Counted from the first letter of the stretch, positions 1 to 64,000 are shown. The stretch is 64,000 nt of DNA from Zancudomyces culisetae HAW-14-8 (GCA_052426225.1 JBNJNM010000007.1:372001-436000); one strand, 5' to 3'. Notes: a model not told the origin generated them from the sequence alone. Made by a program: numbers and translations.

Positions 1-363
1 CAGACCGTGGCTCTTGTTTCATTAGCAGTGCAACAACAAACGTCTTCGAATGGTTGGAGTCAAACACACACCTAGTACCTCCTACCGTTCACAAAGTAAT
101 GGACAGGTAGAACGTCTCAATCAGACGTTAAAAAATACTCTTAGAAAACAATGCCGCGAAGATACTAAATGCTGGGACCGATATCTATGGAAGTCGTTAT
201 TAATCATACGAACACTAGTTTCAAAGTCAACGGGGTATAGTCCAGCTCAATTACTTTATTGGATTCAACCAAAAATATCATCAACATGGTCTTATAATGG
301 TGATATATATATAGAAGAAGAGTTAATACTAAACAGGATTAATATGATAAACGATTACTTACC
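1..363 (+). pseudogene. Truncated Ty3/Gypsy integrase core fragment
   Basis: Translates TDRGSCFISS...HTPSTSYRSQSNGQVERLNQTLK...WDRYLWK, similar to the integrases of E1-E4. Frameshift near 53-56; cut at 363 by the TGTCA terminus of S0. Confidence 0.85.
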
Positions 364-774
364 TGTCATGAAGTGATTCTAGAATGTTCGAAAACGTTCT
401 AGAATCATCTGATTTTATTCCGCAGTAATGTTTAGAATGTTGGGGAACATTCTAGAACATTACCGAAAATTCACATTATTTATTAATTTTTCTTACGTAA
501 TAATTTTCACATGTTTAATTTTATTAGCATTCGAGTTTGATTTTTGTTTGATTACTAATCCAATTTGATTAGTAATCAAACACGTTATTCTTTACCTTTC
601 ATTTTTAGCTATTCCGCAGTTTTCTAGTGATTTTGTTCAAAAACCAAGGCTGGAAAAAAGTATAAAAAGGGTACAATTTTTCTGTCTTGGATTCAGTATC
701 TAGTATCTTGTATACATTCATACAATAAACTTTAATAATAATAAATATAACTTTCCAGACTCCAGATCTTGACA
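364..774. mobile_element. Probable solo LTR S0 (411 bp)
   Basis: Termini TGTCA(364)...TGACA(774) coincide with the end of the integrase fragment and the exact point where the E1 3' LTR stops matching its 5' LTR. Flanks do not match, so there is no TSD. Confidence 0.65.
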
Positions 775-906
775 GAAAACCACAATGGTGAAAACAGATG
801 TGCAAGCATCTGCAACAATCAGACAATCAGTATGAATAATAGAGATTTACAGTAGATTAACCTACTATACATTATCATCTATATATTCATACGACATCCC
901 CCCCCC

Positions 907-3900
907 TTAAGGTTCGATAGTCCCTATCGACCTCCTCCTATCTCTCTGATCTCGTAAACTCGAAATTATTCGTGTCGAAATCACATTTGGAATTCCGATC
1001 GTGTTATATGGCTTGAGTCTATCGCCATTGATTATATCGTGATTGTTGTTCAAATCGCGTACCATATATGTTCCATTTTCTAGCACTCTAACTACTTCGT
1101 ATGGCCCCTTCCATTTCTCTGCAAATTTCGATTCTGGAATATCATTGTGCTTTAACACCTGCTGTCCTTCACTAAATTTGTATTCTTTTACATTGCTGTC
1201 GTACCTAAATTTCTCATATTTTTTATTAGTTTTTAGTTTATCTACTGCTAGCTCTCTCAATTCTTTAAAATTTTTATTAACAAATTCAAGTCGCTCTAAT
1301 ATTGCCTCATCTAAGTTTTCATTAGTATTAATGTTATTCCATGACTCTGGTGTAGTGATATTTAAACCATATAATAGCTCTGCAGGCGATTTTTTTGTAA
1401 CCCTATTTTTAGTACTTCTTATAACCAATAAAACTTTCCATAAATATTTATCCCAATTTGTTTTATCATTTTTGCAAATTTTTGAAAGGACATTTTTTAT
1501 GTATTGATTTTGCCTTTCTACTTGACCATTTGATTGTGGTCTATAAGCTGTAGTAGGGTTATGATTTATGCCCATAAATTCATAAAATTCAAGTACTGTG
1601 TCACTTAAGAAGTTGGATCCTCTATCTGTTATCAATTTTTTTGGTATCCCATAATTGGCTATTACGTCGTAAACTAAAAAATTAATTATAGTATCAGATT
1701 GAACTTGTTCAACAGCTCGACAAATCGGCCATTTAGTTAAATAATCTATCGCGGAAATAATGTATCTATTTCCTTCTGTTGAGATTGGATTGATTGGTCC
1801 TATTATGTCTAATCCTATAATTTCGAATGGTTGAGTAGCAATTATTGGGTTTGCTAAATTTTTTCTTATTCTTGATGATTTATATCGTTGACAAATATCG
1901 CAAAAATTAACCACATGTTTTGTAATCTCGAATAATTTTGGTGAATAATATTTTTTCTTAACCAATTCCCATGTATTGTTAATTCCAAGGTGATTTTCAT
2001 TATGAATTTCGATAATTTTTTCCTTACAATTCAACTCGTGTAATACCTCTCGTATTCCAAATTTAGATGAGTATTTGTATAATTTATCATTCTTCAATTC
2101 GAAACGTTTAGACTTAGTTCGTAATTTGTTTTTGTAAGTTTCGTCACTATTTGAGGGGTAAGTGTTGTTAGTCAAATAATTTTTTATAACTGTGTAATCG
2201 ATAAATTCCATGGAGAACAACGCCTTTGAATTTTCTTCATCGTTTGTAGTTTCTTCTGTTTTATCTACAATTTCTTTTTCTTCATTTTTCTTTTCTTTAA
2301 AGTTAATAAAACTAAAGTCCTTATACACTAATTCTTCACTTTTTAAACCTTTTTCATTTGTATCGTCTGTAGTATAATCCGGAATACACCTCGATATTAG
2401 ATCTGCAGGGTTATTCTTTCCCTTTCGGTGTTCTAATGTATAGTCGTATTCTCGCAAAATAATGGCCCATCGAGCTAGCCTTCCTGATGCTTCCTTGGAG
2501 TCGAAGAGTCTGACCAGCGCTGAATGATCGGTTACAATTTTAAATTGCCTTCCCCAGATGTAGTTTCTGAACTGGTTAACTGCGAATATTATGGCAAGTC
2601 CTTCTAGGTGAGTTATCGAGTAGTTTTTTTCTGATTTTTTTAATGATCTACTTACATATGCTATAGGATGTTCTTTTTGGTCCTGAACTTGGCTTAATAT
2701 ACCCCCGATACCTTGTAATGAAGCGTCGGTTGTAACTATGAAAGGTATATCCCATTTTGGGTGTGCCAGCACTGGTGCGGTAACTAGTTTTACTTTTAAT
2801 GTATCTATTGCATTTTGGCATTCCATATTCCATTTCCATACTGTATCTTTTCTTAATAAAGAGTTTAACGGTCCTGCAATCATTGCATAATTATTTATGA
2901 ATTTCCTGTAATAATTCGTTGTACCGAGAAAGCTTTATAGTTCTTTTACAGTTGTAGGAGTTGGAAGTTTTTCAATGGCTTCAACTTTTTTTTGATCTGT
3001 TTCAATCCCGTTTACGGAAATAACATGTCCTAAATAGTTTAGTCTCTTTTGTCCGAAACTACACTTACTCGAATTTAATTTTATTTTATTACTTCTTAAT
3101 AGATCGAATACCTTTTTTAAATCCAGTACATGTTGCTCCTCATCTTTAGAAAACACAACGATGTCGTCGACAAAAACAACAGCAGACTTCCACAGTACTG
3201 ATTGCAAAACACGTTCCATGAGTCGTTGAAAAGTTGGAGGGCTGTTACAAAGGCCGAAAGGCATTACATTGTAACAGTATAGCCCCTCCCCTGGGATAGT
3301 GAATGCAGTCTTGTGCTTATCTTCTGCTTTCAATTTAACCTGCCAAAACCCCGACAGCGCATCTAGGGTGCTAAAGATACCAGAACCTGTAAGTACTTCG
3401 AATATATCACTGATATTAGGTAGTGGGTAGTTATCCTTTTTAGTCACAGAGTTAAGTTTTCTGTAATCAGAACATATTCTCAACGTTCCATTCTTTTTCC
3501 AAACAGTGACTACTGGAGCACACCAGTCTGACACACACGGTTCAATTATCCCTTTTTGCTCCATTGTTTATATTTCTTTCCTAACCATATCTTTCATAAC
3601 ATTAGGAATTCTATAGGGTCGTAACTTAACCGGTTGTGCATCACCTGTGTCAATACTGTGTTCTACTACGTTAGTAGAAGTGAGTTGCCGGTACTCTTCA
3701 GCGAATATATCCTGGTAAGTGTTTATCAAGTCTTTTATTCTCTGGTCTACTTCATTTGCATTTTCCATCTGATTAACAATCTCTTTTCCTATCCCAAAAA
3801 TTTCGATATCCTTATAGCTTGATTTTTCTGATCTGTTAACTTGAACTTCTCCATCAGTTGTAAAAGGTAATTCCACTGTAACATACTGCTTTGATATGGT

Positions 3901-5617
3901 TATTTTCTGCTTCTGAACATCCATATTAGCCTTATACTTTTTCATCCAGTCAATGCCTAGAATTAATATGTTGTTTGGTATATTCATAATGATAACTTCA
4001 GTATCAAATAACTCTTCTGCTATCTTTATAGGTAAATTGTGAATTTTTCCCAAAGTATTGTGTCGCGCCCCATCGGCGGTTATAATTGATTCTGCAGAGC
4101 TTGCATCTACTTTGTATTGCAACTTCTCTACCAAAAGTCTTGATATTACACTGCATGCTGCGCCAGTGTCTAACACTGTAAGACATTCGGTTCCTAATAT
4201 TTCTACCGTTGTCCTACAATTTGTAACTTTTTCACTACATATAGAATTTATAGCCCTAACCTTAGCAATATTATTATAGAAACTTTCCAACTGTGATTTA
4301 ACGATTGGAGAAATTTCAATTAATTGAGGTAAACTAATATTTGCTTTTACTCTTCCTAAATCTTCAACTAATGAATACGATTTGCTATCATTGTTACTGG
4401 ATGAACTTGCCGATTTTTGACTACTTTGAGCTGAACGAGTGTTAATAACCCTACTGGTCGAAGGTCTCTTGCTTCCTTCAGGAATAGAAGTAACATGATC
4501 CGTATCCATTGGTTCGCTGTCATTTCCTTCAGTGTTGGAGTGTAATCTCTTTACTACTTTGGCTGTCCCTGCCTGTGCATTAGATTCTTCAGCGTTTTTT
4601 CTCTTCTCTGCCATGTACAATTCTTGGTTCCACTTCCACTTCCAAACAGTTAATCTCTTTTACTTCCGCATTGTTGTTTGGTACCGATTTATGAATCTCT
4701 TGATCATTCTTTACTTCAGTTTTTCTGTCTCCATTATCATAATTTGAGTAAGTATTCCTCTGGTAATTTCTTTTATCTTGTTGCTGATAGTTTGAAAACT
4801 GATCTTTATTTTTGTTGAAGTAATTATTGTGATTTTGATTATTGTTTCGATTACCATATCTTTGGTTATTTTGACTATTAGCCTTCATAAAATCCATTAC
4901 ATTAACATTTAGGCTATCGAATTTTCCAATAAGGACCTCCATCTCTGTACAATTTTTGTTTCGAGCATCATTACTGCTTCCATGATACGTTAAGTTGTTC
5001 ACAGTGTTTGTGTTAACGACTCCACTCAACATATCTATGTCTTCTTCCTCACGTAATGTATTGATTGCGCTTTCGTACGTCTGAACTTCTCCTTTAATTA
5101 ACAATCTTCTCTTTTCTGGGGTTATAGCATTCCAGAGATATTTAATTTTCATCTTCTCGTCTGTGATCTTAGCATTCTTTGCTAACTTGCCTAACCTGTA
5201 TGATAACATATCAATGTCTTCACCGGGCTCCGGTCTAATGTTTTGAATCTCAACCCATGCATTATATTCTTGCTGCCTTCCAGCAAACTTGCTTGTGAAC
5301 AATTGCTCCAATTCCTTCCATGATGTGAACTTATCCTCATTGATCTCAAACCACATTCTCGCCTTTCCCTCCAAATAATATTCCATTATCTCTACCGTTT
5401 CTACTTCACTCCATCCACCATGTGTAGCAAAGAGATGGTATCTCTTTAGCCACTTTAATGCATCTTCTCCATTATCAGGGTTAAACTTTTCTGGTTCAAG
5501 TTTATTGCTAACCATTCGCTTCTGCTGTTTTTCCATTACAACTTCTGTACTTTCGGTGTTTTGTTTTTGTTTATTTGCACGATCAGTGCTAGATTTTTCT
5601 TTACTCGGTATTGTCAT
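907..5617 (-). pseudogene. E1 gag-pol, disrupted
   Basis: Protease LDTGAA, RT FVDD, RNase H TDAS, integrase HHCC/DDE and GPY motifs. Frame change near 4625; in-frame TAA stops at 3568-3570 and 2935-2937. Confidence 0.92.
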
Positions 5618-5670
5618 TTGTATGACTTAAATAAAATCAATGTAACTACAACTATGAATACTTTAGTTGT

Positions 5671-5688
5671 GTCCTGGCTGGATCACCA
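5671..5688 (-). promoter_or_regulatory. Primer-binding site of E1 (TGGTGATCCAGCCAGGAC), probably tRNA-Arg(ACG)
   Basis: Starts TGG, 5 nt inside the LTR. The identical 18-mer is in E2 and E3. Its complement ...TCCTGGCTGGATCA-CCA resembles eukaryotic tRNA-Arg(ACG) 3' ends; tRNA identity is inferred. Confidence 0.8.
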
Positions 5689-6121
5689 TATTCTGTCGTA
5701 TGAAAAATTGTATATTGTATAAAAATATTGAGTGTATTACAGTACGACGAAGCTGTAATCACTATTACTTAATGTTTAAAATTGGTCCAGGACCTTCCTA
5801 AAATAACTAGTTAACTGTAGAAAGTAGCTTTTATTTAGTTATCGTTGGTATAATAAACGCTAGAAGAAAGAGTATAAAATCCCGAACAAGGTATCCTTAG
5901 ACCTTGTCGACGCTATTTAAGTAGTTTGTTATATAAAGTGCTATAAAATCCTAATAGTAATAAAGTAAACCTTTGTCTGATTGTTGCTGCACAAAGGAAA
6001 ACCACAATGGTGAAAACAGATGTGCAACCATCTGCAACAATCAGACAATCAGTATGAATAATAGAGATTTACAGTAGATTAACCTACTATACATTATCAT
6101 CTATATATTCATACGACAAAA

Positions 6122-6718
6122 TGTTGTATGCAAAAGCATCAACTTAAATTTACCGCTTTCATTGCAGCAAAATAGCAGAGAAATCAATTTTGAAAAAATT
6201 GTTTCCTGCGCAATTCAATTTAGAGTACAAAAATTATGACCATGTCATAAATTTTTGTCAATTTTACAGCCAATTTAATAGTACAAATCGATTTATTTTT
6301 TAATCGAATCGATTTTATACTTTATTAGTGGATTTATTTTTAATCAATTTTATTAGTAAATTATTAGTATAAATTGAAAAAATTTGTAAATCCGACCAAA
6401 ACCACACTAAAAGTAAAAATAAACATATATAGAGAGGCGTAATACTATTTTTTTAGTGTAAGGAAAGGGCCATTTTGGCTATATTTTCCAGGTTTTGGGC
6501 GGAATTCTTTTAAATAAAATTATTTTTACCAAAAATTGTGGAAATTGTCCAGTTGTGTTCTTTCCGAGGGGGTTTTATAGATAGAGGTTAACTGGCTAGA
6601 AATGGTAAATCCTGTGTCAGTAATAACCACCCTTCTAGGGAACCGTGATTGATATTAGTGGAAGTTTTTTGGGAAAATCCTATTGGACTAGTACTAAAAA
6701 ATGAAAACGAATTCAACA
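6122..6718. mobile_element. Solo LTR S1 (~597 bp)
   Basis: Termini TGTTGTAT...TTCAACA, wedged between E1 and E2 with spacers AAA and AAT; no ORF. Confidence 0.75.
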
Positions 6719-6940
6719 AATTGTCGTATAATTTATAAATTATTTTTTAAGTCGAAACTCCATGATGAATTTATTTAGAATTTTGTTGCCTTATTATACT
6801 TTTTTTAGACAACCAATTTACTAAACACTAAATTTATACTTAACTAACTAATAATTAAATCATACTAAATTAAATTATGCTGTTTCCCCGTGTAGTTGAT
6901 TATTTGCTTTTATCAGGTTATCAAATTCACATGTCGTGGT

Positions 6941-7030
6941 TGTAACATTCTCAGATTTTCCAGATGTAACTTTCTCAGATTTCCAGATGTAACTTTCTCA
7001 GATTCCAGATGTAACTTTCTCAGATTTCTT
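6941..7030. repeat. ~23-bp tandem repeat (about 4 copies) in the E2 LTR; also at ~11860-11950
   Basis: Unit GTAACTTTCTCAGATTTCCAGAT with a variable T run. Confidence 0.9.
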
Positions 7031-7133
7031 CAATGTTACGTGAATTTAATATTACCAATTTTGGAAATTACAGTCATTTTTACTCTTATATAATTTACGG
7101 TAATTTAAATTCACGACAGACCCCCTCTTAATT

Positions 7134-10100
7134 TCAGACGTCCCGATCTGACAAGTTAATTGACTTATAGAACTGTAAGGACGTGCGGAGGTTACTAGGA
7201 GCAACATCAGGAATCATATATCCTCTGTCATTATATGGCTTTAATCTGTCACCATTGACATGATCCTTGTTACCTTCATTATCCATGATAATGTAAGTAC
7301 CATGATCCAGTACCCTAACTATGCGATAAGGGCCAACCCAGCGAACTGAAAATTTGTGCTGGGGCATCGCCACGGCTCTAAGTACTTGGTCATTTAATTT
7401 GTACTTTGTTGGACTAACTTTTTTATCATAATGTGTCTTTTCGTAGCGCTTATTTGCTACCAACTTAGTGTACGCTTGGTCTCTTATTACTGGAAGCTCT
7501 TCTTTGATAAACTTGAGCCTTTCCAATATAGCTTCTGATTCATTTTCACTGGTTACCACAGGATTCCAATATATGGGTGTTATTATTTTTACACCATACA
7601 GACTTTCAGATGGACTTATACCTATACTCCGGTGTTTCGATGAACGAATAATTAGGAGGACTTTCCACAAATACTTATCCCAGTTGGTCTTGTCTTTATA
7701 GCACAACTTTGACAAAACATTTTTGAGTGTTTGATTAAACCTTTCTACTTGGCCATTGGCCTGTGGCCTATAAGCCGTAGTCGGGTGGTGATCAATACCC
7801 AAGAACTTATAAAATTGAACAGCCGTTTCGCTTATGAAATTTGAACCGCGATCGGATATCAATCTCTTTGGAACACCGTATAATGCGACTACATCATAAA
7901 TTAAGAAATTAATAACTGTTTCTGTGGTGATGTTAGCCACGGCTCTTGAAATTGGCCACTTAGTGTTGTAGTCCATGGCGGTCAATAAATACTTGTTGCC
8001 GCTGGATGATACTGGGTTTATAGGGCCCATTGCATCAATACCTAGTATTTCGAATGGAGCTGATGAACATATTGGACTTAAAGGGTTAACTCTTTTTACA
8101 TGCCCTTTGTACTTTTGGCATAACTCGCAAAATTTTACGACTCTTTTTACTATATCAAACATTCTTGGGCCAGTGTATAACAACTTCACTTTTTCCCAAG
8201 TGTTACCAACTCCACTGTGGCCATCTTCATGAACTCTTCTAACAACTTCTTCTGCGTTTTCTTCATTAAGAACTTCCCGTTCTCCAAATTTTTTACTTAC
8301 TGTTACTAGTTTTCCTTCACGCAGTTTGTACGGATTAGTTTGTTTCTAAACTTTTCTCTTTCTTCTTCAGTCATACCAGACGGATATGACCTATTGGTTA
8401 GGTATGATACTAGAGAGTTGTATCTTAGAATGTCCATAGCAAACAATGCGTTTGAATTCATAGTTTCTGGAACGTGTGGATCTGGGCTTGATCTAGATAA
8501 ATAATCAGCGGGATTATTAGTCCCTTTGCGATGTTCAATCTCGTAATCATACTCTTTTAATATCAATTCCCATCTAGCTAGACGACCGGTAGGCTCTTTG
8601 GATTTAAAGATATTAATGAGTGCAGAATGGTCAGTGATAATTTTAAAATGTCTCCCAAGTAAGTAATGTCTGAAGTGAGTAACTCCCCAAACTACACCTA
8701 GTCCTTCTAGGTGAGTTATAGCATAATTTTCTTCAGCCTTTGATAATGTACGGCTTGCATATGCTATAGGACAATCTTTTCCGTTGTAGTTTTGGCTCAA
8801 AATTGCGCCTAAACCTAATTTGGACGCATCAGTAGTGATCGTAAAGGTCATACCCCAATCTGGGTGTTTCAAAACTGGTGGATTGATAAGGATCTCTTTA
8901 AGAGTGTCTACAGCTATCGAACAGCTGCTGTCCCAGTTCCACTGACAATCTTTTCTTAGTAACTTTGTCAATGGTTTACTTATCTTTGCATAATCTTTAA
9001 TAAACTTCCGGTAATACCCGGTCATGCCCAAGAAACTTTGAACATCTTTTACGTTTTTAGGGTACGGAACTTTTGCCATAGCTAAGGTCTTGTTGTGGTC
9101 AGTTTCAATTCCTTTCTTTGAAACTACGTGCCCTAAGTAGGAGATGCGTTGCTGAGCGAATACGCATTTCTCCTCGTTTAATTTTATTTTTGCGCTCAGT
9201 ATTAGTTCAAATACTAGTTTTAAATCAATTAAATGTTGATCAAAAGAAGATGAATAAACAACTATGTCATCAATAAAGACGACTACTGATTTCCAAAGAA
9301 GTGGCTGCAATACGGTCTCCATTAAACGCTGGAACGTGGCTGGACTATTACTCAGTCCGAACGGCATTACTTTATAACAAAACAACCCTTCTCCAGGGAA
9401 GGAAAAAGCGGTTTTTTCTTTGTCTTGTTCCCTGATTTTCACTTGCCAGAACCCACTTAGGGCGTCTAGCGTTGTGTAATACTGAGCTCCTGCAAGTGCA
9501 TTGAAAATATCTGATATGTTCGGGAGTGGGTACGTGTCCCTTTTAGTAACGGCATTTAGCTTACGGTAATCAGAGCACACCCTGAGCTTACCGTTTTTCT
9601 TCCAGATGGTTACCACAGGAGCGCACCAGTCTGATTGGCACTTTTCAATAACACCATTTTCCAACATTTTTGAGAGTTCTTCTCTGACTTTCTCTTTCAT
9701 AGCTTGTGGGACCCTGTAAGGTCGTAGTCTGATGGGCTTGCTATCTCCTGTGTCTATTTCATGCTGAACTAGATCTGTACTGGTGAGTTCCTCCAATGAC
9801 GATGCGAATATCATTTTGTAGTCTGAAATTAACTGGATGATCTCTGTATTGGTTTGTGCTGTGCCTTCAATTAACGAAACCTCCTTTGCCCATCCTACCA
9901 GTTCATCGCTGCATTTGACCTGAGTAGATATATCCCATGAAATATTGCTGTTTTTGTAAGGTATGGACGCCTTGTCATTGTTTAAATCGATGATGACGTT
10001 GTGTTTCTTTATCCAATCTACGCCTAGCACAAAGGTATCATTGTTATTTCCTGCCATGATCAATACATCTGCTGGGAAACTTATGTTTTTGATGAGTACT

Positions 10101-11548
10101 GGGACTTTCCAAACCTTTCCTAGAGTCACTTGTGGGGTTCCATCGGCCATGAGGAGTATTTCTTGCGCCGAGTGATCTATACTCAACTGAAATTTATCTG
10201 CTAGTGCTTGTGTCATCACACTACAGGCTGCGCCTGTGTCGATTACCACTGTACATTCGCAATTGAACAGAGATATGGTGGCTTTGCAGTTGGTGCTAGG
10301 AGGCTGAGTTATGGTGCTTAGGGCTTTGACATTTTCTAGGTTATCCGTTCCGCATACTTCCTTAAGTTCTGACCTGACCATCGGCGAGACTTTTATCAGC
10401 TGCTCCAAGGTTATACTAGCTTTGATAGATCCTAAGTCTTGTTTAACTGAATAGGTTGGCTTGTCCCTTGCCTTGGCAATCATTCTTTCCATTGGTTTCC
10501 TTTGTCCTTCAGGTGTTTCCTGGTCTGTTTTAAACTGCGGTGCGAGAGAATTAGCTATTTCATATTCCTCGTTTACTGCTTCATGTTTTTCCAACTTATT
10601 TTTCTTTTTTATATTTTTATCATTTTCTGTAATTAGTTTACGCTTCTCGATAATACTGAGCTCTTTCCAGCGGAGCTCAATATCATCTACTAAGTCATTT
10701 TGATGGTCTTGAAATAACTCTACTACACTTAGCTCTTTTCCTTTATTGTTGAAGCTGGGTTGGATGGTAGGCCTAGCTTTTAGTGGACATTGCGGACTTA
10801 TATGCCCGACCTCATTGCAGGTGTAGCAGGTAGGTGTAGTGTACTTGAAGGTCATGTTAGCTTCATTACTACTATGGTTGGTGGGCTTTGCCTGTGGAGG
10901 GTTAGTATCAGCTTTAGGTCTAGGCTTAGTGCGGTGGGATGCCAACTCTTTGCCTGGATGAGTCTGAATTCTTGGCTCCTGTCTTCCTTCTGAAACCCTT
11001 TTATCCCTTCTTTGGTTGTAGGTGTATACGTTGTCCTGTATAAACCTTTCTAACTCCTCTGTGTCTTTTGCCTTTTGAATGGCCTCGTCATAGCTGTTGA
11101 TTCGACTTTTCAGGATCTCAGTTTGGTAACTTGGTAACAGGGCGGTCATAAGGCATTGATACTGGATAGCTTTGTCCGTGACTTTGGCAGATACAAATAG
11201 GCTCTCAAGTCTACTTATAAAGTCTTCTATATCCTCCGAAGGTAACTGTCTGATTCTTTGTAGTGCACGCCATGAGTTTAATACGGATTCCTTGCTTGTG
11301 TACTTCTTCAAAAACGCCTCCTTATACGTTTTCCAGGTAGTTTCTTCACTTTGCACGGACTCATTCCAAAGTATAACTCTCGGGCCATAGTAGACGTCAA
11401 TATACTCCAACTTTTGTTCATCAGTCCAACTCTCACTACGGGCGAACAGTTCAAACCTTTTAATCCAGATGTTTGCATTCTGGTCTGAGGATCCATTGAA
11501 TACTGGCGGTTCTGCGAGTCTTGGTACTCTTGCTGAATTTCCAATCAT
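7134..11548 (-). pseudogene. E2 gag-pol with a single frameshift near 8340
   Basis: CCHC knuckle CYTCNEVGHISPQC, DTGAA, FIDD, RNase H, then integrase in a shifted frame (...PYKLREGKLV...HEDGHSG...). A 1-nt deletion or a sequencing error. Confidence 0.85.
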
Positions 11549-11597
11549 GATTTTTGCTTAAATTTGCTGTTTGTTACTCAATTTCCTTTCTGTTTGT

Positions 11598-11615
11598 GTC
11601 CTGGCTGGATCACCA
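11598..11615 (-). promoter_or_regulatory. PBS of E2
   Basis: Same 18-mer as E1/E3, but 25 nt from the LTR end. Confidence 0.8.
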
Positions 11616-12042
11616 TTTATTATATATTTATTATAATTACTGTCGTATAATTTATAAATTATTTTTTAAGTCGAAACTCCATGATGAATTTATTTAGAAT
11701 TTTGTTGCCTTATTATACTTTTTTTAGACAACCAATTTACTAAACACTAAATTTATACTTAACTAACTAATAATTAAATCATACTAAATTAAATTATGCT
11801 GTTTCCCCGTGTAGTTGATTATTTGCTTTTATCAGGTTATCAAATTCACATGTCGTGGTTGTAACATTCTCAGATTTTCCAGATGTAACTTTCTCAGATT
11901 TCCAGATGTAACTTTCTCAGATTCCAGATGTAACTTTCTCAGATTTCTTCAATGTTACGTGAATTTAATATTACCAATTTTGGAAATTACAGTCATTTTT
12001 ACTCTTATATAATTTACGGTAATTTAAATTCACGACAAAATA

Positions 12043-15000
12043 TGTCATATAATCATATGACGTGAACAAATTTTACATAGTTTTTAATTATTGGTTTTAT
12101 AGGATTAGCAGTATTATTAGATTGGACCTTTTTCCCCTCGTGGTTTTTGTCCATCATTTATAACTTAGTCAATTTATTATAATATTTTTATTATCGAAAT
12201 GAGCTGAGATAAAAGGCATTGCCGAAAAACACAAATAAAGTAACTTTTGAACTCAAAAAAATAAGAATATAGTATATACAGTTTATAGTAATAAAATATT
12301 ATAGTATAGAATTATATCAAATAATAAGACAAAGTAAACAATTAAGTTCAAAACTTAACAGTGGTGATCCAGCCAGGACCCAATTGATAGAAAATGGATA
12401 GTATTCAAAGATTTGAAGAGTCAAGTGATATTGAACCTATGGAATGGTTAAACCAGTTTAGGTTACTAGCCAAGTTAAATAAGTGGGATGAGTCAGATTG
12501 GATAGACCTAATTCAGTTAAAGTTAGGTAGAAGAGAACTCATTTGGTATAAGAAGAACTTGGATAAATTTACCGACTGGACAACCTTTACAGTAGAGTTT
12601 AGGGACAAGTTCAGCAAGGAAAATCAGGGGTACTTGAGTTACGATAAATTAAAAGAAATAAAACAAGAAAACTATAGTTCAATTGAGGAGCTAGAGTATG
12701 CATTGGAAGTATCCCTGAGAGACGCTAATGTGGAAGATGAAACAGCCAAATTCAATTGGCTTGTTAGTTCTTTAAGGCCAGAATATAAGATCAAGGTAAG
12801 AGAAGGAAAACTATCCGAATGGGATGAGGTAATCAATTGGATAATGGAAAACGAGAGAACCAAGGTGCAGAATACATCTTGGAGGTCAGAATTGGAGGCA
12901 GCGCAACGTGAGGAGCATTCAGGATTGGGTAGGCGCACTGGAGAAAACACAACAGGAAGTATAGGATATCAGGACATGCTTAACAAGATGGAAGAGTGGA
13001 GTGTTAACATACTCTCCAAAGTAGACGAAGCTGTAGAAAGGCGGATGAAGTCCGTACAAAACACAGGAAACCCGAGACATAGGTACGTACCGAGGCCGGT
13101 GAGATGTTTTAACTGCCAGAAGTTAGGACACAAGCGACATGAATGTAAGGCGAACCCCAGCCAATACAGGAACCAATCACCCCCTCAGGACCGCGGTGTA
13201 AACGTACTAGAAACAGAAAGAATGGAATCAGAAACCAGTGAAGTGTTGGCCGTTCAACGCCGAAAGAGCCCAGAGGTCAGAGCCAATCCATACAAGGCAA
13301 CACAAGCACGCCAAGAACATGTAAAGGCACCGCATCTGACACAGATTAAAATGGAGGTCCAAGAGGATATGCCTATGTCAGAACCAAAGAAACAGCCAGC
13401 TAAAATTTCAGCACCATTGAAGATGGCGGAAAACGTAAAACCATTCTCGTTAAATGAAGAGCTAGCCACCTTCTATCCACACATCTCACTTCCACAACTA
13501 CTTGAAGTGTCACCAAAGTTATCCAATGAGTTGTCCATGTTAAACAAAAAAGTAAAGAAAAATGAAATTAACGAGTTATACATGGAAGAGCCGAAACAAT
13601 CTAATTGCAAAATTCGAGCCTCAGTGTTTGGTAGTGAAGTAATAACAATCGTAGATACGGGTGCCGTTTGCTCGGTAGCCACACCTGACCTAATTGAAGA
13701 ATGGGGTTTGATGTCAGAACCGGATGAAAATCAGATTATTATAACAGCAGATGGAAAGAAGCATTTGACCAGAGGAAAGATAATAGGAGTGCCATTGGAA
13801 ATAGGGGGAATGGAGTTCCCCACGGACATGACTATAATGGATCGTATGGACAACACACTGATCTTGGGTACTGACTTCTTACAGAGATACAAGGTAATTA
13901 TCGACTTACAAACTAGATCGGTAAAAATACCATTGACGAGCGCAGAGCTGGTAGTTCCTATATACACAAACTCATACAGTGATAGCTCGGCTCAAAACTA
14001 TTCCGAGATATACCTGATGGCAAAGCTAGATAGTATTGAGGCTGAGGTGCAAGATAAATATGACGACGTTAGATTTGACAGATTGAGAGAGGAGTATAAT
14101 GATCTGTTTGTAGAGGACTTAGAAGAACTAACACAGACGGACGTGGTTGAACACACCATAGAGCTGACAGATGGTAAAGCGATTAAGCAGCGCCCTTATC
14201 GCATACCATACCATCTCCAACAAAAAGTTAGAAGTGAACTGAAAGTAATGGAGGAAAACAAAATAATCTCACCCTGCGCGTCAGAATGGTGCTCCCCTGT
14301 AGTAACCGTCTGGAAAAAGAATGGGAAGCTGAGGATCTGTGCCGATTACCGGCGATTAAACCAAGTAACTAAGAAGGATGTATACCCGCTCCCTACAATA
14401 GACGATATATTCATGTCATTATCCGGATCTATCGTGTTCAGCACGTTAGATGCCCTCAACGGATTTTGGCAGATAAAAATGGCGGAAAAAGATAGGGAGA
14501 AAACTGCCTTCTCCATACCGGGCAGTGGAAGCTACTGCTATAACGTAATGCCATTTGGGCTTACTAATAGCCCAGCTTCATTTCAGCGGCTCATGGAAAA
14601 AACATTGGAGCCTGTCCTGTGGAAATCTGCCGTAGTTTTTATAGACGACATCATCGTCTTTTCAAAATCCTTAGACACGCATGTAGAAGACCTAAGGCAA
14701 GTATTTGATCTATTGAAAAGCAACAAGGTTCAACTGCACAGAAATAAGACCTACTTGGGAATGAGAAGGATAGAGTATCTGGGACACGTCTTAACTGAAG
14801 AGGGGATTGAAACAAGTCCAGCTAAGATAGAAGCAATACAGAAGTTTATGCGACCTACGTCAGTAAAAGAGCTACAATCATTCTTAGGCTTGACTGGCTA
14901 CTATCGTAAGTTTGTTAAGGAATATGCATTAACAACAGTACCTCTATTAAAATTATTAAAAAAGAATTCGAAGTGGGCTTGGGACGACGAAATGGAAATG

Positions 15001-17090
15001 GCGTTTGAGAAGCTAAAGAACGCACTCTGCTCACCCCCGACTCTAACCCATCCCGATTGGGAACAAGAGTTTATATTAACTACTGATGCATCTTACAAAG
15101 GTATTGGTGGAATTTTGTCTCAGTTAAAGAACAATGAAGAAAAGCCCATATGCTACATCAGTCGTACCACCAATAAACATGAAAAGAATTACAGTGTGAC
15201 TCATTTGGAAGGGTTAGCACTAGTGTGGTCAATCAAAAAGTTTAAATACTATCTATGGGGTCGTCACTTTACTATCAGAACCGACCATAAATCACTTCTC
15301 CAGCTATTCGACGGAACAGAGATCACTGGAAGAGTTGCCCGTTGGGCAATGATTCTAAGGAATTACAATTACACCATAGTACATTGCCAAGGAAAGAACA
15401 ATCCCGCCGACGCGCTGTCAAGGTTAGAAACTGATAACATACCTAAGAAGGAAGAGACTATCGACGTTCTTGCTATGGATTTTCTTTATTATGAAGCGAT
15501 AAAGGAATATTTAAGAAGTTATAACTATCCTAATAATGCAGACGAGAGTTTCAGAAAAAGATTAAGAGACAAAAGCCGTAAATACAAGTTGCAAGGTGAT
15601 AAGCTAGTAAGAATAGTAAAGGGTAATAAAAAGGAAGTACTTCACGAACGTAATGTCTACAACGAAATAAAACTAATACATGAGGAAGGACATGAAGGAA
15701 TGACAAACACATGGCTAAAAGTTAAAGAAAAATTTACAGGGAATAGATTATTTGATACAGTAAAAGCTGTAGTAAACCAATGCGAGAGCTGTCAATTATT
15801 TAAAGGAAGCCGAGTAAAAAGGATAGGACTCCAACCCATATTGGCTCCAAGACCCTTTGAAATATTTGGACTTGATGCTATAGGGCCGATATCACCTATA
15901 TCGAAGGCCGGAAATAGATTTATTCTTACGGGGATAGATTACTTTACAAAATGGCCAGTAGCGATAGCAGTAAGTAATATTCAAACAGAAACCATTATTA
16001 ACTTTATCATCACAGAAATAGTTCAGAACTTTGGTGTTCCGGCTCAGGTTATAACAGACAGAGGCGCAGGATTCATAAGTAATCTTTCAGAAAAGTTGTA
16101 CCAAGAGTTAGAGATCAGACACACTCCAACCACAGCCTATCGTCCCCAAAGCAATGGACAGGTAGAGCGGTTGAACCAAACACTTAAGAACTCTCTAGTC
16201 AAGCAATGTAGAAAAAATAAAGAGAACTGGGACCAGTACATCTGGAAGTCCCTTCTGGCCATTAGAACAATGAGGAATAATGCCACAAAATTTAGTCCCG
16301 CGGAGCTGCTATATGGCACTAAAATTTCTACTCCAAGTACTTGGACACCCCCGCCTGATGTCGAGGATATGGACATTGCCATACAAGAAAGAGTAGAAGC
16401 GATCAAGTCGGAATTACCTGCATTGAGGAGGTCAGGGCTAACGAACAGTAAAACTACTAAGGAGAAAGAAAGAATCAGGTACAATAGAAATGTTCAAGTG
16501 TACGAGTTTAAGGAGGGTAATCTAGTGCTCAAAAAAGTGGAACAACCGCAGAGCAAGTTCGAACAGCTATGGGAAGGCCCATACCGTGTCGACAGAAAAT
16601 TGAGGTTAGGTACCTATGTTATAACGGACAGTGATGGTAACCGAGACCTCGTACACGGGGACCTACTGAAACACTACCACTATAAGGACGAGATGATACC
16701 AGATGTTACTACAACATTGAAGTCAAAGCTAAAAAGATTTAGGATGGTAGGTCCAATCTGGAGCAGGGGTTCTGTCATATAATCATATGACGTGAACAAA
16801 TTTTACATAGTTTTTAATTATTGGTTTTATAGGATTAGCAGTATTATTAGATTGGACCTTTTTCCCCTCGTGGTTTTTGTCCATCATTTATAACTTAGTC
16901 AATTTATTATAATATTTTTATTATCGAAATGAGCTGAGATAAAAGGCATTGCCGAAAAACACAAATAAAGTAACTTTTGAACTCAAAAAAATAAGAATAT
17001 AGTATATACAGTTTATAGTAATAAAATATTATAGTATAGAATTATATCAAATAATAAGACAAAGTAAACAATTAAGTTCAAAACTTAACA
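12043..17090 (+). mobile_element. Intact Ty3/Gypsy LTR retrotransposon E3
   Basis: Apparently identical 318-bp LTRs 12043-12360 and 16773-17090 (TGTCA...TTAACA). PBS 12362-12379; short PPT ~16760-16769. Confidence 0.97.
12394..16782 (+). CDS. E3 Gag-Pol polyprotein, single ORF (1462 aa)
   Basis: CFNCQKLGHKRHEC, VDTGAV, FIDD, TDAS, HHCC/DDE integrase and WEGPY motifs. The stop codon lies inside the 3' LTR. Confidence 0.97.
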   Translation: MDSIQRFEESSDIEPMEWLNQFRLLAKLNKWDESDWIDLIQLKLGRRELIWYKKNLDKFTDWTTFTVEFRDKFSKENQGYLSYDKLKEIKQENYSSIEELEYALEVSLRDANVEDETAKFNWLVSSLRPEYKIKVREGKLSEWDEVINWIMENERTKVQNTSWRSELEAAQREEHSGLGRRTGENTTGSIGYQDMLNKMEEWSVNILSKVDEAVERRMKSVQNTGNPRHRYVPRPVRCFNCQKLGHKRHECKANPSQYRNQSPPQDRGVNVLETERMESETSEVLAVQRRKSPEVRANPYKATQARQEHVKAPHLTQIKMEVQEDMPMSEPKKQPAKISAPLKMAENVKPFSLNEELATFYPHISLPQLLEVSPKLSNELSMLNKKVKKNEINELYMEEPKQSNCKIRASVFGSEVITIVDTGAVCSVATPDLIEEWGLMSEPDENQIIITADGKKHLTRGKIIGVPLEIGGMEFPTDMTIMDRMDNTLILGTDFLQRYKVIIDLQTRSVKIPLTSAELVVPIYTNSYSDSSAQNYSEIYLMAKLDSIEAEVQDKYDDVRFDRLREEYNDLFVEDLEELTQTDVVEHTIELTDGKAIKQRPYRIPYHLQQKVRSELKVMEENKIISPCASEWCSPVVTVWKKNGKLRICADYRRLNQVTKKDVYPLPTIDDIFMSLSGSIVFSTLDALNGFWQIKMAEKDREKTAFSIPGSGSYCYNVMPFGLTNSPASFQRLMEKTLEPVLWKSAVVFIDDIIVFSKSLDTHVEDLRQVFDLLKSNKVQLHRNKTYLGMRRIEYLGHVLTEEGIETSPAKIEAIQKFMRPTSVKELQSFLGLTGYYRKFVKEYALTTVPLLKLLKKNSKWAWDDEMEMAFEKLKNALCSPPTLTHPDWEQEFILTTDASYKGIGGILSQLKNNEEKPICYISRTTNKHEKNYSVTHLEGLALVWSIKKFKYYLWGRHFTIRTDHKSLLQLFDGTEITGRVARWAMILRNYNYTIVHCQGKNNPADALSRLETDNIPKKEETIDVLAMDFLYYEAIKEYLRSYNYPNNADESFRKRLRDKSRKYKLQGDKLVRIVKGNKKEVLHERNVYNEIKLIHEEGHEGMTNTWLKVKEKFTGNRLFDTVKAVVNQCESCQLFKGSRVKRIGLQPILAPRPFEIFGLDAIGPISPISKAGNRFILTGIDYFTKWPVAIAVSNIQTETIINFIITEIVQNFGVPAQVITDRGAGFISNLSEKLYQELEIRHTPTTAYRPQSNGQVERLNQTLKNSLVKQCRKNKENWDQYIWKSLLAIRTMRNNATKFSPAELLYGTKISTPSTWTPPPDVEDMDIAIQERVEAIKSELPALRRSGLTNSKTTKEKERIRYNRNVQVYEFKEGNLVLKKVEQPQSKFEQLWEGPYRVDRKLRLGTYVITDSDGNRDLVHGDLLKHYHYKDEMIPDVTTTLKSKLKRFRMVGPIWSRGSVI

Positions 17091-17093
17091 AAT

Positions 17094-17467
17094 TGTCGTA
17101 TAAATATAGTATAAGTAAAACTGTATTTGAGAACTGATGTTGTTTTATTTTAGAAATACTAAACCTTATATAAAATTCTGTAAAAATTATAATCCTAATA
17201 AAATACTTTAATCATATAAATTTTATGATAACATGTGAAATAATAATAATCTGAAACAAGTAAATGAAACATAAGCTAAAATTGTAAATCCAGTCATTAA
17301 AATTTATAAACGTGTTGGGGATGATTTTCTCAACTGTCGATCCATCTGAAATGCTTTGTCATGCGGATTTACGGGAATGTAACGTGAATTTAATCTAACC
17401 ATCTTTGCAATTTATTAAAAACCCAGTGGGAAAAAATTATAAATTGCGGTGATTAAAATTCACGACA
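17094..17467 (-). mobile_element. Solo LTR S2 (374 bp), related to the E2 and S4 LTRs
   Basis: TGTCGTAT...TTCACGACA. Shares ACGTGAATTTAAT and its terminus with the E2 LTR, and AAAAACCCAGTGGGAAAAA with S4. Orientation inferred from E2. Confidence 0.85.
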
Positions 17468-17472
17468 AATAC

Positions 17473-17693
17473 TGTTATATAGTGGAATTATATACCTGTA
17501 TTTCCTTGTATTTTATTGGTTAATTTAATTAGTATTATTTTATGCATTAAATAGTCTAGTTTTGAATTAATTAATAAATTGTCTTTTACTCCCACAATAA
17601 TTATAGTACTAATATATAATAATAAAAGTCCCGTCCTGTATAATACTGGGTAATTATATTACTCAGTAGGACGTTAAACATGTAATTATACAA
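17473..17693. mobile_element. Solo LTR S3 (223 bp), split by E4; its last 2 nt (CA) lie at 22780-22781
   Basis: Reconstructs to TGTTATAT...ATACAACA, flanked by ATAC (17469-17472) and ATAC (22782-22785). Confidence 0.75.
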
Positions 17694-18060
17694 TGTCGTA
17701 TAGTACAATAGTACTATGTTTTAGTTTAGTTTTGTTTATTTTAGTATATTTTTTAGTTCAATTTTATAAAGTTATTTTAGATAGGTTTTATTGGCTAAAA
17801 TTACGTAAAGGAAAAACAATGAAAATTGAATCCCTTTAATCGTAATTAGTTTTTATTTAAGGTTTGGTAGAGTTTTTGTGAGAGTCTTATCTATCAGATT
17901 TTTTGGTTCACATTAATAAATATTAGATTCTAATCACTCAATATATCAGTACAAGTTAATCTTTAAGTGGTATTAGTTATCAAGGATAATACTTACTTAG
18001 AGTTACAAATTATATTGTTTTTACATTAGGTATAAATAAAATTTCTTTATTATACGACAG

Positions 18061-18080
18061 TGGTGCCTTCTGTCGGAATC
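18061..18080 (+). promoter_or_regulatory. PBS of E4 (TGGTGCCTTCTGTCGGAATC), a different primer tRNA, possibly Thr
   Basis: 1 nt after the 5' LTR. The complement GATTCCGACAGAAGGCA-CCA has the form of a T-arm plus acceptor stem; identity is uncertain. Confidence 0.75.
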
Positions 18081-18101
18081 TACATCGATACTAATTGAAT
18101 C

Positions 18102-21100
18102 ATGGACAAAGTCACTATATTCGAAAGTGGGAAAGGAATAAACGCCGAGGACTGGCTTGAGGACTTTCAACTAATTGCGAAGATTAACAAGTGGGACCCT
18201 GAGGATTGGGTCGGGTTAGTTAAGTTGTGGCTAGGCAAGTCTGAAACAATCTGGTATAAGAGGAACAAGAATAGTTTCACGTCGTGGGAAATATATACTA
18301 AGGAGTTCAAAAAGAAATATAGTACAGTGTTTTCTACTAGTGGAGCATGGACCAGACTTGGAACAATCAAACGAGCAGAGTTTGAAAGTCTGGAGGAGCT
18401 AGAAATGGAATTGGAAAAGTTATGGAAACAAGTAGGAATCAAGGAAGAGGTGACTAAACTTGGTTCACTGGTTAGTACGTTCTCAGATGATATTAGGGAA
18501 AGACTTTCAGATAAGGAAGGTTTAGATAGAGAAGCGGTACTTAAGTTAGTGGCTAAGTTGGAACAAAGTACAAATTGTAGGAGGGATATACAGGCAGCAA
18601 TTAAGAGTAGTAAGCCAACTACTAAGAACGCTGCTACCCGGTCAGGCAAGTCGGTAAAAGAATTGACTACGGAAGCTGGGCAGTTTGGAGAGTTTCTCAA
18701 AACCTTTCAAGAGCTTAGTGTCAGCCTCTTGGAAAAGTTAGATCAAACGGTTGCTTCAACTAAAAAGTGGGGAAGTCAAGCAAAGGTGGAACGTGCAAGC
18801 ACATGGGAGTGTTATTATTGTCATGAGAAAGGTCACCGGAAGTTTGAATGTCCACGGTTTCAAAAGGAGCACGAGGAAAAGAAAGTCAATTTTTTATCCA
18901 TAGGTACTGAACCTACTGAAGTAGACGAAGTACTTATGGTAGAAAAAAGAAAAGCAACGGATGCGGCTGGTCGAGTTGGAAGACCAGCTAAGATTAGAAA
19001 TACGGGAGACATGGACGCACAGGAGCTTCGGGCGGAGAGAGTCACCCAACCGGAGTCAGGAACGATTGATAGAGTGAAAAAGTTCAATTTGAGGGAAGAG
19101 TTGGAGAAAGTCTATCCAAAAATTAGCATGATTCAATTACTTCAAAATTCGGAAAAAATTGCACAGGATTGGAAAAACATAGTTGAAGTTTCACCGCAGA
19201 CCGCCCTAAACGAGATAAGAATCCAGGAAAAAGCTACTACAAACTGTAGTATGACGGTTGAGATTTACCAGTTACAGTGGAAAGCGGTGGTAGACACAGG
19301 GGCGGCATGCTCTGTGATTACTACAGGTGCTTTGAACAAGATTGGTTTGGAGCCTAACATGAAGAGTTCGCACGTTATTATAACAGCGGACGGGAAACGT
19401 CATGAAACTCTAGGTGTGGTGTCAGGTGTACCAATTATGATTAGTAAAATTGAGTTCGTAGCATCATTGGTGGTGTTGGGAAATATGTCACCAACAATAA
19501 TATTAGGTATGGATTGGCTTTTAAAACATAAAGCCAGTCTAAATCTAGCAGTGCCAGAACTAAGATTACCTGTGGATAGAGCAGAAGTGGTAACACCACT
19601 AGTTACTACCAAAGAAGCACATACTGTAGAGGAAACCTGGGATTTATATTTTTTCACGGAATCACCAACAGGAATACAAGGTGATGGTGTAGCAGGTTTA
19701 GAGGCCTTGATCCAGGACTATAACGAATTATTTGTAGATGATATCGACAAGTTAAAGCAAACAAATGTAGCCGAGCACAGGATAGTACTCACGGATAACA
19801 GGCCAATTAAGCAAAGACCGTACAGGATACCGTTTCGTCTACAAGAAGAAGTAGGAAAAGAAATAGATAGGATGTTAGAGCAAAATGTAATTGCACCTAG
19901 TAACTCCGAGTGGTGCTCGCCGGTGGTGGTTGTCCAGAAGAAAAACGGTAAACTGCGCATCTGCGCAGATTATAGGAAGTTAAACGCAGTTACAGTCAAA
20001 GATTCATACCCACTACCGATTATTCAGGATTTGTTTATGGCCTTGGCTGGTGCGTGCATCTTTACTACTTTAGATGCACTCAGCGGCTTTTGGCAAATAA
20101 AAATGTCAGAAGAAGACCGAGAAAAGACGTCATTCGCGTTGCCGGGAGGGGGGAGTTACCACTATAACGTCATGCCTTTCGGTTTGACAAATAGCCCTTC
20201 CACTTTCCAAAGAACAATGGAAACTGTGTTGAAAAAAGTTCTATGGAAGAAGGCAGTTGTTTTTGTTGACGACATAATCGTCTTTTCAAAAAGTGCAAGC
20301 AGTCATGTAGAAGATCTTAAGGAAGTTTTAGAATTATTAAAACAAGGCCAGATACAGTTGCATAAAGATAAATGCAATATAGGGTTAACAGAAATTGATT
20401 ATTTGGGTCATGTTATTTCGGGTGAAGGTATTGCAACTAGTTCAACAAAAATTGAAGCCATTTCAAAGTTAAAGTCACCGACATGCATAAAAGAAGTTCA
20501 GTCATTTTTGGGGATGACAGGTTATTATCGTAAGTTTATTGAAAAATATGCTATAATAGCTAACCCACTAACTGCGTTATTAAAGAAAGGAATAAAGTGG
20601 AACTGGGGAAAATCTCAAGAAGAAGCATTTTTAGAGTTGAAAAAAGCGATGACGGAAGCCCCAGTGCTTGCGCACCCAAATTGGGATTATTCTTTTGTGG
20701 TTACGACGGACGCTGCAGTTAGTGGAGTTGGAGCAATACTATCACAAGTTATTGAAGGAAAAGAAAGACCAGTGGAGTATGCAAGTAGAACAACCAGTAA
20801 TGCAGAGAAAAATTATTCGATCAGTCACTTGGAGGGGTTGGCGGTTGTCTGGGCCGTTAAAAAGTTTAAGTTTTATTTATATGGTAGGAAGTTTGTAATA
20901 AAAACCGATCATAAAGCATTATTAAATATGTTTAACGGCGAAGAATTAAGTGGAAGGCTAGCTAGATGGGCTATGTTTCTTAGAAGTTACGAATTCGATA
21001 TAGAGCATATACCAGGGAAGGTCAATCCTGCTGACCATTTATCTCGAAGTAGTCTGATAGAAACAACTGAGGAAGAATCAATTGAAGTCTACAACATTTG

Positions 21101-22397
21101 GGTAAACGAAGAAAATTTAGTTAGGCAATTTTTATTAGATGGAACACTGCCACAAGACGTTTCAGAAGAGTTAGCTGAAAAAATAAAGAAAAAATCTAAG
21201 TCATACAAGCAGGTGGATGGCAAAATATACAGGTGGGTTAAGGGACAATTAAAAGAAGTTTTGACGGCTGAAGAGAGTATAGATATGATCAAGAAGGTTC
21301 ACGACGATACACACGAGGGTATCGAAAACACTTGGGTAAGAGTAAGCAGAAATCATTATGCTAAAGGATTGTACAAGCAGGTAGTGGACTATGTTAAGCG
21401 GTGTCATGTTTGTCAAGTTTTCAAGGATGGGAGAAGTCGTAAACACCCGTTGGTACCAGTGCATGCAGTCAAGCCGTTCGAAATATTCGGTATGGACGCT
21501 ATCGGTCCTATCAATCCTATTTCAGAGTCAGGAAATCGTTATATTCTAACAGCTATAGATTATTGCACGAAATGGCCGATAGCCATTCCCGTAGACAACT
21601 TGTTAAGTGAAACTATAGTAGACTTTATAATAAACAATATCGTTACTTACTACGGTGTACCACAGAAGATAATAACAGATAGGGGTTCGAGCTTTGTCAG
21701 CAACGTTACTACTGAGGTATTCAACTGGTTACAGCTGGACCACAGTCCTACCACTTCATACCGTCCGCAGAGCAACGGACAGTGTGAACGATTGAACAAG
21801 ACGTTAGTAAATTTGTTACAGAAGATATGTAGGAAAGACAAAAATAATTGGGATCGTTACCTGTGGAAGGTGTTACTCATCATGAGAACTATGGAGAGCA
21901 AGAGTACTGGTTATACACCCGCCGAGATGATTTACGGAACCGAAATGTGCATTCCCTCGACTTGGAAATCTAATGGTGTAATTGAAGATGAAGTTGAACA
22001 AGTTAAAAGTAGATTGGAGCTAATGAAGAGTAACTTACCGCAAATAAGAAAAATCGGGGTTCGCAAAGCTGTAGCAGCAAAAGAATCTGAAAAAGTAAGA
22101 TATAATAAAACCGTTAAATTTACAAAATTTCAAGTTGGAGAAAAAGTGTTAAAGTTAGTAGAGTATGAAAGAGGAAAGCTTGAAAGTTTATGGGAAGGCC
22201 CATATACAGTTATGAAAAGGTTTACTAAGGGGGCTTACTTAATCTCAGATCAGTTCGGAAATAGAGATTTAGTCAACGGAGACTTGCTAAAGAAGTACCA
22301 TGAATCTAAATTTATGATTCCCGAAATTTCAAATCGACTTCGACCTAAGTTACTTACCTTTAAACAGGCTCAAAATAATGAGGGCATTATCGCCTAA
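18102..22397 (+). CDS. E4 Gag-Pol polyprotein, single ORF (1431 aa)
   Basis: CYYCHEKGHRKFEC, VDTGAA, FVDD, RNase H, integrase and WEGPY motifs. Confidence 0.97.
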   Translation: MDKVTIFESGKGINAEDWLEDFQLIAKINKWDPEDWVGLVKLWLGKSETIWYKRNKNSFTSWEIYTKEFKKKYSTVFSTSGAWTRLGTIKRAEFESLEELEMELEKLWKQVGIKEEVTKLGSLVSTFSDDIRERLSDKEGLDREAVLKLVAKLEQSTNCRRDIQAAIKSSKPTTKNAATRSGKSVKELTTEAGQFGEFLKTFQELSVSLLEKLDQTVASTKKWGSQAKVERASTWECYYCHEKGHRKFECPRFQKEHEEKKVNFLSIGTEPTEVDEVLMVEKRKATDAAGRVGRPAKIRNTGDMDAQELRAERVTQPESGTIDRVKKFNLREELEKVYPKISMIQLLQNSEKIAQDWKNIVEVSPQTALNEIRIQEKATTNCSMTVEIYQLQWKAVVDTGAACSVITTGALNKIGLEPNMKSSHVIITADGKRHETLGVVSGVPIMISKIEFVASLVVLGNMSPTIILGMDWLLKHKASLNLAVPELRLPVDRAEVVTPLVTTKEAHTVEETWDLYFFTESPTGIQGDGVAGLEALIQDYNELFVDDIDKLKQTNVAEHRIVLTDNRPIKQRPYRIPFRLQEEVGKEIDRMLEQNVIAPSNSEWCSPVVVVQKKNGKLRICADYRKLNAVTVKDSYPLPIIQDLFMALAGACIFTTLDALSGFWQIKMSEEDREKTSFALPGGGSYHYNVMPFGLTNSPSTFQRTMETVLKKVLWKKAVVFVDDIIVFSKSASSHVEDLKEVLELLKQGQIQLHKDKCNIGLTEIDYLGHVISGEGIATSSTKIEAISKLKSPTCIKEVQSFLGMTGYYRKFIEKYAIIANPLTALLKKGIKWNWGKSQEEAFLELKKAMTEAPVLAHPNWDYSFVVTTDAAVSGVGAILSQVIEGKERPVEYASRTTSNAEKNYSISHLEGLAVVWAVKKFKFYLYGRKFVIKTDHKALLNMFNGEELSGRLARWAMFLRSYEFDIEHIPGKVNPADHLSRSSLIETTEEESIEVYNIWVNEENLVRQFLLDGTLPQDVSEELAEKIKKKSKSYKQVDGKIYRWVKGQLKEVLTAEESIDMIKKVHDDTHEGIENTWVRVSRNHYAKGLYKQVVDYVKRCHVCQVFKDGRSRKHPLVPVHAVKPFEIFGMDAIGPINPISESGNRYILTAIDYCTKWPIAIPVDNLLSETIVDFIINNIVTYYGVPQKIITDRGSSFVSNVTTEVFNWLQLDHSPTTSYRPQSNGQCERLNKTLVNLLQKICRKDKNNWDRYLWKVLLIMRTMESKSTGYTPAEMIYGTEMCIPSTWKSNGVIEDEVEQVKSRLELMKSNLPQIRKIGVRKAVAAKESEKVRYNKTVKFTKFQVGEKVLKLVEYERGKLESLWEGPYTVMKRFTKGAYLISDQFGNRDLVNGDLLKKYHESKFMIPEISNRLRPKLLTFKQAQNNEGIIA

Positions 22398-22785
22398 AGG
22401 GGGAGTGCTGTCGTATAGTACAATAGTACTATGTTTTAGTTTAGTTTTGTTTATTTTAGTATATTTTTTAGTTCAATTTTATAAAGTTATTTTAGATAGG
22501 TTTTATTGGCTAAAATTACGTAAAGGAAAAACAATGAAAATTGAATCCCTTTAATCGTAATTAGTTTTTATTTAAGGTTTGGTAGAGTTTTTGTGAGAGT
22601 CTTATCTATCAGATTTTTTGGTTCACATTAATAAATATTAGATTCTAATCACTCAATATATCAGTACAAGTTAATCTTTAAGTGGTATTAGTTATCAAGG
22701 ATAATACTTACTTAGAGTTACAAATTATATTGTTTTTTACATTAGGTATAAATAAAATTTCTTTATTATACGACAACAACAATAC

Positions 22786-23274
22786 TGTCGTATTAATATC
22801 TTTTATTAATAGACTAAAAATTTATTATTGATAATATTAATATTTTATATTTTATATTTTTATTATTATTGTTATATATGTTATTAAGTAAAAAATATAA
22901 TAAAATTGTTGTTTTTTTTCTCTGACGAGAATTTGAACGTCTTTTATACTTTTAGAAACGCTAAATAAACTTATAAATAAACTAAATTAATATTACTATA
23001 AATTAATAAAGATAGCCTAATTCATATGAAAACATAAAACATTGTTATAATTGATGTGAGTTGTAATGACTCACGAAAGTTGAACTAGATCGATTTACAT
23101 TCACAGTGATGTCATTAGATTTACATTCACAGTGACGTCAACTGATTTACGTTCACTGTGATGTAATAAGATGACATCATTGTGAATTTGATTGTCGTAA
23201 AATTACTATCGGAATTTACAATCAAAAAAACCCAGTGGGAAAAAGGATTATAAATCTTCAGTAATTTCACGACA
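22786..23274 (-). mobile_element. Solo LTR S4 (489 bp), tRNA-proximal
   Basis: TGTCGTAT...TTCACGACA with a perfect 4-bp TSD ATAC (22782-22785 / 23275-23278). Confidence 0.88.
23092..23168. repeat. 26-bp tandem repeat x3 in S4
   Basis: GATTTACATTCACAGTGA(T/C)GTCA units; contains TGACGTCA. Confidence 0.85.
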
Positions 23275-23280
23275 ATACAT

Positions 23281-23353
23281 GGGGGACTAGCTCAAATGGT
23301 AGAGCGCTCGCTTAGCATGCGAGAGGTACGGGGATCGATACCCCGGTTCTCCA
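23281..23353 (+). tRNA. tRNA-Ala(AGC)
   Basis: 73 nt. Acceptor stem GGGGGAC/GTTCTCC with the G3:U70 Ala identity pair; anticodon loop TTAGCAT; GATCGA T-loop typical of eukaryotic Ala tRNA. Confidence 0.97.
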
Positions 23354-23355
23354 CT

Positions 23356-23428
23356 GCCCGGCTAGCTCAATCGGTAGAGCGTGAGACTCTTAATCTCAAG
23401 GTTGCGGGTTCGACCCCCGCGTTGGGCT
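23356..23428 (+). tRNA. tRNA-Lys(CTT)
   Basis: 73 nt. Acceptor stem GCCCGGC/GTTGGGC; anticodon loop CTCTTAA; GGTTCGA B-box. Confidence 0.97.
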
Positions 23429-23432
23429 GTTA

Positions 23433-23441
23433 TTTTTTTTT
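23433..23441 (+). terminator. Pol III oligo-T terminator
   Basis: T9 run 4 nt after tRNA-Lys; there is none after tRNA-Ala. Confidence 0.85.
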
Positions 23442-24612
23442 CATTGTAGTATAATGGCTACATACTTTTTTAGCGAATCAATTGTGATTCCTTAGTAGAA
23501 GATAACTACAATGATAGTTAGCAGAATATATAGTAAAAATGATTTAAGATAGTAAAGCGAATAACAAACCGAATATAACGAGAGCGGACAACGAAAATAG
23601 CATTTTTAGCCTTTCTAACAAGAATATACTTTACATATACGTTTTTATATACTTATTAGCAAATAGCTCTTGATACTGTATAGTATACTTTGTGTTTTAT
23701 TATTATTATAACAATTATAAAAGATCTTTAAAACATTCATATTACGGCAATCAGAACCAGTGAAGTGATCTGCGACCTGAGTATAACTGACATAATCAGT
23801 GCTATACTAAACTCAGCTATCACATAAGCTGAAAAATATATCATATATATAATATCATCTACATTATTACAGTATAGCGCTGATTATGTTAGTTTTACTC
23901 AGGTCTTGGATCACTTAACTAGTTCAGTATGCCGTAGTAAGAATGTTCAATATCTTTTATTATTGTTATAATAATTAATTATCAACAAGTATAATAAAAT
24001 AATTACTAATGTATTAAATTTACCAATAAACAAATATGTAAATTACATTCAGTTAAGAAATGCTAGGGGTATCACTTTTCGCTGTCTATTGTTCTTTATA
24101 TCTGCACTTGCTCTGCTATTTACTTTACTTTCCTAGATCGCTTTTTACTATTGATTCTGCGTGCCCTCGTTGGTAGTTTTATCCTATTATAGATTCGGAA
24201 TTGAGTTGTTAGCAAAAATTATGTAGCTGTTATACTGCAATGGCACTGATTTTGTCAGTTATACGCAGCTCTCGGTTCACTTATCGATTTTTGATTGCCG
24301 TTATTAAATGTATTAACTTTGTTTATTATTGATATTATAATATCAAACACCAAGTAAATATACTAAATACTTAGGATTATAGAGATCACTATGAAGTTTA
24401 TAAAAACGAATATTGAAAGTATACTCGGTTAAGAAAGGCTTTTAAATACTATTTCTATTTTTTCTTTCTTTTATATTTCCTGACATTAAGTCCTTCCACT
24501 TTATTTTATAGTTATTCTCTACTTCTGCTTCCTCTTACACTGATTTGTAGTTGTACTCTACTATGAATTGTGATTGATTCGACCTCTATTGGAGAGTGGC
24601 CATTAAACTTTA
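23441..24612. repeat. ~366-bp unit in three diverged copies: A 23441-23808, inverted B 23871-24243, C ~24243-24612 tandem to B
   Basis: For example CCTGAGTATAACTGACATAATCAGTGCTATACT in A matches the reverse complement of AGTATAGCGCTGATTATGTTAGTTTTACTCAGG in B and GCACTGATTTTGTCAGTTATACGCAG in C. Confidence 0.85.
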
Positions 24613-25359
24613 GATGTTAATTCACTCGAATATACTTCCTAGCCAAGATAATGATTATTTTTTATTTCAGTATTAATTTGTCTGTTTCATTTTTTATAGT
24701 AATCGTTTACACCAGGTGTATAATCAACAGCATATTAGAATTAACAAAATAATATACAATCTGTGATATATTAATGCATTAAATAAGATCGCTTTAAGAT
24801 TTAAAGAAGAGGTGACATCATTAATTGGGAGAATGACCTGCTCAGATGCCATATACATCTTTACATTTATTCATATTGAAATTTTTGGTTACTTGTTAAC
24901 ACTCTATTTACCTTTATTTAATTTTAATACAACATAAATCTGGAGATAAATTATTTAATGTAAAATAGAATATCAAGCGATTGGTGACATATCTAGATTA
25001 AACAGTAGTAGATATATTTCTAACCTACTTTCCCTTTGGCTTAAACCGTGTCACTTTTAACAATATTTAAATTAGCATCTATTGCAGATATTCTTTTAAT
25101 TATCAACTATTTGATGAAAAAAATTTTGCATACTAACCAAGTTATTGTTTGGATGATATGAAATTTTTTTATCTACAGATTTTAATCAGTATCATGAAAT
25201 AATTTCCCGCATTGTTGTTGATTCATATTATCCTTTTTCAACCAAGATATACTTCACTATTTCTGCGAAAGCTTTAGTTGAAATTTCTTTCGCCAAATAG
25301 TAGCGAATTTTGTTAATAATATTGAATATTTTTTAACGCGACCTGGAAAAAAGTGTAAA

Positions 25360-26043
25360 ATGTTTTCTGGAATCACAAGGGCGATCAGCAAAGCGAATTT
25401 TTATTCCACACTAAGCAAATCTCAATTCCATTCTGCGCGAATTCTTCCTAATGTTATCAATAAGAATGGCAGTGGAGAGGGATCCGATTTTGAACAAAAA
25501 GTACTAGACAAAGCATTTTCAAGCGGCAACCAATTATCCAAACAAGGGCAAAATCAAGCTACCTCTACAAAAGTAGGTGGTACTATCCCTTTTACTCAGA
25601 ATTTCAATACTAATAGGGCAACTTTGTCATCACAATCCTCATCATCGTTTAGTTCTAGAAGAATGGAAGCAGTAGCACCACAGGCAACACTCGATAGCAA
25701 GCTGGCAAAAGATGAGAACCGACGCGTTGTAAATGTTATTGGTCAAAATGTGGTTGGTGGTTACAGAAGATTACAGGGATTGTTGAGGCAAAATAACGTA
25801 CGGCAAATGCTGCGTATGAGGCAGCGTTATGAAAAGCCTTACCAAAAGAGGCAGCGCAAGGCCAAAATGGCAAACTCATATAGAGTTAAACAGGAGGTCG
25901 ATAATAAGGTCAAGCTTGTTATGAAGATGCATAAGTGGTAAGCTTTTTTTTCATTTATGTTTTTGATTCACTATTTATTTCCTTGTAAAAATAACTGTAT
26001 TTCTACATTTTGTAATTATTTCACTTAAATTAGGGGATTCTAA
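25360..26043 (+). CDS. Mitochondrial ribosomal protein bS21m (MRP21-like)
   Basis: Presequence-like N-terminus; S21 motif RQRYEKPYQKRQRK. Predicted intron 25938-26033 (GTAAGC...TAG) gives the C-terminus KWGF*. Confidence 0.8.
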
Positions 26044-26263
26044 ATGGATTTTGAAGGGCCTTTTACTGTTTCAGATCGACATTGAACATTTGTTGGGGTT
26101 TTGTTGAATAATAGTATCGTACATTTATATCTTTTTTTCTTTTGTAGATTTTTATTTCTAAATAAATAACCATTAATTTATATGCTCGTCATTAATACAG
26201 GTGCATAATATGTTGATATATAGAGAAAGTGGTATTGTATATAACCAACATACTGAAAGAATT

Positions 26264-29200
26264 CTAGTCCCTATTTACAATTTGAAATAGATATTTGGAA
26301 ATAGCAAAATAAACAACAAACACAACTACAAAATTAAAAGCAGAGGAAAACAATGTCTGGTAACTAGTGGCAATAGGTGTTGTCGCATCAAAATAGTTGT
26401 AAAGAGGAGAAAATACCAATAGCGATGAGTTCGTGTTGCTTGTTAAAAAGATGAACTGGCAAACCAATAGCTCCAGCCAATATTTACCGACTTTAGTCAA
26501 AATTATTGAATAGTAAAAGTATAAAGGTGTTTGTGAATTGGATGTGTCTAAGGCTTTTTCCTCTTTTGACTGTTTCCGAACAGGCGATATATTAAATAAG
26601 CCAATGCGAACCGAGTAGAGAAGTGATACTAGAAAGGTAGTGTTGAATAGTAATTTAACCGTGGAAATATCATTTCCACCTCTATTATCTTTAGCTAGGT
26701 TAATTTTGAGCAGTGTTGAATAGCAGTAAAAGCAGTAATAAAGTAAGAGTATTACACCCGAAACAAGTACAACTAGCTTTAACACTAGACCTCCAAGGCC
26801 GGTTGGCGAGGCTAATAGTTTATAACCCATATTCGAACTATTTTTTATGTTCTCAAAGCTGGGTATATCACTATCATTTGAAGTGCTGTTTTCGAAGCCT
26901 CCAGAGTTGTTCGAGAATCCCAAATATGTGTATAGACTAAAAGCCAAAAGAATACCTAAACATCCAACCGTAGAATCTACCACGAGCGAGTAATACCAGA
27001 ATATGTTGTTTTGGAGCAACTTACTAATTATTGGAATAATTAAAAGCAGACCCAGCCAAATAATTATTATACAAGTAAAGATTCGGCTAAATACGGGGTA
27101 AGCGCGCCTGGATAACAATTTTGTAGTAATACATGAGCAGAAAATAATCATAGAATGTGATACTGAATAGTAAATAAGATTTGGTAGGCTGAGATCAAAA
27201 TCCAAAATAACCAGCATTACCACTGTGGCAAGGTTATAGCGAAAAAGTTGAGATTTAAGTAGTGTTGATATTGGAGTTGGTGATGCCGCGGGATTTAAAA
27301 CATTTCCAGAGTTATTGTACATGTAATTGTTCAGAGAATAGGAAAGGAAACGAGTGGTTACGTCGAACGCTGTTAGAAAAATCAAGCACGAGTTTAAAAA
27401 CAGTTCGATAAATGATATGCTATTTATTGGCTTGGCAGAAGTGTAGTTTTGGATGATAAGAATCAGCGTTACCCAACCCCTCCACTCAGAGATTAATGTG
27501 GAATTCAAAATTAACCTATATTTTAAGGGTATTGTAGTTTGTTTTCTCAACTTTTCATTGTGGTTATGGATTTGATGATGTATAGAGGTGTGTTGAATAT
27601 CATAATGTGTATCAGCCATGTTATACATTTGACTATCACTGTATTTGCCTGCTGGTTTCGCAAGTTTGCACCGGGTTGACACACACATTAGAGAAACCAG
27701 AAGCATTATCAACAAAAGTGTATATTTTAGCTGTGGATAGTTTGTCCTAGATATTTTATCAAACAATGGCGACTTTTCATTTGCAATACCCAAAGCAATG
27801 ATAGCTCCAAGTAGATATACTCTGATTAAAAACGATCTCCTTGTTTTACCCCGTCGAGCCCTTTGAAAATGCATTGAAAAGAGTGAGCGATAGGTACTTG
27901 AGTATCTGTTGACAAAATCAGCCAGATGGGAGTTCCTTCTACCCCGTTTTGTTAGTATCTTTTCGATTTTCAACAGAAATAAGAGTATCGGAATCAGTAC
28001 TATCAGTGAAAAAAATACCATCCATACTAATACACCAGGTGGTGAAGAGTGATAATTTGTGCAACAGTATGACACGCTACTGCTGTTACTACCAACGACA
28101 TTCTCGTTGCCCTTGCGTGTATCTCCTGTACTTTCCAACCCGTTCATCTTGTTACACATTCGGTTATGAATAAGTTCCACCATTTTGTTTGTAATATCTT
28201 TTGAATAACTAATTCCATCTGTGGAATGTCCAGGTCTATGTTTGAGCATTTTACTCCAACTAGTTGGGAAAATGATGCTTGATTTATGAATTTTGATTAG
28301 TCTTTCTATATGCTGGTTCATCCAGTTTACACCATATTCGTAATCTTCCTTGTAGTGTTGATACTTAGCGCCCTCGAGTTTCTCCACAACTATTGGTGGA
28401 ATTGGTGATATATACACATGTTGGTTTACATTTACTATGCTCGAAACAATGCTTTTGATGCTTTTTTCCATCCAGTGCTCCAGTGATGCGCTATTTTTTG
28501 TTTTTCCATCATTATCATTATCATTATCGTCATTGTTTTTGTTGTTTCCCTCATCTATGTTATCAGTCGAAAGTAACATTTTTTGGCCACCTCCCAAAAC
28601 CAAAAGACTTGGTACATCTAAATACGTATTTCCATTTGAGTCTGTCCACTTTATTTTTATATCATTAGCATTAACCGGATCAATATTTGAATTCGCCTGT
28701 ACACCTCTCCTACGGTCCTCAATTAAAGAAGCTTGATTTTTATACGAATCCAAAATTATTTGCAAGTCTCTGCCATTGAGAAATTCATCCATGAAATATA
28801 CGATAGATATTCGCTTATCTACCAGCTCGTATCTTTGCCCATTTTGAAAATCCGACACTACAACTCCACTTTTGTCTTTATTGTCTATCAACCCAATCGA
28901 ATTTACAAAGGAGTCAAACTTATCCTTGATATGATTGTCACCAAGAAACACAATCACCTGGTCTCTATAACAATGAGCTATTTGTTGTTTTGTATTTTCG
29001 TTTTGGTGAGGATAATTTATGTCGCCATCGTGGTAGTACGATTTTAGAATACAACCCTTTGGTTGCCATACAAGGTCCGAATTGTTGATCCACCAACCGT
29101 CGTTTACTAGCGCTTTGCATCGATTGTACGTTTCTTCATCTAAAATTTTTAAATATATTTTTTATAAAAAGAGTTAAAGATTGTCTAGTATAACAAGGCT

Positions 29201-29402
29201 AGTCTTCCAATTCTTGGTAATAAGAATAAAAGTGGAGAAAAAAAAAGTCATAAAGATGATAAAAACATCTTGAAAATACCACAAACTTGCCTGCAGAAAA
29301 TTTAGCCAGAGTTACAAAGTATACCAGAGTAAGAATCAGAGCAGAAACTGTTTCCAGCAGGTATTTGTTTTTTGTAACAAATTTTTTGTAAAAGTTTATC
29401 AT
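26264..29402 (-). CDS. CAS1/CASD1-like multi-pass O-acetyltransferase
   Basis: RCKALVNDGWW..WQPKGC, FLGD, NRMCN, CCTNY and EWRGW motifs plus many TM segments. Exon 1 29402-29291, intron 29290-29140. Confidence 0.8.
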
Positions 29403-29838
29403 TTATCGTATGAGTCAAGTACCAAAAGGTCGAAAAAACATGTGTGTTTTGATTTATATTTACAAGTTTTAACAATAATTGAATATACTTCAGTTAATAA
29501 CCAATTTGCAGTATATAAACTTTGTTCTTTTTCTTTTTCTTTTTCTATTTTTATAAAGTTTTTGCGTTGCCAGGAAAAATAAAACGGTTAAATTTGTTCT
29601 CATTTGTCGTTTCCAACAATTGGATCTGAATTTGGCTCACAGCCCATTTTAATTAGCTGAGATTTAAAACTTATTCTATACAAGAAATATAGTAACAGAG
29701 TTTTAGAGTATTCAAAAGCAGCACAGCAGAATAACTACACATTATTGAAATTCGGTGAGTGCCTTTAGTCTTTACACTTCAATGAAATAAAAGTTTAATT
29801 ATAAAAGAATGTAAAATAAAAGAAAATATAAAACCGCT

Positions 29839-31246
29839 TTACAATAATATATAACACCATAAAAACTGCAAAACAGATAAAACAAATAGAAAATGCACCC
29901 TTCTCTTCCTATGAAGGTTGGTTCCGGTGTGCTGAGAAGAATCAGGAATAACTGCATCACGTAGTGAACGAATCTATTTTTATTGTTTATCAACTCATAC
30001 AATTAAAGTATACACTTCATTTACGTCAAGTCAGCTTCCAATGTGCACAACCTATTCCAAAAACTTTTAAAGAGAGTGAAAACTTACCACAAAAAACGAA
30101 AATGACAGAGTGTTATAGAAAAACAATGCGTAAATCAACTTGGTGTTGTTTGTAAGTTTGGCCAAGACTGGTCCAATGATTCTAATATAGTAATTATACC
30201 GCGATTAATATCAATATTCATTCCAAGTAATTGGACTACCCAACTACCATTGTGGAAGAGTATACTGAATACTAAAAACAAATAAATAAATAAAATAAAT
30301 AAAAAAGCAAGTAAAACAACAGGATGGACTTACAATACAAATTTATATCCGCTTAAGGCAACCATGTCCAAAAAGATCAGTTCAGACCCAATGCTCAACA
30401 AATAACACACCAGTTTCATCACCAACACCTCAAATACAACTATTGTCAATGCCTTACTACTTGTATATCCTAGATTTTCGGGGTGAAATTCACCCTTTGA
30501 CCCGTAAACCAAACCTACACACGTCACATAGGTAATAAACCCCATTAAAGGAATATAAAGATCAAACGCATTTTCGTCGTCGCGTGGTGCTTTGTATCCT
30601 ACAGGTTGTCCGCTGGTATCTCGTTCACAGATTCTGTACCATCTCTAATATTTTATTTATCGATTTTGTTACCAATTGTTTACATTTTACTTGATGTATG
30701 TATGAATACCTTTTTTTTTTAAAAAAAAAAAGAAAATACTAATAGTAGAATGTGAATTGCCACTTACTTTTTTTGTCCAAGGAAAGAACAGGCTTTGTAG
30801 TTTCATCAAAACAAATGAATTTGTAACATTAAAGTAATGCTTTAACAAACTGAAATTGATAAATCTATTCACCTAAATCGTAGAAAAAAAAACAATCTTT
30901 ACAATGAAGTTTACAATTATCCATATAGCATAATATATGTTGAAGGAATAAAGACAAAAGTAGAGATGGTGAGAATTGCTTACATTTTTTTCGACATTTT
31001 CAGTCATTGCGGACATGGCATTTCCAGCAAACTGGAAACCCAATTGAGCAGTAGGATTGCTTTCTAGATTTGAAAAGCCAAAGATTTCATAAGGATTAGG
31101 ATGTTGCTGTTGCTGTTGTTGCTGCTGTTGTTGTTGTTGTTGTTGGGGATAATAGTTGGGATTGAATTGTTGATTCGAGGCTTGAGCATATTGTTGGTGC
31201 TGTTGTTGTTGGATAAATTGCTGTTGTTGTTGCTGCTGAGGATTTG

Positions 31247-31277
<31 letters not shown>

Positions 31278-31298
31278 GGTATGTTGATAAAACGACAT
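29839..31298 (-). CDS. YIF1: Yif1 ER-Golgi membrane protein (multi-exon, polyQ N-terminus)
   Basis: LKHYFNV..LFFPW, PRDDENAFDLYIPLMGFITY, FHPENLG and SGYKF motifs; last exon IRSLR...; GT-AG introns. Confidence 0.9.
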
Positions 31299-31939
31299 TT
31301 TTTCTTTTTTGGCTTTGTGTATGCTATGTGTACATTAAATGTCCGCTTCACTATACTCGTACTCAATATTATGTTGCTTTATTACACAAAGTGGGCATAT
31401 TTTAAGGACTTTTATTTTTTTTTGTAATTTTTGTATTTTGTTTTATTTTTTTGTTGGATTATCCAAATGGAGAATTGCGAATGGACAATTAATTCTGTAA
31501 TCCAATTTCTTTTGTGAACATAATAATTACTCCTTCCACAACTCGAAAATAAATATGACTATTACCAAACTTGATGTTTAAAGAATATAAAAACGTACAC
31601 TAATGAAGGGGTGTATAGTAAAATAATGATAAGCCTGTTTAGCTGCTATTTCACACCACAACTTTTCCTGTTTCAATATTAAGAGAATCAAGCCCGGTAG
31701 TTTTTTTACCTTGCAATTGTCTTAGAACATACTGTACCTTAATCACCAATACTTGTACTTTGGTAATAGTCAATACTCCAATTACACCAGCCTATATACA
31801 AAATTGATGTATTGAAAAAGAAAACCTAAGAAGCTGAATTTTTAAGCGCAAAGTAACACAGATTAGAGCTGAGTATAGTTATACAATATACCAAAAATGA
31901 CAACAAGAAGGGAAAAAATTCTATAAACATGATAAACAG

Positions 31940-34606
31940 CTAATCTAATCGCGATCGTTTATTACTAGGAGAGGAAGAACGGCTTCCAGGCAAGTTGACA
32001 TTGGTGGTTGTAGTGGTAGAGGTGTCAGGTTGGGCAGGGATTGGAGCCGATGTATTTGAAGTCACATTGTCATTATTATTTGGAGGACTATTGCCAGTAT
32101 TAGCAGGAACAGAGGTAGAGTTATCAGTAGGAGGGTTGGAGGTTGTAGAAGAAGACGAAACGGTCGTCCGAAAAAAAGAGTTTGGATGAAGAGGAGGCTC
32201 GGAAGGCAAGTTTATATTACGAAGTCTGGCTCTGTTACGTAGATGAATATCGGAAGCCGATATAGATGGGGAGGAAGAGGTGGAAGTGGAGAAAGTGGAA
32301 GGAGGGTTAATTATGGTTGAGGAAGGAACAACTGTTTCTTGTTGTGGTTGTTGTGGTTGTTGTGGTTGTTGTGGTTGTTGTGGTTGTTGTGGTTGTTGTG
32401 GTTGTTGCTGTTGCTGGCGTTGTTCAAACTGTTGTTGATGCTGGGCAACAATAGAAAAGTGGTGATCGAGGGCGCGACGCATAACATCAGAAATTGGATT
32501 GGACGAATTTTGGGAAGGAAATCCAGGGGTGGAAAAGAGTGATGTAAAGGAAGGAAGTGGCATAGAAGGATGAATAAATGTTTGCTGTGGTTGCTGTGGT
32601 TGAGATTGAGATTGTGGCTGTTGTGGCTGTTGAGGTTGAGGTTGTTGTGGCTGTTGAGGTTGTTGAGATTGAGACTGTTGAGGTTGTTGAGATTGAGACT
32701 GTTGAGGTTGTTGAGATTGAGACTGTTGAGGTGTAGTAGCAGGAACGTCATAAATAATAGTTTGAGTTACGCCATTATTTATAATTCGCATGGTGTGAGA
32801 AGTGGAAGTACTTTCAGATGTTCTATTAATATTCCCACCTGCTGTATCGTTGCCATTAATACTGGTACTACTATTATTGTTGCTGTTGTTGTTGGTATTG
32901 GTATTGGCGTTAGTTGTATTATTATCACTACTCCTGGTAGTAGTTGTATTAGTATTTTGACGACTAGTAGCTCGCTCCTGTCGCTGTTGATTTTCTTGGT
33001 TAATCAACAAATTCGATACGAGCATCAAAACTTGCGTCATCTGTGGCAAAATGTTTTGTAGAACTCGTGCATCATTCGCTATTTCTTCTGCAGGAGCCGC
33101 TGCACTATTCGGTTCTGCTTGGTGTGCAGGCAATGTTGTGTTTGTAGTATCTTGACTAGATTCCATCGATCCATCCGGATTTGTTGCATTGGGTAGGTTA
33201 GATGAATTCTGAATCCATGAGGATCCAACACTGCGAACTGTATCCGAAACCACCTGGAATAAGTCAGCTACGTCAAGAAAAGTGCGTCCAAACTCTCTAG
33301 TGCCGATATTCTCTGACATGTTTCCCTGCTCTGTCCGTCGAAGTCCTGAAAACATATCTTCTAACACCATGTTCAAATCAAATTCTCTTTGCCTTTCTCG
33401 TGCCTGTGTTCTTTCTCTTTCTCTTTCTCTCACTCTTTCTCCTTCTCTCTCCCTCTGTTCTTGAGTATTTGGTGTCGAATTATTTTCGTTTTCCTGCGCT
33501 GCTATCAGCTCAGAAGTAGGTTGCCAACTTCTCCTTCCACTGAGCCGTCGAACATCTGGATATACAATATCCCTCAATATGTGGTTGAGTCTATTATAAT
33601 CCATTCTCCTCAACCCTTCTGACAATTCCAAATTTGTGCCAAAGATTGGTGAAGCTGAACTCATAGTAATGTTGATGTTGGGTGCTGAGCGCCTCTGGCC
33701 GGCTGCTGCCACCGCCGGTTGTCCATTTCCGCCTGCTTCCTGTGAATTCAATCCTGGGTTGCTACCTCTCGTTGGAAAAACAGTCGCCCTTACTCGTGCG
33801 CTTGCCGTCCGTGGATTTGTTGTACCCGTAGATGCTGCACTATCCTCGCTCATCGCACCAGCACTTCTTACTGGTCTAGCTATTGGCATTCTTACCATCG
33901 CAATTGGGTCTACTAGCAAGCTGAATGGTCTTTCTGTACTCACCCTCATTTCTACCCCCACTCCAGCTCCTCCCCTTATCCCTGTCCTTGGTGCTGGTAT
34001 TTGCATTGGTAGTGGCACTGCGATTGCTTCTTCGCCTCCTCTACTAACACTCATACTTCTTCCGCCTCTACCATCTCTTGAGCTGAATACATAAACATTT
34101 TCTACTATCGTAGAACCACCTCTATTTCTGCCTGCTCCTTCTCTACCTCCCATATCCTGTGCTGTTGCCCCGCGGTACTGCTGTTGTGCTCCATCACCCC
34201 CTTGAACATCTCGATCGACACCTGCACTTGCGCTGGTACTAGTACTGGTGCCAGCACTCGCCTCAGGCCTAGCCACCATAACCAATGTGTTTTCCTGTAA
34301 AATTCCAAAATCTGATAATTTTTTATCGTCTGACACCAGTACTTTTCCTAGATATATCAGGCGTTGTCTACTAGCCTCTACTCCACAAACTTCATAAATC
34401 TTTACTTTTAATTCCGCCAATGTATTCTTGTCAACCTGAATTGAGATCTGAAACACTTTTTCCTCGCCTTCAATCAGTGTTTTGACGCGTAAAAGTGGAC
34501 CTTCAGACACCTGCTCCATGTTTTCAGGACTCTTATTTCTATTAGTATCGTTATTACTGTTTTCGGTGTTGCTGTTATTACCTTGTAGATTGGTTTCGAT
34601 TTCCAT
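31940..34606 (-). CDS. Ubiquitin-like-domain protein with a long low-complexity tail (BAG6-like architecture)
   Basis: N-terminal UBL (LRVKTL...QRLIYLGKVL...LSDFGI); QQP and QSQSQQP repeats. Confidence 0.75.
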   Translation of the reverse strand: MEIETNLQGNNSNTENSNNDTNRNKSPENMEQVSEGPLLRVKTLIEGEEKVFQISIQVDKNTLAELKVKIYEVCGVEASRQRLIYLGKVLVSDDKKLSDFGILQENTLVMVARPEASAGTSTSTSASAGVDRDVQGGDGAQQQYRGATAQDMGGREGAGRNRGGSTIVENVYVFSSRDGRGGRSMSVSRGGEEAIAVPLPMQIPAPRTGIRGGAGVGVEMRVSTERPFSLLVDPIAMVRMPIARPVRSAGAMSEDSAASTGTTNPRTASARVRATVFPTRGSNPGLNSQEAGGNGQPAVAAAGQRRSAPNINITMSSASPIFGTNLELSEGLRRMDYNRLNHILRDIVYPDVRRLSGRRSWQPTSELIAAQENENNSTPNTQEQREREGERVRERERERTQARERQREFDLNMVLEDMFSGLRRTEQGNMSENIGTREFGRTFLDVADLFQVVSDTVRSVGSSWIQNSSNLPNATNPDGSMESSQDTTNTTLPAHQAEPNSAAAPAEEIANDARVLQNILPQMTQVLMLVSNLLINQENQQRQERATSRQNTNTTTTRSSDNNTTNANTNTNNNSNNNSSTSINGNDTAGGNINRTSESTSTSHTMRIINNGVTQTIIYDVPATTPQQSQSQQPQQSQSQQPQQSQSQQPQQPQQPQPQQPQQPQSQSQPQQPQQTFIHPSMPLPSFTSLFSTPGFPSQNSSNPISDVMRRALDHHFSIVAQHQQQFEQRQQQQQPQQPQQPQQPQQPQQPQQPQQETVVPSSTIINPPSTFSTSTSSSPSISASDIHLRNRARLRNINLPSEPPLHPNSFFRTTVSSSSTTSNPPTDNSTSVPANTGNSPPNNNDNVTSNTSAPIPAQPDTSTTTTTNVNLPGSRSSSPSNKRSRLD

Positions 34607-36074
34607 TTTGTATATATTGTTTATCTCGTTCTGTAACTGAAATGAAAGTCTTTTTAGTTGATTCTATATCATTGCTCGGCTTCTATCTATATTCCTTGAG
34701 CTATTATGATATTTACAATACCAAAAAGTTTTTTTTTTATCAACAAGCCGCTTATACTGCTTTTGTTAGACACAAGCACAATGATAAAAATGCTTATATA
34801 ATTTACCGTGTTTTTATTTTTAATTTACTATTATTACTAACAAACATATTTTTTCAAAATGTAAATTGATTTATATACATTTTCACTAAAGATTTAGTAA
34901 CTGCGAACAGGGAAATTCAAGGCTGCAAAAGAATAATTGGCTTGATAAAATTGTATGAAAATTAGGCCGGGTTTTCAGTAGTTTGTTTAGCTATAAGGCT
35001 ATGCATTGCGAAAAGTTACTAAAGTTATTATGAATTTCACAGCATTGAACTGTGCAATGTTAGCAGAGATGATAAATTGAGGAGTAATAATAGCCTAATT
35101 ATTCCTAGATTATGTTATATGTTCACAGGTATCTTGCCCAATTTTCACAAACCTTTCTCCCCTTAAATTGAATTAATGTATTAAAGTTGGAGAAAACAAT
35201 AGAACGGGTTTTGCTTTTGCTTTTACCTTCATTTCTTTACTGTTGATAAAATTATCCATTTTTATCTCTGTTCAGGATTATGCCCAAATTAAGAAAAGCT
35301 TTTTCTCAATCAAATGAAAAAGATTGAATGTGTGGATCTACCAATTTTGCACCTTTATTACTAATTAAGGCTTGACAAGCTCCTTTTCTAACTTTATTTA
35401 ACTTTTCCGCATTTTCTCAATCTTCCCTCTCTCCCTGAATTAGTGTATCATCATTTACTATCTTACAGGTGACATATCTATAATTTAAGGCGTTATATCC
35501 CCCTCCCCCCCCCCACGTTAGTGAATAAAGTCAACGTAATGAGTAATTTGTAATGTAATTTTGTTTTACCTTTTTTTTTATCACAAACACATCATAATTT
35601 ATTTCAAAAAAATGTACTTTTAAGTAAAACTTCCACAAGATTCCACAAGATTCCATATGCCACCCATGATTTAATCGTCTTGTGACAACTCCTCTCTATT
35701 TGCCTAACGCAAAATTAGGACATCTGTTGATGATAAAACCAAAGATTGGCAGTACAGAGTCGGTTTACCCGAATTTATTTCCTTTTGAATACAATGGATA
35801 TGTTAACTTAATAGTAGACCAACGCTAAAATAAAATAAAACACCTTGTATAAACATTTGTACAGCCAATTCTTCTCCACTTTTGTCCTGCTAAAAGATTT
35901 TACACCTATTTTTGGTTTGGTTTAGAAACTGTCTCGGTAGAAAGATCAATATTTTTATATAGTTTAGCAACTATCAAAAAAAAATAAAAATAAAAGGGAG
36001 ACCTCAAAATATACTCTAGAAACTAGCCAGACGGTAGTCCAACAACCTTACAAACATACCGTAAACCTATGGGA

Positions 36075-38462
36075 TTAACCATCGTTCATAGAGTTAATGG
36101 CCAAGTTAAAGTCGAGTTGTGTGTTGTTTTTGTTGATGAACTCACATCCACGAGTTGCATCGCCTCTCTGTGCTTGCTCGATAGGATTATACAATAGTTC
36201 GGTAAAGTTAAAGCTCGAAAAGGCTTCCCTATAACCGGATATAACAAAGTGCTGATCAAATGTTGGGGACTGGCTTTTATACATATATTTGGCATTTGTA
36301 CTCAAAATCGGGTGAAATACACGCTCAATCATTTTTTTGCATTTATAAAGCACCGTTATGTTCTGGGAACGTTCAGAAAAGTCAACAACTTTTACATAAA
36401 AGTTTTTAGGATTATCATCGAGGGTTGGAACATTGGTGGTATGACTACTTTGTTTTGCAGATGACTGTTTGAAAATCTTGAGCTCATTAAATGATAAATT
36501 GTGTCCGACTGATTCTTGGACTATTGGCTTCAAGTCGATTGACATTATAAACCGCTTTTTACCGGCTTCATTAACAAATGACGATAGAAACCCTATATTT
36601 TGATCCAGGTTATTTTTTGCAGCGAGCCTGCTTAACAAGAACGGATCATGAACCTTTGAATTGTGTGAATTGTGGCAACATGCCTTTTTGAGGTGAACGG
36701 TCCCATTTGGAACCAACCACGGATTGTAGTCATATGGTGACAGCATTTTCATTCCAAAACCTGGAGGAATGCTTCTAAATTTGGCATTTGCCTTGTCGTA
36801 ACTTTTTTTAAGGCCAGATAAGCAAAAGGCTAAATAAATAAACATCTTTGCTAATAACGATGTTGATTTCTGTCTTTCAAAGTATTCTAATAATAATGCT
36901 TTGCCATTTATGATCGCGTTATGTCTATTCAGATCTTTGATGTATTCCAAGTTAGTGAGGTGTTTAAAAGCATGAAAAGCCAAGTTATAGAGTTCATCAT
37001 CAAACTTATAAACAGAAAAGTTTGACATTAACCAGTAGAATACTTCTGTAAAGCAGGTGATATTATCAATTATTATCATTTTAGCCAGTTTTACTCTCTC
37101 TGGAGGAATATCCACATTTTCATAGTAAGCTACCTCTGATGTACAAACATGTAGATTTGCCATACAGGTGTTTAGTATTAATGTACAGTACCGTAGTATA
37201 AAGTACTCTATGCTCATTACATTTACTATATCTGGGTTGCGCACTCCAAATGCCAATATTTTTTTCATCTCGTTGTGAAATTTCACCACGACATGCTCCT
37301 GAAATTGCATAGAATTTGTGAATAATCGCAAATAGCGCTGGTAGTCTTTATCCGTGTCCTTTGCTATTGTAATTTCTCTCCGATTTATAAAAGATAGATT
37401 TACACCCCTTATTCTGAACATTATCACATATAAAGCAAATGTATCAAATTTGAATTCTCCTTCACTGCTTAGAACCATCCTCTTCGTATTCGCAGAGTTG
37501 GTTCTTTGTGGTATAAAATTGAGATTGCTGTGCCATGAACGGTCATTACTGGGTAAGTTTACAAGTATGTCTTTAAGGTGTAAAGCAGGTTGAATCGCTG
37601 TTGCTTCAGAAAATATCACATGAAAAATATATGTACACCACCAAAGGCGCCTTTTAAGCTCTTTTTCCACTATCAAATCCTCGTCCTGATGAGCGGGGGT
37701 GTTAATACAATATTCATCAATCCTATGCAACCTCATCGAAATAGCTAGTCTAGATGCTAGATGTACGTATTTTGTACACTGTGTCAGAACTCCAAGTGTA
37801 GCGTAGTATCTGGATAACACTATCATTGTCCATACACTCAAACAATCTGGTATACTGAATATTGTTTCCATATATTCAGTGACATATTTTAATGCTCTTT
37901 TACGCCTCTCTTCAGTAAATACTTTATGAAATTTCTCATCTTTTAATACAGTTGATCCCATCAGCAAAAGAGTACACACCACGTATTTCGGCACTTGAAA
38001 ACTCTTTATGTTTTGTATAAACTGGGGAATCCTTATGACATTTGCAACCAAATGGTAGCGATGTATAAACCTATCCATCAACACATCTATTACATCTCGT
38101 AGAAGTCTTGATAATATTATATCTTCTGAATCCCCACCAATTATGTTTTGAAAGTTTACATTGACAACACAGACAACTGTCATCAAGTTCTTTACTCCAT
38201 GCTTTATATCCTGACGAAAGTTCCCCTTGGGAACGGAGTTTACTTTTTTAACATGCTTGTTCAATAGTTTAGCCATTTTTTGTAGACCCTTGAGAGTTCC
38301 GTAAAAAACTCGATTGATGAGCTTCTTATTCACTTTTTTCTTCTTATTAAGCCTGAATCGTATTATGTGTTTTTTGTAGGTGTTGTCTGTGTTTGGCTTT
38401 GATCTTTTTCGCTTACTGCCACTACTAGCAGTGTTTTCGTTTATAGCTTTTTTTAAGGACAT
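36075..38462 (-). CDS. Fungal-specific transcription-factor middle-homology-domain protein
   Basis: LASRLAISMRLHRID, EKELKRRLWWCTYI and VNLPSND..W motifs; basic NLS-like N-terminus. Confidence 0.75.
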   Translation of the reverse strand: MSLKKAINENTASSGSKRKRSKPNTDNTYKKHIIRFRLNKKKKVNKKLINRVFYGTLKGLQKMAKLLNKHVKKVNSVPKGNFRQDIKHGVKNLMTVVCVVNVNFQNIIGGDSEDIILSRLLRDVIDVLMDRFIHRYHLVANVIRIPQFIQNIKSFQVPKYVVCTLLLMGSTVLKDEKFHKVFTEERRKRALKYVTEYMETIFSIPDCLSVWTMIVLSRYYATLGVLTQCTKYVHLASRLAISMRLHRIDEYCINTPAHQDEDLIVEKELKRRLWWCTYIFHVIFSEATAIQPALHLKDILVNLPSNDRSWHSNLNFIPQRTNSANTKRMVLSSEGEFKFDTFALYVIMFRIRGVNLSFINRREITIAKDTDKDYQRYLRLFTNSMQFQEHVVVKFHNEMKKILAFGVRNPDIVNVMSIEYFILRYCTLILNTCMANLHVCTSEVAYYENVDIPPERVKLAKMIIIDNITCFTEVFYWLMSNFSVYKFDDELYNLAFHAFKHLTNLEYIKDLNRHNAIINGKALLLEYFERQKSTSLLAKMFIYLAFCLSGLKKSYDKANAKFRSIPPGFGMKMLSPYDYNPWLVPNGTVHLKKACCHNSHNSKVHDPFLLSRLAAKNNLDQNIGFLSSFVNEAGKKRFIMSIDLKPIVQESVGHNLSFNELKIFKQSSAKQSSHTTNVPTLDDNPKNFYVKVVDFSERSQNITVLYKCKKMIERVFHPILSTNAKYMYKSQSPTFDQHFVISGYREAFSSFNFTELLYNPIEQAQRGDATRGCEFINKNNTQLDFNLAINSMNDG

Positions 38463-40777
38463 TTTAACTTTAGTTCAAGTAGAAAGCATATAATGAAATA
38501 GTTTGAGGAGATATAATGGCAGTCGAGGTTCATACCCGGTTCTGTGTTTATATACTATGATTTTTTATTATTAGGTATATGCTTCGTTTTTTTAGTCTCT
38601 TTTCGCTTGATGTGTGAGATTGTTCGATTATCTAGATCAATGTTTTTCTATTAGACTCTTTTATTTATGAAAAATACTGGTATTCTGAATCGGGAATGGC
38701 AAGGTGGACATACCCTTTTAACTAGAATTAAACATAAATTTCAACTAAAAACTTCATTTTGTTCTTTTATATTATTATAAAATTCGTTTATTTGTTAGTC
38801 GCAAATAATTTTTTTTCTAAAACGCATCAAAATATCATTTTTTTTCCAAAATCAACACAATCCCAAAATATTACTAAAAGTAGGTTCCTCCGGTTTCTTG
38901 ATTACACCAAACACTATTAAAAGCCACACAGAATCCATTTACTTGTTTATAATATACTGAACTTCATATAGTTTTGGTTTTACAGAATATGTGTACAACA
39001 AAACACATTCTCCACTAGTACCATAGCAACACACCATAGTTTACAGAAAAAATCATTTCACTCCTCTTAGCTAATTCAAAACTACCAAAGTTACCAAACA
39101 CAGTATGTTTGGAGAATTAATCATGTCAATGTATTTAATAATGGTCACACCCGGTACCATTTCATTGGTTATTGAAGCTCTCTAGAAATTAATGAATCAA
39201 TACCTAATTTTTTCAATTTTCTCAAGTATGATACAACAGTACTGGATATTCTTTACATTATAAAATAACATTAAATAAATTTGATCCGATAGTCTAATTG
39301 GATCTATAACAGTCATGTTATTGTTTTAGTAAGAATTTTTTTTAGTTAGTATTTCCTTTTGAATAATTCACATTTAAAATCATGTATGATTGATACGCCA
39401 ACAGTCTATCAAACATGTACCTGAAAGCAAAAAATACAGTTTTTTGAAGGAATAGCGTAATAGTTTTATGAATTTCCAAGAATTTGTACTACCTAAATTG
39501 CCATCTCCGGGCAAGTTTTTTACACTTTACTTTGCCAAAGACGTATCAAGCTAGAGGCTAGTATTCATGATTAATAATCAATCATTTGAAAAGCGAGCAA
39601 ACCAAAGGAAATATTGCAAGAGAGATAAGGGTATCTCGGTTTTAAAACAAATCCATAGATATTGTAACATTTTTTTCCTTTTAATTAAATGCCAACACTT
39701 TGTTAAGCCCGTAACAAGAATCAATTTAATGACAAAGTGGTACTACGTAAAGACGTCGCCCTGTATCTGCTATGTTTAATACAAAATATAAACAGTTCTA
39801 TTAAATAAAAAATTATTGCGATATAAACAGTACTGCTGAAACGTAAAATACACGGTGGTACAGTCCACCGTCGAATTAATGTACAGCACTCACTATGAAG
39901 CGGTGTTCAGCTGAATGTTGATAGGAGATAAGAGTCTTTCTTAAAACAGAATATTAACAGAGTGTTGTCAGTTTTATACATCAACCTGGGAATACGGATA
40001 TATATGAACTCCAGATATTTAAACCATACTTTTTGGTTTTTATCTTTTCCAACCGATAGATTGGTTTCGGAATAGGATTTTTGTCTTCAGGAAAATATTT
40101 TCCCTTCTTGGCTCATGAATACAAAAAAAGAAAAGATCCACGATTTACACTACTGAGATTCTCCGGAAATAGTTTAGCCAATTATCTACTTGCATGTAAA
40201 AATAATAAACTATTGGGTAGCTGGATATTGCTTGGAATTACGATGTAAATCTAGGAAAGTTCGCTCATTATTTCTGAGTGGTTATGCTTTTTTGTGAGTT
40301 TTGAGGCAGTGTTGCTAATAATCAGTAGACTCATCAATCCGTTAACACTAATAACTTGCTCCAGTTTGACAGTTCTGAATAATCACAACCTGCACAACTC
40401 ACCTTTATTTTTTGTTGGGTTGTTTATTGAGTGAGTAAGCGGTATTGCATAACTATGCCTAGGTATAATATGTCTTGTCTTTAGTGGATTTTAGGCACGA
40501 AATGGGGCAATCTTTTGAGGAAACAAATTGGGCTTAGTTAAATATTCGAAACAATCAACTACTAATCGATCAGTTATTAAAATATATACCGCAAAACAAA
40601 ATAAAGAGCATAAAAAACGACACATACTTAGCGCAGATCGATTCAGTAGCCAGTAAATATTTCGGATATATATATCCTTCAAACTTAGGAAGGGTAGTAA
40701 TTAAATTTCCGTGTGTTATTGTATAATAGAAGCATAAATAATACCCAAACCAAGAGAAAAATACCAGATAGCACGAA

Positions 40778-43528
40778 ATGGAAAAGAAACACGGGGAAAG
40801 CAAGAATAAACATCTTGGAATATGTACATTCAACGACTTGCCTGTTAATGTGGTGTCCAAAATATTTGTACTTTCACAGAACCCCAGAGCTGCCCTAATC
40901 ACCAGAGGTATGCACTATGGCTCACACCAATCAAGTACCATTCGTGACTTTATACTGAGGTATACTAGAATCAACAGAGAACTATACTTTTACACTAATT
41001 TGGATAAAATTTACGAAAAATATCCATTCTTGCGATTAAACGAAGAGGCTGGGGTACTATTACTGAGAAAAATTAAAAAAATAAGATATGAACGAGTGTT
41101 AGAGCTGGCAATAAGAAATAGATGGAAAAATATAGTTAAAAAGCTAATGCGAATGTATATTGTAGTTAGCACTGTGAGTGGCGATGTCATCTACGCAAAT
41201 ACCGCGTTTATGCGTGATGGTGAAATACTGGACATAGATATAGATAGATTAAGTACACAAACTGATGAAGCAAGAGGTAACTCTGATATATTTATTACAG
41301 ATACGATTTCTGTCAGACCACTGATAGCTTTGAGAAGCGTGAGTATGTTTGTCTCTCAGCAATTATACAGTTGTAATAACAAAATGGTTGTAGAAGAAAT
41401 AGTGGAGTTATGTGAAAAGCCAATAAAACTTCCAGAGAGTTTGTTTGGCAACATCGATTCCGAAATATCATTATTGTTTAGTAAAAATATAGTAGTGTTT
41501 TTGATAATAGCTCCGAAAATGGTGTGTGTAGAAGGAGATCTTGAGCTTCTAAAAAGACTGATGAAGCTCAAAGTGTATGTAGAACTCGACTACAAGAACT
41601 TCCAGATTTTCAGACGATCACCATCATTTAGTGACAGATATGATTATTATAAATTCGAGCGTGTGGTCAGATCTGAAGACCGAGCAACCGAGATAATATA
41701 CAGCTCCTGTGTATACTACTCTATAAAATATGAAAAGAAACATGTATTGGATTATATTTTACAGTGTGATATGGGTCCGAGGTATAAACAGATAGCGTTT
41801 GATGTATCAATAGCAATGAGAAGGTGGAAATATGTAAAGAAAACGCTTGCTACAGTTGAACTGGACCGGGCAAATATTAGAAAACTGACACACATGGCAT
41901 ATAGTAATCATAATACCAGCATAATCAGATATCTGGTGAATCGCGAGAAATGTCTGATGAGAGAATTGAATGATTATGCATTGATGGCGGCTATCCAGGA
42001 CTACGATTTTAAACTAGCGTCAAAGATAATGAAAAAGTATCCAACTTCAGCTACCGAGCTGAGTTTAAAGGAAGCGATTGGCTCGGGGAACGTTGGCCTA
42101 GTAAAGAAATTTGTAAAACTAGGGATGGATATAACCAAATGTAGTTTTGATGCAATCGAGCTTGCTTGTATTAGGGTTTGTCTTGAAATGGTACGATTTC
42201 TAATAAAAAGTGGTGTTAAAACCGATGAGGACAGACCTGTAGTTTCTGGATTGCTCAATCGGGCTGAGCAAATAGTTTTGGAGTATTTGGTATTTGGAAA
42301 ATTCGATTTTGATATAAATGGCCCCAGAAATACCATCGAAGGTAGTGCTAGTGAAAAAAATAGGTATTCAAGAGTTTTGGAGTGTCTTTGTGAATACGGG
42401 TTGGGGTTCAGTAAGCGGGAGTATAATAGGTTGGTGGATAACATAAACGATGGTAATATTGGACGAATTAAAAGTGATGTTATCGGAGTGAATTATTCAA
42501 TCAATGAGTTTAGGAATCCTACAAAATGTCTTGTATATGCCCAGAGAGTAATTAGAATTAGCGGATTCATGATAAAAAATAACTACAAATTAAACAAATT
42601 CAATAGTAGAAATGAACGCAGGTTTAATACCAGGAACATTTTTGAGTTGAGAGAAAAGTTTCGAATGGAGAAAAATGCTATGAAAGGACATTGCCTTAGA
42701 GCATGTGTGATTAACGATGAAAATTTCATAGAGATGGTTTCAAGGGTAGAAAATGCTAAACTCGAGATACTCAATCTGTTGTTTGATAGTACAATGTGTA
42801 AACCTTCGGAAAACGAACTACTGTTGAGAAAACTGTATTATAATGGAGACATAAAATGGATTAATCATTTCACTAGCAAAGGTGTAAAACCACAGTATAA
42901 AAGTTCAAAATTAGTGCAAAGAGTCTCTGAATCGGGAAATGTTGAGGCTCTGAAAAACCTATTTAGTCAAGGATGGGAGATAGATCCAAAATCGATTAGC
43001 GATGCTCTTCCTACTGCGTGCGAGCTTGGAAGTCTTGAAATGGTTAGAGTGTTGGTAGAGAAGGGAGCAGACATGAATCACAGATATAGTCAAAGTATAG
43101 GCGAGGCTTATAGATCAAACAGTCCTGAGATAGTACGATATTTGTTCGAGAAGGGATGTAGTACGGGGAGAAATAAGTATAAAGTATTGAAGACAGCATG
43201 TATGTTTAGGGATACTGAGATGGTTAAACTATTGATTTCGAGTGGAATCGATCTCTCAAACAAAAGGTGTAATGGTATAATATATCTGGCTTGTAGTACA
43301 AATAATTTGGAGCTTGTAAAACTATTGGTCCAGGCTGGTGCGAATCCCGAGGATGAGCTAACTGAGTGTATTAAACTGGCGCGCAAGTACAATGATCATG
43401 AGTTTGTGGATGTATTAGCCAAATGTTGTGAAAATACCAAGTTTAAAAATGAAGAACAGTTTAGTGGTGTTTTTGGTAGAAATGATAGTGAAAATGAAAT
43501 GCATTTTAATCTTTCTGACTATTTTTAG
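40778..43528 (+). CDS. Ankyrin-repeat protein
   Basis: Repeated ACxxGxLEMVRVLVEKGAD-type motifs; intronless, 916 aa. Confidence 0.88.
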   Translation: MEKKHGESKNKHLGICTFNDLPVNVVSKIFVLSQNPRAALITRGMHYGSHQSSTIRDFILRYTRINRELYFYTNLDKIYEKYPFLRLNEEAGVLLLRKIKKIRYERVLELAIRNRWKNIVKKLMRMYIVVSTVSGDVIYANTAFMRDGEILDIDIDRLSTQTDEARGNSDIFITDTISVRPLIALRSVSMFVSQQLYSCNNKMVVEEIVELCEKPIKLPESLFGNIDSEISLLFSKNIVVFLIIAPKMVCVEGDLELLKRLMKLKVYVELDYKNFQIFRRSPSFSDRYDYYKFERVVRSEDRATEIIYSSCVYYSIKYEKKHVLDYILQCDMGPRYKQIAFDVSIAMRRWKYVKKTLATVELDRANIRKLTHMAYSNHNTSIIRYLVNREKCLMRELNDYALMAAIQDYDFKLASKIMKKYPTSATELSLKEAIGSGNVGLVKKFVKLGMDITKCSFDAIELACIRVCLEMVRFLIKSGVKTDEDRPVVSGLLNRAEQIVLEYLVFGKFDFDINGPRNTIEGSASEKNRYSRVLECLCEYGLGFSKREYNRLVDNINDGNIGRIKSDVIGVNYSINEFRNPTKCLVYAQRVIRISGFMIKNNYKLNKFNSRNERRFNTRNIFELREKFRMEKNAMKGHCLRACVINDENFIEMVSRVENAKLEILNLLFDSTMCKPSENELLLRKLYYNGDIKWINHFTSKGVKPQYKSSKLVQRVSESGNVEALKNLFSQGWEIDPKSISDALPTACELGSLEMVRVLVEKGADMNHRYSQSIGEAYRSNSPEIVRYLFEKGCSTGRNKYKVLKTACMFRDTEMVKLLISSGIDLSNKRCNGIIYLACSTNNLELVKLLVQAGANPEDELTECIKLARKYNDHEFVDVLAKCCENTKFKNEEQFSGVFGRNDSENEMHFNLSDYF

Positions 43529-45209
43529 GATGTGTGTGGGCTTGCTAGATACTGTTTTTTTATTTATTTTTATTTTTCAATTTTGGCAATATATCGCAAG
43601 TTGCTGGTGTAAAGGCCCATTTACGAAGATTCAAAAAACAATCCTATATAGAAAGCAAAACGAATAAGGAGATGAGATGAGATGAGATGAGATGAACGAG
43701 AAATATGGACCCATCTAATTTTTATAAAATACATCAAAATATAATTTCAGCATTTTATTTAAAGTCATAATGCTATTGATACAAGAGATGTGGTAATATC
43801 CAGCTCGCAGTGTACAATAAATGTATAATATTATTTCCAATTGAAGTTTTTCAATGTTTTAAAGTTGAGTGTATCTTTAAGAATGTGAAAAAGGGAGTTG
43901 TGACTTATTACTACACTAATATAATAAAGTAACGATGATGTACCATACAATCCAAACGATTAATTTACTATTTGATTCATGTCTTGTAGATGGAATAGAA
44001 TTGCTAGTATAATTATAGTGTCAAGTAGTCAACTATTAAATAATATATATAGCCATAAAGAACAAAGAAAAGGTTTTTCAAACGGTTTATAAAAATAACG
44101 GGCCCTGCCAATTTCAATGGTTTGGAACAAGAAAGGTTGGAAAGGTTGGAAAGGTAAGTGTGTGGACAACAGTTTATTCATTTATTTGAATTATATTCTG
44201 AAATCATAGGATACCCCCGTTCCCTTCGTCGTCCCCCTCGTCCTTCCCTTTTTCTTCTTTGACCATAATTTCATAAAGATATTTTGGTAAACGCATATTA
44301 CTTTATACAATAGTAGTAAAAAAAAAAGAGAATATATTGGGTTGGTGGGTTGGTGGGTTGGTGGGGTGAACGGATGTGGAACATTCATTTCCCCTTTATG
44401 TGTATATGAAATATGGATATTTGAAATTTTAATCTAAAAAAATAAAGAGAAAAGATAATGATATTGATATTGATATTGATATTGACAATGAATAGTAATC
44501 GAACCCACCACCCCTTCCCACTCTTTCCTAGTCCTTCCCCCTTCTTCCACATCATCTTCATCTTTTTTTTTTTGCAAAATATAGCAATATATATATATAC
44601 ATATATATTTTTAAAAAAGGTGAAATTCAAAAAGAATAAAGTTTAAAAGTGAGGAGGGGGGAGGGGGGAGGGGAAGAGGAGTAGAGGGGAAAAAAGGAAG
44701 ATTGGAGATAATCCCTTGTATACATTTTTTATTTGTATCTTTTTTTTTTGTTTTTTTTGTTTTTTGTTTTTTTTGTTTTTTGTTTTTTTTGTTTTTTGCA
44801 TAAAATATACTTATTCTAACGACATGTGTATATTTATGCGATAAAAGTATAAAATATAAAATAAAAAATAAAAGCGGAGTTTATGTTTACCACTTTTTAT
44901 TTATATACAGTATATCTATTTTTGTTATGCATTGGATTACATTTTTCGTACCAAATGATTTGGCATGTATAATTTGAAGAGAGAAAAAACCAAATTATTC
45001 AATATCCGCATTTTTCAAGAAATAGTTATTTATTTATTTATTTACTTTGGTTTATTTTGGTTTATTTTCTGAACTAAAGAATGAACATTTAGGTAAAATA
45101 AATGCAACTAGCATAATTCAATACTAAATCGGGGAGGGAGAGGGAGAAGGATAGGTAGAGGGAGATGGGGAGGGTGGATTTTAAAAACACTAAAACCATT
45201 CACATTCAC

Positions 45210-45278
45210 ATTCCTATTCCTATTCCTATTCCTATTCCTATTCCTATTCCTATTCCTATTCCTATTCCTATTCCTATT
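45210..45278. repeat. (TTCCTA)n microsatellite; also (GATAGT)n 45597-45630 and (GAGAT)n ~43668-43693
   Basis: Perfect short tandem repeats, read directly. Confidence 0.9.
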
Positions 45279-45498
45279 CGTATTCGTATTTAAATCCAAA
45301 TTGCTTTGCTTTGCATTGCTTTGCTTGTTTTATTTAAATATATCGGAGGAGGTTTTTTGTTTAGAAAATATAACAAGAAATAATAATTAATCAAGTAAAA
45401 ATAATACAAATAAAAATACAAAAAAAAGAGGAATAGCATAGTAATAATAATAGTAATAGTAATAGTAAGATTTTTAGTAAAGAGTAAGATAATAGGAA

Positions 45499-46926
45499 AT
45501 GGACAGGGTAGAATTTGAAAATGCGGTGGCAATTGAACAACCGTTTCTTAGGGTAAACTAGTCGAATTTAAAATAAATTTATTTAATAAACAATAGTGAT
45601 AGTGATAGTGATAGTGATAGTGATAGTGATAATACTAACGAGAATAATAAAAATCTAATGGGATAGATTTCGGTGGAAAGACTAAAACAAAAAGTCAGAC
45701 AGTCACAACGACAAATTGAGCGAGATATAAGTAAAATACAGAGCCTACTTAAAAAGATTGGACAGGAAGAAAAAGGAGAAGGTGAAGATATGGAGGGGGT
45801 TGAAGCAATAGGAGAAGGAGCACAAGAAAAACAACAAAAAAAGGAAAAAGAAATAGAGAGTGTGGTGCAAGTAGAAGACGAGATATTGAAGCAATTATAT
45901 GAAATGAAGACACGGGTTATTGAGAAAAAGCAAGAGGAAAGGGAGTTGGTTAGACAGATTAATGAGCGGGCACGGCGACTACAAGAACTTGAGGAGATTG
46001 ATTGGACAGGGTCGACAGAGTACATGAGGTGGGGGAATAGGAGGCTAGATCGGATTCTAGTAGATTATATGTTGAGAGAGGGATATGTGAACAGTACCAA
46101 GATGCTGTGTGAGGAGGCAGATGGAGACGGAGAGGGAGGGGGGCGGGGACAGGGGGAATTGCGGGAGTTTTCGGATGTGGAGCATTTTCGAGAGATATAT
46201 GAGATTGAACGGTCATTGGTAGAGGGTAAGCGGTGTGAGGAGTGTTTACAGTGGTGTATGGAGAACCGAACGAGTTTGAAAAAGATGCAGGTGATGCTGG
46301 AGTATGAGTTGCGGATTCAAGAGTTTGTAGAGCTGGCGAGGGCGGGGAAACGGGAGGAGGGGATAGAATATGCGAAAAAGTATTTGCGACAAGAGTGGGG
46401 AGGGAATGAGAGGCAGAGGGAGCAGTTTAAGCAGGCAATGACGTTATTGGTGGTTCGACCAGATACAAGGAGTCAGAGGTACAAGACACTGTATAGTGAT
46501 GGGCGATGGAGAGAGTTAGCAAAGTTATTCCGGCAAGCGGTGTATAGTATTGATGGGATTCCGACACAGCCGTTGTTGTATTTGGTATTGAAGACAGGGT
46601 TATCGAGTCTGAAGACGTATAGTTGTTTTAAGGATGAGATTGGAGAGGATTATAATATAAATTGCCCAGTATGTGAGCGAGAAGGAATGGGAGAGTTGGC
46701 AAAGGAATTACCATATTCATATCATATTAATTCATCGTTGGTGTGTAGAATAAGTGGGAAAAAGATGAATGAAGATAACCCGCCATACCGACTACCTAAT
46801 GGAAATGTGTATTCGTATGAGGCGTTGAAAGAAATGGCAGAAAGGTCAGCTACGGGCAAAGTGGTATGTCCTAGAACAGGCGATAATTATTTATTTAGGG
46901 ATTGTAAAAAATTATATATATTTTGA
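45499..46926 (+). CDS. FYV10: GID/CTLH E3 ligase subunit Fyv10/MAEA
   Basis: Exon 1 MDRVEFENAVAIEQPFLR (45499-45552), intron 45553-45666. LisH RLDRILVDYMLREGY, CTLH LEYELRIQEFVEL, degenerate RING CPVC...LPYSYH..SLVCRISG...CPRT. Confidence 0.92.
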
Positions 46927-49900
46927 GAAAACAGAAAGCGAGCACGCAGGGAAGAAGAGTCGATGCAGAAGTATAGGCGGTTGAGGGAAGGAGAGGTGGG
47001 AGAAGTGGAGGGAGACGGAGAGGAAAAGATAAATTCACGACGGATCAAGGCTTTATGGACTTGCGAGCCAAAGCGAGAGACAAGAGCCTTGAGGACAAGT
47101 TTACGGTCACGAACGGAGACTTGGGAGTTGGCGAGTAGCAGGGAAACCAGGCAGAACTGAGAGGGGAAGACGTGGAGCAGCGAGACGGCGCGGCCTAGAA
47201 GGATTTCGAGGCGTTCGAGGAGGTCAACTAGGCGGGCGAGGGGCGAGGAGAGGAGGTCGTCGAGCAGTAGCGGAACGGAGTAAGCAGGAGGATTAGCAGA
47301 GGAAGCCAAGACGCGGTGTTGGAGAGAAGAGTGGGAATGGGTGAAGAGAGCAAGGATATGGGAGGCAAGGTCGTTGAGGGCGGGGAGGTAGTTGAGGCGG
47401 GAGAGAAGCGGTAGTTGGTGGAACAGGCAGTCGTAAATGACAGCTAAAACGGTGGGGAACAGCAAGTCAACAAGCAGGGCGCCGTTGATGGTGGCGAGGA
47501 AATCAAGCGCAGCAGAGCTTTCGGCGTGGACATCGAATAGAGGAGGCTGGCGAGCAGCAGGAATGCGGCGGGCACGGGTCCACAGCGCATCCCACAGGTT
47601 GTTGTGCTGGGCTTTCATGCGAGCGCTGAGCTGGCCGGACGAATCGACGTCCTTTGGAGAGTGCCAACGCACAAAATCGACGAGCTGGCAGCCGGGGTTG
47701 GCCGCCTTAAACGCCTGCATGTCGCTAAACAGCTCGGGTGTTTGGAGCTGCATACGTTTGCTGCTATTGCTGCCCAGCCGCAGCAGCTGGTCTTGGCGGG
47801 CCTGGATCATATCTTCGGTGTACAGTGCTGGCTGCTGCGTCACTGGAATCCATACTGGCGTGGCTCCATCGCTGTGCAGGTACTGGCCGGTGCTGATCCG
47901 CAGCCGACCACTGTGTTCGTGTGGATCGCTGAGTTCTTCTGCTTTATGGTTGTTTATCATTAGAAACTCGGAGGTTAGCGGCGATGTTGGGTCTTGGTAT
48001 GTGTTGATGTCTTTGTTGATATTTTCGGCACTGCTGGTATTGCTTGGTGGGTGTAGACTTTCAAAACTGCCAATGGCTTCCTCAAGTGAATTGGTGGGTG
48101 ATTTATGTGGATGCTTGTTTGTATTGATTTCTATTCCGCCCATCTTTTTATTATTCTTGTTATTATTATTCTTGTTTTTGTTAATTCGGTAAATACAATG
48201 ATCAATCAAATCAATCTTTTGTTGAATAATATTATATTTCAAATCGATTCCCTCAAACTCTTTCTCATCTCGTTGTTCCAGAGCTACAATCTCTACATCT
48301 ATTCCCTTTCCCTTCTCTATACACTCCTCCAGCTTATCAAGAAACTTACTCCACAAAACCTCCGCAAATCCCATAATCGACGAGATTCTCCAGTACTCTG
48401 GCGAATACCGTGCTGTATTACTCAGCAACTCGCACACCATATTCCACAACACACCCTTGTACTTGACCACCATTCCATGCGGTGCCTTGCTGAGTAATTG
48501 TTTTGTTGATATATACGCAGATTTATCTATATCTTGCTTCTCTCCCCGACTTCCACCACTTTCACCACTTACTTTTTGTTTTTCCTTATCGCCATCATTG
48601 TTTTCTACTGTAAAGATCCTTTCAACTATTCGACTTACTAATTCGTTATACCCGGATTCTCGATACATCCCATTCATTCGCCTCCTAACACTATCTCCAG
48701 TTCCAACTACATCTCCATAACTATAACCATAACCATAGCCATAACTATAACTATAACTATACCTATCACTTGAATATTTCTGTTTCTCACTAGCATAGCA
48801 TCCCAATAAATCCTCCAATACCTCCGTCAACATCGTACGTTCCTTATTACTTGCCAAAAACTTGGCTAATAATGTCCAACTACTTGCACTCTTTAAGTAC
48901 AAATGCTCAACATTTTCTACGCCTCCGTAATCTTTTCCCATTCTACTATTAACTCTGGATCTTATGTTGGAATTGGAATTCGAATTCGAATTGGAACTCA
49001 TATTCATATTCATATTGGTATCACCATACCCTGATTGGAATTCTCGTATATATTCCTTACACTTACTCCTTTTATAAAATGCCACAAGTCCCAAATACTG
49101 CAATGGATCATTCATTGGTCCCACAAGTATCCCATTCACCTCTTTACTAAATATCACCTCTCCCCCATCCGGCATCTGCATGTCATCATTCCATCCGTCA
49201 TCATATCGGTTTCGAATTTTATGCGTATACGCCGCTGTCATTTCCACCTCCTCCAATATCTCGTTATCTATATCTCCCATACCGCCATTACCAACCGGGT
49301 TATTACTCTTTCCCACCCGCTTATAATACTCTTTTATCATTTCCTCTATATTACACAATTTTTTCGGTATTCTATCTACTGTCGCTCCTTCATAAACTAT
49401 CTCTGTCTTTTCTACACTTTCCAGAATATCCACATTTTTATTATTATTATTACTATTTTTACTATTAGCCATGTGTATTATACTTTTTCTTCCCATAAAT
49501 TGATATTTCCACCCTTCTCCTTCTGGTACAAAATATGATAGTATACACCTAACATTTTGACACGCAACATTCAGTGCTGACATTAGCATTTTCCCTGTAT
49601 CCTTTGATATTATAAAACTATCCTTTTTCAACGCCTTCAATATATAACTTGCTTCAATCCCTCTTCTCTTTTCTCCATTATCTTTACTCTTCTTCTTCTT
49701 CCTCCCTCGATTTAATCTTTTTTCTTGTTCGTATCCTTCAAGTTCGCTCTTGTACCCATACTCGTTATTTTCTTTTACTTTTTCTTCATATTCCCCCTTT
49801 TCTTCTTCTTCCCTTTCTTCTTCCCCTTCTTCCTCTTCTTCCTCTTCTTCTTTCTCATCATTATCATTATCATTATCATTATCATCTTCTCGTCCCTCTT

Positions 49901-50678
49901 CCACCATCCCTTCATACCACAAACTAATAAATCTAGCTTCTCCACTCCACCGATGTAACGGATGTAACCCTGGCCACATATTATTCCCATACTCCTCTGT
50001 TTCATCCAACCGGTTCTGCTGCATTTCAAAATCATTTATATATATACTCGGAAAGTACTTTTCCAGCGCATCAACTTCTCCCCCTACTCTTCCCTTTACC
50101 CCATCTACCTGACTATTATTTTTCCTTTCCAGTGTTGGATGTCGATGCAATAATAACAAATACTTGGTATTTCCCAACTTGACTCGTTCTCCCATAATAC
50201 TCCACTCTGTAACCAACAATATCTTTTCCTCCAAGCTTAGCCTTACCTCCTCCTTATTTTCCTTTTCCTTTTCCTTTTCTTTCGCCTTGTTTTTATGTTT
50301 GTGTCCACATTTTTTCTTTTGTTTATATTGTTCATTTATTAATTTCAAAACATAATCCGTATCAATATCAACATCAATATTCAATCCTGAACCTGTTTCT
50401 AATCTTGATTTTGAAATGTCATGAACATTTTCAAAACCCAAACTACCTTCTCCACCTTTGCCAATTTCCTTGTTGATGTAACTGCTACCATTGTCTGTAC
50501 TTACACTTGCACTTGTGTTGCTTTCTATAGTGGTCTCGGTTTGATTGTCACCAAAATCACCATATCCTCCATCATTCACTTTCCATTTAGTCAATACTCG
50601 CTCTATATCAAACACAAATTTTTCCCAAATTGAAGCTGTTGTATAATCGATTATTTCGTATTGTTCGTCTTCTTCCAT
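46887..50678 (-). CDS. RAB3GAP1: Rab3 GTPase-activating protein catalytic subunit
   Basis: DYTTASIWEKFV N-terminal motif; LFSDMQAFKAANPGCQLVDFVRWHSPKD; LW..A..IPA..Q.PLFD. Confidence 0.9.
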   Translation of the reverse strand: MEEDEQYEIIDYTTASIWEKFVFDIERVLTKWKVNDGGYGDFGDNQTETTIESNTSASVSTDNGSSYINKEIGKGGEGSLGFENVHDISKSRLETGSGLNIDVDIDTDYVLKLINEQYKQKKKCGHKHKNKAKEKEKEKENKEEVRLSLEEKILLVTEWSIMGERVKLGNTKYLLLLHRHPTLERKNNSQVDGVKGRVGGEVDALEKYFPSIYINDFEMQQNRLDETEEYGNNMWPGLHPLHRWSGEARFISLWYEGMVEEGREDDNDNDNDNDEKEEEEEEEEGEEEREEEEKGEYEEKVKENNEYGYKSELEGYEQEKRLNRGRKKKKSKDNGEKRRGIEASYILKALKKDSFIISKDTGKMLMSALNVACQNVRCILSYFVPEGEGWKYQFMGRKSIIHMANSKNSNNNNKNVDILESVEKTEIVYEGATVDRIPKKLCNIEEMIKEYYKRVGKSNNPVGNGGMGDIDNEILEEVEMTAAYTHKIRNRYDDGWNDDMQMPDGGEVIFSKEVNGILVGPMNDPLQYLGLVAFYKRSKCKEYIREFQSGYGDTNMNMNMSSNSNSNSNSNIRSRVNSRMGKDYGGVENVEHLYLKSASSWTLLAKFLASNKERTMLTEVLEDLLGCYASEKQKYSSDRYSYSYSYGYGYGYSYGDVVGTGDSVRRRMNGMYRESGYNELVSRIVERIFTVENNDGDKEKQKVSGESGGSRGEKQDIDKSAYISTKQLLSKAPHGMVVKYKGVLWNMVCELLSNTARYSPEYWRISSIMGFAEVLWSKFLDKLEECIEKGKGIDVEIVALEQRDEKEFEGIDLKYNIIQQKIDLIDHCIYRINKNKNNNNKNNKKMGGIEINTNKHPHKSPTNSLEEAIGSFESLHPPSNTSSAENINKDINTYQDPTSPLTSEFLMINNHKAEELSDPHEHSGRLRISTGQYLHSDGATPVWIPVTQQPALYTEDMIQARQDQLLRLGSNSSKRMQLQTPELFSDMQAFKAANPGCQLVDFVRWHSPKDVDSSGQLSARMKAQHNNLWDALWTRARRIPAARQPPLFDVHAESSAALDFLATINGALLVDLLFPTVLAVIYDCLFHQLPLLSRLNYLPALNDLASHILALFTHSHSSLQHRVLASSANPPAYSVPLLLDDLLSSPLARLVDLLERLEILLGRAVSLLHVFPSQFCLVSLLLANSQVSVRDRKLVLKALVSRFGSQVHKALIRREFIFSSPSPSTSPTSPSLNRLYFCIDSSSLRARFLFSQNIYNFLQSLNK

Positions 50679-52622
50679 ACTTTCTTTACTTTTCCCTTCC
50701 TTTTACTCGTAGTGTGTGATGTATTTATGTGTTGTTATTCGCACCCTCCTATTCCTGAATAAATTTAAAGTGGATTCTTTTTATGGTTTTTGTTTAGTAC
50801 CAATCCCCTTCTCTTCTTTTCTCTTCTTTTCTTTTCCTTTTTGTTTAACACTATCAGGTTTAGTTTTTCAATAACCTGCCTTTTCTCTATTTATTTCTTC
50901 GCTTTTAATATGTACTAAAGAAAAACAAATGTTCTGTATTATTAATGTAATATAATATGGCAATATACATAAGCAATATATAATAGTTGTTGTTTGTTCA
51001 AAACCACTTTATCCACCACACATTTGACCCATTGCAGAAATTCACTCGTTATTTTTTTTTTTCTTCTCCAATTCCAATTTCTATTTTTGGCAAGTTGGTA
51101 TTTATTCTCAGCAAACACATCCCCCGCCCCCGCCCCCGCCCCCGCCCCCACTCTTCCCTACTCTCCAATCCACTCAAACGAATACAAAAACAAGAACAAA
51201 AACAAATCCAAAAGCATATTCATAGAAAATGTCAAACCCTGTTTTCCTTCCTTTACTCGCTCACCACACTTCCCATCCCATCCCATCCCCCCACTCTTAT
51301 TTCTTTCAACAAAACTTAACCACTCGTAGTATATGTACATACTTTTCAGTTTATTACATTTATACATACAACCAATATTTTCTTTCTATTAAAACCAGCC
51401 TTTCAAAAACCAAGACAATATAAAATAAGATAATAAAGATGTGCAAATGAACAAAGTGTATATGCTATTTTATTGGTATTAATTACAAACTATCATAAAT
51501 TAGGTGACATATACGCTGTTCAAGCTATATAAACTTATTGACAGGAGGAAGAAAAATAGAGTATCTTTAATTTTCTTTTCAAGTACTTGGAGTAGTATAT
51601 CACTTTCTTGTTACATTTTGCTAGGTGAAAACTATCCACTTCTTTCCCCTGACAAGAATTGACAAAAAAAAAGTGATATACCAACATACAACCAATTCTA
51701 TTCCCTCTTTACATCATCCTTGTTGTTGACAGTTACAAATGCGTAGATTCCAATCAGAACAAACCCAATGCAACCTAGTATGTTTACCAAATTGTATAAT
51801 TCGTCGTCGGTAATCATTTTCCTTTTGTTTCCTTCTCTATCAAATAGTATTTTCTAACATTAAACAATTTTCTTCTCGATAATCGCTTTTTCAGCTTTAA
51901 TAATATATTTATATTCGATAAATGATGTTTTTTTTACCGTTTGTCCTAAGCCGTTTGAAATATAAAGAATACTTGTATTGAGTAAAAAAAAAAGGGAAAA
52001 GGTTACAGAATATATCCAAGCCTTTTTATTTAAACCCGAATTTATTCTTTTTCGTATTCTAAATTGGAATAAAACTAGTACTAATAAAAAACGCTGGAAA
52101 ATGAAAACATTTACTCATCATTTTTGGAAGTTTAATGTCCTGTTTAATTTCGTTTTTTTAATTTGATGATATGCAAGTAATTGATTTGCTGAATAATCCC
52201 AATCCCATACCTTTCAATAATACAAAATCAAAGAAAAAAGCAGTAAAAAACGCGTTTGTTAAATGTGTGTGTATGTGTAGAGTAAATATTTATTCAATAA
52301 TTAAAGTTTATGTACCATACTAAAAATACTACCGCAGTCGGGGGGAAAAGGAGGAAAAACGGAGAAGAAAAAGGTGAGAGGAGGAGTGAAAAGAAGATGA
52401 AGAATAAATATCACCATGCCCTAAATAAAAAAATGTAAATGTGTGTGAATGTGAGTGTAAAGAAAATTGAGAATAAAGGAATTTTCAAGGTAGCAAAATG
52501 TTGAAGAGATGAGAAGAGGTCGGAGTGGAGTGGAGTGGAGTGAGAAAAAAACAATCGAAAAAAAAAGGATGGGGATATGGGTGATAAATAAAGAAAAGAC
52601 CCAACAGATCTTTATTTCCTTT

Positions 52623-53780
52623 CTATTCCGACTTGGACCTCAGTGACTTGTTTTCCTTTTTTAGCTGTGCAATTTGGTCTTGTAATTCACTAATTTTCTT
52701 TTCATACTCGTCGCGCACGACCTTGACATCCACGCCAATAAGAGCTTCTTGCTCCTGCAGCTTGGTGATATACAACACAGCCTGGTGCAGAATTGTTCCT
52801 TTGTTTTTACCGCAATCTGGCACAATCTTCGATAACTGGTCAACTCCCGCATTAATGTGTTCTCGACGCCGCCTCTCAACCTTTTTATGGCTCTCACGCC
52901 TTGCAAGCTCCCATGCTGGGCTTCCTACTGGTGGTCGTACGGATGATGATGATGATGATGATGATAAAGTATTGGCAATTTCGGTTGCGGACGGTGATTC
53001 TGCAGCTGCAGCTGCCACCGCTGCGATGGTAGCACCTTCTCTACTAGGTATTGCTCTGGCAATCAATGGGGTGTTTTGTAAATCTATTTCTTGAGTATCT
53101 CCGTTTCTATAAACCGAATATAAAAACAATTTAAGTTTTTATTCTTTTCTAGTTGTCACATTGCTGTTTTTAATACTGAGCAAAGTACTTTTGATACTTT
53201 TCATAATACCCAGTTTTCAGTGTATAAGTGGTGGTAGTGGCAGAAACAAAGTGAAATTATCGAAATAAAAAGCAAAAACAAGAAAAAGAAAAAAGAAAAA
53301 GGGCGATAGCTTACGTCATATTTTCAACAAGATCCGTTAATTTCATTCTCTTTCTAGAGTTGCTTTGAGTTCCGTTTAGTTTTATAGCACCGTCTTCAGG
53401 ATCTTCTGTATTTATAGTCTTTGGAAGAATTGGTCGACTCTATGTATATAATATTATTCAACAACAAAGTTTGAGTTTTAGAAAATATTCATGGGTGATA
53501 TATACCACGTTAATTCATTCTAGTTTTATAAAGCCATCACACTTCCCCTTTATTCATTTGCTAAGTCATAAAAAAGAGAAGTCATACTTACAGTCTTGGC
53601 TTCATCAGCAGACAATTCAGATCTTGCTTCCCGCTTACTATGTTTGTTTGAGTCCTTCTTCTCCTTGCTCGACTTCTTCTTTTTCCCATTCGAGTGTTTC
53701 GAGCTATCGGATGCTAGTGAAAATGAACCCAGGATCTTCCCTGCTTCTACACTTTCGCTTGTCATTTCGAAAACACTCAT
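52623..53780 (-). CDS. CBF1: Cbf1-like bHLH transcription factor (3 predicted exons: 53780-53592, 53439-53315, 53106-52623)
   Basis: PPVGSPAW..ARRESHKKVERRRREHIN...KNKGTILHQAV. GTAAG donors and TAG acceptors keep the frame. Confidence 0.82.
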
Positions 53781-56700
53781 TTTTTATGCTATTTGATCCT
53801 TCAGTCCTAAATTCACCCTATTTGAAATAATCAATTGACGAATTTTCGATATTATGATATACTGTGTAACATGAATTGGTACTAATATTTGTTGATAAAC
53901 AATGAACAGATACCACACGCATCATTTCAAGCTGTGCACATAAAAAGATCAAGATGCACACAAGAATAACAAAAAAACATAAATAAATAAAGCATTTAAG
54001 AGCTGGTTCGATTACATGGGATGTTAATATCAATGTGATTCTAAAAATCGCGACTTGTCACCCCCTGTTATCGTAAATACCGAGCTCAAGAATACCAGTA
54101 TAACAGTATACGATTGTATCATGGCTTGAGTTTGCAAAGGTGTCGATAAATCATCCCTTTCATCCCTCTCTCCCCCCCCAAAAAACATAATAGCACATAT
54201 CCATGCAACTAGTACAACTGCTATTGTTATCGTTCTTCTACCCATAGTATCCAAATAAAAGCATTTCTATCTAGTATTGCAAGATGACACTTACTATAAT
54301 CAATATCGATTCCCTTTTATATACAAAAGTATGTAATTCTTCTTTTCACGACACTATCCGATTTGTCTTTCGACTCAAAAAGGCTAGTGTTGAAAAGTAT
54401 AAACTTCTGAGTTAATTAATATCCCTCGAATATATGTTCGTAGGTCTAGGTCTATCCTGTACCTCACGTTTATCGTTTGATAAGTATATACAATTATTTA
54501 CTCGCTATAGTTGCGATGTTTATCAACTGAAGTTACTTTGGCTACGATTGTAGTTATACAGTGTTATAATTCAGGGATATCAATTGTACCTAAACTAATC
54601 TTAGTATCTAGTGTTTTTGGTTCTTCTTTCTGTTTTTTTTATAAAGAAAACCAGTATCTAGTTTAATTTGCTTTGATATATCTTTTTAGAAAAGTAAAAG
54701 GTTAAACAATAACAAAAAGTAGGTATAGGAAAATTTTGTGCTGATAGAAAATTTTTTGAAAACTGCTTGGATGAAAAAATAAAAAAGTCAAAAAATAAAT
54801 AGCAAAAACGTGACATGCGAAAGGTAATCAGGATATTTATATGTATTTCGTGCTTGAAAAAGAAAAATCCGAAAATAGTGCAAAACGAAGTAGACGAAAA
54901 AGGGAAATGGTAGTAAATCGATGCCCTATATTGCGAAAATAGCCAAGGGTAATGAATTTGCTGAGAATTGCTAGCAAATTGCAAACAAATACATAGCCTA
55001 AATTTGTACAAATTGAGGAACTATTTTCTATTAGTGGTATTTAAATCACATGTTTCAAAAGCATCAATACTATTCTCCAATAACTTTACGTGTATTTTCA
55101 GCCAGTAAACTTCATTACTAAAAAAAAATTTTTTTCGCATTTTCATGATGAAGTGAGTTTTTACAAATCACTAGACCTAAGGGTTATAGGGGTTAGTAAA
55201 TCGAACAGTTACATTGGTACAATGGGCTTTAAGTACGCTATTGCATGTTGTTATTTTCCATATTACCTAAAAACTACAAAAGAAAAGAATTGAGTCGAAA
55301 AGCACAGAAGCTCGCGGGCTCAACGTGTTTTTTTTCCAACATAAGACCACTTTAAACTTGAAGAAAAAAATTTTTTTTTGTGAAACATGGCAGGCAAACC
55401 CACCTACTAGATAATTGCATATCCAGTGAGAAGATAAAGTTTGTTACTTTTCCTATTTTATCTTTGCTCTTGTGCGTTTATACGTTTTTGATCATTGCTG
55501 GGCTTTGTGCAGATACCCATGCATCGGTATTGACAAAAAATAATCAATTTACTTCATTTTAATTTGCGTTTTCTTTATCAACCTCGTGATAATCCAACTT
55601 TTTTTCCCATTCCAATTTTTTTTTCGTATGATTTCTAAATTAAAAGCTCGATATTTCCTCAGTGCCAAATTCGCAGATTAAATTAACTTTTACGTTTTAC
55701 AAAACGTGAAAAACCAATAATATAGTCACGTGTGGGGTACATTCCTGCATTTTCAACCCCCTATTCCTCCCCCTTCCAAAAAAAGAGACAAAAAAGAGAC
55801 AAAAAAGAGTAAATAGCAAATCAAAAGCTACCTAAACGTTGCATTAAAAGCAACTACCTCCCTCTTTCAATCATCTTTTTTTATTTGAGGGGAGGGGAAG
55901 CGTTCTTCGAGTTGAGCAGATAACGGAATTTCAAGTCAAAAGCTGCATTTGTTGATGCACCCATTCGCATGGTCAAAAAAAGCGATAGACTAGTTGCAGT
56001 ATTGAAGACAGAACATTTCCCTGTAGATGCACTAAAAAAAATAGATTTCTGGAGCAAATAAGAATCATGAGCTTTGAGTTTGTGTTGCTACCAGTCATCT
56101 AGTGAGTGTTATGTTTGGATATGCCTTGCGTTGGTGGTATTAGCAAGTTGAACTTTGAGATAGAATTTCAGTTAAGACTTGATCTCGCCACTCACCACAG
56201 TAACAGTCACAAACCATAATCAAAACCACACAGTAAATAAAAGTGTGGTATAAACCAAATGATATATCTTTTGGAAAGTGAAATAGAAACATTACAAATC
56301 TCGGATGCCTATCCATATTTAAGGACCGTTTATAAAGTTGACGATTATAATCACATCCCGAAAAAGTACTAGAGGAGTTTTTTGGTTGAATAGTTATCTC
56401 GTTTTATTATCTGCTGTGATTATTGAGTAGGTTTTGTATAAACAAGCGGAGCAGGAGACCAAAACCAAAATTCGTAACAAAAATCCAGTTGAAACTGGTT
56501 TCGCAATTTTAGATAGTTTTTGAATACTCACCCATACCCATAAAATTTCCCAATTTACCAATGATGTTTATTTTTTTGGTTTATTTGTTATTACAAGTCA
56601 TTAAGAACAGACCAACATGTTTTGCTTTATACTCACATTTAGTTTAGTTTCTATTGTTTCACCAACACTTAAGGTACTCTAAAAAAAAATAAAAGGTTAC

Positions 56701-58223
56701 AATCAAGGGAAAAGTGAGAAAAATGGTAACTTGGCTATGGCTATGGCTATCCACTTGAAAAAAGTTTGCTTTAGTCATATTGACAGCCGGGTATCCGCTT
56801 CATTGGTGTTATTGCTGGTATCTGGGCAAAAAAAAAAATTAGAAAAAATGGCTGATAAGAGAAATAGAATACTTCTTGCTTTTGATTTGCTTTTTTGCTT
56901 TTTACATTTTTTCCTTTTAGCCTGGGCTGTGTTTATTTTTCCTTTTTTGGCCCATATTACTTACCCCTTCACGAAGCTAATCCAGCAACGAAGCTATTCC
57001 TCCTTCATTTACTTCATTTACCTTTACGAATTTCATTTAGTTTAGAAAAAAAAGTCACCTGAATTTCTTTTGACCAAATTATTGAGAAAAATTAGAATTT
57101 TAAATCAACGAATTCTGAATTGGATTATCATGTGAGATTTTTTGCCTATTGCCCAAACAAGAGGAATAGGTGAACTGAATTCAACGATTGGCATTGTCTG
57201 GTCAATTGCCACTACTTTTGGAATCGCAGATTGTAGCAATAAAAAAATCGAATATTTGATTATCAACGACCGTGAATTACAAATTGAATGTACCAGAAAA
57301 TAATCCGAATATTCAAAACCAGCACATATAGTTTGTTAATGCAACAAAAAGCGAGAAAAAAAAAGTCGGTCACGTTTTATTTTTGTTTTGATTGAGCCAT
57401 CTTTACAACCAGTGATGGATATAATGGTATGCAGGTAAGAGCCAATACTCGCTATAATAAATTGCTGAATAGACCAGATTATTTTTCGCTAATTTTTTTA
57501 TGTTTTGTACTTGATGGTCTTTGTAAAAGAAATATCACAACAACCACCTTTCTCATTTGTGTAATCACCCAAACCTCAATGATTAAAAGCAAACACACAG
57601 TATCAATTCAAGAAGAATAAGTAAGTTTGATAAGCATGTATTATTAAATGTTCTGTTTCCCTGCAAAAAAGTTAAACTAGCCAATATCCCAGCTTGATTC
57701 ACCAAGAAAGAAAAGGAGTTCATAGCGCCACGATCAAAGTAATATTGGTTTAAATCAAACAAACTAGAATTAAATATAAATTCGAAACGAATATTATTTT
57801 TGTGAGTAATGCCCTCTTGGTGATGATAGAAGCCCGCAAAGTTATGTAGAGTTTTGATAGAGTTCATAACTGTACTTTCTTTGATACCCTAACCTCTCCC
57901 ACCCTCCCAAAAAATACGTTACTTGTATTTTTGACATTTTTGACACTTTTTGACACTTTTTCTGTGCTTTATGCTCTATATAAAGGATAATATAGTACAA
58001 ATGTGTAACACACAAAGCCCATATCAACGTGGATTATAGGTCATGACAGTATTTTTAGCTAAAAAAAGTAACCACAGGGCTGATTACACAATGACAGCCA
58101 CCCAAAATTAACACTCTCGTCCACTCTGGTTCTCTTGAATTTCATTGTATTTCTTAAAAGAAATAGACACGAAAAAAAAACGCTGCATAAATATATGCAG
58201 GCATAGAAGCCAAAGAAGCCCAA

Positions 58224-61200
58224 CTAATTCAAAACAAATAACAAAGATAATACTTCAAACGGCTTGATTGAAAGCTCAACACTGTTTGTGTTGCGATCCC
58301 ACACACAATCAGACAATATCTCCTCCAGCATGTTGCATCTATGAACCGATTTGATGTCCAGAGATGAAAACAGCTTGAATGAGTTTGCTCTTCCACCACA
58401 ACTTTCGTATAATCTAACCACTACCATTTTTGCGCAGCTGGATGGTGGTGAAGGTTTACGTGGAACACCAACCTGTTGTGGAGAGGAGTACGACATATCC
58501 AACAGGGGCTCTGCACATTTTACTGTTTCTAGAACCACATTGTTTACTGAGTTCGATAATGAAAACAGTGACTTGCTGCTTATACCAGATTCTTTGCTAG
58601 CTGTAACCAATGGAGACGATGGGGAAATGGAGGATGAATATACTGGAATGGCTTTAAGAGGAACGTTAAAGCTAAACGCTTCACGGACAATAGAGGGGTC
58701 GGGGAATGATGAGTTGTGAGGATAAATGGCGTATCTGAATGTATGGTAGCCGATATCACATTCTGGGTCGGGAGATTTTGGTGATCTAAGCAGTGAAATG
58801 GTCATTGCGTTGTGTAAGCAGCTGAATCCATACTTGGAGTCTGTTAGTACGGAGACACCAGCCCCAAACTCAGACAAGTCAGCATACTTGTGCCCACAAA
58901 CTTCAAACTTCGCCATGTCCCAAGAATTGTTTCTTACAGTTGGTCGTTGTATGTATCCAAACTGTGTTTCGTAGCTGGCAATGTCTGATTTTATGTCCCA
59001 ATTGAATTCAACTTTTAGCATCTTGAAGGTTTCATTCCAGTGGACTTCGTTATGGAATTCCAAAGTAGGTGAAACTGATGTCAATGTTACCCATTGTCGC
59101 AATGTAGATGTGTTGCTCAGTTTGACATCAATACACAGGGATGAAACCAGTGGACCAGAATCAACAATAGAAACAGTACCATCGACACATGCCTTGCACT
59201 TTTCCAAGTGGTATATCTCGACATCCCAGGCATCCCAGAACAAGGGTACGTCCTCAAACATCAAGAATGTATTTGCAGCACCTCCAGATGGAACCAGCTC
59301 GCGTGATGTTCTCTGGTCAATCAGTGAAACGAGCCTGCCTCTACTATCAAACGAAGCAACTACATAGATATTTTCCAATACATAAAGCCCATTGCTTGAA
59401 ACATAGGCAGACGCAGGGATTGGGTCAAGGGGTGTTGTGCTCAGCGTAGTTGTTGAGAGTGCTGGTAGGTTGGCAGCAAGGACAATTGGGTATGGCTTGG
59501 AGCTAGCCACATCTGACCATCCCTGCTTAAAGATACTCATGCGAGGATTTCCGATTTGTCTAACCATTGGGTGGTCCTGCTCAAGCCCGTGAACTGCAAG
59601 CGCACCAGATCTAGACCATGCGCATTCGTTAATCACAACTACATTCTGTTCATTCGTAGTCTTTGGCATGTTTTTTCCAACGTGGAACTCTGGAAGGTCT
59701 ATCAACATTGCCGAATCGCACAGATCAAGTGCATCCAAATCATCATCCTGTGCACTTTCGTGCTCAAGATCTTCAAATTGATCAGCTTCACCAGAAACTA
59801 TACAGCGAAGTGCCTCCTTGCGAAGTTTGTTTGCGGATCGAACAACATCTGCATACATTTTATCTGAATCACGGTAAACCAAATTAATTGAAGAGCCAGG
59901 AAGAACATCATGGAACTGGTTCAGACACACCAATTTCCACAGTCTTGTCAGCTCTTCGCGTGGGTACATAAATCCAGAGTTTTGGCTACCACAATGCATT
60001 GCTATGGTTGATAGCAGCTCAACTGACCGCAGCAGAAATTCGCAGAGTCGATTGAATTTTTTGTTCTTCGCCTGTGATGTGTAAGTACCTCTGTGTAGTT
60101 CGAAGTATAGCTCACCGTGCCAGTTGGGCAATGATTTTGCTGTTTTTGCAACCTCATCATAGAAATCCGTTGGATCACCATGCTTAGTTATTGGCATTCC
60201 ATCTGTATTTGCTACCCGCCTCAAACGCTCAATCATATCTGTTTGAGGTCCACCTCCACCATCACCATCACCGTACAAATAAAGATTGCTGTTATGGCTT
60301 GATAGATCCTTGTGTTGTCGCACACTACGCACCAACTCATTAACGGTAGCTTGTCCTGTATACGTATCCGCTGGGGCCATATGTGTCAAAACACTGGTAC
60401 CATCAAGACCAACCCAGTTAAACGTGGTATGTGGGAATTTGTTTATGTTATTCCATGAAAGCTTTTGAGTGAAGAAATACTCGGCTCGAGATTGCTTGAC
60501 AATCTGTGGAAGCTGTGCTGCGTAGCCAAAGGTATCTGGAAGCCAAAAGACTTTGCTTACAACACCCATCTTCTCTGCAAAGTATCTCTGCCCTAACAAA
60601 AATTGTCGGACCATTGCCTCTCCGCTTGGAACATTACAGTCCATTTCGACCCACGTTGCTCCTATTGGAATAAATTGACCCGTTTTGACCCGTCCAATCA
60701 CTCTGTCAAACAAACCCTTGTAGTTTTGTTCCAGCCACTCGAATTGCTGAGCCTGTGATGCCGCAAATCTGAATTCTGGAAACTTTTCCATATGTGCTAA
60801 CTGCGAACTGAAACTTCTTGCCACTTTGCGTTTTGTCTCATCATATGGCCACAGCCATGCTGTATCAATGTGACAATTGCCTATAGCAGTTATTTTATGC
60901 GTTCCTTCGCCAGGCTTACTTGAAAAGTACGCTTTGGTTAGTTCCAAACATTTTTCAATTGATGTTTCTGCGTTATCAGCGTCAAATTTGTTTACGACCT
61001 CGTTTGCAACACTGACAGCCTGGACTCCACGTGGTGTCTCAGTGCCAAGTTCATCAGCAATACTCGAAAGTATCATCATATCATAGTACAGATCCCATGC
61101 TTGTTTTCTTTTCACTCCAACCTCTGCAAGGCTGAGTCTAAATCTTCTATCTTCTACTGGTGCCTCAATTATTCCATCTCCGTTTCCAAAAAGCCCATTG

Positions 61201-61829
61201 CACCCAATTTCGACAAAAAAGTCAAATTTCTCTCTCTTTCCTGCTTTCTTAGTCAAGAGGTACTCAATTCTTCTGGAACTTCCCCCTCCTGTGAGCCCTT
61301 GTACCGGCTCTCCCTTTTTAGTCCAAATCATCCCCTCACAGTTAAAATCAATCTGGAATATCACCTCTTCCCCCTCAAAATTCTCGGGAAGCTGGACCTT
61401 TACCTTTAGCCAGTGCGTACTCTATTGTAAATTATATAAAGATATAAATAAACAATCCAAGGTTTCCTCCATATCTTTTTTGTTGAACTATGCTATGCAC
61501 ACGATAACAACACTAAAGCAAAAACGAGCAAGTAAATTAATATTCTAAATTACCCAAGAAGGTCCAAACTCTTTCCCAATGCTACATGGCGTATACTCCT
61601 GCTTTGAGGCATAATCAAAGCTGGGCCGTTCCATTCCCGATGCTGACCAGCTGCTAAGCTGAACAGTGGACTCGCCGCTGGCTATCTTTTTCCATAGCGC
61701 AGAGTGGATATTAACTTTTCGCCAAGAATTGCTGTTAATAAAGTTCTTAATCCTGTTCTTGGTTATACCCATATGTTTTTGGAGCTGCGTGTCCGCGGTT
61801 CTCTCCTCATAAATTCGCTTTCCCTTCAT
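58224..61829 (-). CDS. AMS1: Alpha-mannosidase, glycoside hydrolase family 38
   Basis: GNCHIDTAWLWP, WLPDTFGY, GELYFELHRGTYTSQA and NQFHDVLPGS motifs; intron 61553-61422 restores GPSWSTHW. Confidence 0.95.
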
Positions 61830-64000
61830 TATTGCTATTTTTGTTATTCTTATCCTTGGTTTTTTATATTTTTTTTAGCTTTAGAATTTGAATTTGTGCT
61901 TTTTTATCACTTTTATTATTTTGCTGGTATATGAATAGATATATATATTCTTTTAAAATACAGTATGAATTGACCGACTAATAATGTAAAATATGAAATA
62001 GTTTGACTTTTAATCTCAGAAATGTTATAATACGATACCTAGAAAGTGAAAATTTCAATTAGTTCTAGAACTACATATAGCTTTTGTACTACAAATATAG
62101 TTCCTTTTTTATTTATTATTATTTTTTTTCTGCTGTGTAAACTAAGTTCTGTTTAACCCTGTTGCTAATATATTTTATGCAAATTTCACAACCCCGTGTT
62201 TGAATTTTTCGGATCTCCCTACTTTCTCGGTTTTAAATCGACGTTTGGACCATCTGTAAATTGAAAAATGTGAAAAAGTCACCTGTGTTTCAAAAATAGC
62301 ATGTTTTTCCCAGTTGATTTTGCTCTGTAATTGCAAACATGAGTAGCAAATGACAAGCCAAACACAAACCCGCCACTTTTTTTTAGTGGCTAAACCTGAG
62401 TTTGAGAAGCTACCGATTCCAATCACGCATTTACATAGCTTAGAATATGGGAAGACATGGCCTCGTCTTAAAGTAGCGATTGCAGTTTACAACTGATACT
62501 AAATAGCATGTATACGATGAAACTTCAAGTGTACTACCAATTTTGGCCGAAACGCGGAGTTAGATTAAACACTTTTTTTTGCTTTTTTTTGAGAATGAAA
62601 AATGTAAAATGTAAAATGTAAAATGTAAAATGAAAAATGAAGGCAAATATGGCTTTTTATCTGATGTCTTGGACTTACGTTGGTACACTAATACCAAACC
62701 CACTTTTGCAATAAATTCTAAACTCGTTACAAAGTTATGGTTCTTGCACCAACATATTATACTACTACATTATACTATTAATCAGAGTATATCCCAAAAG
62801 CACACCTTGGTTATGGATTCATAGCAAATCAATTCGGGATGGACTTAGTGCTTTCACTCGAATATACGATAATTACAGAGTAAATACCTTGGGTTAATTA
62901 AAAAAACGGTTGGTCTTTTGTTGGAGTTTGGCGCATATAACCAATATGATTATCTGAAAGTCCTCATTTTTTTAAGTACGAGCATGAAAAGGGAAATACG
63001 CTTGATCCACATAGAGATAAGCTAAACTGGGACTGCGGTATTCTGCGAACGTGACTATATTAACATGTTAAATAATAGAAGTTTTGGAAAAGAAAATGAA
63101 CTGCTGAATTTGTTTTGTTGTTAAGTAAATATAGTTTCAATCTTCAGTGTGAGTTGGAATTTTCCGAAATGAAAATCAAAACAGATGCAGTTGGGGTGGT
63201 TAGAGTGTTGTTAGAATAAGTGACTATAAGTACAAAAATAGCAGTGTTTTGGGTGTTGCACTTCAAAAAAGGTAAAACGTTGAGACGCTTTACTTTCTCC
63301 TAACACATACCAATCGAGTTGGTATCACCAAATATATTCACGATTATGAAACATGTAATTATAAAAATATTAAAATGCTAAACCTTCAACTTGCAACCGA
63401 AATGAAACTGAAAAGGGAGGAGAATTGTAGAGTGTTTCAGGCTTGTGAACGCTATAATTTAAAAGTACCGAGTTTATTACCTCAAACCCCTTCCTCTTCC
63501 CATGAACCTTGGTATTAAACGATGATTACTGAAATGATAGAAGCAGTTAAGTACATTGGTATGAGTATTGCTATGTTGTTGGTTGTAAGTGGAGCTATTA
63601 CTAGTGTACACATTGAAGTGGTACTAGTGTTTGTAAATAAAAGTATACATATTAAATTATCTGTGACTCATGGATACCGCCCAGCAGTGAAATAATCGAG
63701 AGAGCAGTCTTCAAATATGCAAGTGTTTTCATATCATAATATAAACGGTAAAAATAAGCTTGTACGTTTCTGCTGTATAACCAAATGCAATGCTTTTCTC
63801 TTTAATTTTTACCAAATGTCTATCAATTGACCATGTGCATTTATATATCAATTATATTTAAAAATCAACAAGTGGTCTCATTATTATAACCATTCTACTA
63901 AAATAACATCAAAGCAATTATGCGCGATAACTCCCAGCTCAGTCTTATGAATACGCTACAGCGCAATATTACAAAAAAAGAGTTGGATCATTGAGTGTTG

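What the first reader, a model, noticed from the sequence alone, without database searches (positions are those of the whole stretch)
775..23353. Multi-family LTR retrotransposon stack at one target a few bases upstream of a tRNA gene: an ordered insertion record
Seen: eight LTR-bounded units (E1, S1, E2, E3, S2, S3, E4, S4), with largely unrelated LTR interiors, both orientations and two primer tRNAs, abut end-to-end. The spacers are AAA (6119-21), AAT (6719-21), AAATA (12038-42), AAT (17091-93), AATAC (17468-72), ATAC (22782-85) and ATACAT (23275-80, then the tRNA). All are pieces of AAATACAT. Clean 4-bp TSDs can be read for E2 (AAAT), S3 and S4 (both ATAC, same site) and E4 (ACAA); S1 and S2 are off by 1-2 nt. 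Inference: each new element integrated about 3-12 nt before the mature tRNA 5' end and pushed the earlier ones outward, so 22 kb grew from one ~10-bp site and position encodes age. Established: yeast Ty3 and Dictyostelium DGLT-A target Pol III gene starts. I do not recall a description of such a deep multi-family stack in this kind of fungus.
Basis: partly seen in the sequence, partly recalled or inferred. Interest (0 to 1): 0.93.

Follow-up and report, generated by a model that had tools for sequence, protein, structure and literature searches.

The report
tRNA-anchored stack of LTR retrotransposons
About 23 kb of this fungal chromosome is a pile of Ty3/gypsy-type retrotransposons and their leftover end-repeats, built because one element after another inserted into the same few bases just upstream of a tRNA gene; this targeting habit is known from yeasts and slime moulds but has not been described in this early-diverging mosquito-gut fungus.

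Summary
Window 775-23280 contains four full-length Ty3/gypsy elements (two per strand) and four solo LTRs, lying end to end. Their 3-6 nt spacers are all pieces of AAATACAT, and the series ends 6 nt before a tRNA-Ala/tRNA-Lys pair.

- E1's LTR is about 425 bp. Its distal copy is cut to 122 bp at position 775.
- The TE cluster continues left to the window start.
- E4 is nested 2 nt inside S3.
- E3 has a clean AATA duplication once S2 is read as a later insertion.

- Of 20 other tRNA loci in this genome, 11 carry an LTR end 3-10 nt upstream.
- A duplicated locus differs by three units, all added at the tRNA-proximal site.
- One element sits between the two genes of a tRNA dicistron, with a 4-bp duplication at -8..-5.
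- A contig from a second isolate has at least five units all separated by CGAC before a tRNA-Val.

The genome is Zancudomyces culisetae. The mechanism is most likely Ty3/Tj1-like Pol III-directed integration, which is inferred. No description was found in the searched literature.

A second LTR family sits specifically downstream of tRNA genes.

This scan has already found the same phenomenon on other DNA of this genome.

The parts
1..774 (+). E0: degenerate integrase fragment (about 1-362) followed by a 411-bp LTR (364-774, TGTCAT...TTGACA). It abuts E1's truncated LTR with no spacer, so the TE cluster continues beyond the window start.
   Evidence: Frame 2 of the translation has the rve core motif. 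The LTR is 96.6% identical to a unit in L001 and 89% to one in L002.
775..6118 (-). E1: Ty3/gypsy element on the minus strand. The 5' LTR is 5694-6118 (425 bp), and the PBS at 5672-5689 sits 5 nt from the LTR. The 3' LTR is truncated to 122 bp (775-896), with a PPT at 897-910. gag-pol is broken into at least 4 ORFs.
6119..6121 (.). Spacer AAA.
6122..6718 (+). S1: solo LTR (TGTTGTATGC...TTCAACA). It is 99.3% identical to the LTRs of a full-length element that ends 9 nt before a tRNA-Lys(UUU) in L010.
6719..6721 (.). Spacer AAT. Together with S1's last A it forms the left copy of E2's TSD, AAAT.
6722..12037 (-). E2: Ty3/gypsy element on the minus strand with identical 397-bp LTRs. The PBS lies 25 nt inside the 5' LTR end (11603-11615). 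pol is split into two ORFs.
12038..12042 (.). Spacer AAATA. It contains the right copy of E2's TSD (AAAT), overlapping the left copy of E3's TSD (AATA).
12043..17090 (+). E3: intact Ty3/gypsy element with identical 318-bp LTRs, a PBS at 12362 and one 1462-aa gag-pol ORF (12394-16782).
17091..17093 (.). Spacer AAT. This is the first 3 nt of E3's right TSD copy, which was split when S2 inserted later.
17094..17467 (.). S2: solo LTR (TGTCGTATAAAT...TTCACGACA). The family has full-length members elsewhere, seen as LTR pairs about 5.02 kb apart.
17468..17472 (.). Spacer AATAC, which holds the left copy of S3's TSD, ATAC.
17473..17693 (.). S3, main part: solo LTR (TGTTATATAG...TTATACAA) interrupted 2 nt before its end by E4. 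The last 2 nt (CA) are at 22780-22781.
   Evidence: A 97.8% identical uninterrupted copy in L051 ends ...TTATACAACA.
17694..22775 (+). E4: intact Ty3/gypsy element. The LTRs are 366 and 367 bp and differ by one T-run indel. TSD is ACAA (17690-93 and 22776-79). The PBS at 18061 is complementary to tRNA-Thr(AGU). The ORF is 1431 aa (18102-22397).
22782..22785 (.). Spacer ATAC, serving as S3's right TSD copy and S4's left TSD copy.
22786..23274 (.). S4: solo LTR (TGTCGTATTAAT...TTCACGACA). The genome holds 11 copies. At least 3 of the other 10 lie 7-8 kb upstream of a known tRNA.
23275..23280 (.). ATACAT: the present landing site. The ATAC duplication sits at -6..-3 from the tRNA.
23281..23428 (+). 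Anchor: tRNA-Ala(AGC) at 23281-23354 and tRNA-Lys(CUU) at 23356-23428, 1 nt apart, followed by a T-run terminator.
   Evidence: for tRNA-Lys.
23445..24516 (.). Three copies of a different LTR family ('D'): 23445-23871 on the plus strand, 23872-24239 inverted, and a partial copy at 24240-24516. The first starts 16 nt after the tRNA-Lys end. This family sits downstream of tRNA genes genome-wide.

Best explanation
This is a tRNA-anchored insertion stack. A radiation of related, chromodomain-less Ty3/gypsy retrotransposons in Zancudomyces culisetae integrates with a 4-bp target duplication, occasionally 3 bp. The target lies in a window about 3-12 nt upstream of the first base of mature tRNA sequences, which is presumably at or next to the Pol III transcription start.

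Each insertion recreates the target between itself and the tRNA. The next element therefore lands there again and pushes earlier ones outward. LTR-LTR recombination reduces many units to solo LTRs.

At this locus the inferred order is (E0/E1) < S1 < E2 < E3 < S2 < S3 < E4 < S4.

What is shown:
- the anatomy of the units;
- the chain of duplications;
- the same geometry at many other tRNA genes and in a second isolate;
- addition at the proximal end in a duplicated locus.

What is inferred:
- the integrase is tethered by the Pol III initiation machinery (TFIIIB/TFIIIC), as in Ty3;
- the short conserved basic tail at the integrase C-terminus is the tethering module;
- the distal-to-proximal order is strictly chronological.
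For: Anatomy and spacers. Spacer chance about 8e-9.

Genome-wide sample: I fetched 20 tRNA loci chosen only by tRNA score (10 Lys-UUU, 10 Thr).
- 11 have a repeated LTR ending in ...ACA 3-10 nt before the tRNA.
- 7 of those are full-length elements with LTRs 98.6-100% identical.
- 7 loci are empty and 2 are ambiguous.
- The same geometry occurs at two tRNA-Phe loci.

LTR-LTR junction motifs in tRNA-upstream DNA number 59, against 13.6 in shuffles.

The other 40 kb of the window is ordinary host genes with no shared repeats.

Proximal addition: L006 (contig C21) and L005 (contig C19) are a 99.5% identical duplicate pair. They differ by 6571 bp, which is 3 units, each flanked by AAA(A), inserted between the older LTR and the tRNA.

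Distance is measured from the tRNA, not from an existing LTR. In L007 an element lies between tRNA-Thr(AGU) and tRNA-Thr(UGU) of a dicistron. Its TSD, CACT, sits at -8..-5 of the second tRNA.

Second isolate and second sequencing technology: contig LSSK01001953 of GCA_001969505.1 has at least 5 units all separated by CGAC, then CGACATAA and tRNA-Val.

Every other E3-family copy abuts other LTR termini, for example one with TSD CAAG.

The closest solved structure is the Ty3 Gag-Pol polyprotein (PDB 7q5b, E 5e-106).

A basic tail after the integrase CTD is conserved in 10 families here. It differs in the non-tRNA-associated relatives from Calcarisporiella and Rhizopus.
Against: - No experiment or de novo insertion data exist. 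The Pol III tether is an analogy with Ty3 and Tj1.
- Other Pol III genes could not be examined. The 5S genes lie in rDNA repeats, and no further sequence could be fetched.
- The S1 and S2 duplications are not clean 4-mers.
- E0/E1 meet at a truncation, so the distal part has been rearranged.
- Insertion into inner junctions cannot be excluded from the spacers alone.
- 7 of 20 tRNA loci are empty.
Confidence: 0.85

Rival explanations
1. The elements target existing LTR ends or junctions (self-nesting) rather than the tRNA. The tRNA would only be where the first insertion happened to be.
For: Most junctions are LTR-to-LTR with similar short spacers. Insertion into an inner junction would leave the same pattern. 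E4 did land inside an LTR end.
Against: - In L007 an element inserted between two tRNA genes, with no LTR nearby on the proximal side and a TSD at -8..-5.
- The duplicated 4-mer is always a piece of the tRNA-proximal sequence: ATAC here and CGAC in L051.
- The three extra units in L006 all lie between the old LTR and the tRNA.
- E4's site was at -12..-9 from the tRNA before S4 arrived.
- 11 of 20 tRNAs carry an LTR end at 3-10 nt.
Confidence: 0.07
2. Integration is random, and selection keeps only copies in harmless places. Elements would then pile up passively near tRNA genes.
For: The genome is compact. The rest of the window is gene-dense and free of TEs.
Against: - Selection cannot produce single-nucleotide precision.
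- The same 4 bp is duplicated five times in L051 and twice here.
- LTR ends sit 3-10 nt from the tRNA at 11 of 20 loci, and only on the 5' side for these families.
- A different family occupies only the 3' side.
Confidence: 0.03
3. The stack is an assembly artefact, produced by mis-joined repeat copies in a long-read assembly.
For: The junctions of this locus could not be checked with reads. One contig (C19) duplicates part of C21.
Against: - Each unit has matching duplications across its two ends, which random mis-joins would not give.
- The same architecture is present in an Illumina assembly of another isolate.
- The downstream flank, including part of the D-family LTR array, is colinear with that assembly at 98.3% identity.
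Confidence: 0.02

Closest known systems
Tj1 of Schizosaccharomyces japonicus (Ty3/gypsy; Guo, Singh & Levin 2015, PMC4600332)
   Same: Tj1 inserts 5-11 bp upstream of the mature tRNA 5' end, which is 1-10 bp from the TSS. That is almost the same window as here (3-12 nt). Its host carries about 10 gypsy families clustered with tRNA genes. Tj1 has an orientation bias toward the tRNA's direction. Here, 6 of 6 full-length elements that sit first in their stack share the tRNA's direction.
   Different: Tj1 makes a 5-bp duplication, and these elements make 4 bp. Tj1 probably self-primes, whereas these have tRNA-complementary PBSs. Both orientations occur here (E1 and E2 are minus). The hosts belong to different phyla, Ascomycota and Zoopagomycota. 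The stacks here are dispersed at ordinary tRNA genes. Whether any are centromeric is unknown.
Ty3 of Saccharomyces cerevisiae (TFIIIB-tethered integration 1-4 bp from the Pol III TSS; review PMC5911963; structure 7q5b)
   Same: Both are Ty3/gypsy elements with position-specific insertion at the start of tRNA genes, in both orientations. Ty3 Gag-Pol is the closest solved structure to E3 pol (E 5e-106).
   Different: Ty3 makes a 5-bp duplication and lies about 16-19 bp from the mature end because yeast leaders are longer (my recollection). By my recollection of the 7q5b paper, Ty3 integrase uses a chromodomain-like module. Here only about 25-35 residues follow the SH3-like CTD, and they carry a different conserved basic motif. 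The tether was not tested here.
Tyl3, Ylt1 and Tyl6 of Yarrowia lipolytica; beta/Tca8 of Candida albicans (Table 1 of PMC5911963)
   Same: [quoted passage not shown] Candida also has many LTR families.
   Different: All are from Ascomycota. I know of no description there of deep, ordered multi-family stacks with re-duplicated 4-mers (recollection plus searches).
DGLT-A of Dictyostelium discoideum
   Same: A Ty3/gypsy element upstream of tRNA genes in a compact, AT-rich genome.
   Different: [quoted passage not shown] The host is an amoebozoan. Relatedness was not tested.
Skipper-2 of dictyostelids (8-23 bp downstream of tRNA genes; PMC5006619, PMC5911963)
   Same: This is the nearest analogue for the 'D' LTR family noticed here, which lies 17-250 nt downstream of tRNA genes and never upstream in the DNA I hold.
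   Different: The distances here are wider and more variable. Skipper-2 has a diverged chromodomain, while the D family's pol could not be fetched. The host is a fungus, not an amoebozoan.

Membership tests
Ty3/gypsy (Metaviridae) LTR retrotransposons | Direct LTRs with TG...CA termini, a PBS after the 5' LTR, and a purine tract before the 3' LTR. | tested here: met
   E1's distal LTR is truncated.
Ty3/gypsy (Metaviridae) LTR retrotransposons | pol domain order PR-RT-RNaseH-IN. | tested here: met
   Pfam hits on E1-E4 in that order. E3 aligns to Ty3 Gag-Pol residues 560-1454.
Pol III start-site-targeting LTR elements (Ty3/Tj1-like behaviour) | Insertions lie within about a dozen bp upstream of tRNA genes, genome-wide. 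| tested here: met
   11 of 20 sampled tRNA loci, plus the window, two tRNA-Phe loci and a tRNA-Val in a second isolate. Spacers are 3-10 nt.
Pol III start-site-targeting LTR elements (Ty3/Tj1-like behaviour) | Other Pol III genes (5S, U6) are also used as targets. | tested here: inconclusive
   The six 5S genes found lie in rDNA-type repeats on C1, C4 and C22. U6 was not searched.
Pol III start-site-targeting LTR elements (Ty3/Tj1-like behaviour) | The integrase binds TFIIIB/TFIIIC, and targeting depends on an active Pol III promoter. | not testable with these tools
   This needs binding or integration assays.
Chromoviruses (chromodomain-bearing Ty3/gypsy) | A chromodomain at the integrase C-terminus. 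| tested here: not met
   No PF00385 hit in E1-E4. Only 24-35 residues follow the CTD. For contrast, a true chromovirus with a canonical chromodomain exists upstream of the tRNA in L018.
Ty3 or Tj1 lineage (phylogenetic membership) | RT/IN groups with Ty3 or Tj1 in a tree. | not tested
   No named reference sequences were available as tool output. The nearest relatives found outside the species come from Calcarisporiella thermophila (43% IN identity), Rhizopus microsporus (42%) and Smittium culicis (37%). None had a tRNA in the DNA available.

The most novel reading that the evidence does not exclude
In Zancudomyces culisetae, tRNA genes may be the near-exclusive habitat of LTR retrotransposons, partitioned by side.

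- A radiation of at least 10 chromodomain-less gypsy families shares a lineage-specific basic integrase tail (...IPEV..L[RK][ST]KL.RF[RK]). All of them hit -12..-3 upstream.
- A separate LTR family hits the 3' flank.

The targeting module would then be a new solution, acquired independently of Ty3's and absent from the nearest relatives in Mucoromycota. The polar stacks would give a readable relative chronology of family invasions that can be compared between isolates.
Probability: 0.35. Interest if true: 0.75.

Novelty: new member of a known kind. Interest (0 to 1): 0.58.

Why it matters
Position-specific integration at Pol III genes is the textbook case of a 'safe-haven' strategy. So far it is documented for LTR elements only in ascomycete yeasts and dictyostelid amoebae (Table 1 of PMC5911963). 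This finding adds an early-diverging fungal phylum, and it has unusual features:

- many co-existing families use the same few bases;
- the 4-bp duplications are clean;
- stacks exceed 20 kb;
- apparently intact, recently active copies exist (E3 and E4);
- a second family is specific to the 3' side of tRNA genes.

Together these give a natural system for asking how integrases find Pol III genes and whether the solution was reinvented. The stacks may also record the order of TE invasions across isolates. Two practical points follow. Stacks like this explain why short-read assemblies of this fungus break at tRNA genes. They are also likely hot spots for rearrangement.

Tried and rejected
1. Read support and isolate comparison at this locus. 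The look-up of sequencing runs found no run holding more than 10% of the words.

2. Larger tRNA sample. The remaining 34 listed tRNA loci, the 5S flanks, the DNA left of the window and the full-length D-family copies could not be read.

3. Complete tRNA catalogue. Only 63 of about 1600 candidates were scored. A B-box pattern gave 261 hits against 130 for the control, but only contigs C1-C10 were listed. It was used for coordinate tests only.

4. Orthologue of the tRNA-Val stack in this genome.
   - The flank and the tRNA match C23:710877-714214 at 98%.
   - The match stops 3 nt into the proximal LTR.
   - No E3-family copy was listed near that locus, and the proximal unit of L051 was not listed there either.
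   - Stack content therefore probably differs between isolates, but this cannot be resolved without sequence.

5. Relatives elsewhere.
   - The closest Logan hits (P0012, P0018) are insect-type gypsy elements with env.
   - The Calcarisporiella loci have no tRNA within 10 kb. The Rhizopus and Smittium contigs are too short to judge.
   - A tRNA-like stretch beside the Smittium element gave no Rfam match and was dropped.

6. Self-priming like Tf1/Tj1. No complementarity between the LTR and the PBS region was found, and ordinary tRNA-type PBSs are present.

7. I read it as three solo LTRs of the D family in mixed orientation.

8. No structure or complex prediction was run. The tether proteins of this genome could not be fetched.

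Full report
**What is there**

ARAGORN finds only two tRNA genes in the window. They are tRNA-Ala(AGC) at 23281-23354 and tRNA-Lys(CUU) at 23356-23428, 1 nt apart.

Upstream lie four LTR pairs:
- 775-896 and 5997-6118, one mismatch;
- 6722-7118 and 11641-12037, identical;
- 12043-12360 and 16773-17090, identical;
- 17694-18059 and 22409-22775, one T-run indel.

The ORFs between them carry protease, RT, RNase H and integrase domains in the Ty3/gypsy order. E1 and E2 are on the minus strand, E3 and E4 on the plus strand. E3 (1462 aa) and E4 (1431 aa) are uninterrupted. E2 is split once and E1 at least three times.

Four further units (S1-S4) begin TGT(C/T)(G/A)T and end (C/T)(G/A)ACA, like the LTRs, and have no interior. 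They are solo LTRs.

**Corrections to the anatomy**

- E1's LTR is really about 425 bp. The PBS shared with E2 and E3 lies at 5672-5689 on the minus strand, 5 nt from an LTR end at 5694. A 96% identical, 425-bp copy exists in L017. Only the first 122 bp of the distal LTR survive.
- At position 775 the truncated E1 LTR abuts, without a spacer, another LTR (364-774) that follows an integrase fragment (1-362). Position 775 is therefore a truncation or nesting breakpoint, and the TE cluster runs off the window.
- E4 sits inside S3, 2 nt from its end, with duplication ACAA. An uninterrupted S3-family copy in L051 confirms the reconstructed end.
- E4's PBS is a perfect 20-nt complement of tRNA-Thr(AGU) plus CCA. 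E1, E2 and E3 share a second PBS, which in E2 lies 25 nt from the LTR.
- No self-priming complementarity was found.

**The duplication chain**

Assume that every element inserts into whatever sequence lies next to the tRNA. The observed series then follows:
- E2 duplicated AAAT at -8..-5, the first A being S1's last base.
- E3 duplicated AATA at -7..-4.
- S2 duplicated only AAT, which splits E3's right-hand copy.
- S3 duplicated ATAC at -6..-3.
- E4 duplicated ACAA at -12..-9 as counted before S4 arrived.
- S4 duplicated ATAC again.

S1's flanks (AAA and AAT) are imperfect, and E1's distal flank is lost. The chance that six random spacers of these lengths are all substrings of AAATACAT is about 8e-9.

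The state of decay agrees with this order. E1 is broken and truncated, E2 has one break, and E3 and E4 are intact.

**Is it general?**

The window is C7:372001-436000 of a 27.1-Mb, 25-contig genome. I fetched 9 kb upstream and 0.9 kb downstream of 20 tRNA loci, chosen only by tRNA score. Ten are Lys(UUU) and ten are Thr.

- In 11 loci, a sequence repeated elsewhere and ending in ...ACA stops 3-10 nt before the tRNA.
- In 7 of these 11 it is a full-length element, with LTRs 98.6-100% identical.
- Seven loci are empty and two are ambiguous.
- Two tRNA-Phe loci met by chance show the same geometry.

LTR-to-LTR junction motifs are 59 in the tRNA-upstream DNA against 13.6 in shuffles. The other 40 kb of the window holds ordinary genes and shares no repeat with the sample. 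These genes include a fungal transcription factor, a CTLH protein, a Rab3GAP subunit and an alpha-mannosidase.

Conversely, every other copy of the E3 family abuts other LTR termini across 2-6 nt. One of them has a clean CAAG duplication.

**Three informative loci**

1. L006 (C21) and L005 (C19) are 99.5% identical duplicates. C19 appears to duplicate about 150 kb of C21. L006 carries 6571 extra bases: a solo LTR, a full-length element with identical LTRs, and another solo LTR. Each is flanked by AAA(A). All lie between the older LTR and the tRNA-Lys. New units were therefore added at the proximal end.

2. In L007 an element lies between tRNA-Thr(AGU) and tRNA-Thr(UGU), which elsewhere are 3-6 nt apart. 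Its duplication, CACT, covers the last bases of the first tRNA and sits at -8..-5 of the second. The distance is measured from the tRNA, not from an earlier LTR.

3. The best protein hit of E3 is a Zancudomyces culisetae Pol at 99% identity. Its contig comes from the Illumina assembly GCA_001969505.1. It carries an E3-family element inside a stack whose last five junctions all read CGAC, followed by CGACATAA and tRNA-Val.

The genome's size, contig number and 5.2-Mb largest contig match the HiFi assembly of strain HAW-14-8. The Illumina assembly is strain COL-18-3 (PMC12611240). The two differ by about 1.7% in the window's right flank. The architecture is therefore seen with a second technology and in a second isolate.

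**Orientation and relatedness**

Pol of the different families is 48-64% identical to E3 over RT-RH-IN. The LTR interiors do not cross-match at E<1e-10. This is one clade with many families.

Eleven or twelve full-length copies point the same way as the tRNA and four the other way. All six that sit first in their stack point with the tRNA.

**Mechanism**

The geometry is that of Tj1 and Ty3. Tj1 inserts 5-11 bp from the mature end (PMC4600332). Ty3 inserts 1-4 bp from the TSS and is tethered by TFIIIB (PMC5911963).

Empty tRNA loci here share a CAAAAAAGT(T/G)-like upstream sequence, and the duplicated 4-mers fall within it. I infer that the integrase is positioned by the Pol III initiation complex. 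This was not tested.

There is no chromodomain. After the SH3-like CTD, the ten families share ...IPEV..L(R/K)(S/T)KL.RF(R/K) followed by a short variable end. The IPEV part also occurs in the nearest relatives from Calcarisporiella and Rhizopus, but the basic part does not. Two Calcarisporiella loci with 10-kb flanks have no tRNA. The tail is thus a candidate targeting module, on correlational evidence only.

**A second family on the other side**

Positions 23445-24516 hold three copies of a different LTR (TGTAGTATAA...TTACA). The first begins 16 nt after the tRNA-Lys, just past its T-run.

- The same family lies 17-251 nt downstream of the tRNA in L001, L002, L010, L014, L015, L018 and L051. 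In L014 a PBS and the start of a gag ORF follow it.
- It is absent from the 180 kb of tRNA-upstream DNA I hold.
- By coordinates, 9 of 13 assessable copies on C6-C10 lie within 200 nt 3' of a tRNA or B-box on the right strand.
- L018 and L020 are paralogues with and without one such insertion.

The only analogue I know is Skipper-2 of dictyostelids.

**What is known**

The review table of Pol III-targeting retrotransposons lists LTR elements only from Ascomycota and Dictyostelium. The survey by Spaller et al. covers amoebozoans. The Z. culisetae genome paper mentions neither LTRs nor tRNAs. Full-text searches for Harpellales or Kickxellomycotina together with retrotransposons or tRNA genes found nothing relevant.

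This scan has already followed up equivalent stacks elsewhere in this genome and reached the same conclusion. I re-derived it independently here.

**Limits**

I worked beside those places and sent them to no search tool afterwards.
The distal end of the stack, the 5S flanks and the D-family interiors therefore remain unread.

**Verdict**

- This is a new member of a known kind.
- It is of moderate to good interest because of the new phylum, the many families, the clean record and the 3'-side family.

Noticed in passing
window 23445-24516; also L001, L002, L010, L014, L015, L018 (downstream parts) and L051:15232-15997: A separate LTR family (about 430 bp, TGTAGTATAA...TTACA) lies 17-251 nt downstream of tRNA genes, in either orientation. 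It is never found in the 180 kb of tRNA-upstream DNA held. By coordinates, 9 of 13 assessable copies on C6-C10 are within 200 nt 3' of a tRNA. LTR pairs about 5.4 kb apart exist, for example C6:1718007 and C6:1723484. Its pol was not read.
   Followed up: partly
L007:3601-9075 (G000 C6, about 853 kb): A full-length element with identical LTRs was inserted between the two genes of a tRNA-Thr(AGU)/tRNA-Thr(UGU) dicistron. Its duplication, CACT, overlaps the last bases of the first tRNA.
   Followed up: yes
L005 (C19:1-9518) versus L006 (C21:2308387-2318358): Contig C19 (159 kb) looks like a 99.5% identical duplicate or haplotig of part of C21. The two copies differ by a 6.6-kb, three-unit insertion at the tRNA-Lys.
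   Followed up: partly
window 16690-16779; equivalent ends of pol in E1, E2, E4, L001, L006, L007, L010, L016, L020: The integrase C-terminal tail ...IPEV..L(R/K)(S/T)KL.RF(R/K) is conserved in ten families. The basic half is absent from the Calcarisporiella and Rhizopus relatives and weak in Smittium.
   Followed up: partly
L020 (upstream of tRNA-Thr, -9000..-8) and L015 (-6565..-4): Tandem arrays appear to share LTRs. L020 has two copies at a 4934-bp period (99.95% identical). L015 has a 2.9-kb unit without a pol match, repeated with three 762-bp LTRs, ending 3 nt before the tRNA.
   Followed up: no
L018, -7700..-2000 upstream of tRNA-Thr, minus strand: A 1602-aa gypsy ORF is only 31% identical to E3 pol and ends in a canonical chromodomain. 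A true chromovirus therefore coexists with the chromodomain-less tRNA-targeting clade. No LTRs were detected in the piece examined.
   Followed up: no
L003, L004, L011, L012, L013, L019, L005, L006: the 12 nt before the tRNA: Unoccupied Lys and Thr tRNA genes share an upstream ACAAAAAAGT(T/G)-like sequence. It may mark the Pol III start region. LTR ends (...ACA) plus A-rich duplications recreate something similar.
   Followed up: no
window 11603-11640: E2's PBS is separated from its 5' LTR by a 25-nt AT-rich stretch. The gap is 5 nt in E1 and 1 nt in E3 and E4.
   Followed up: no
G000 C12:1891131-1899773: Four LTR-like copies lie at an exact 2379-bp period, which indicates a tandem array. This was seen only as coordinates.
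   Followed up: no
G000 C1:10608, 23885, 37067 and C4:4645, 17823: 5S rRNA genes recur at about 13.2-kb spacing, so they appear to sit inside the rDNA repeat rather than dispersed.
   Followed up: no
L052:1-422 versus window 23444-23862: In the COL-18-3 assembly, the contig covering the window's right flank starts with a D-family LTR. Relative to the window's first copy it has the opposite orientation and only 88% identity. This is either an isolate difference or a contig-end artefact.
   Followed up: no
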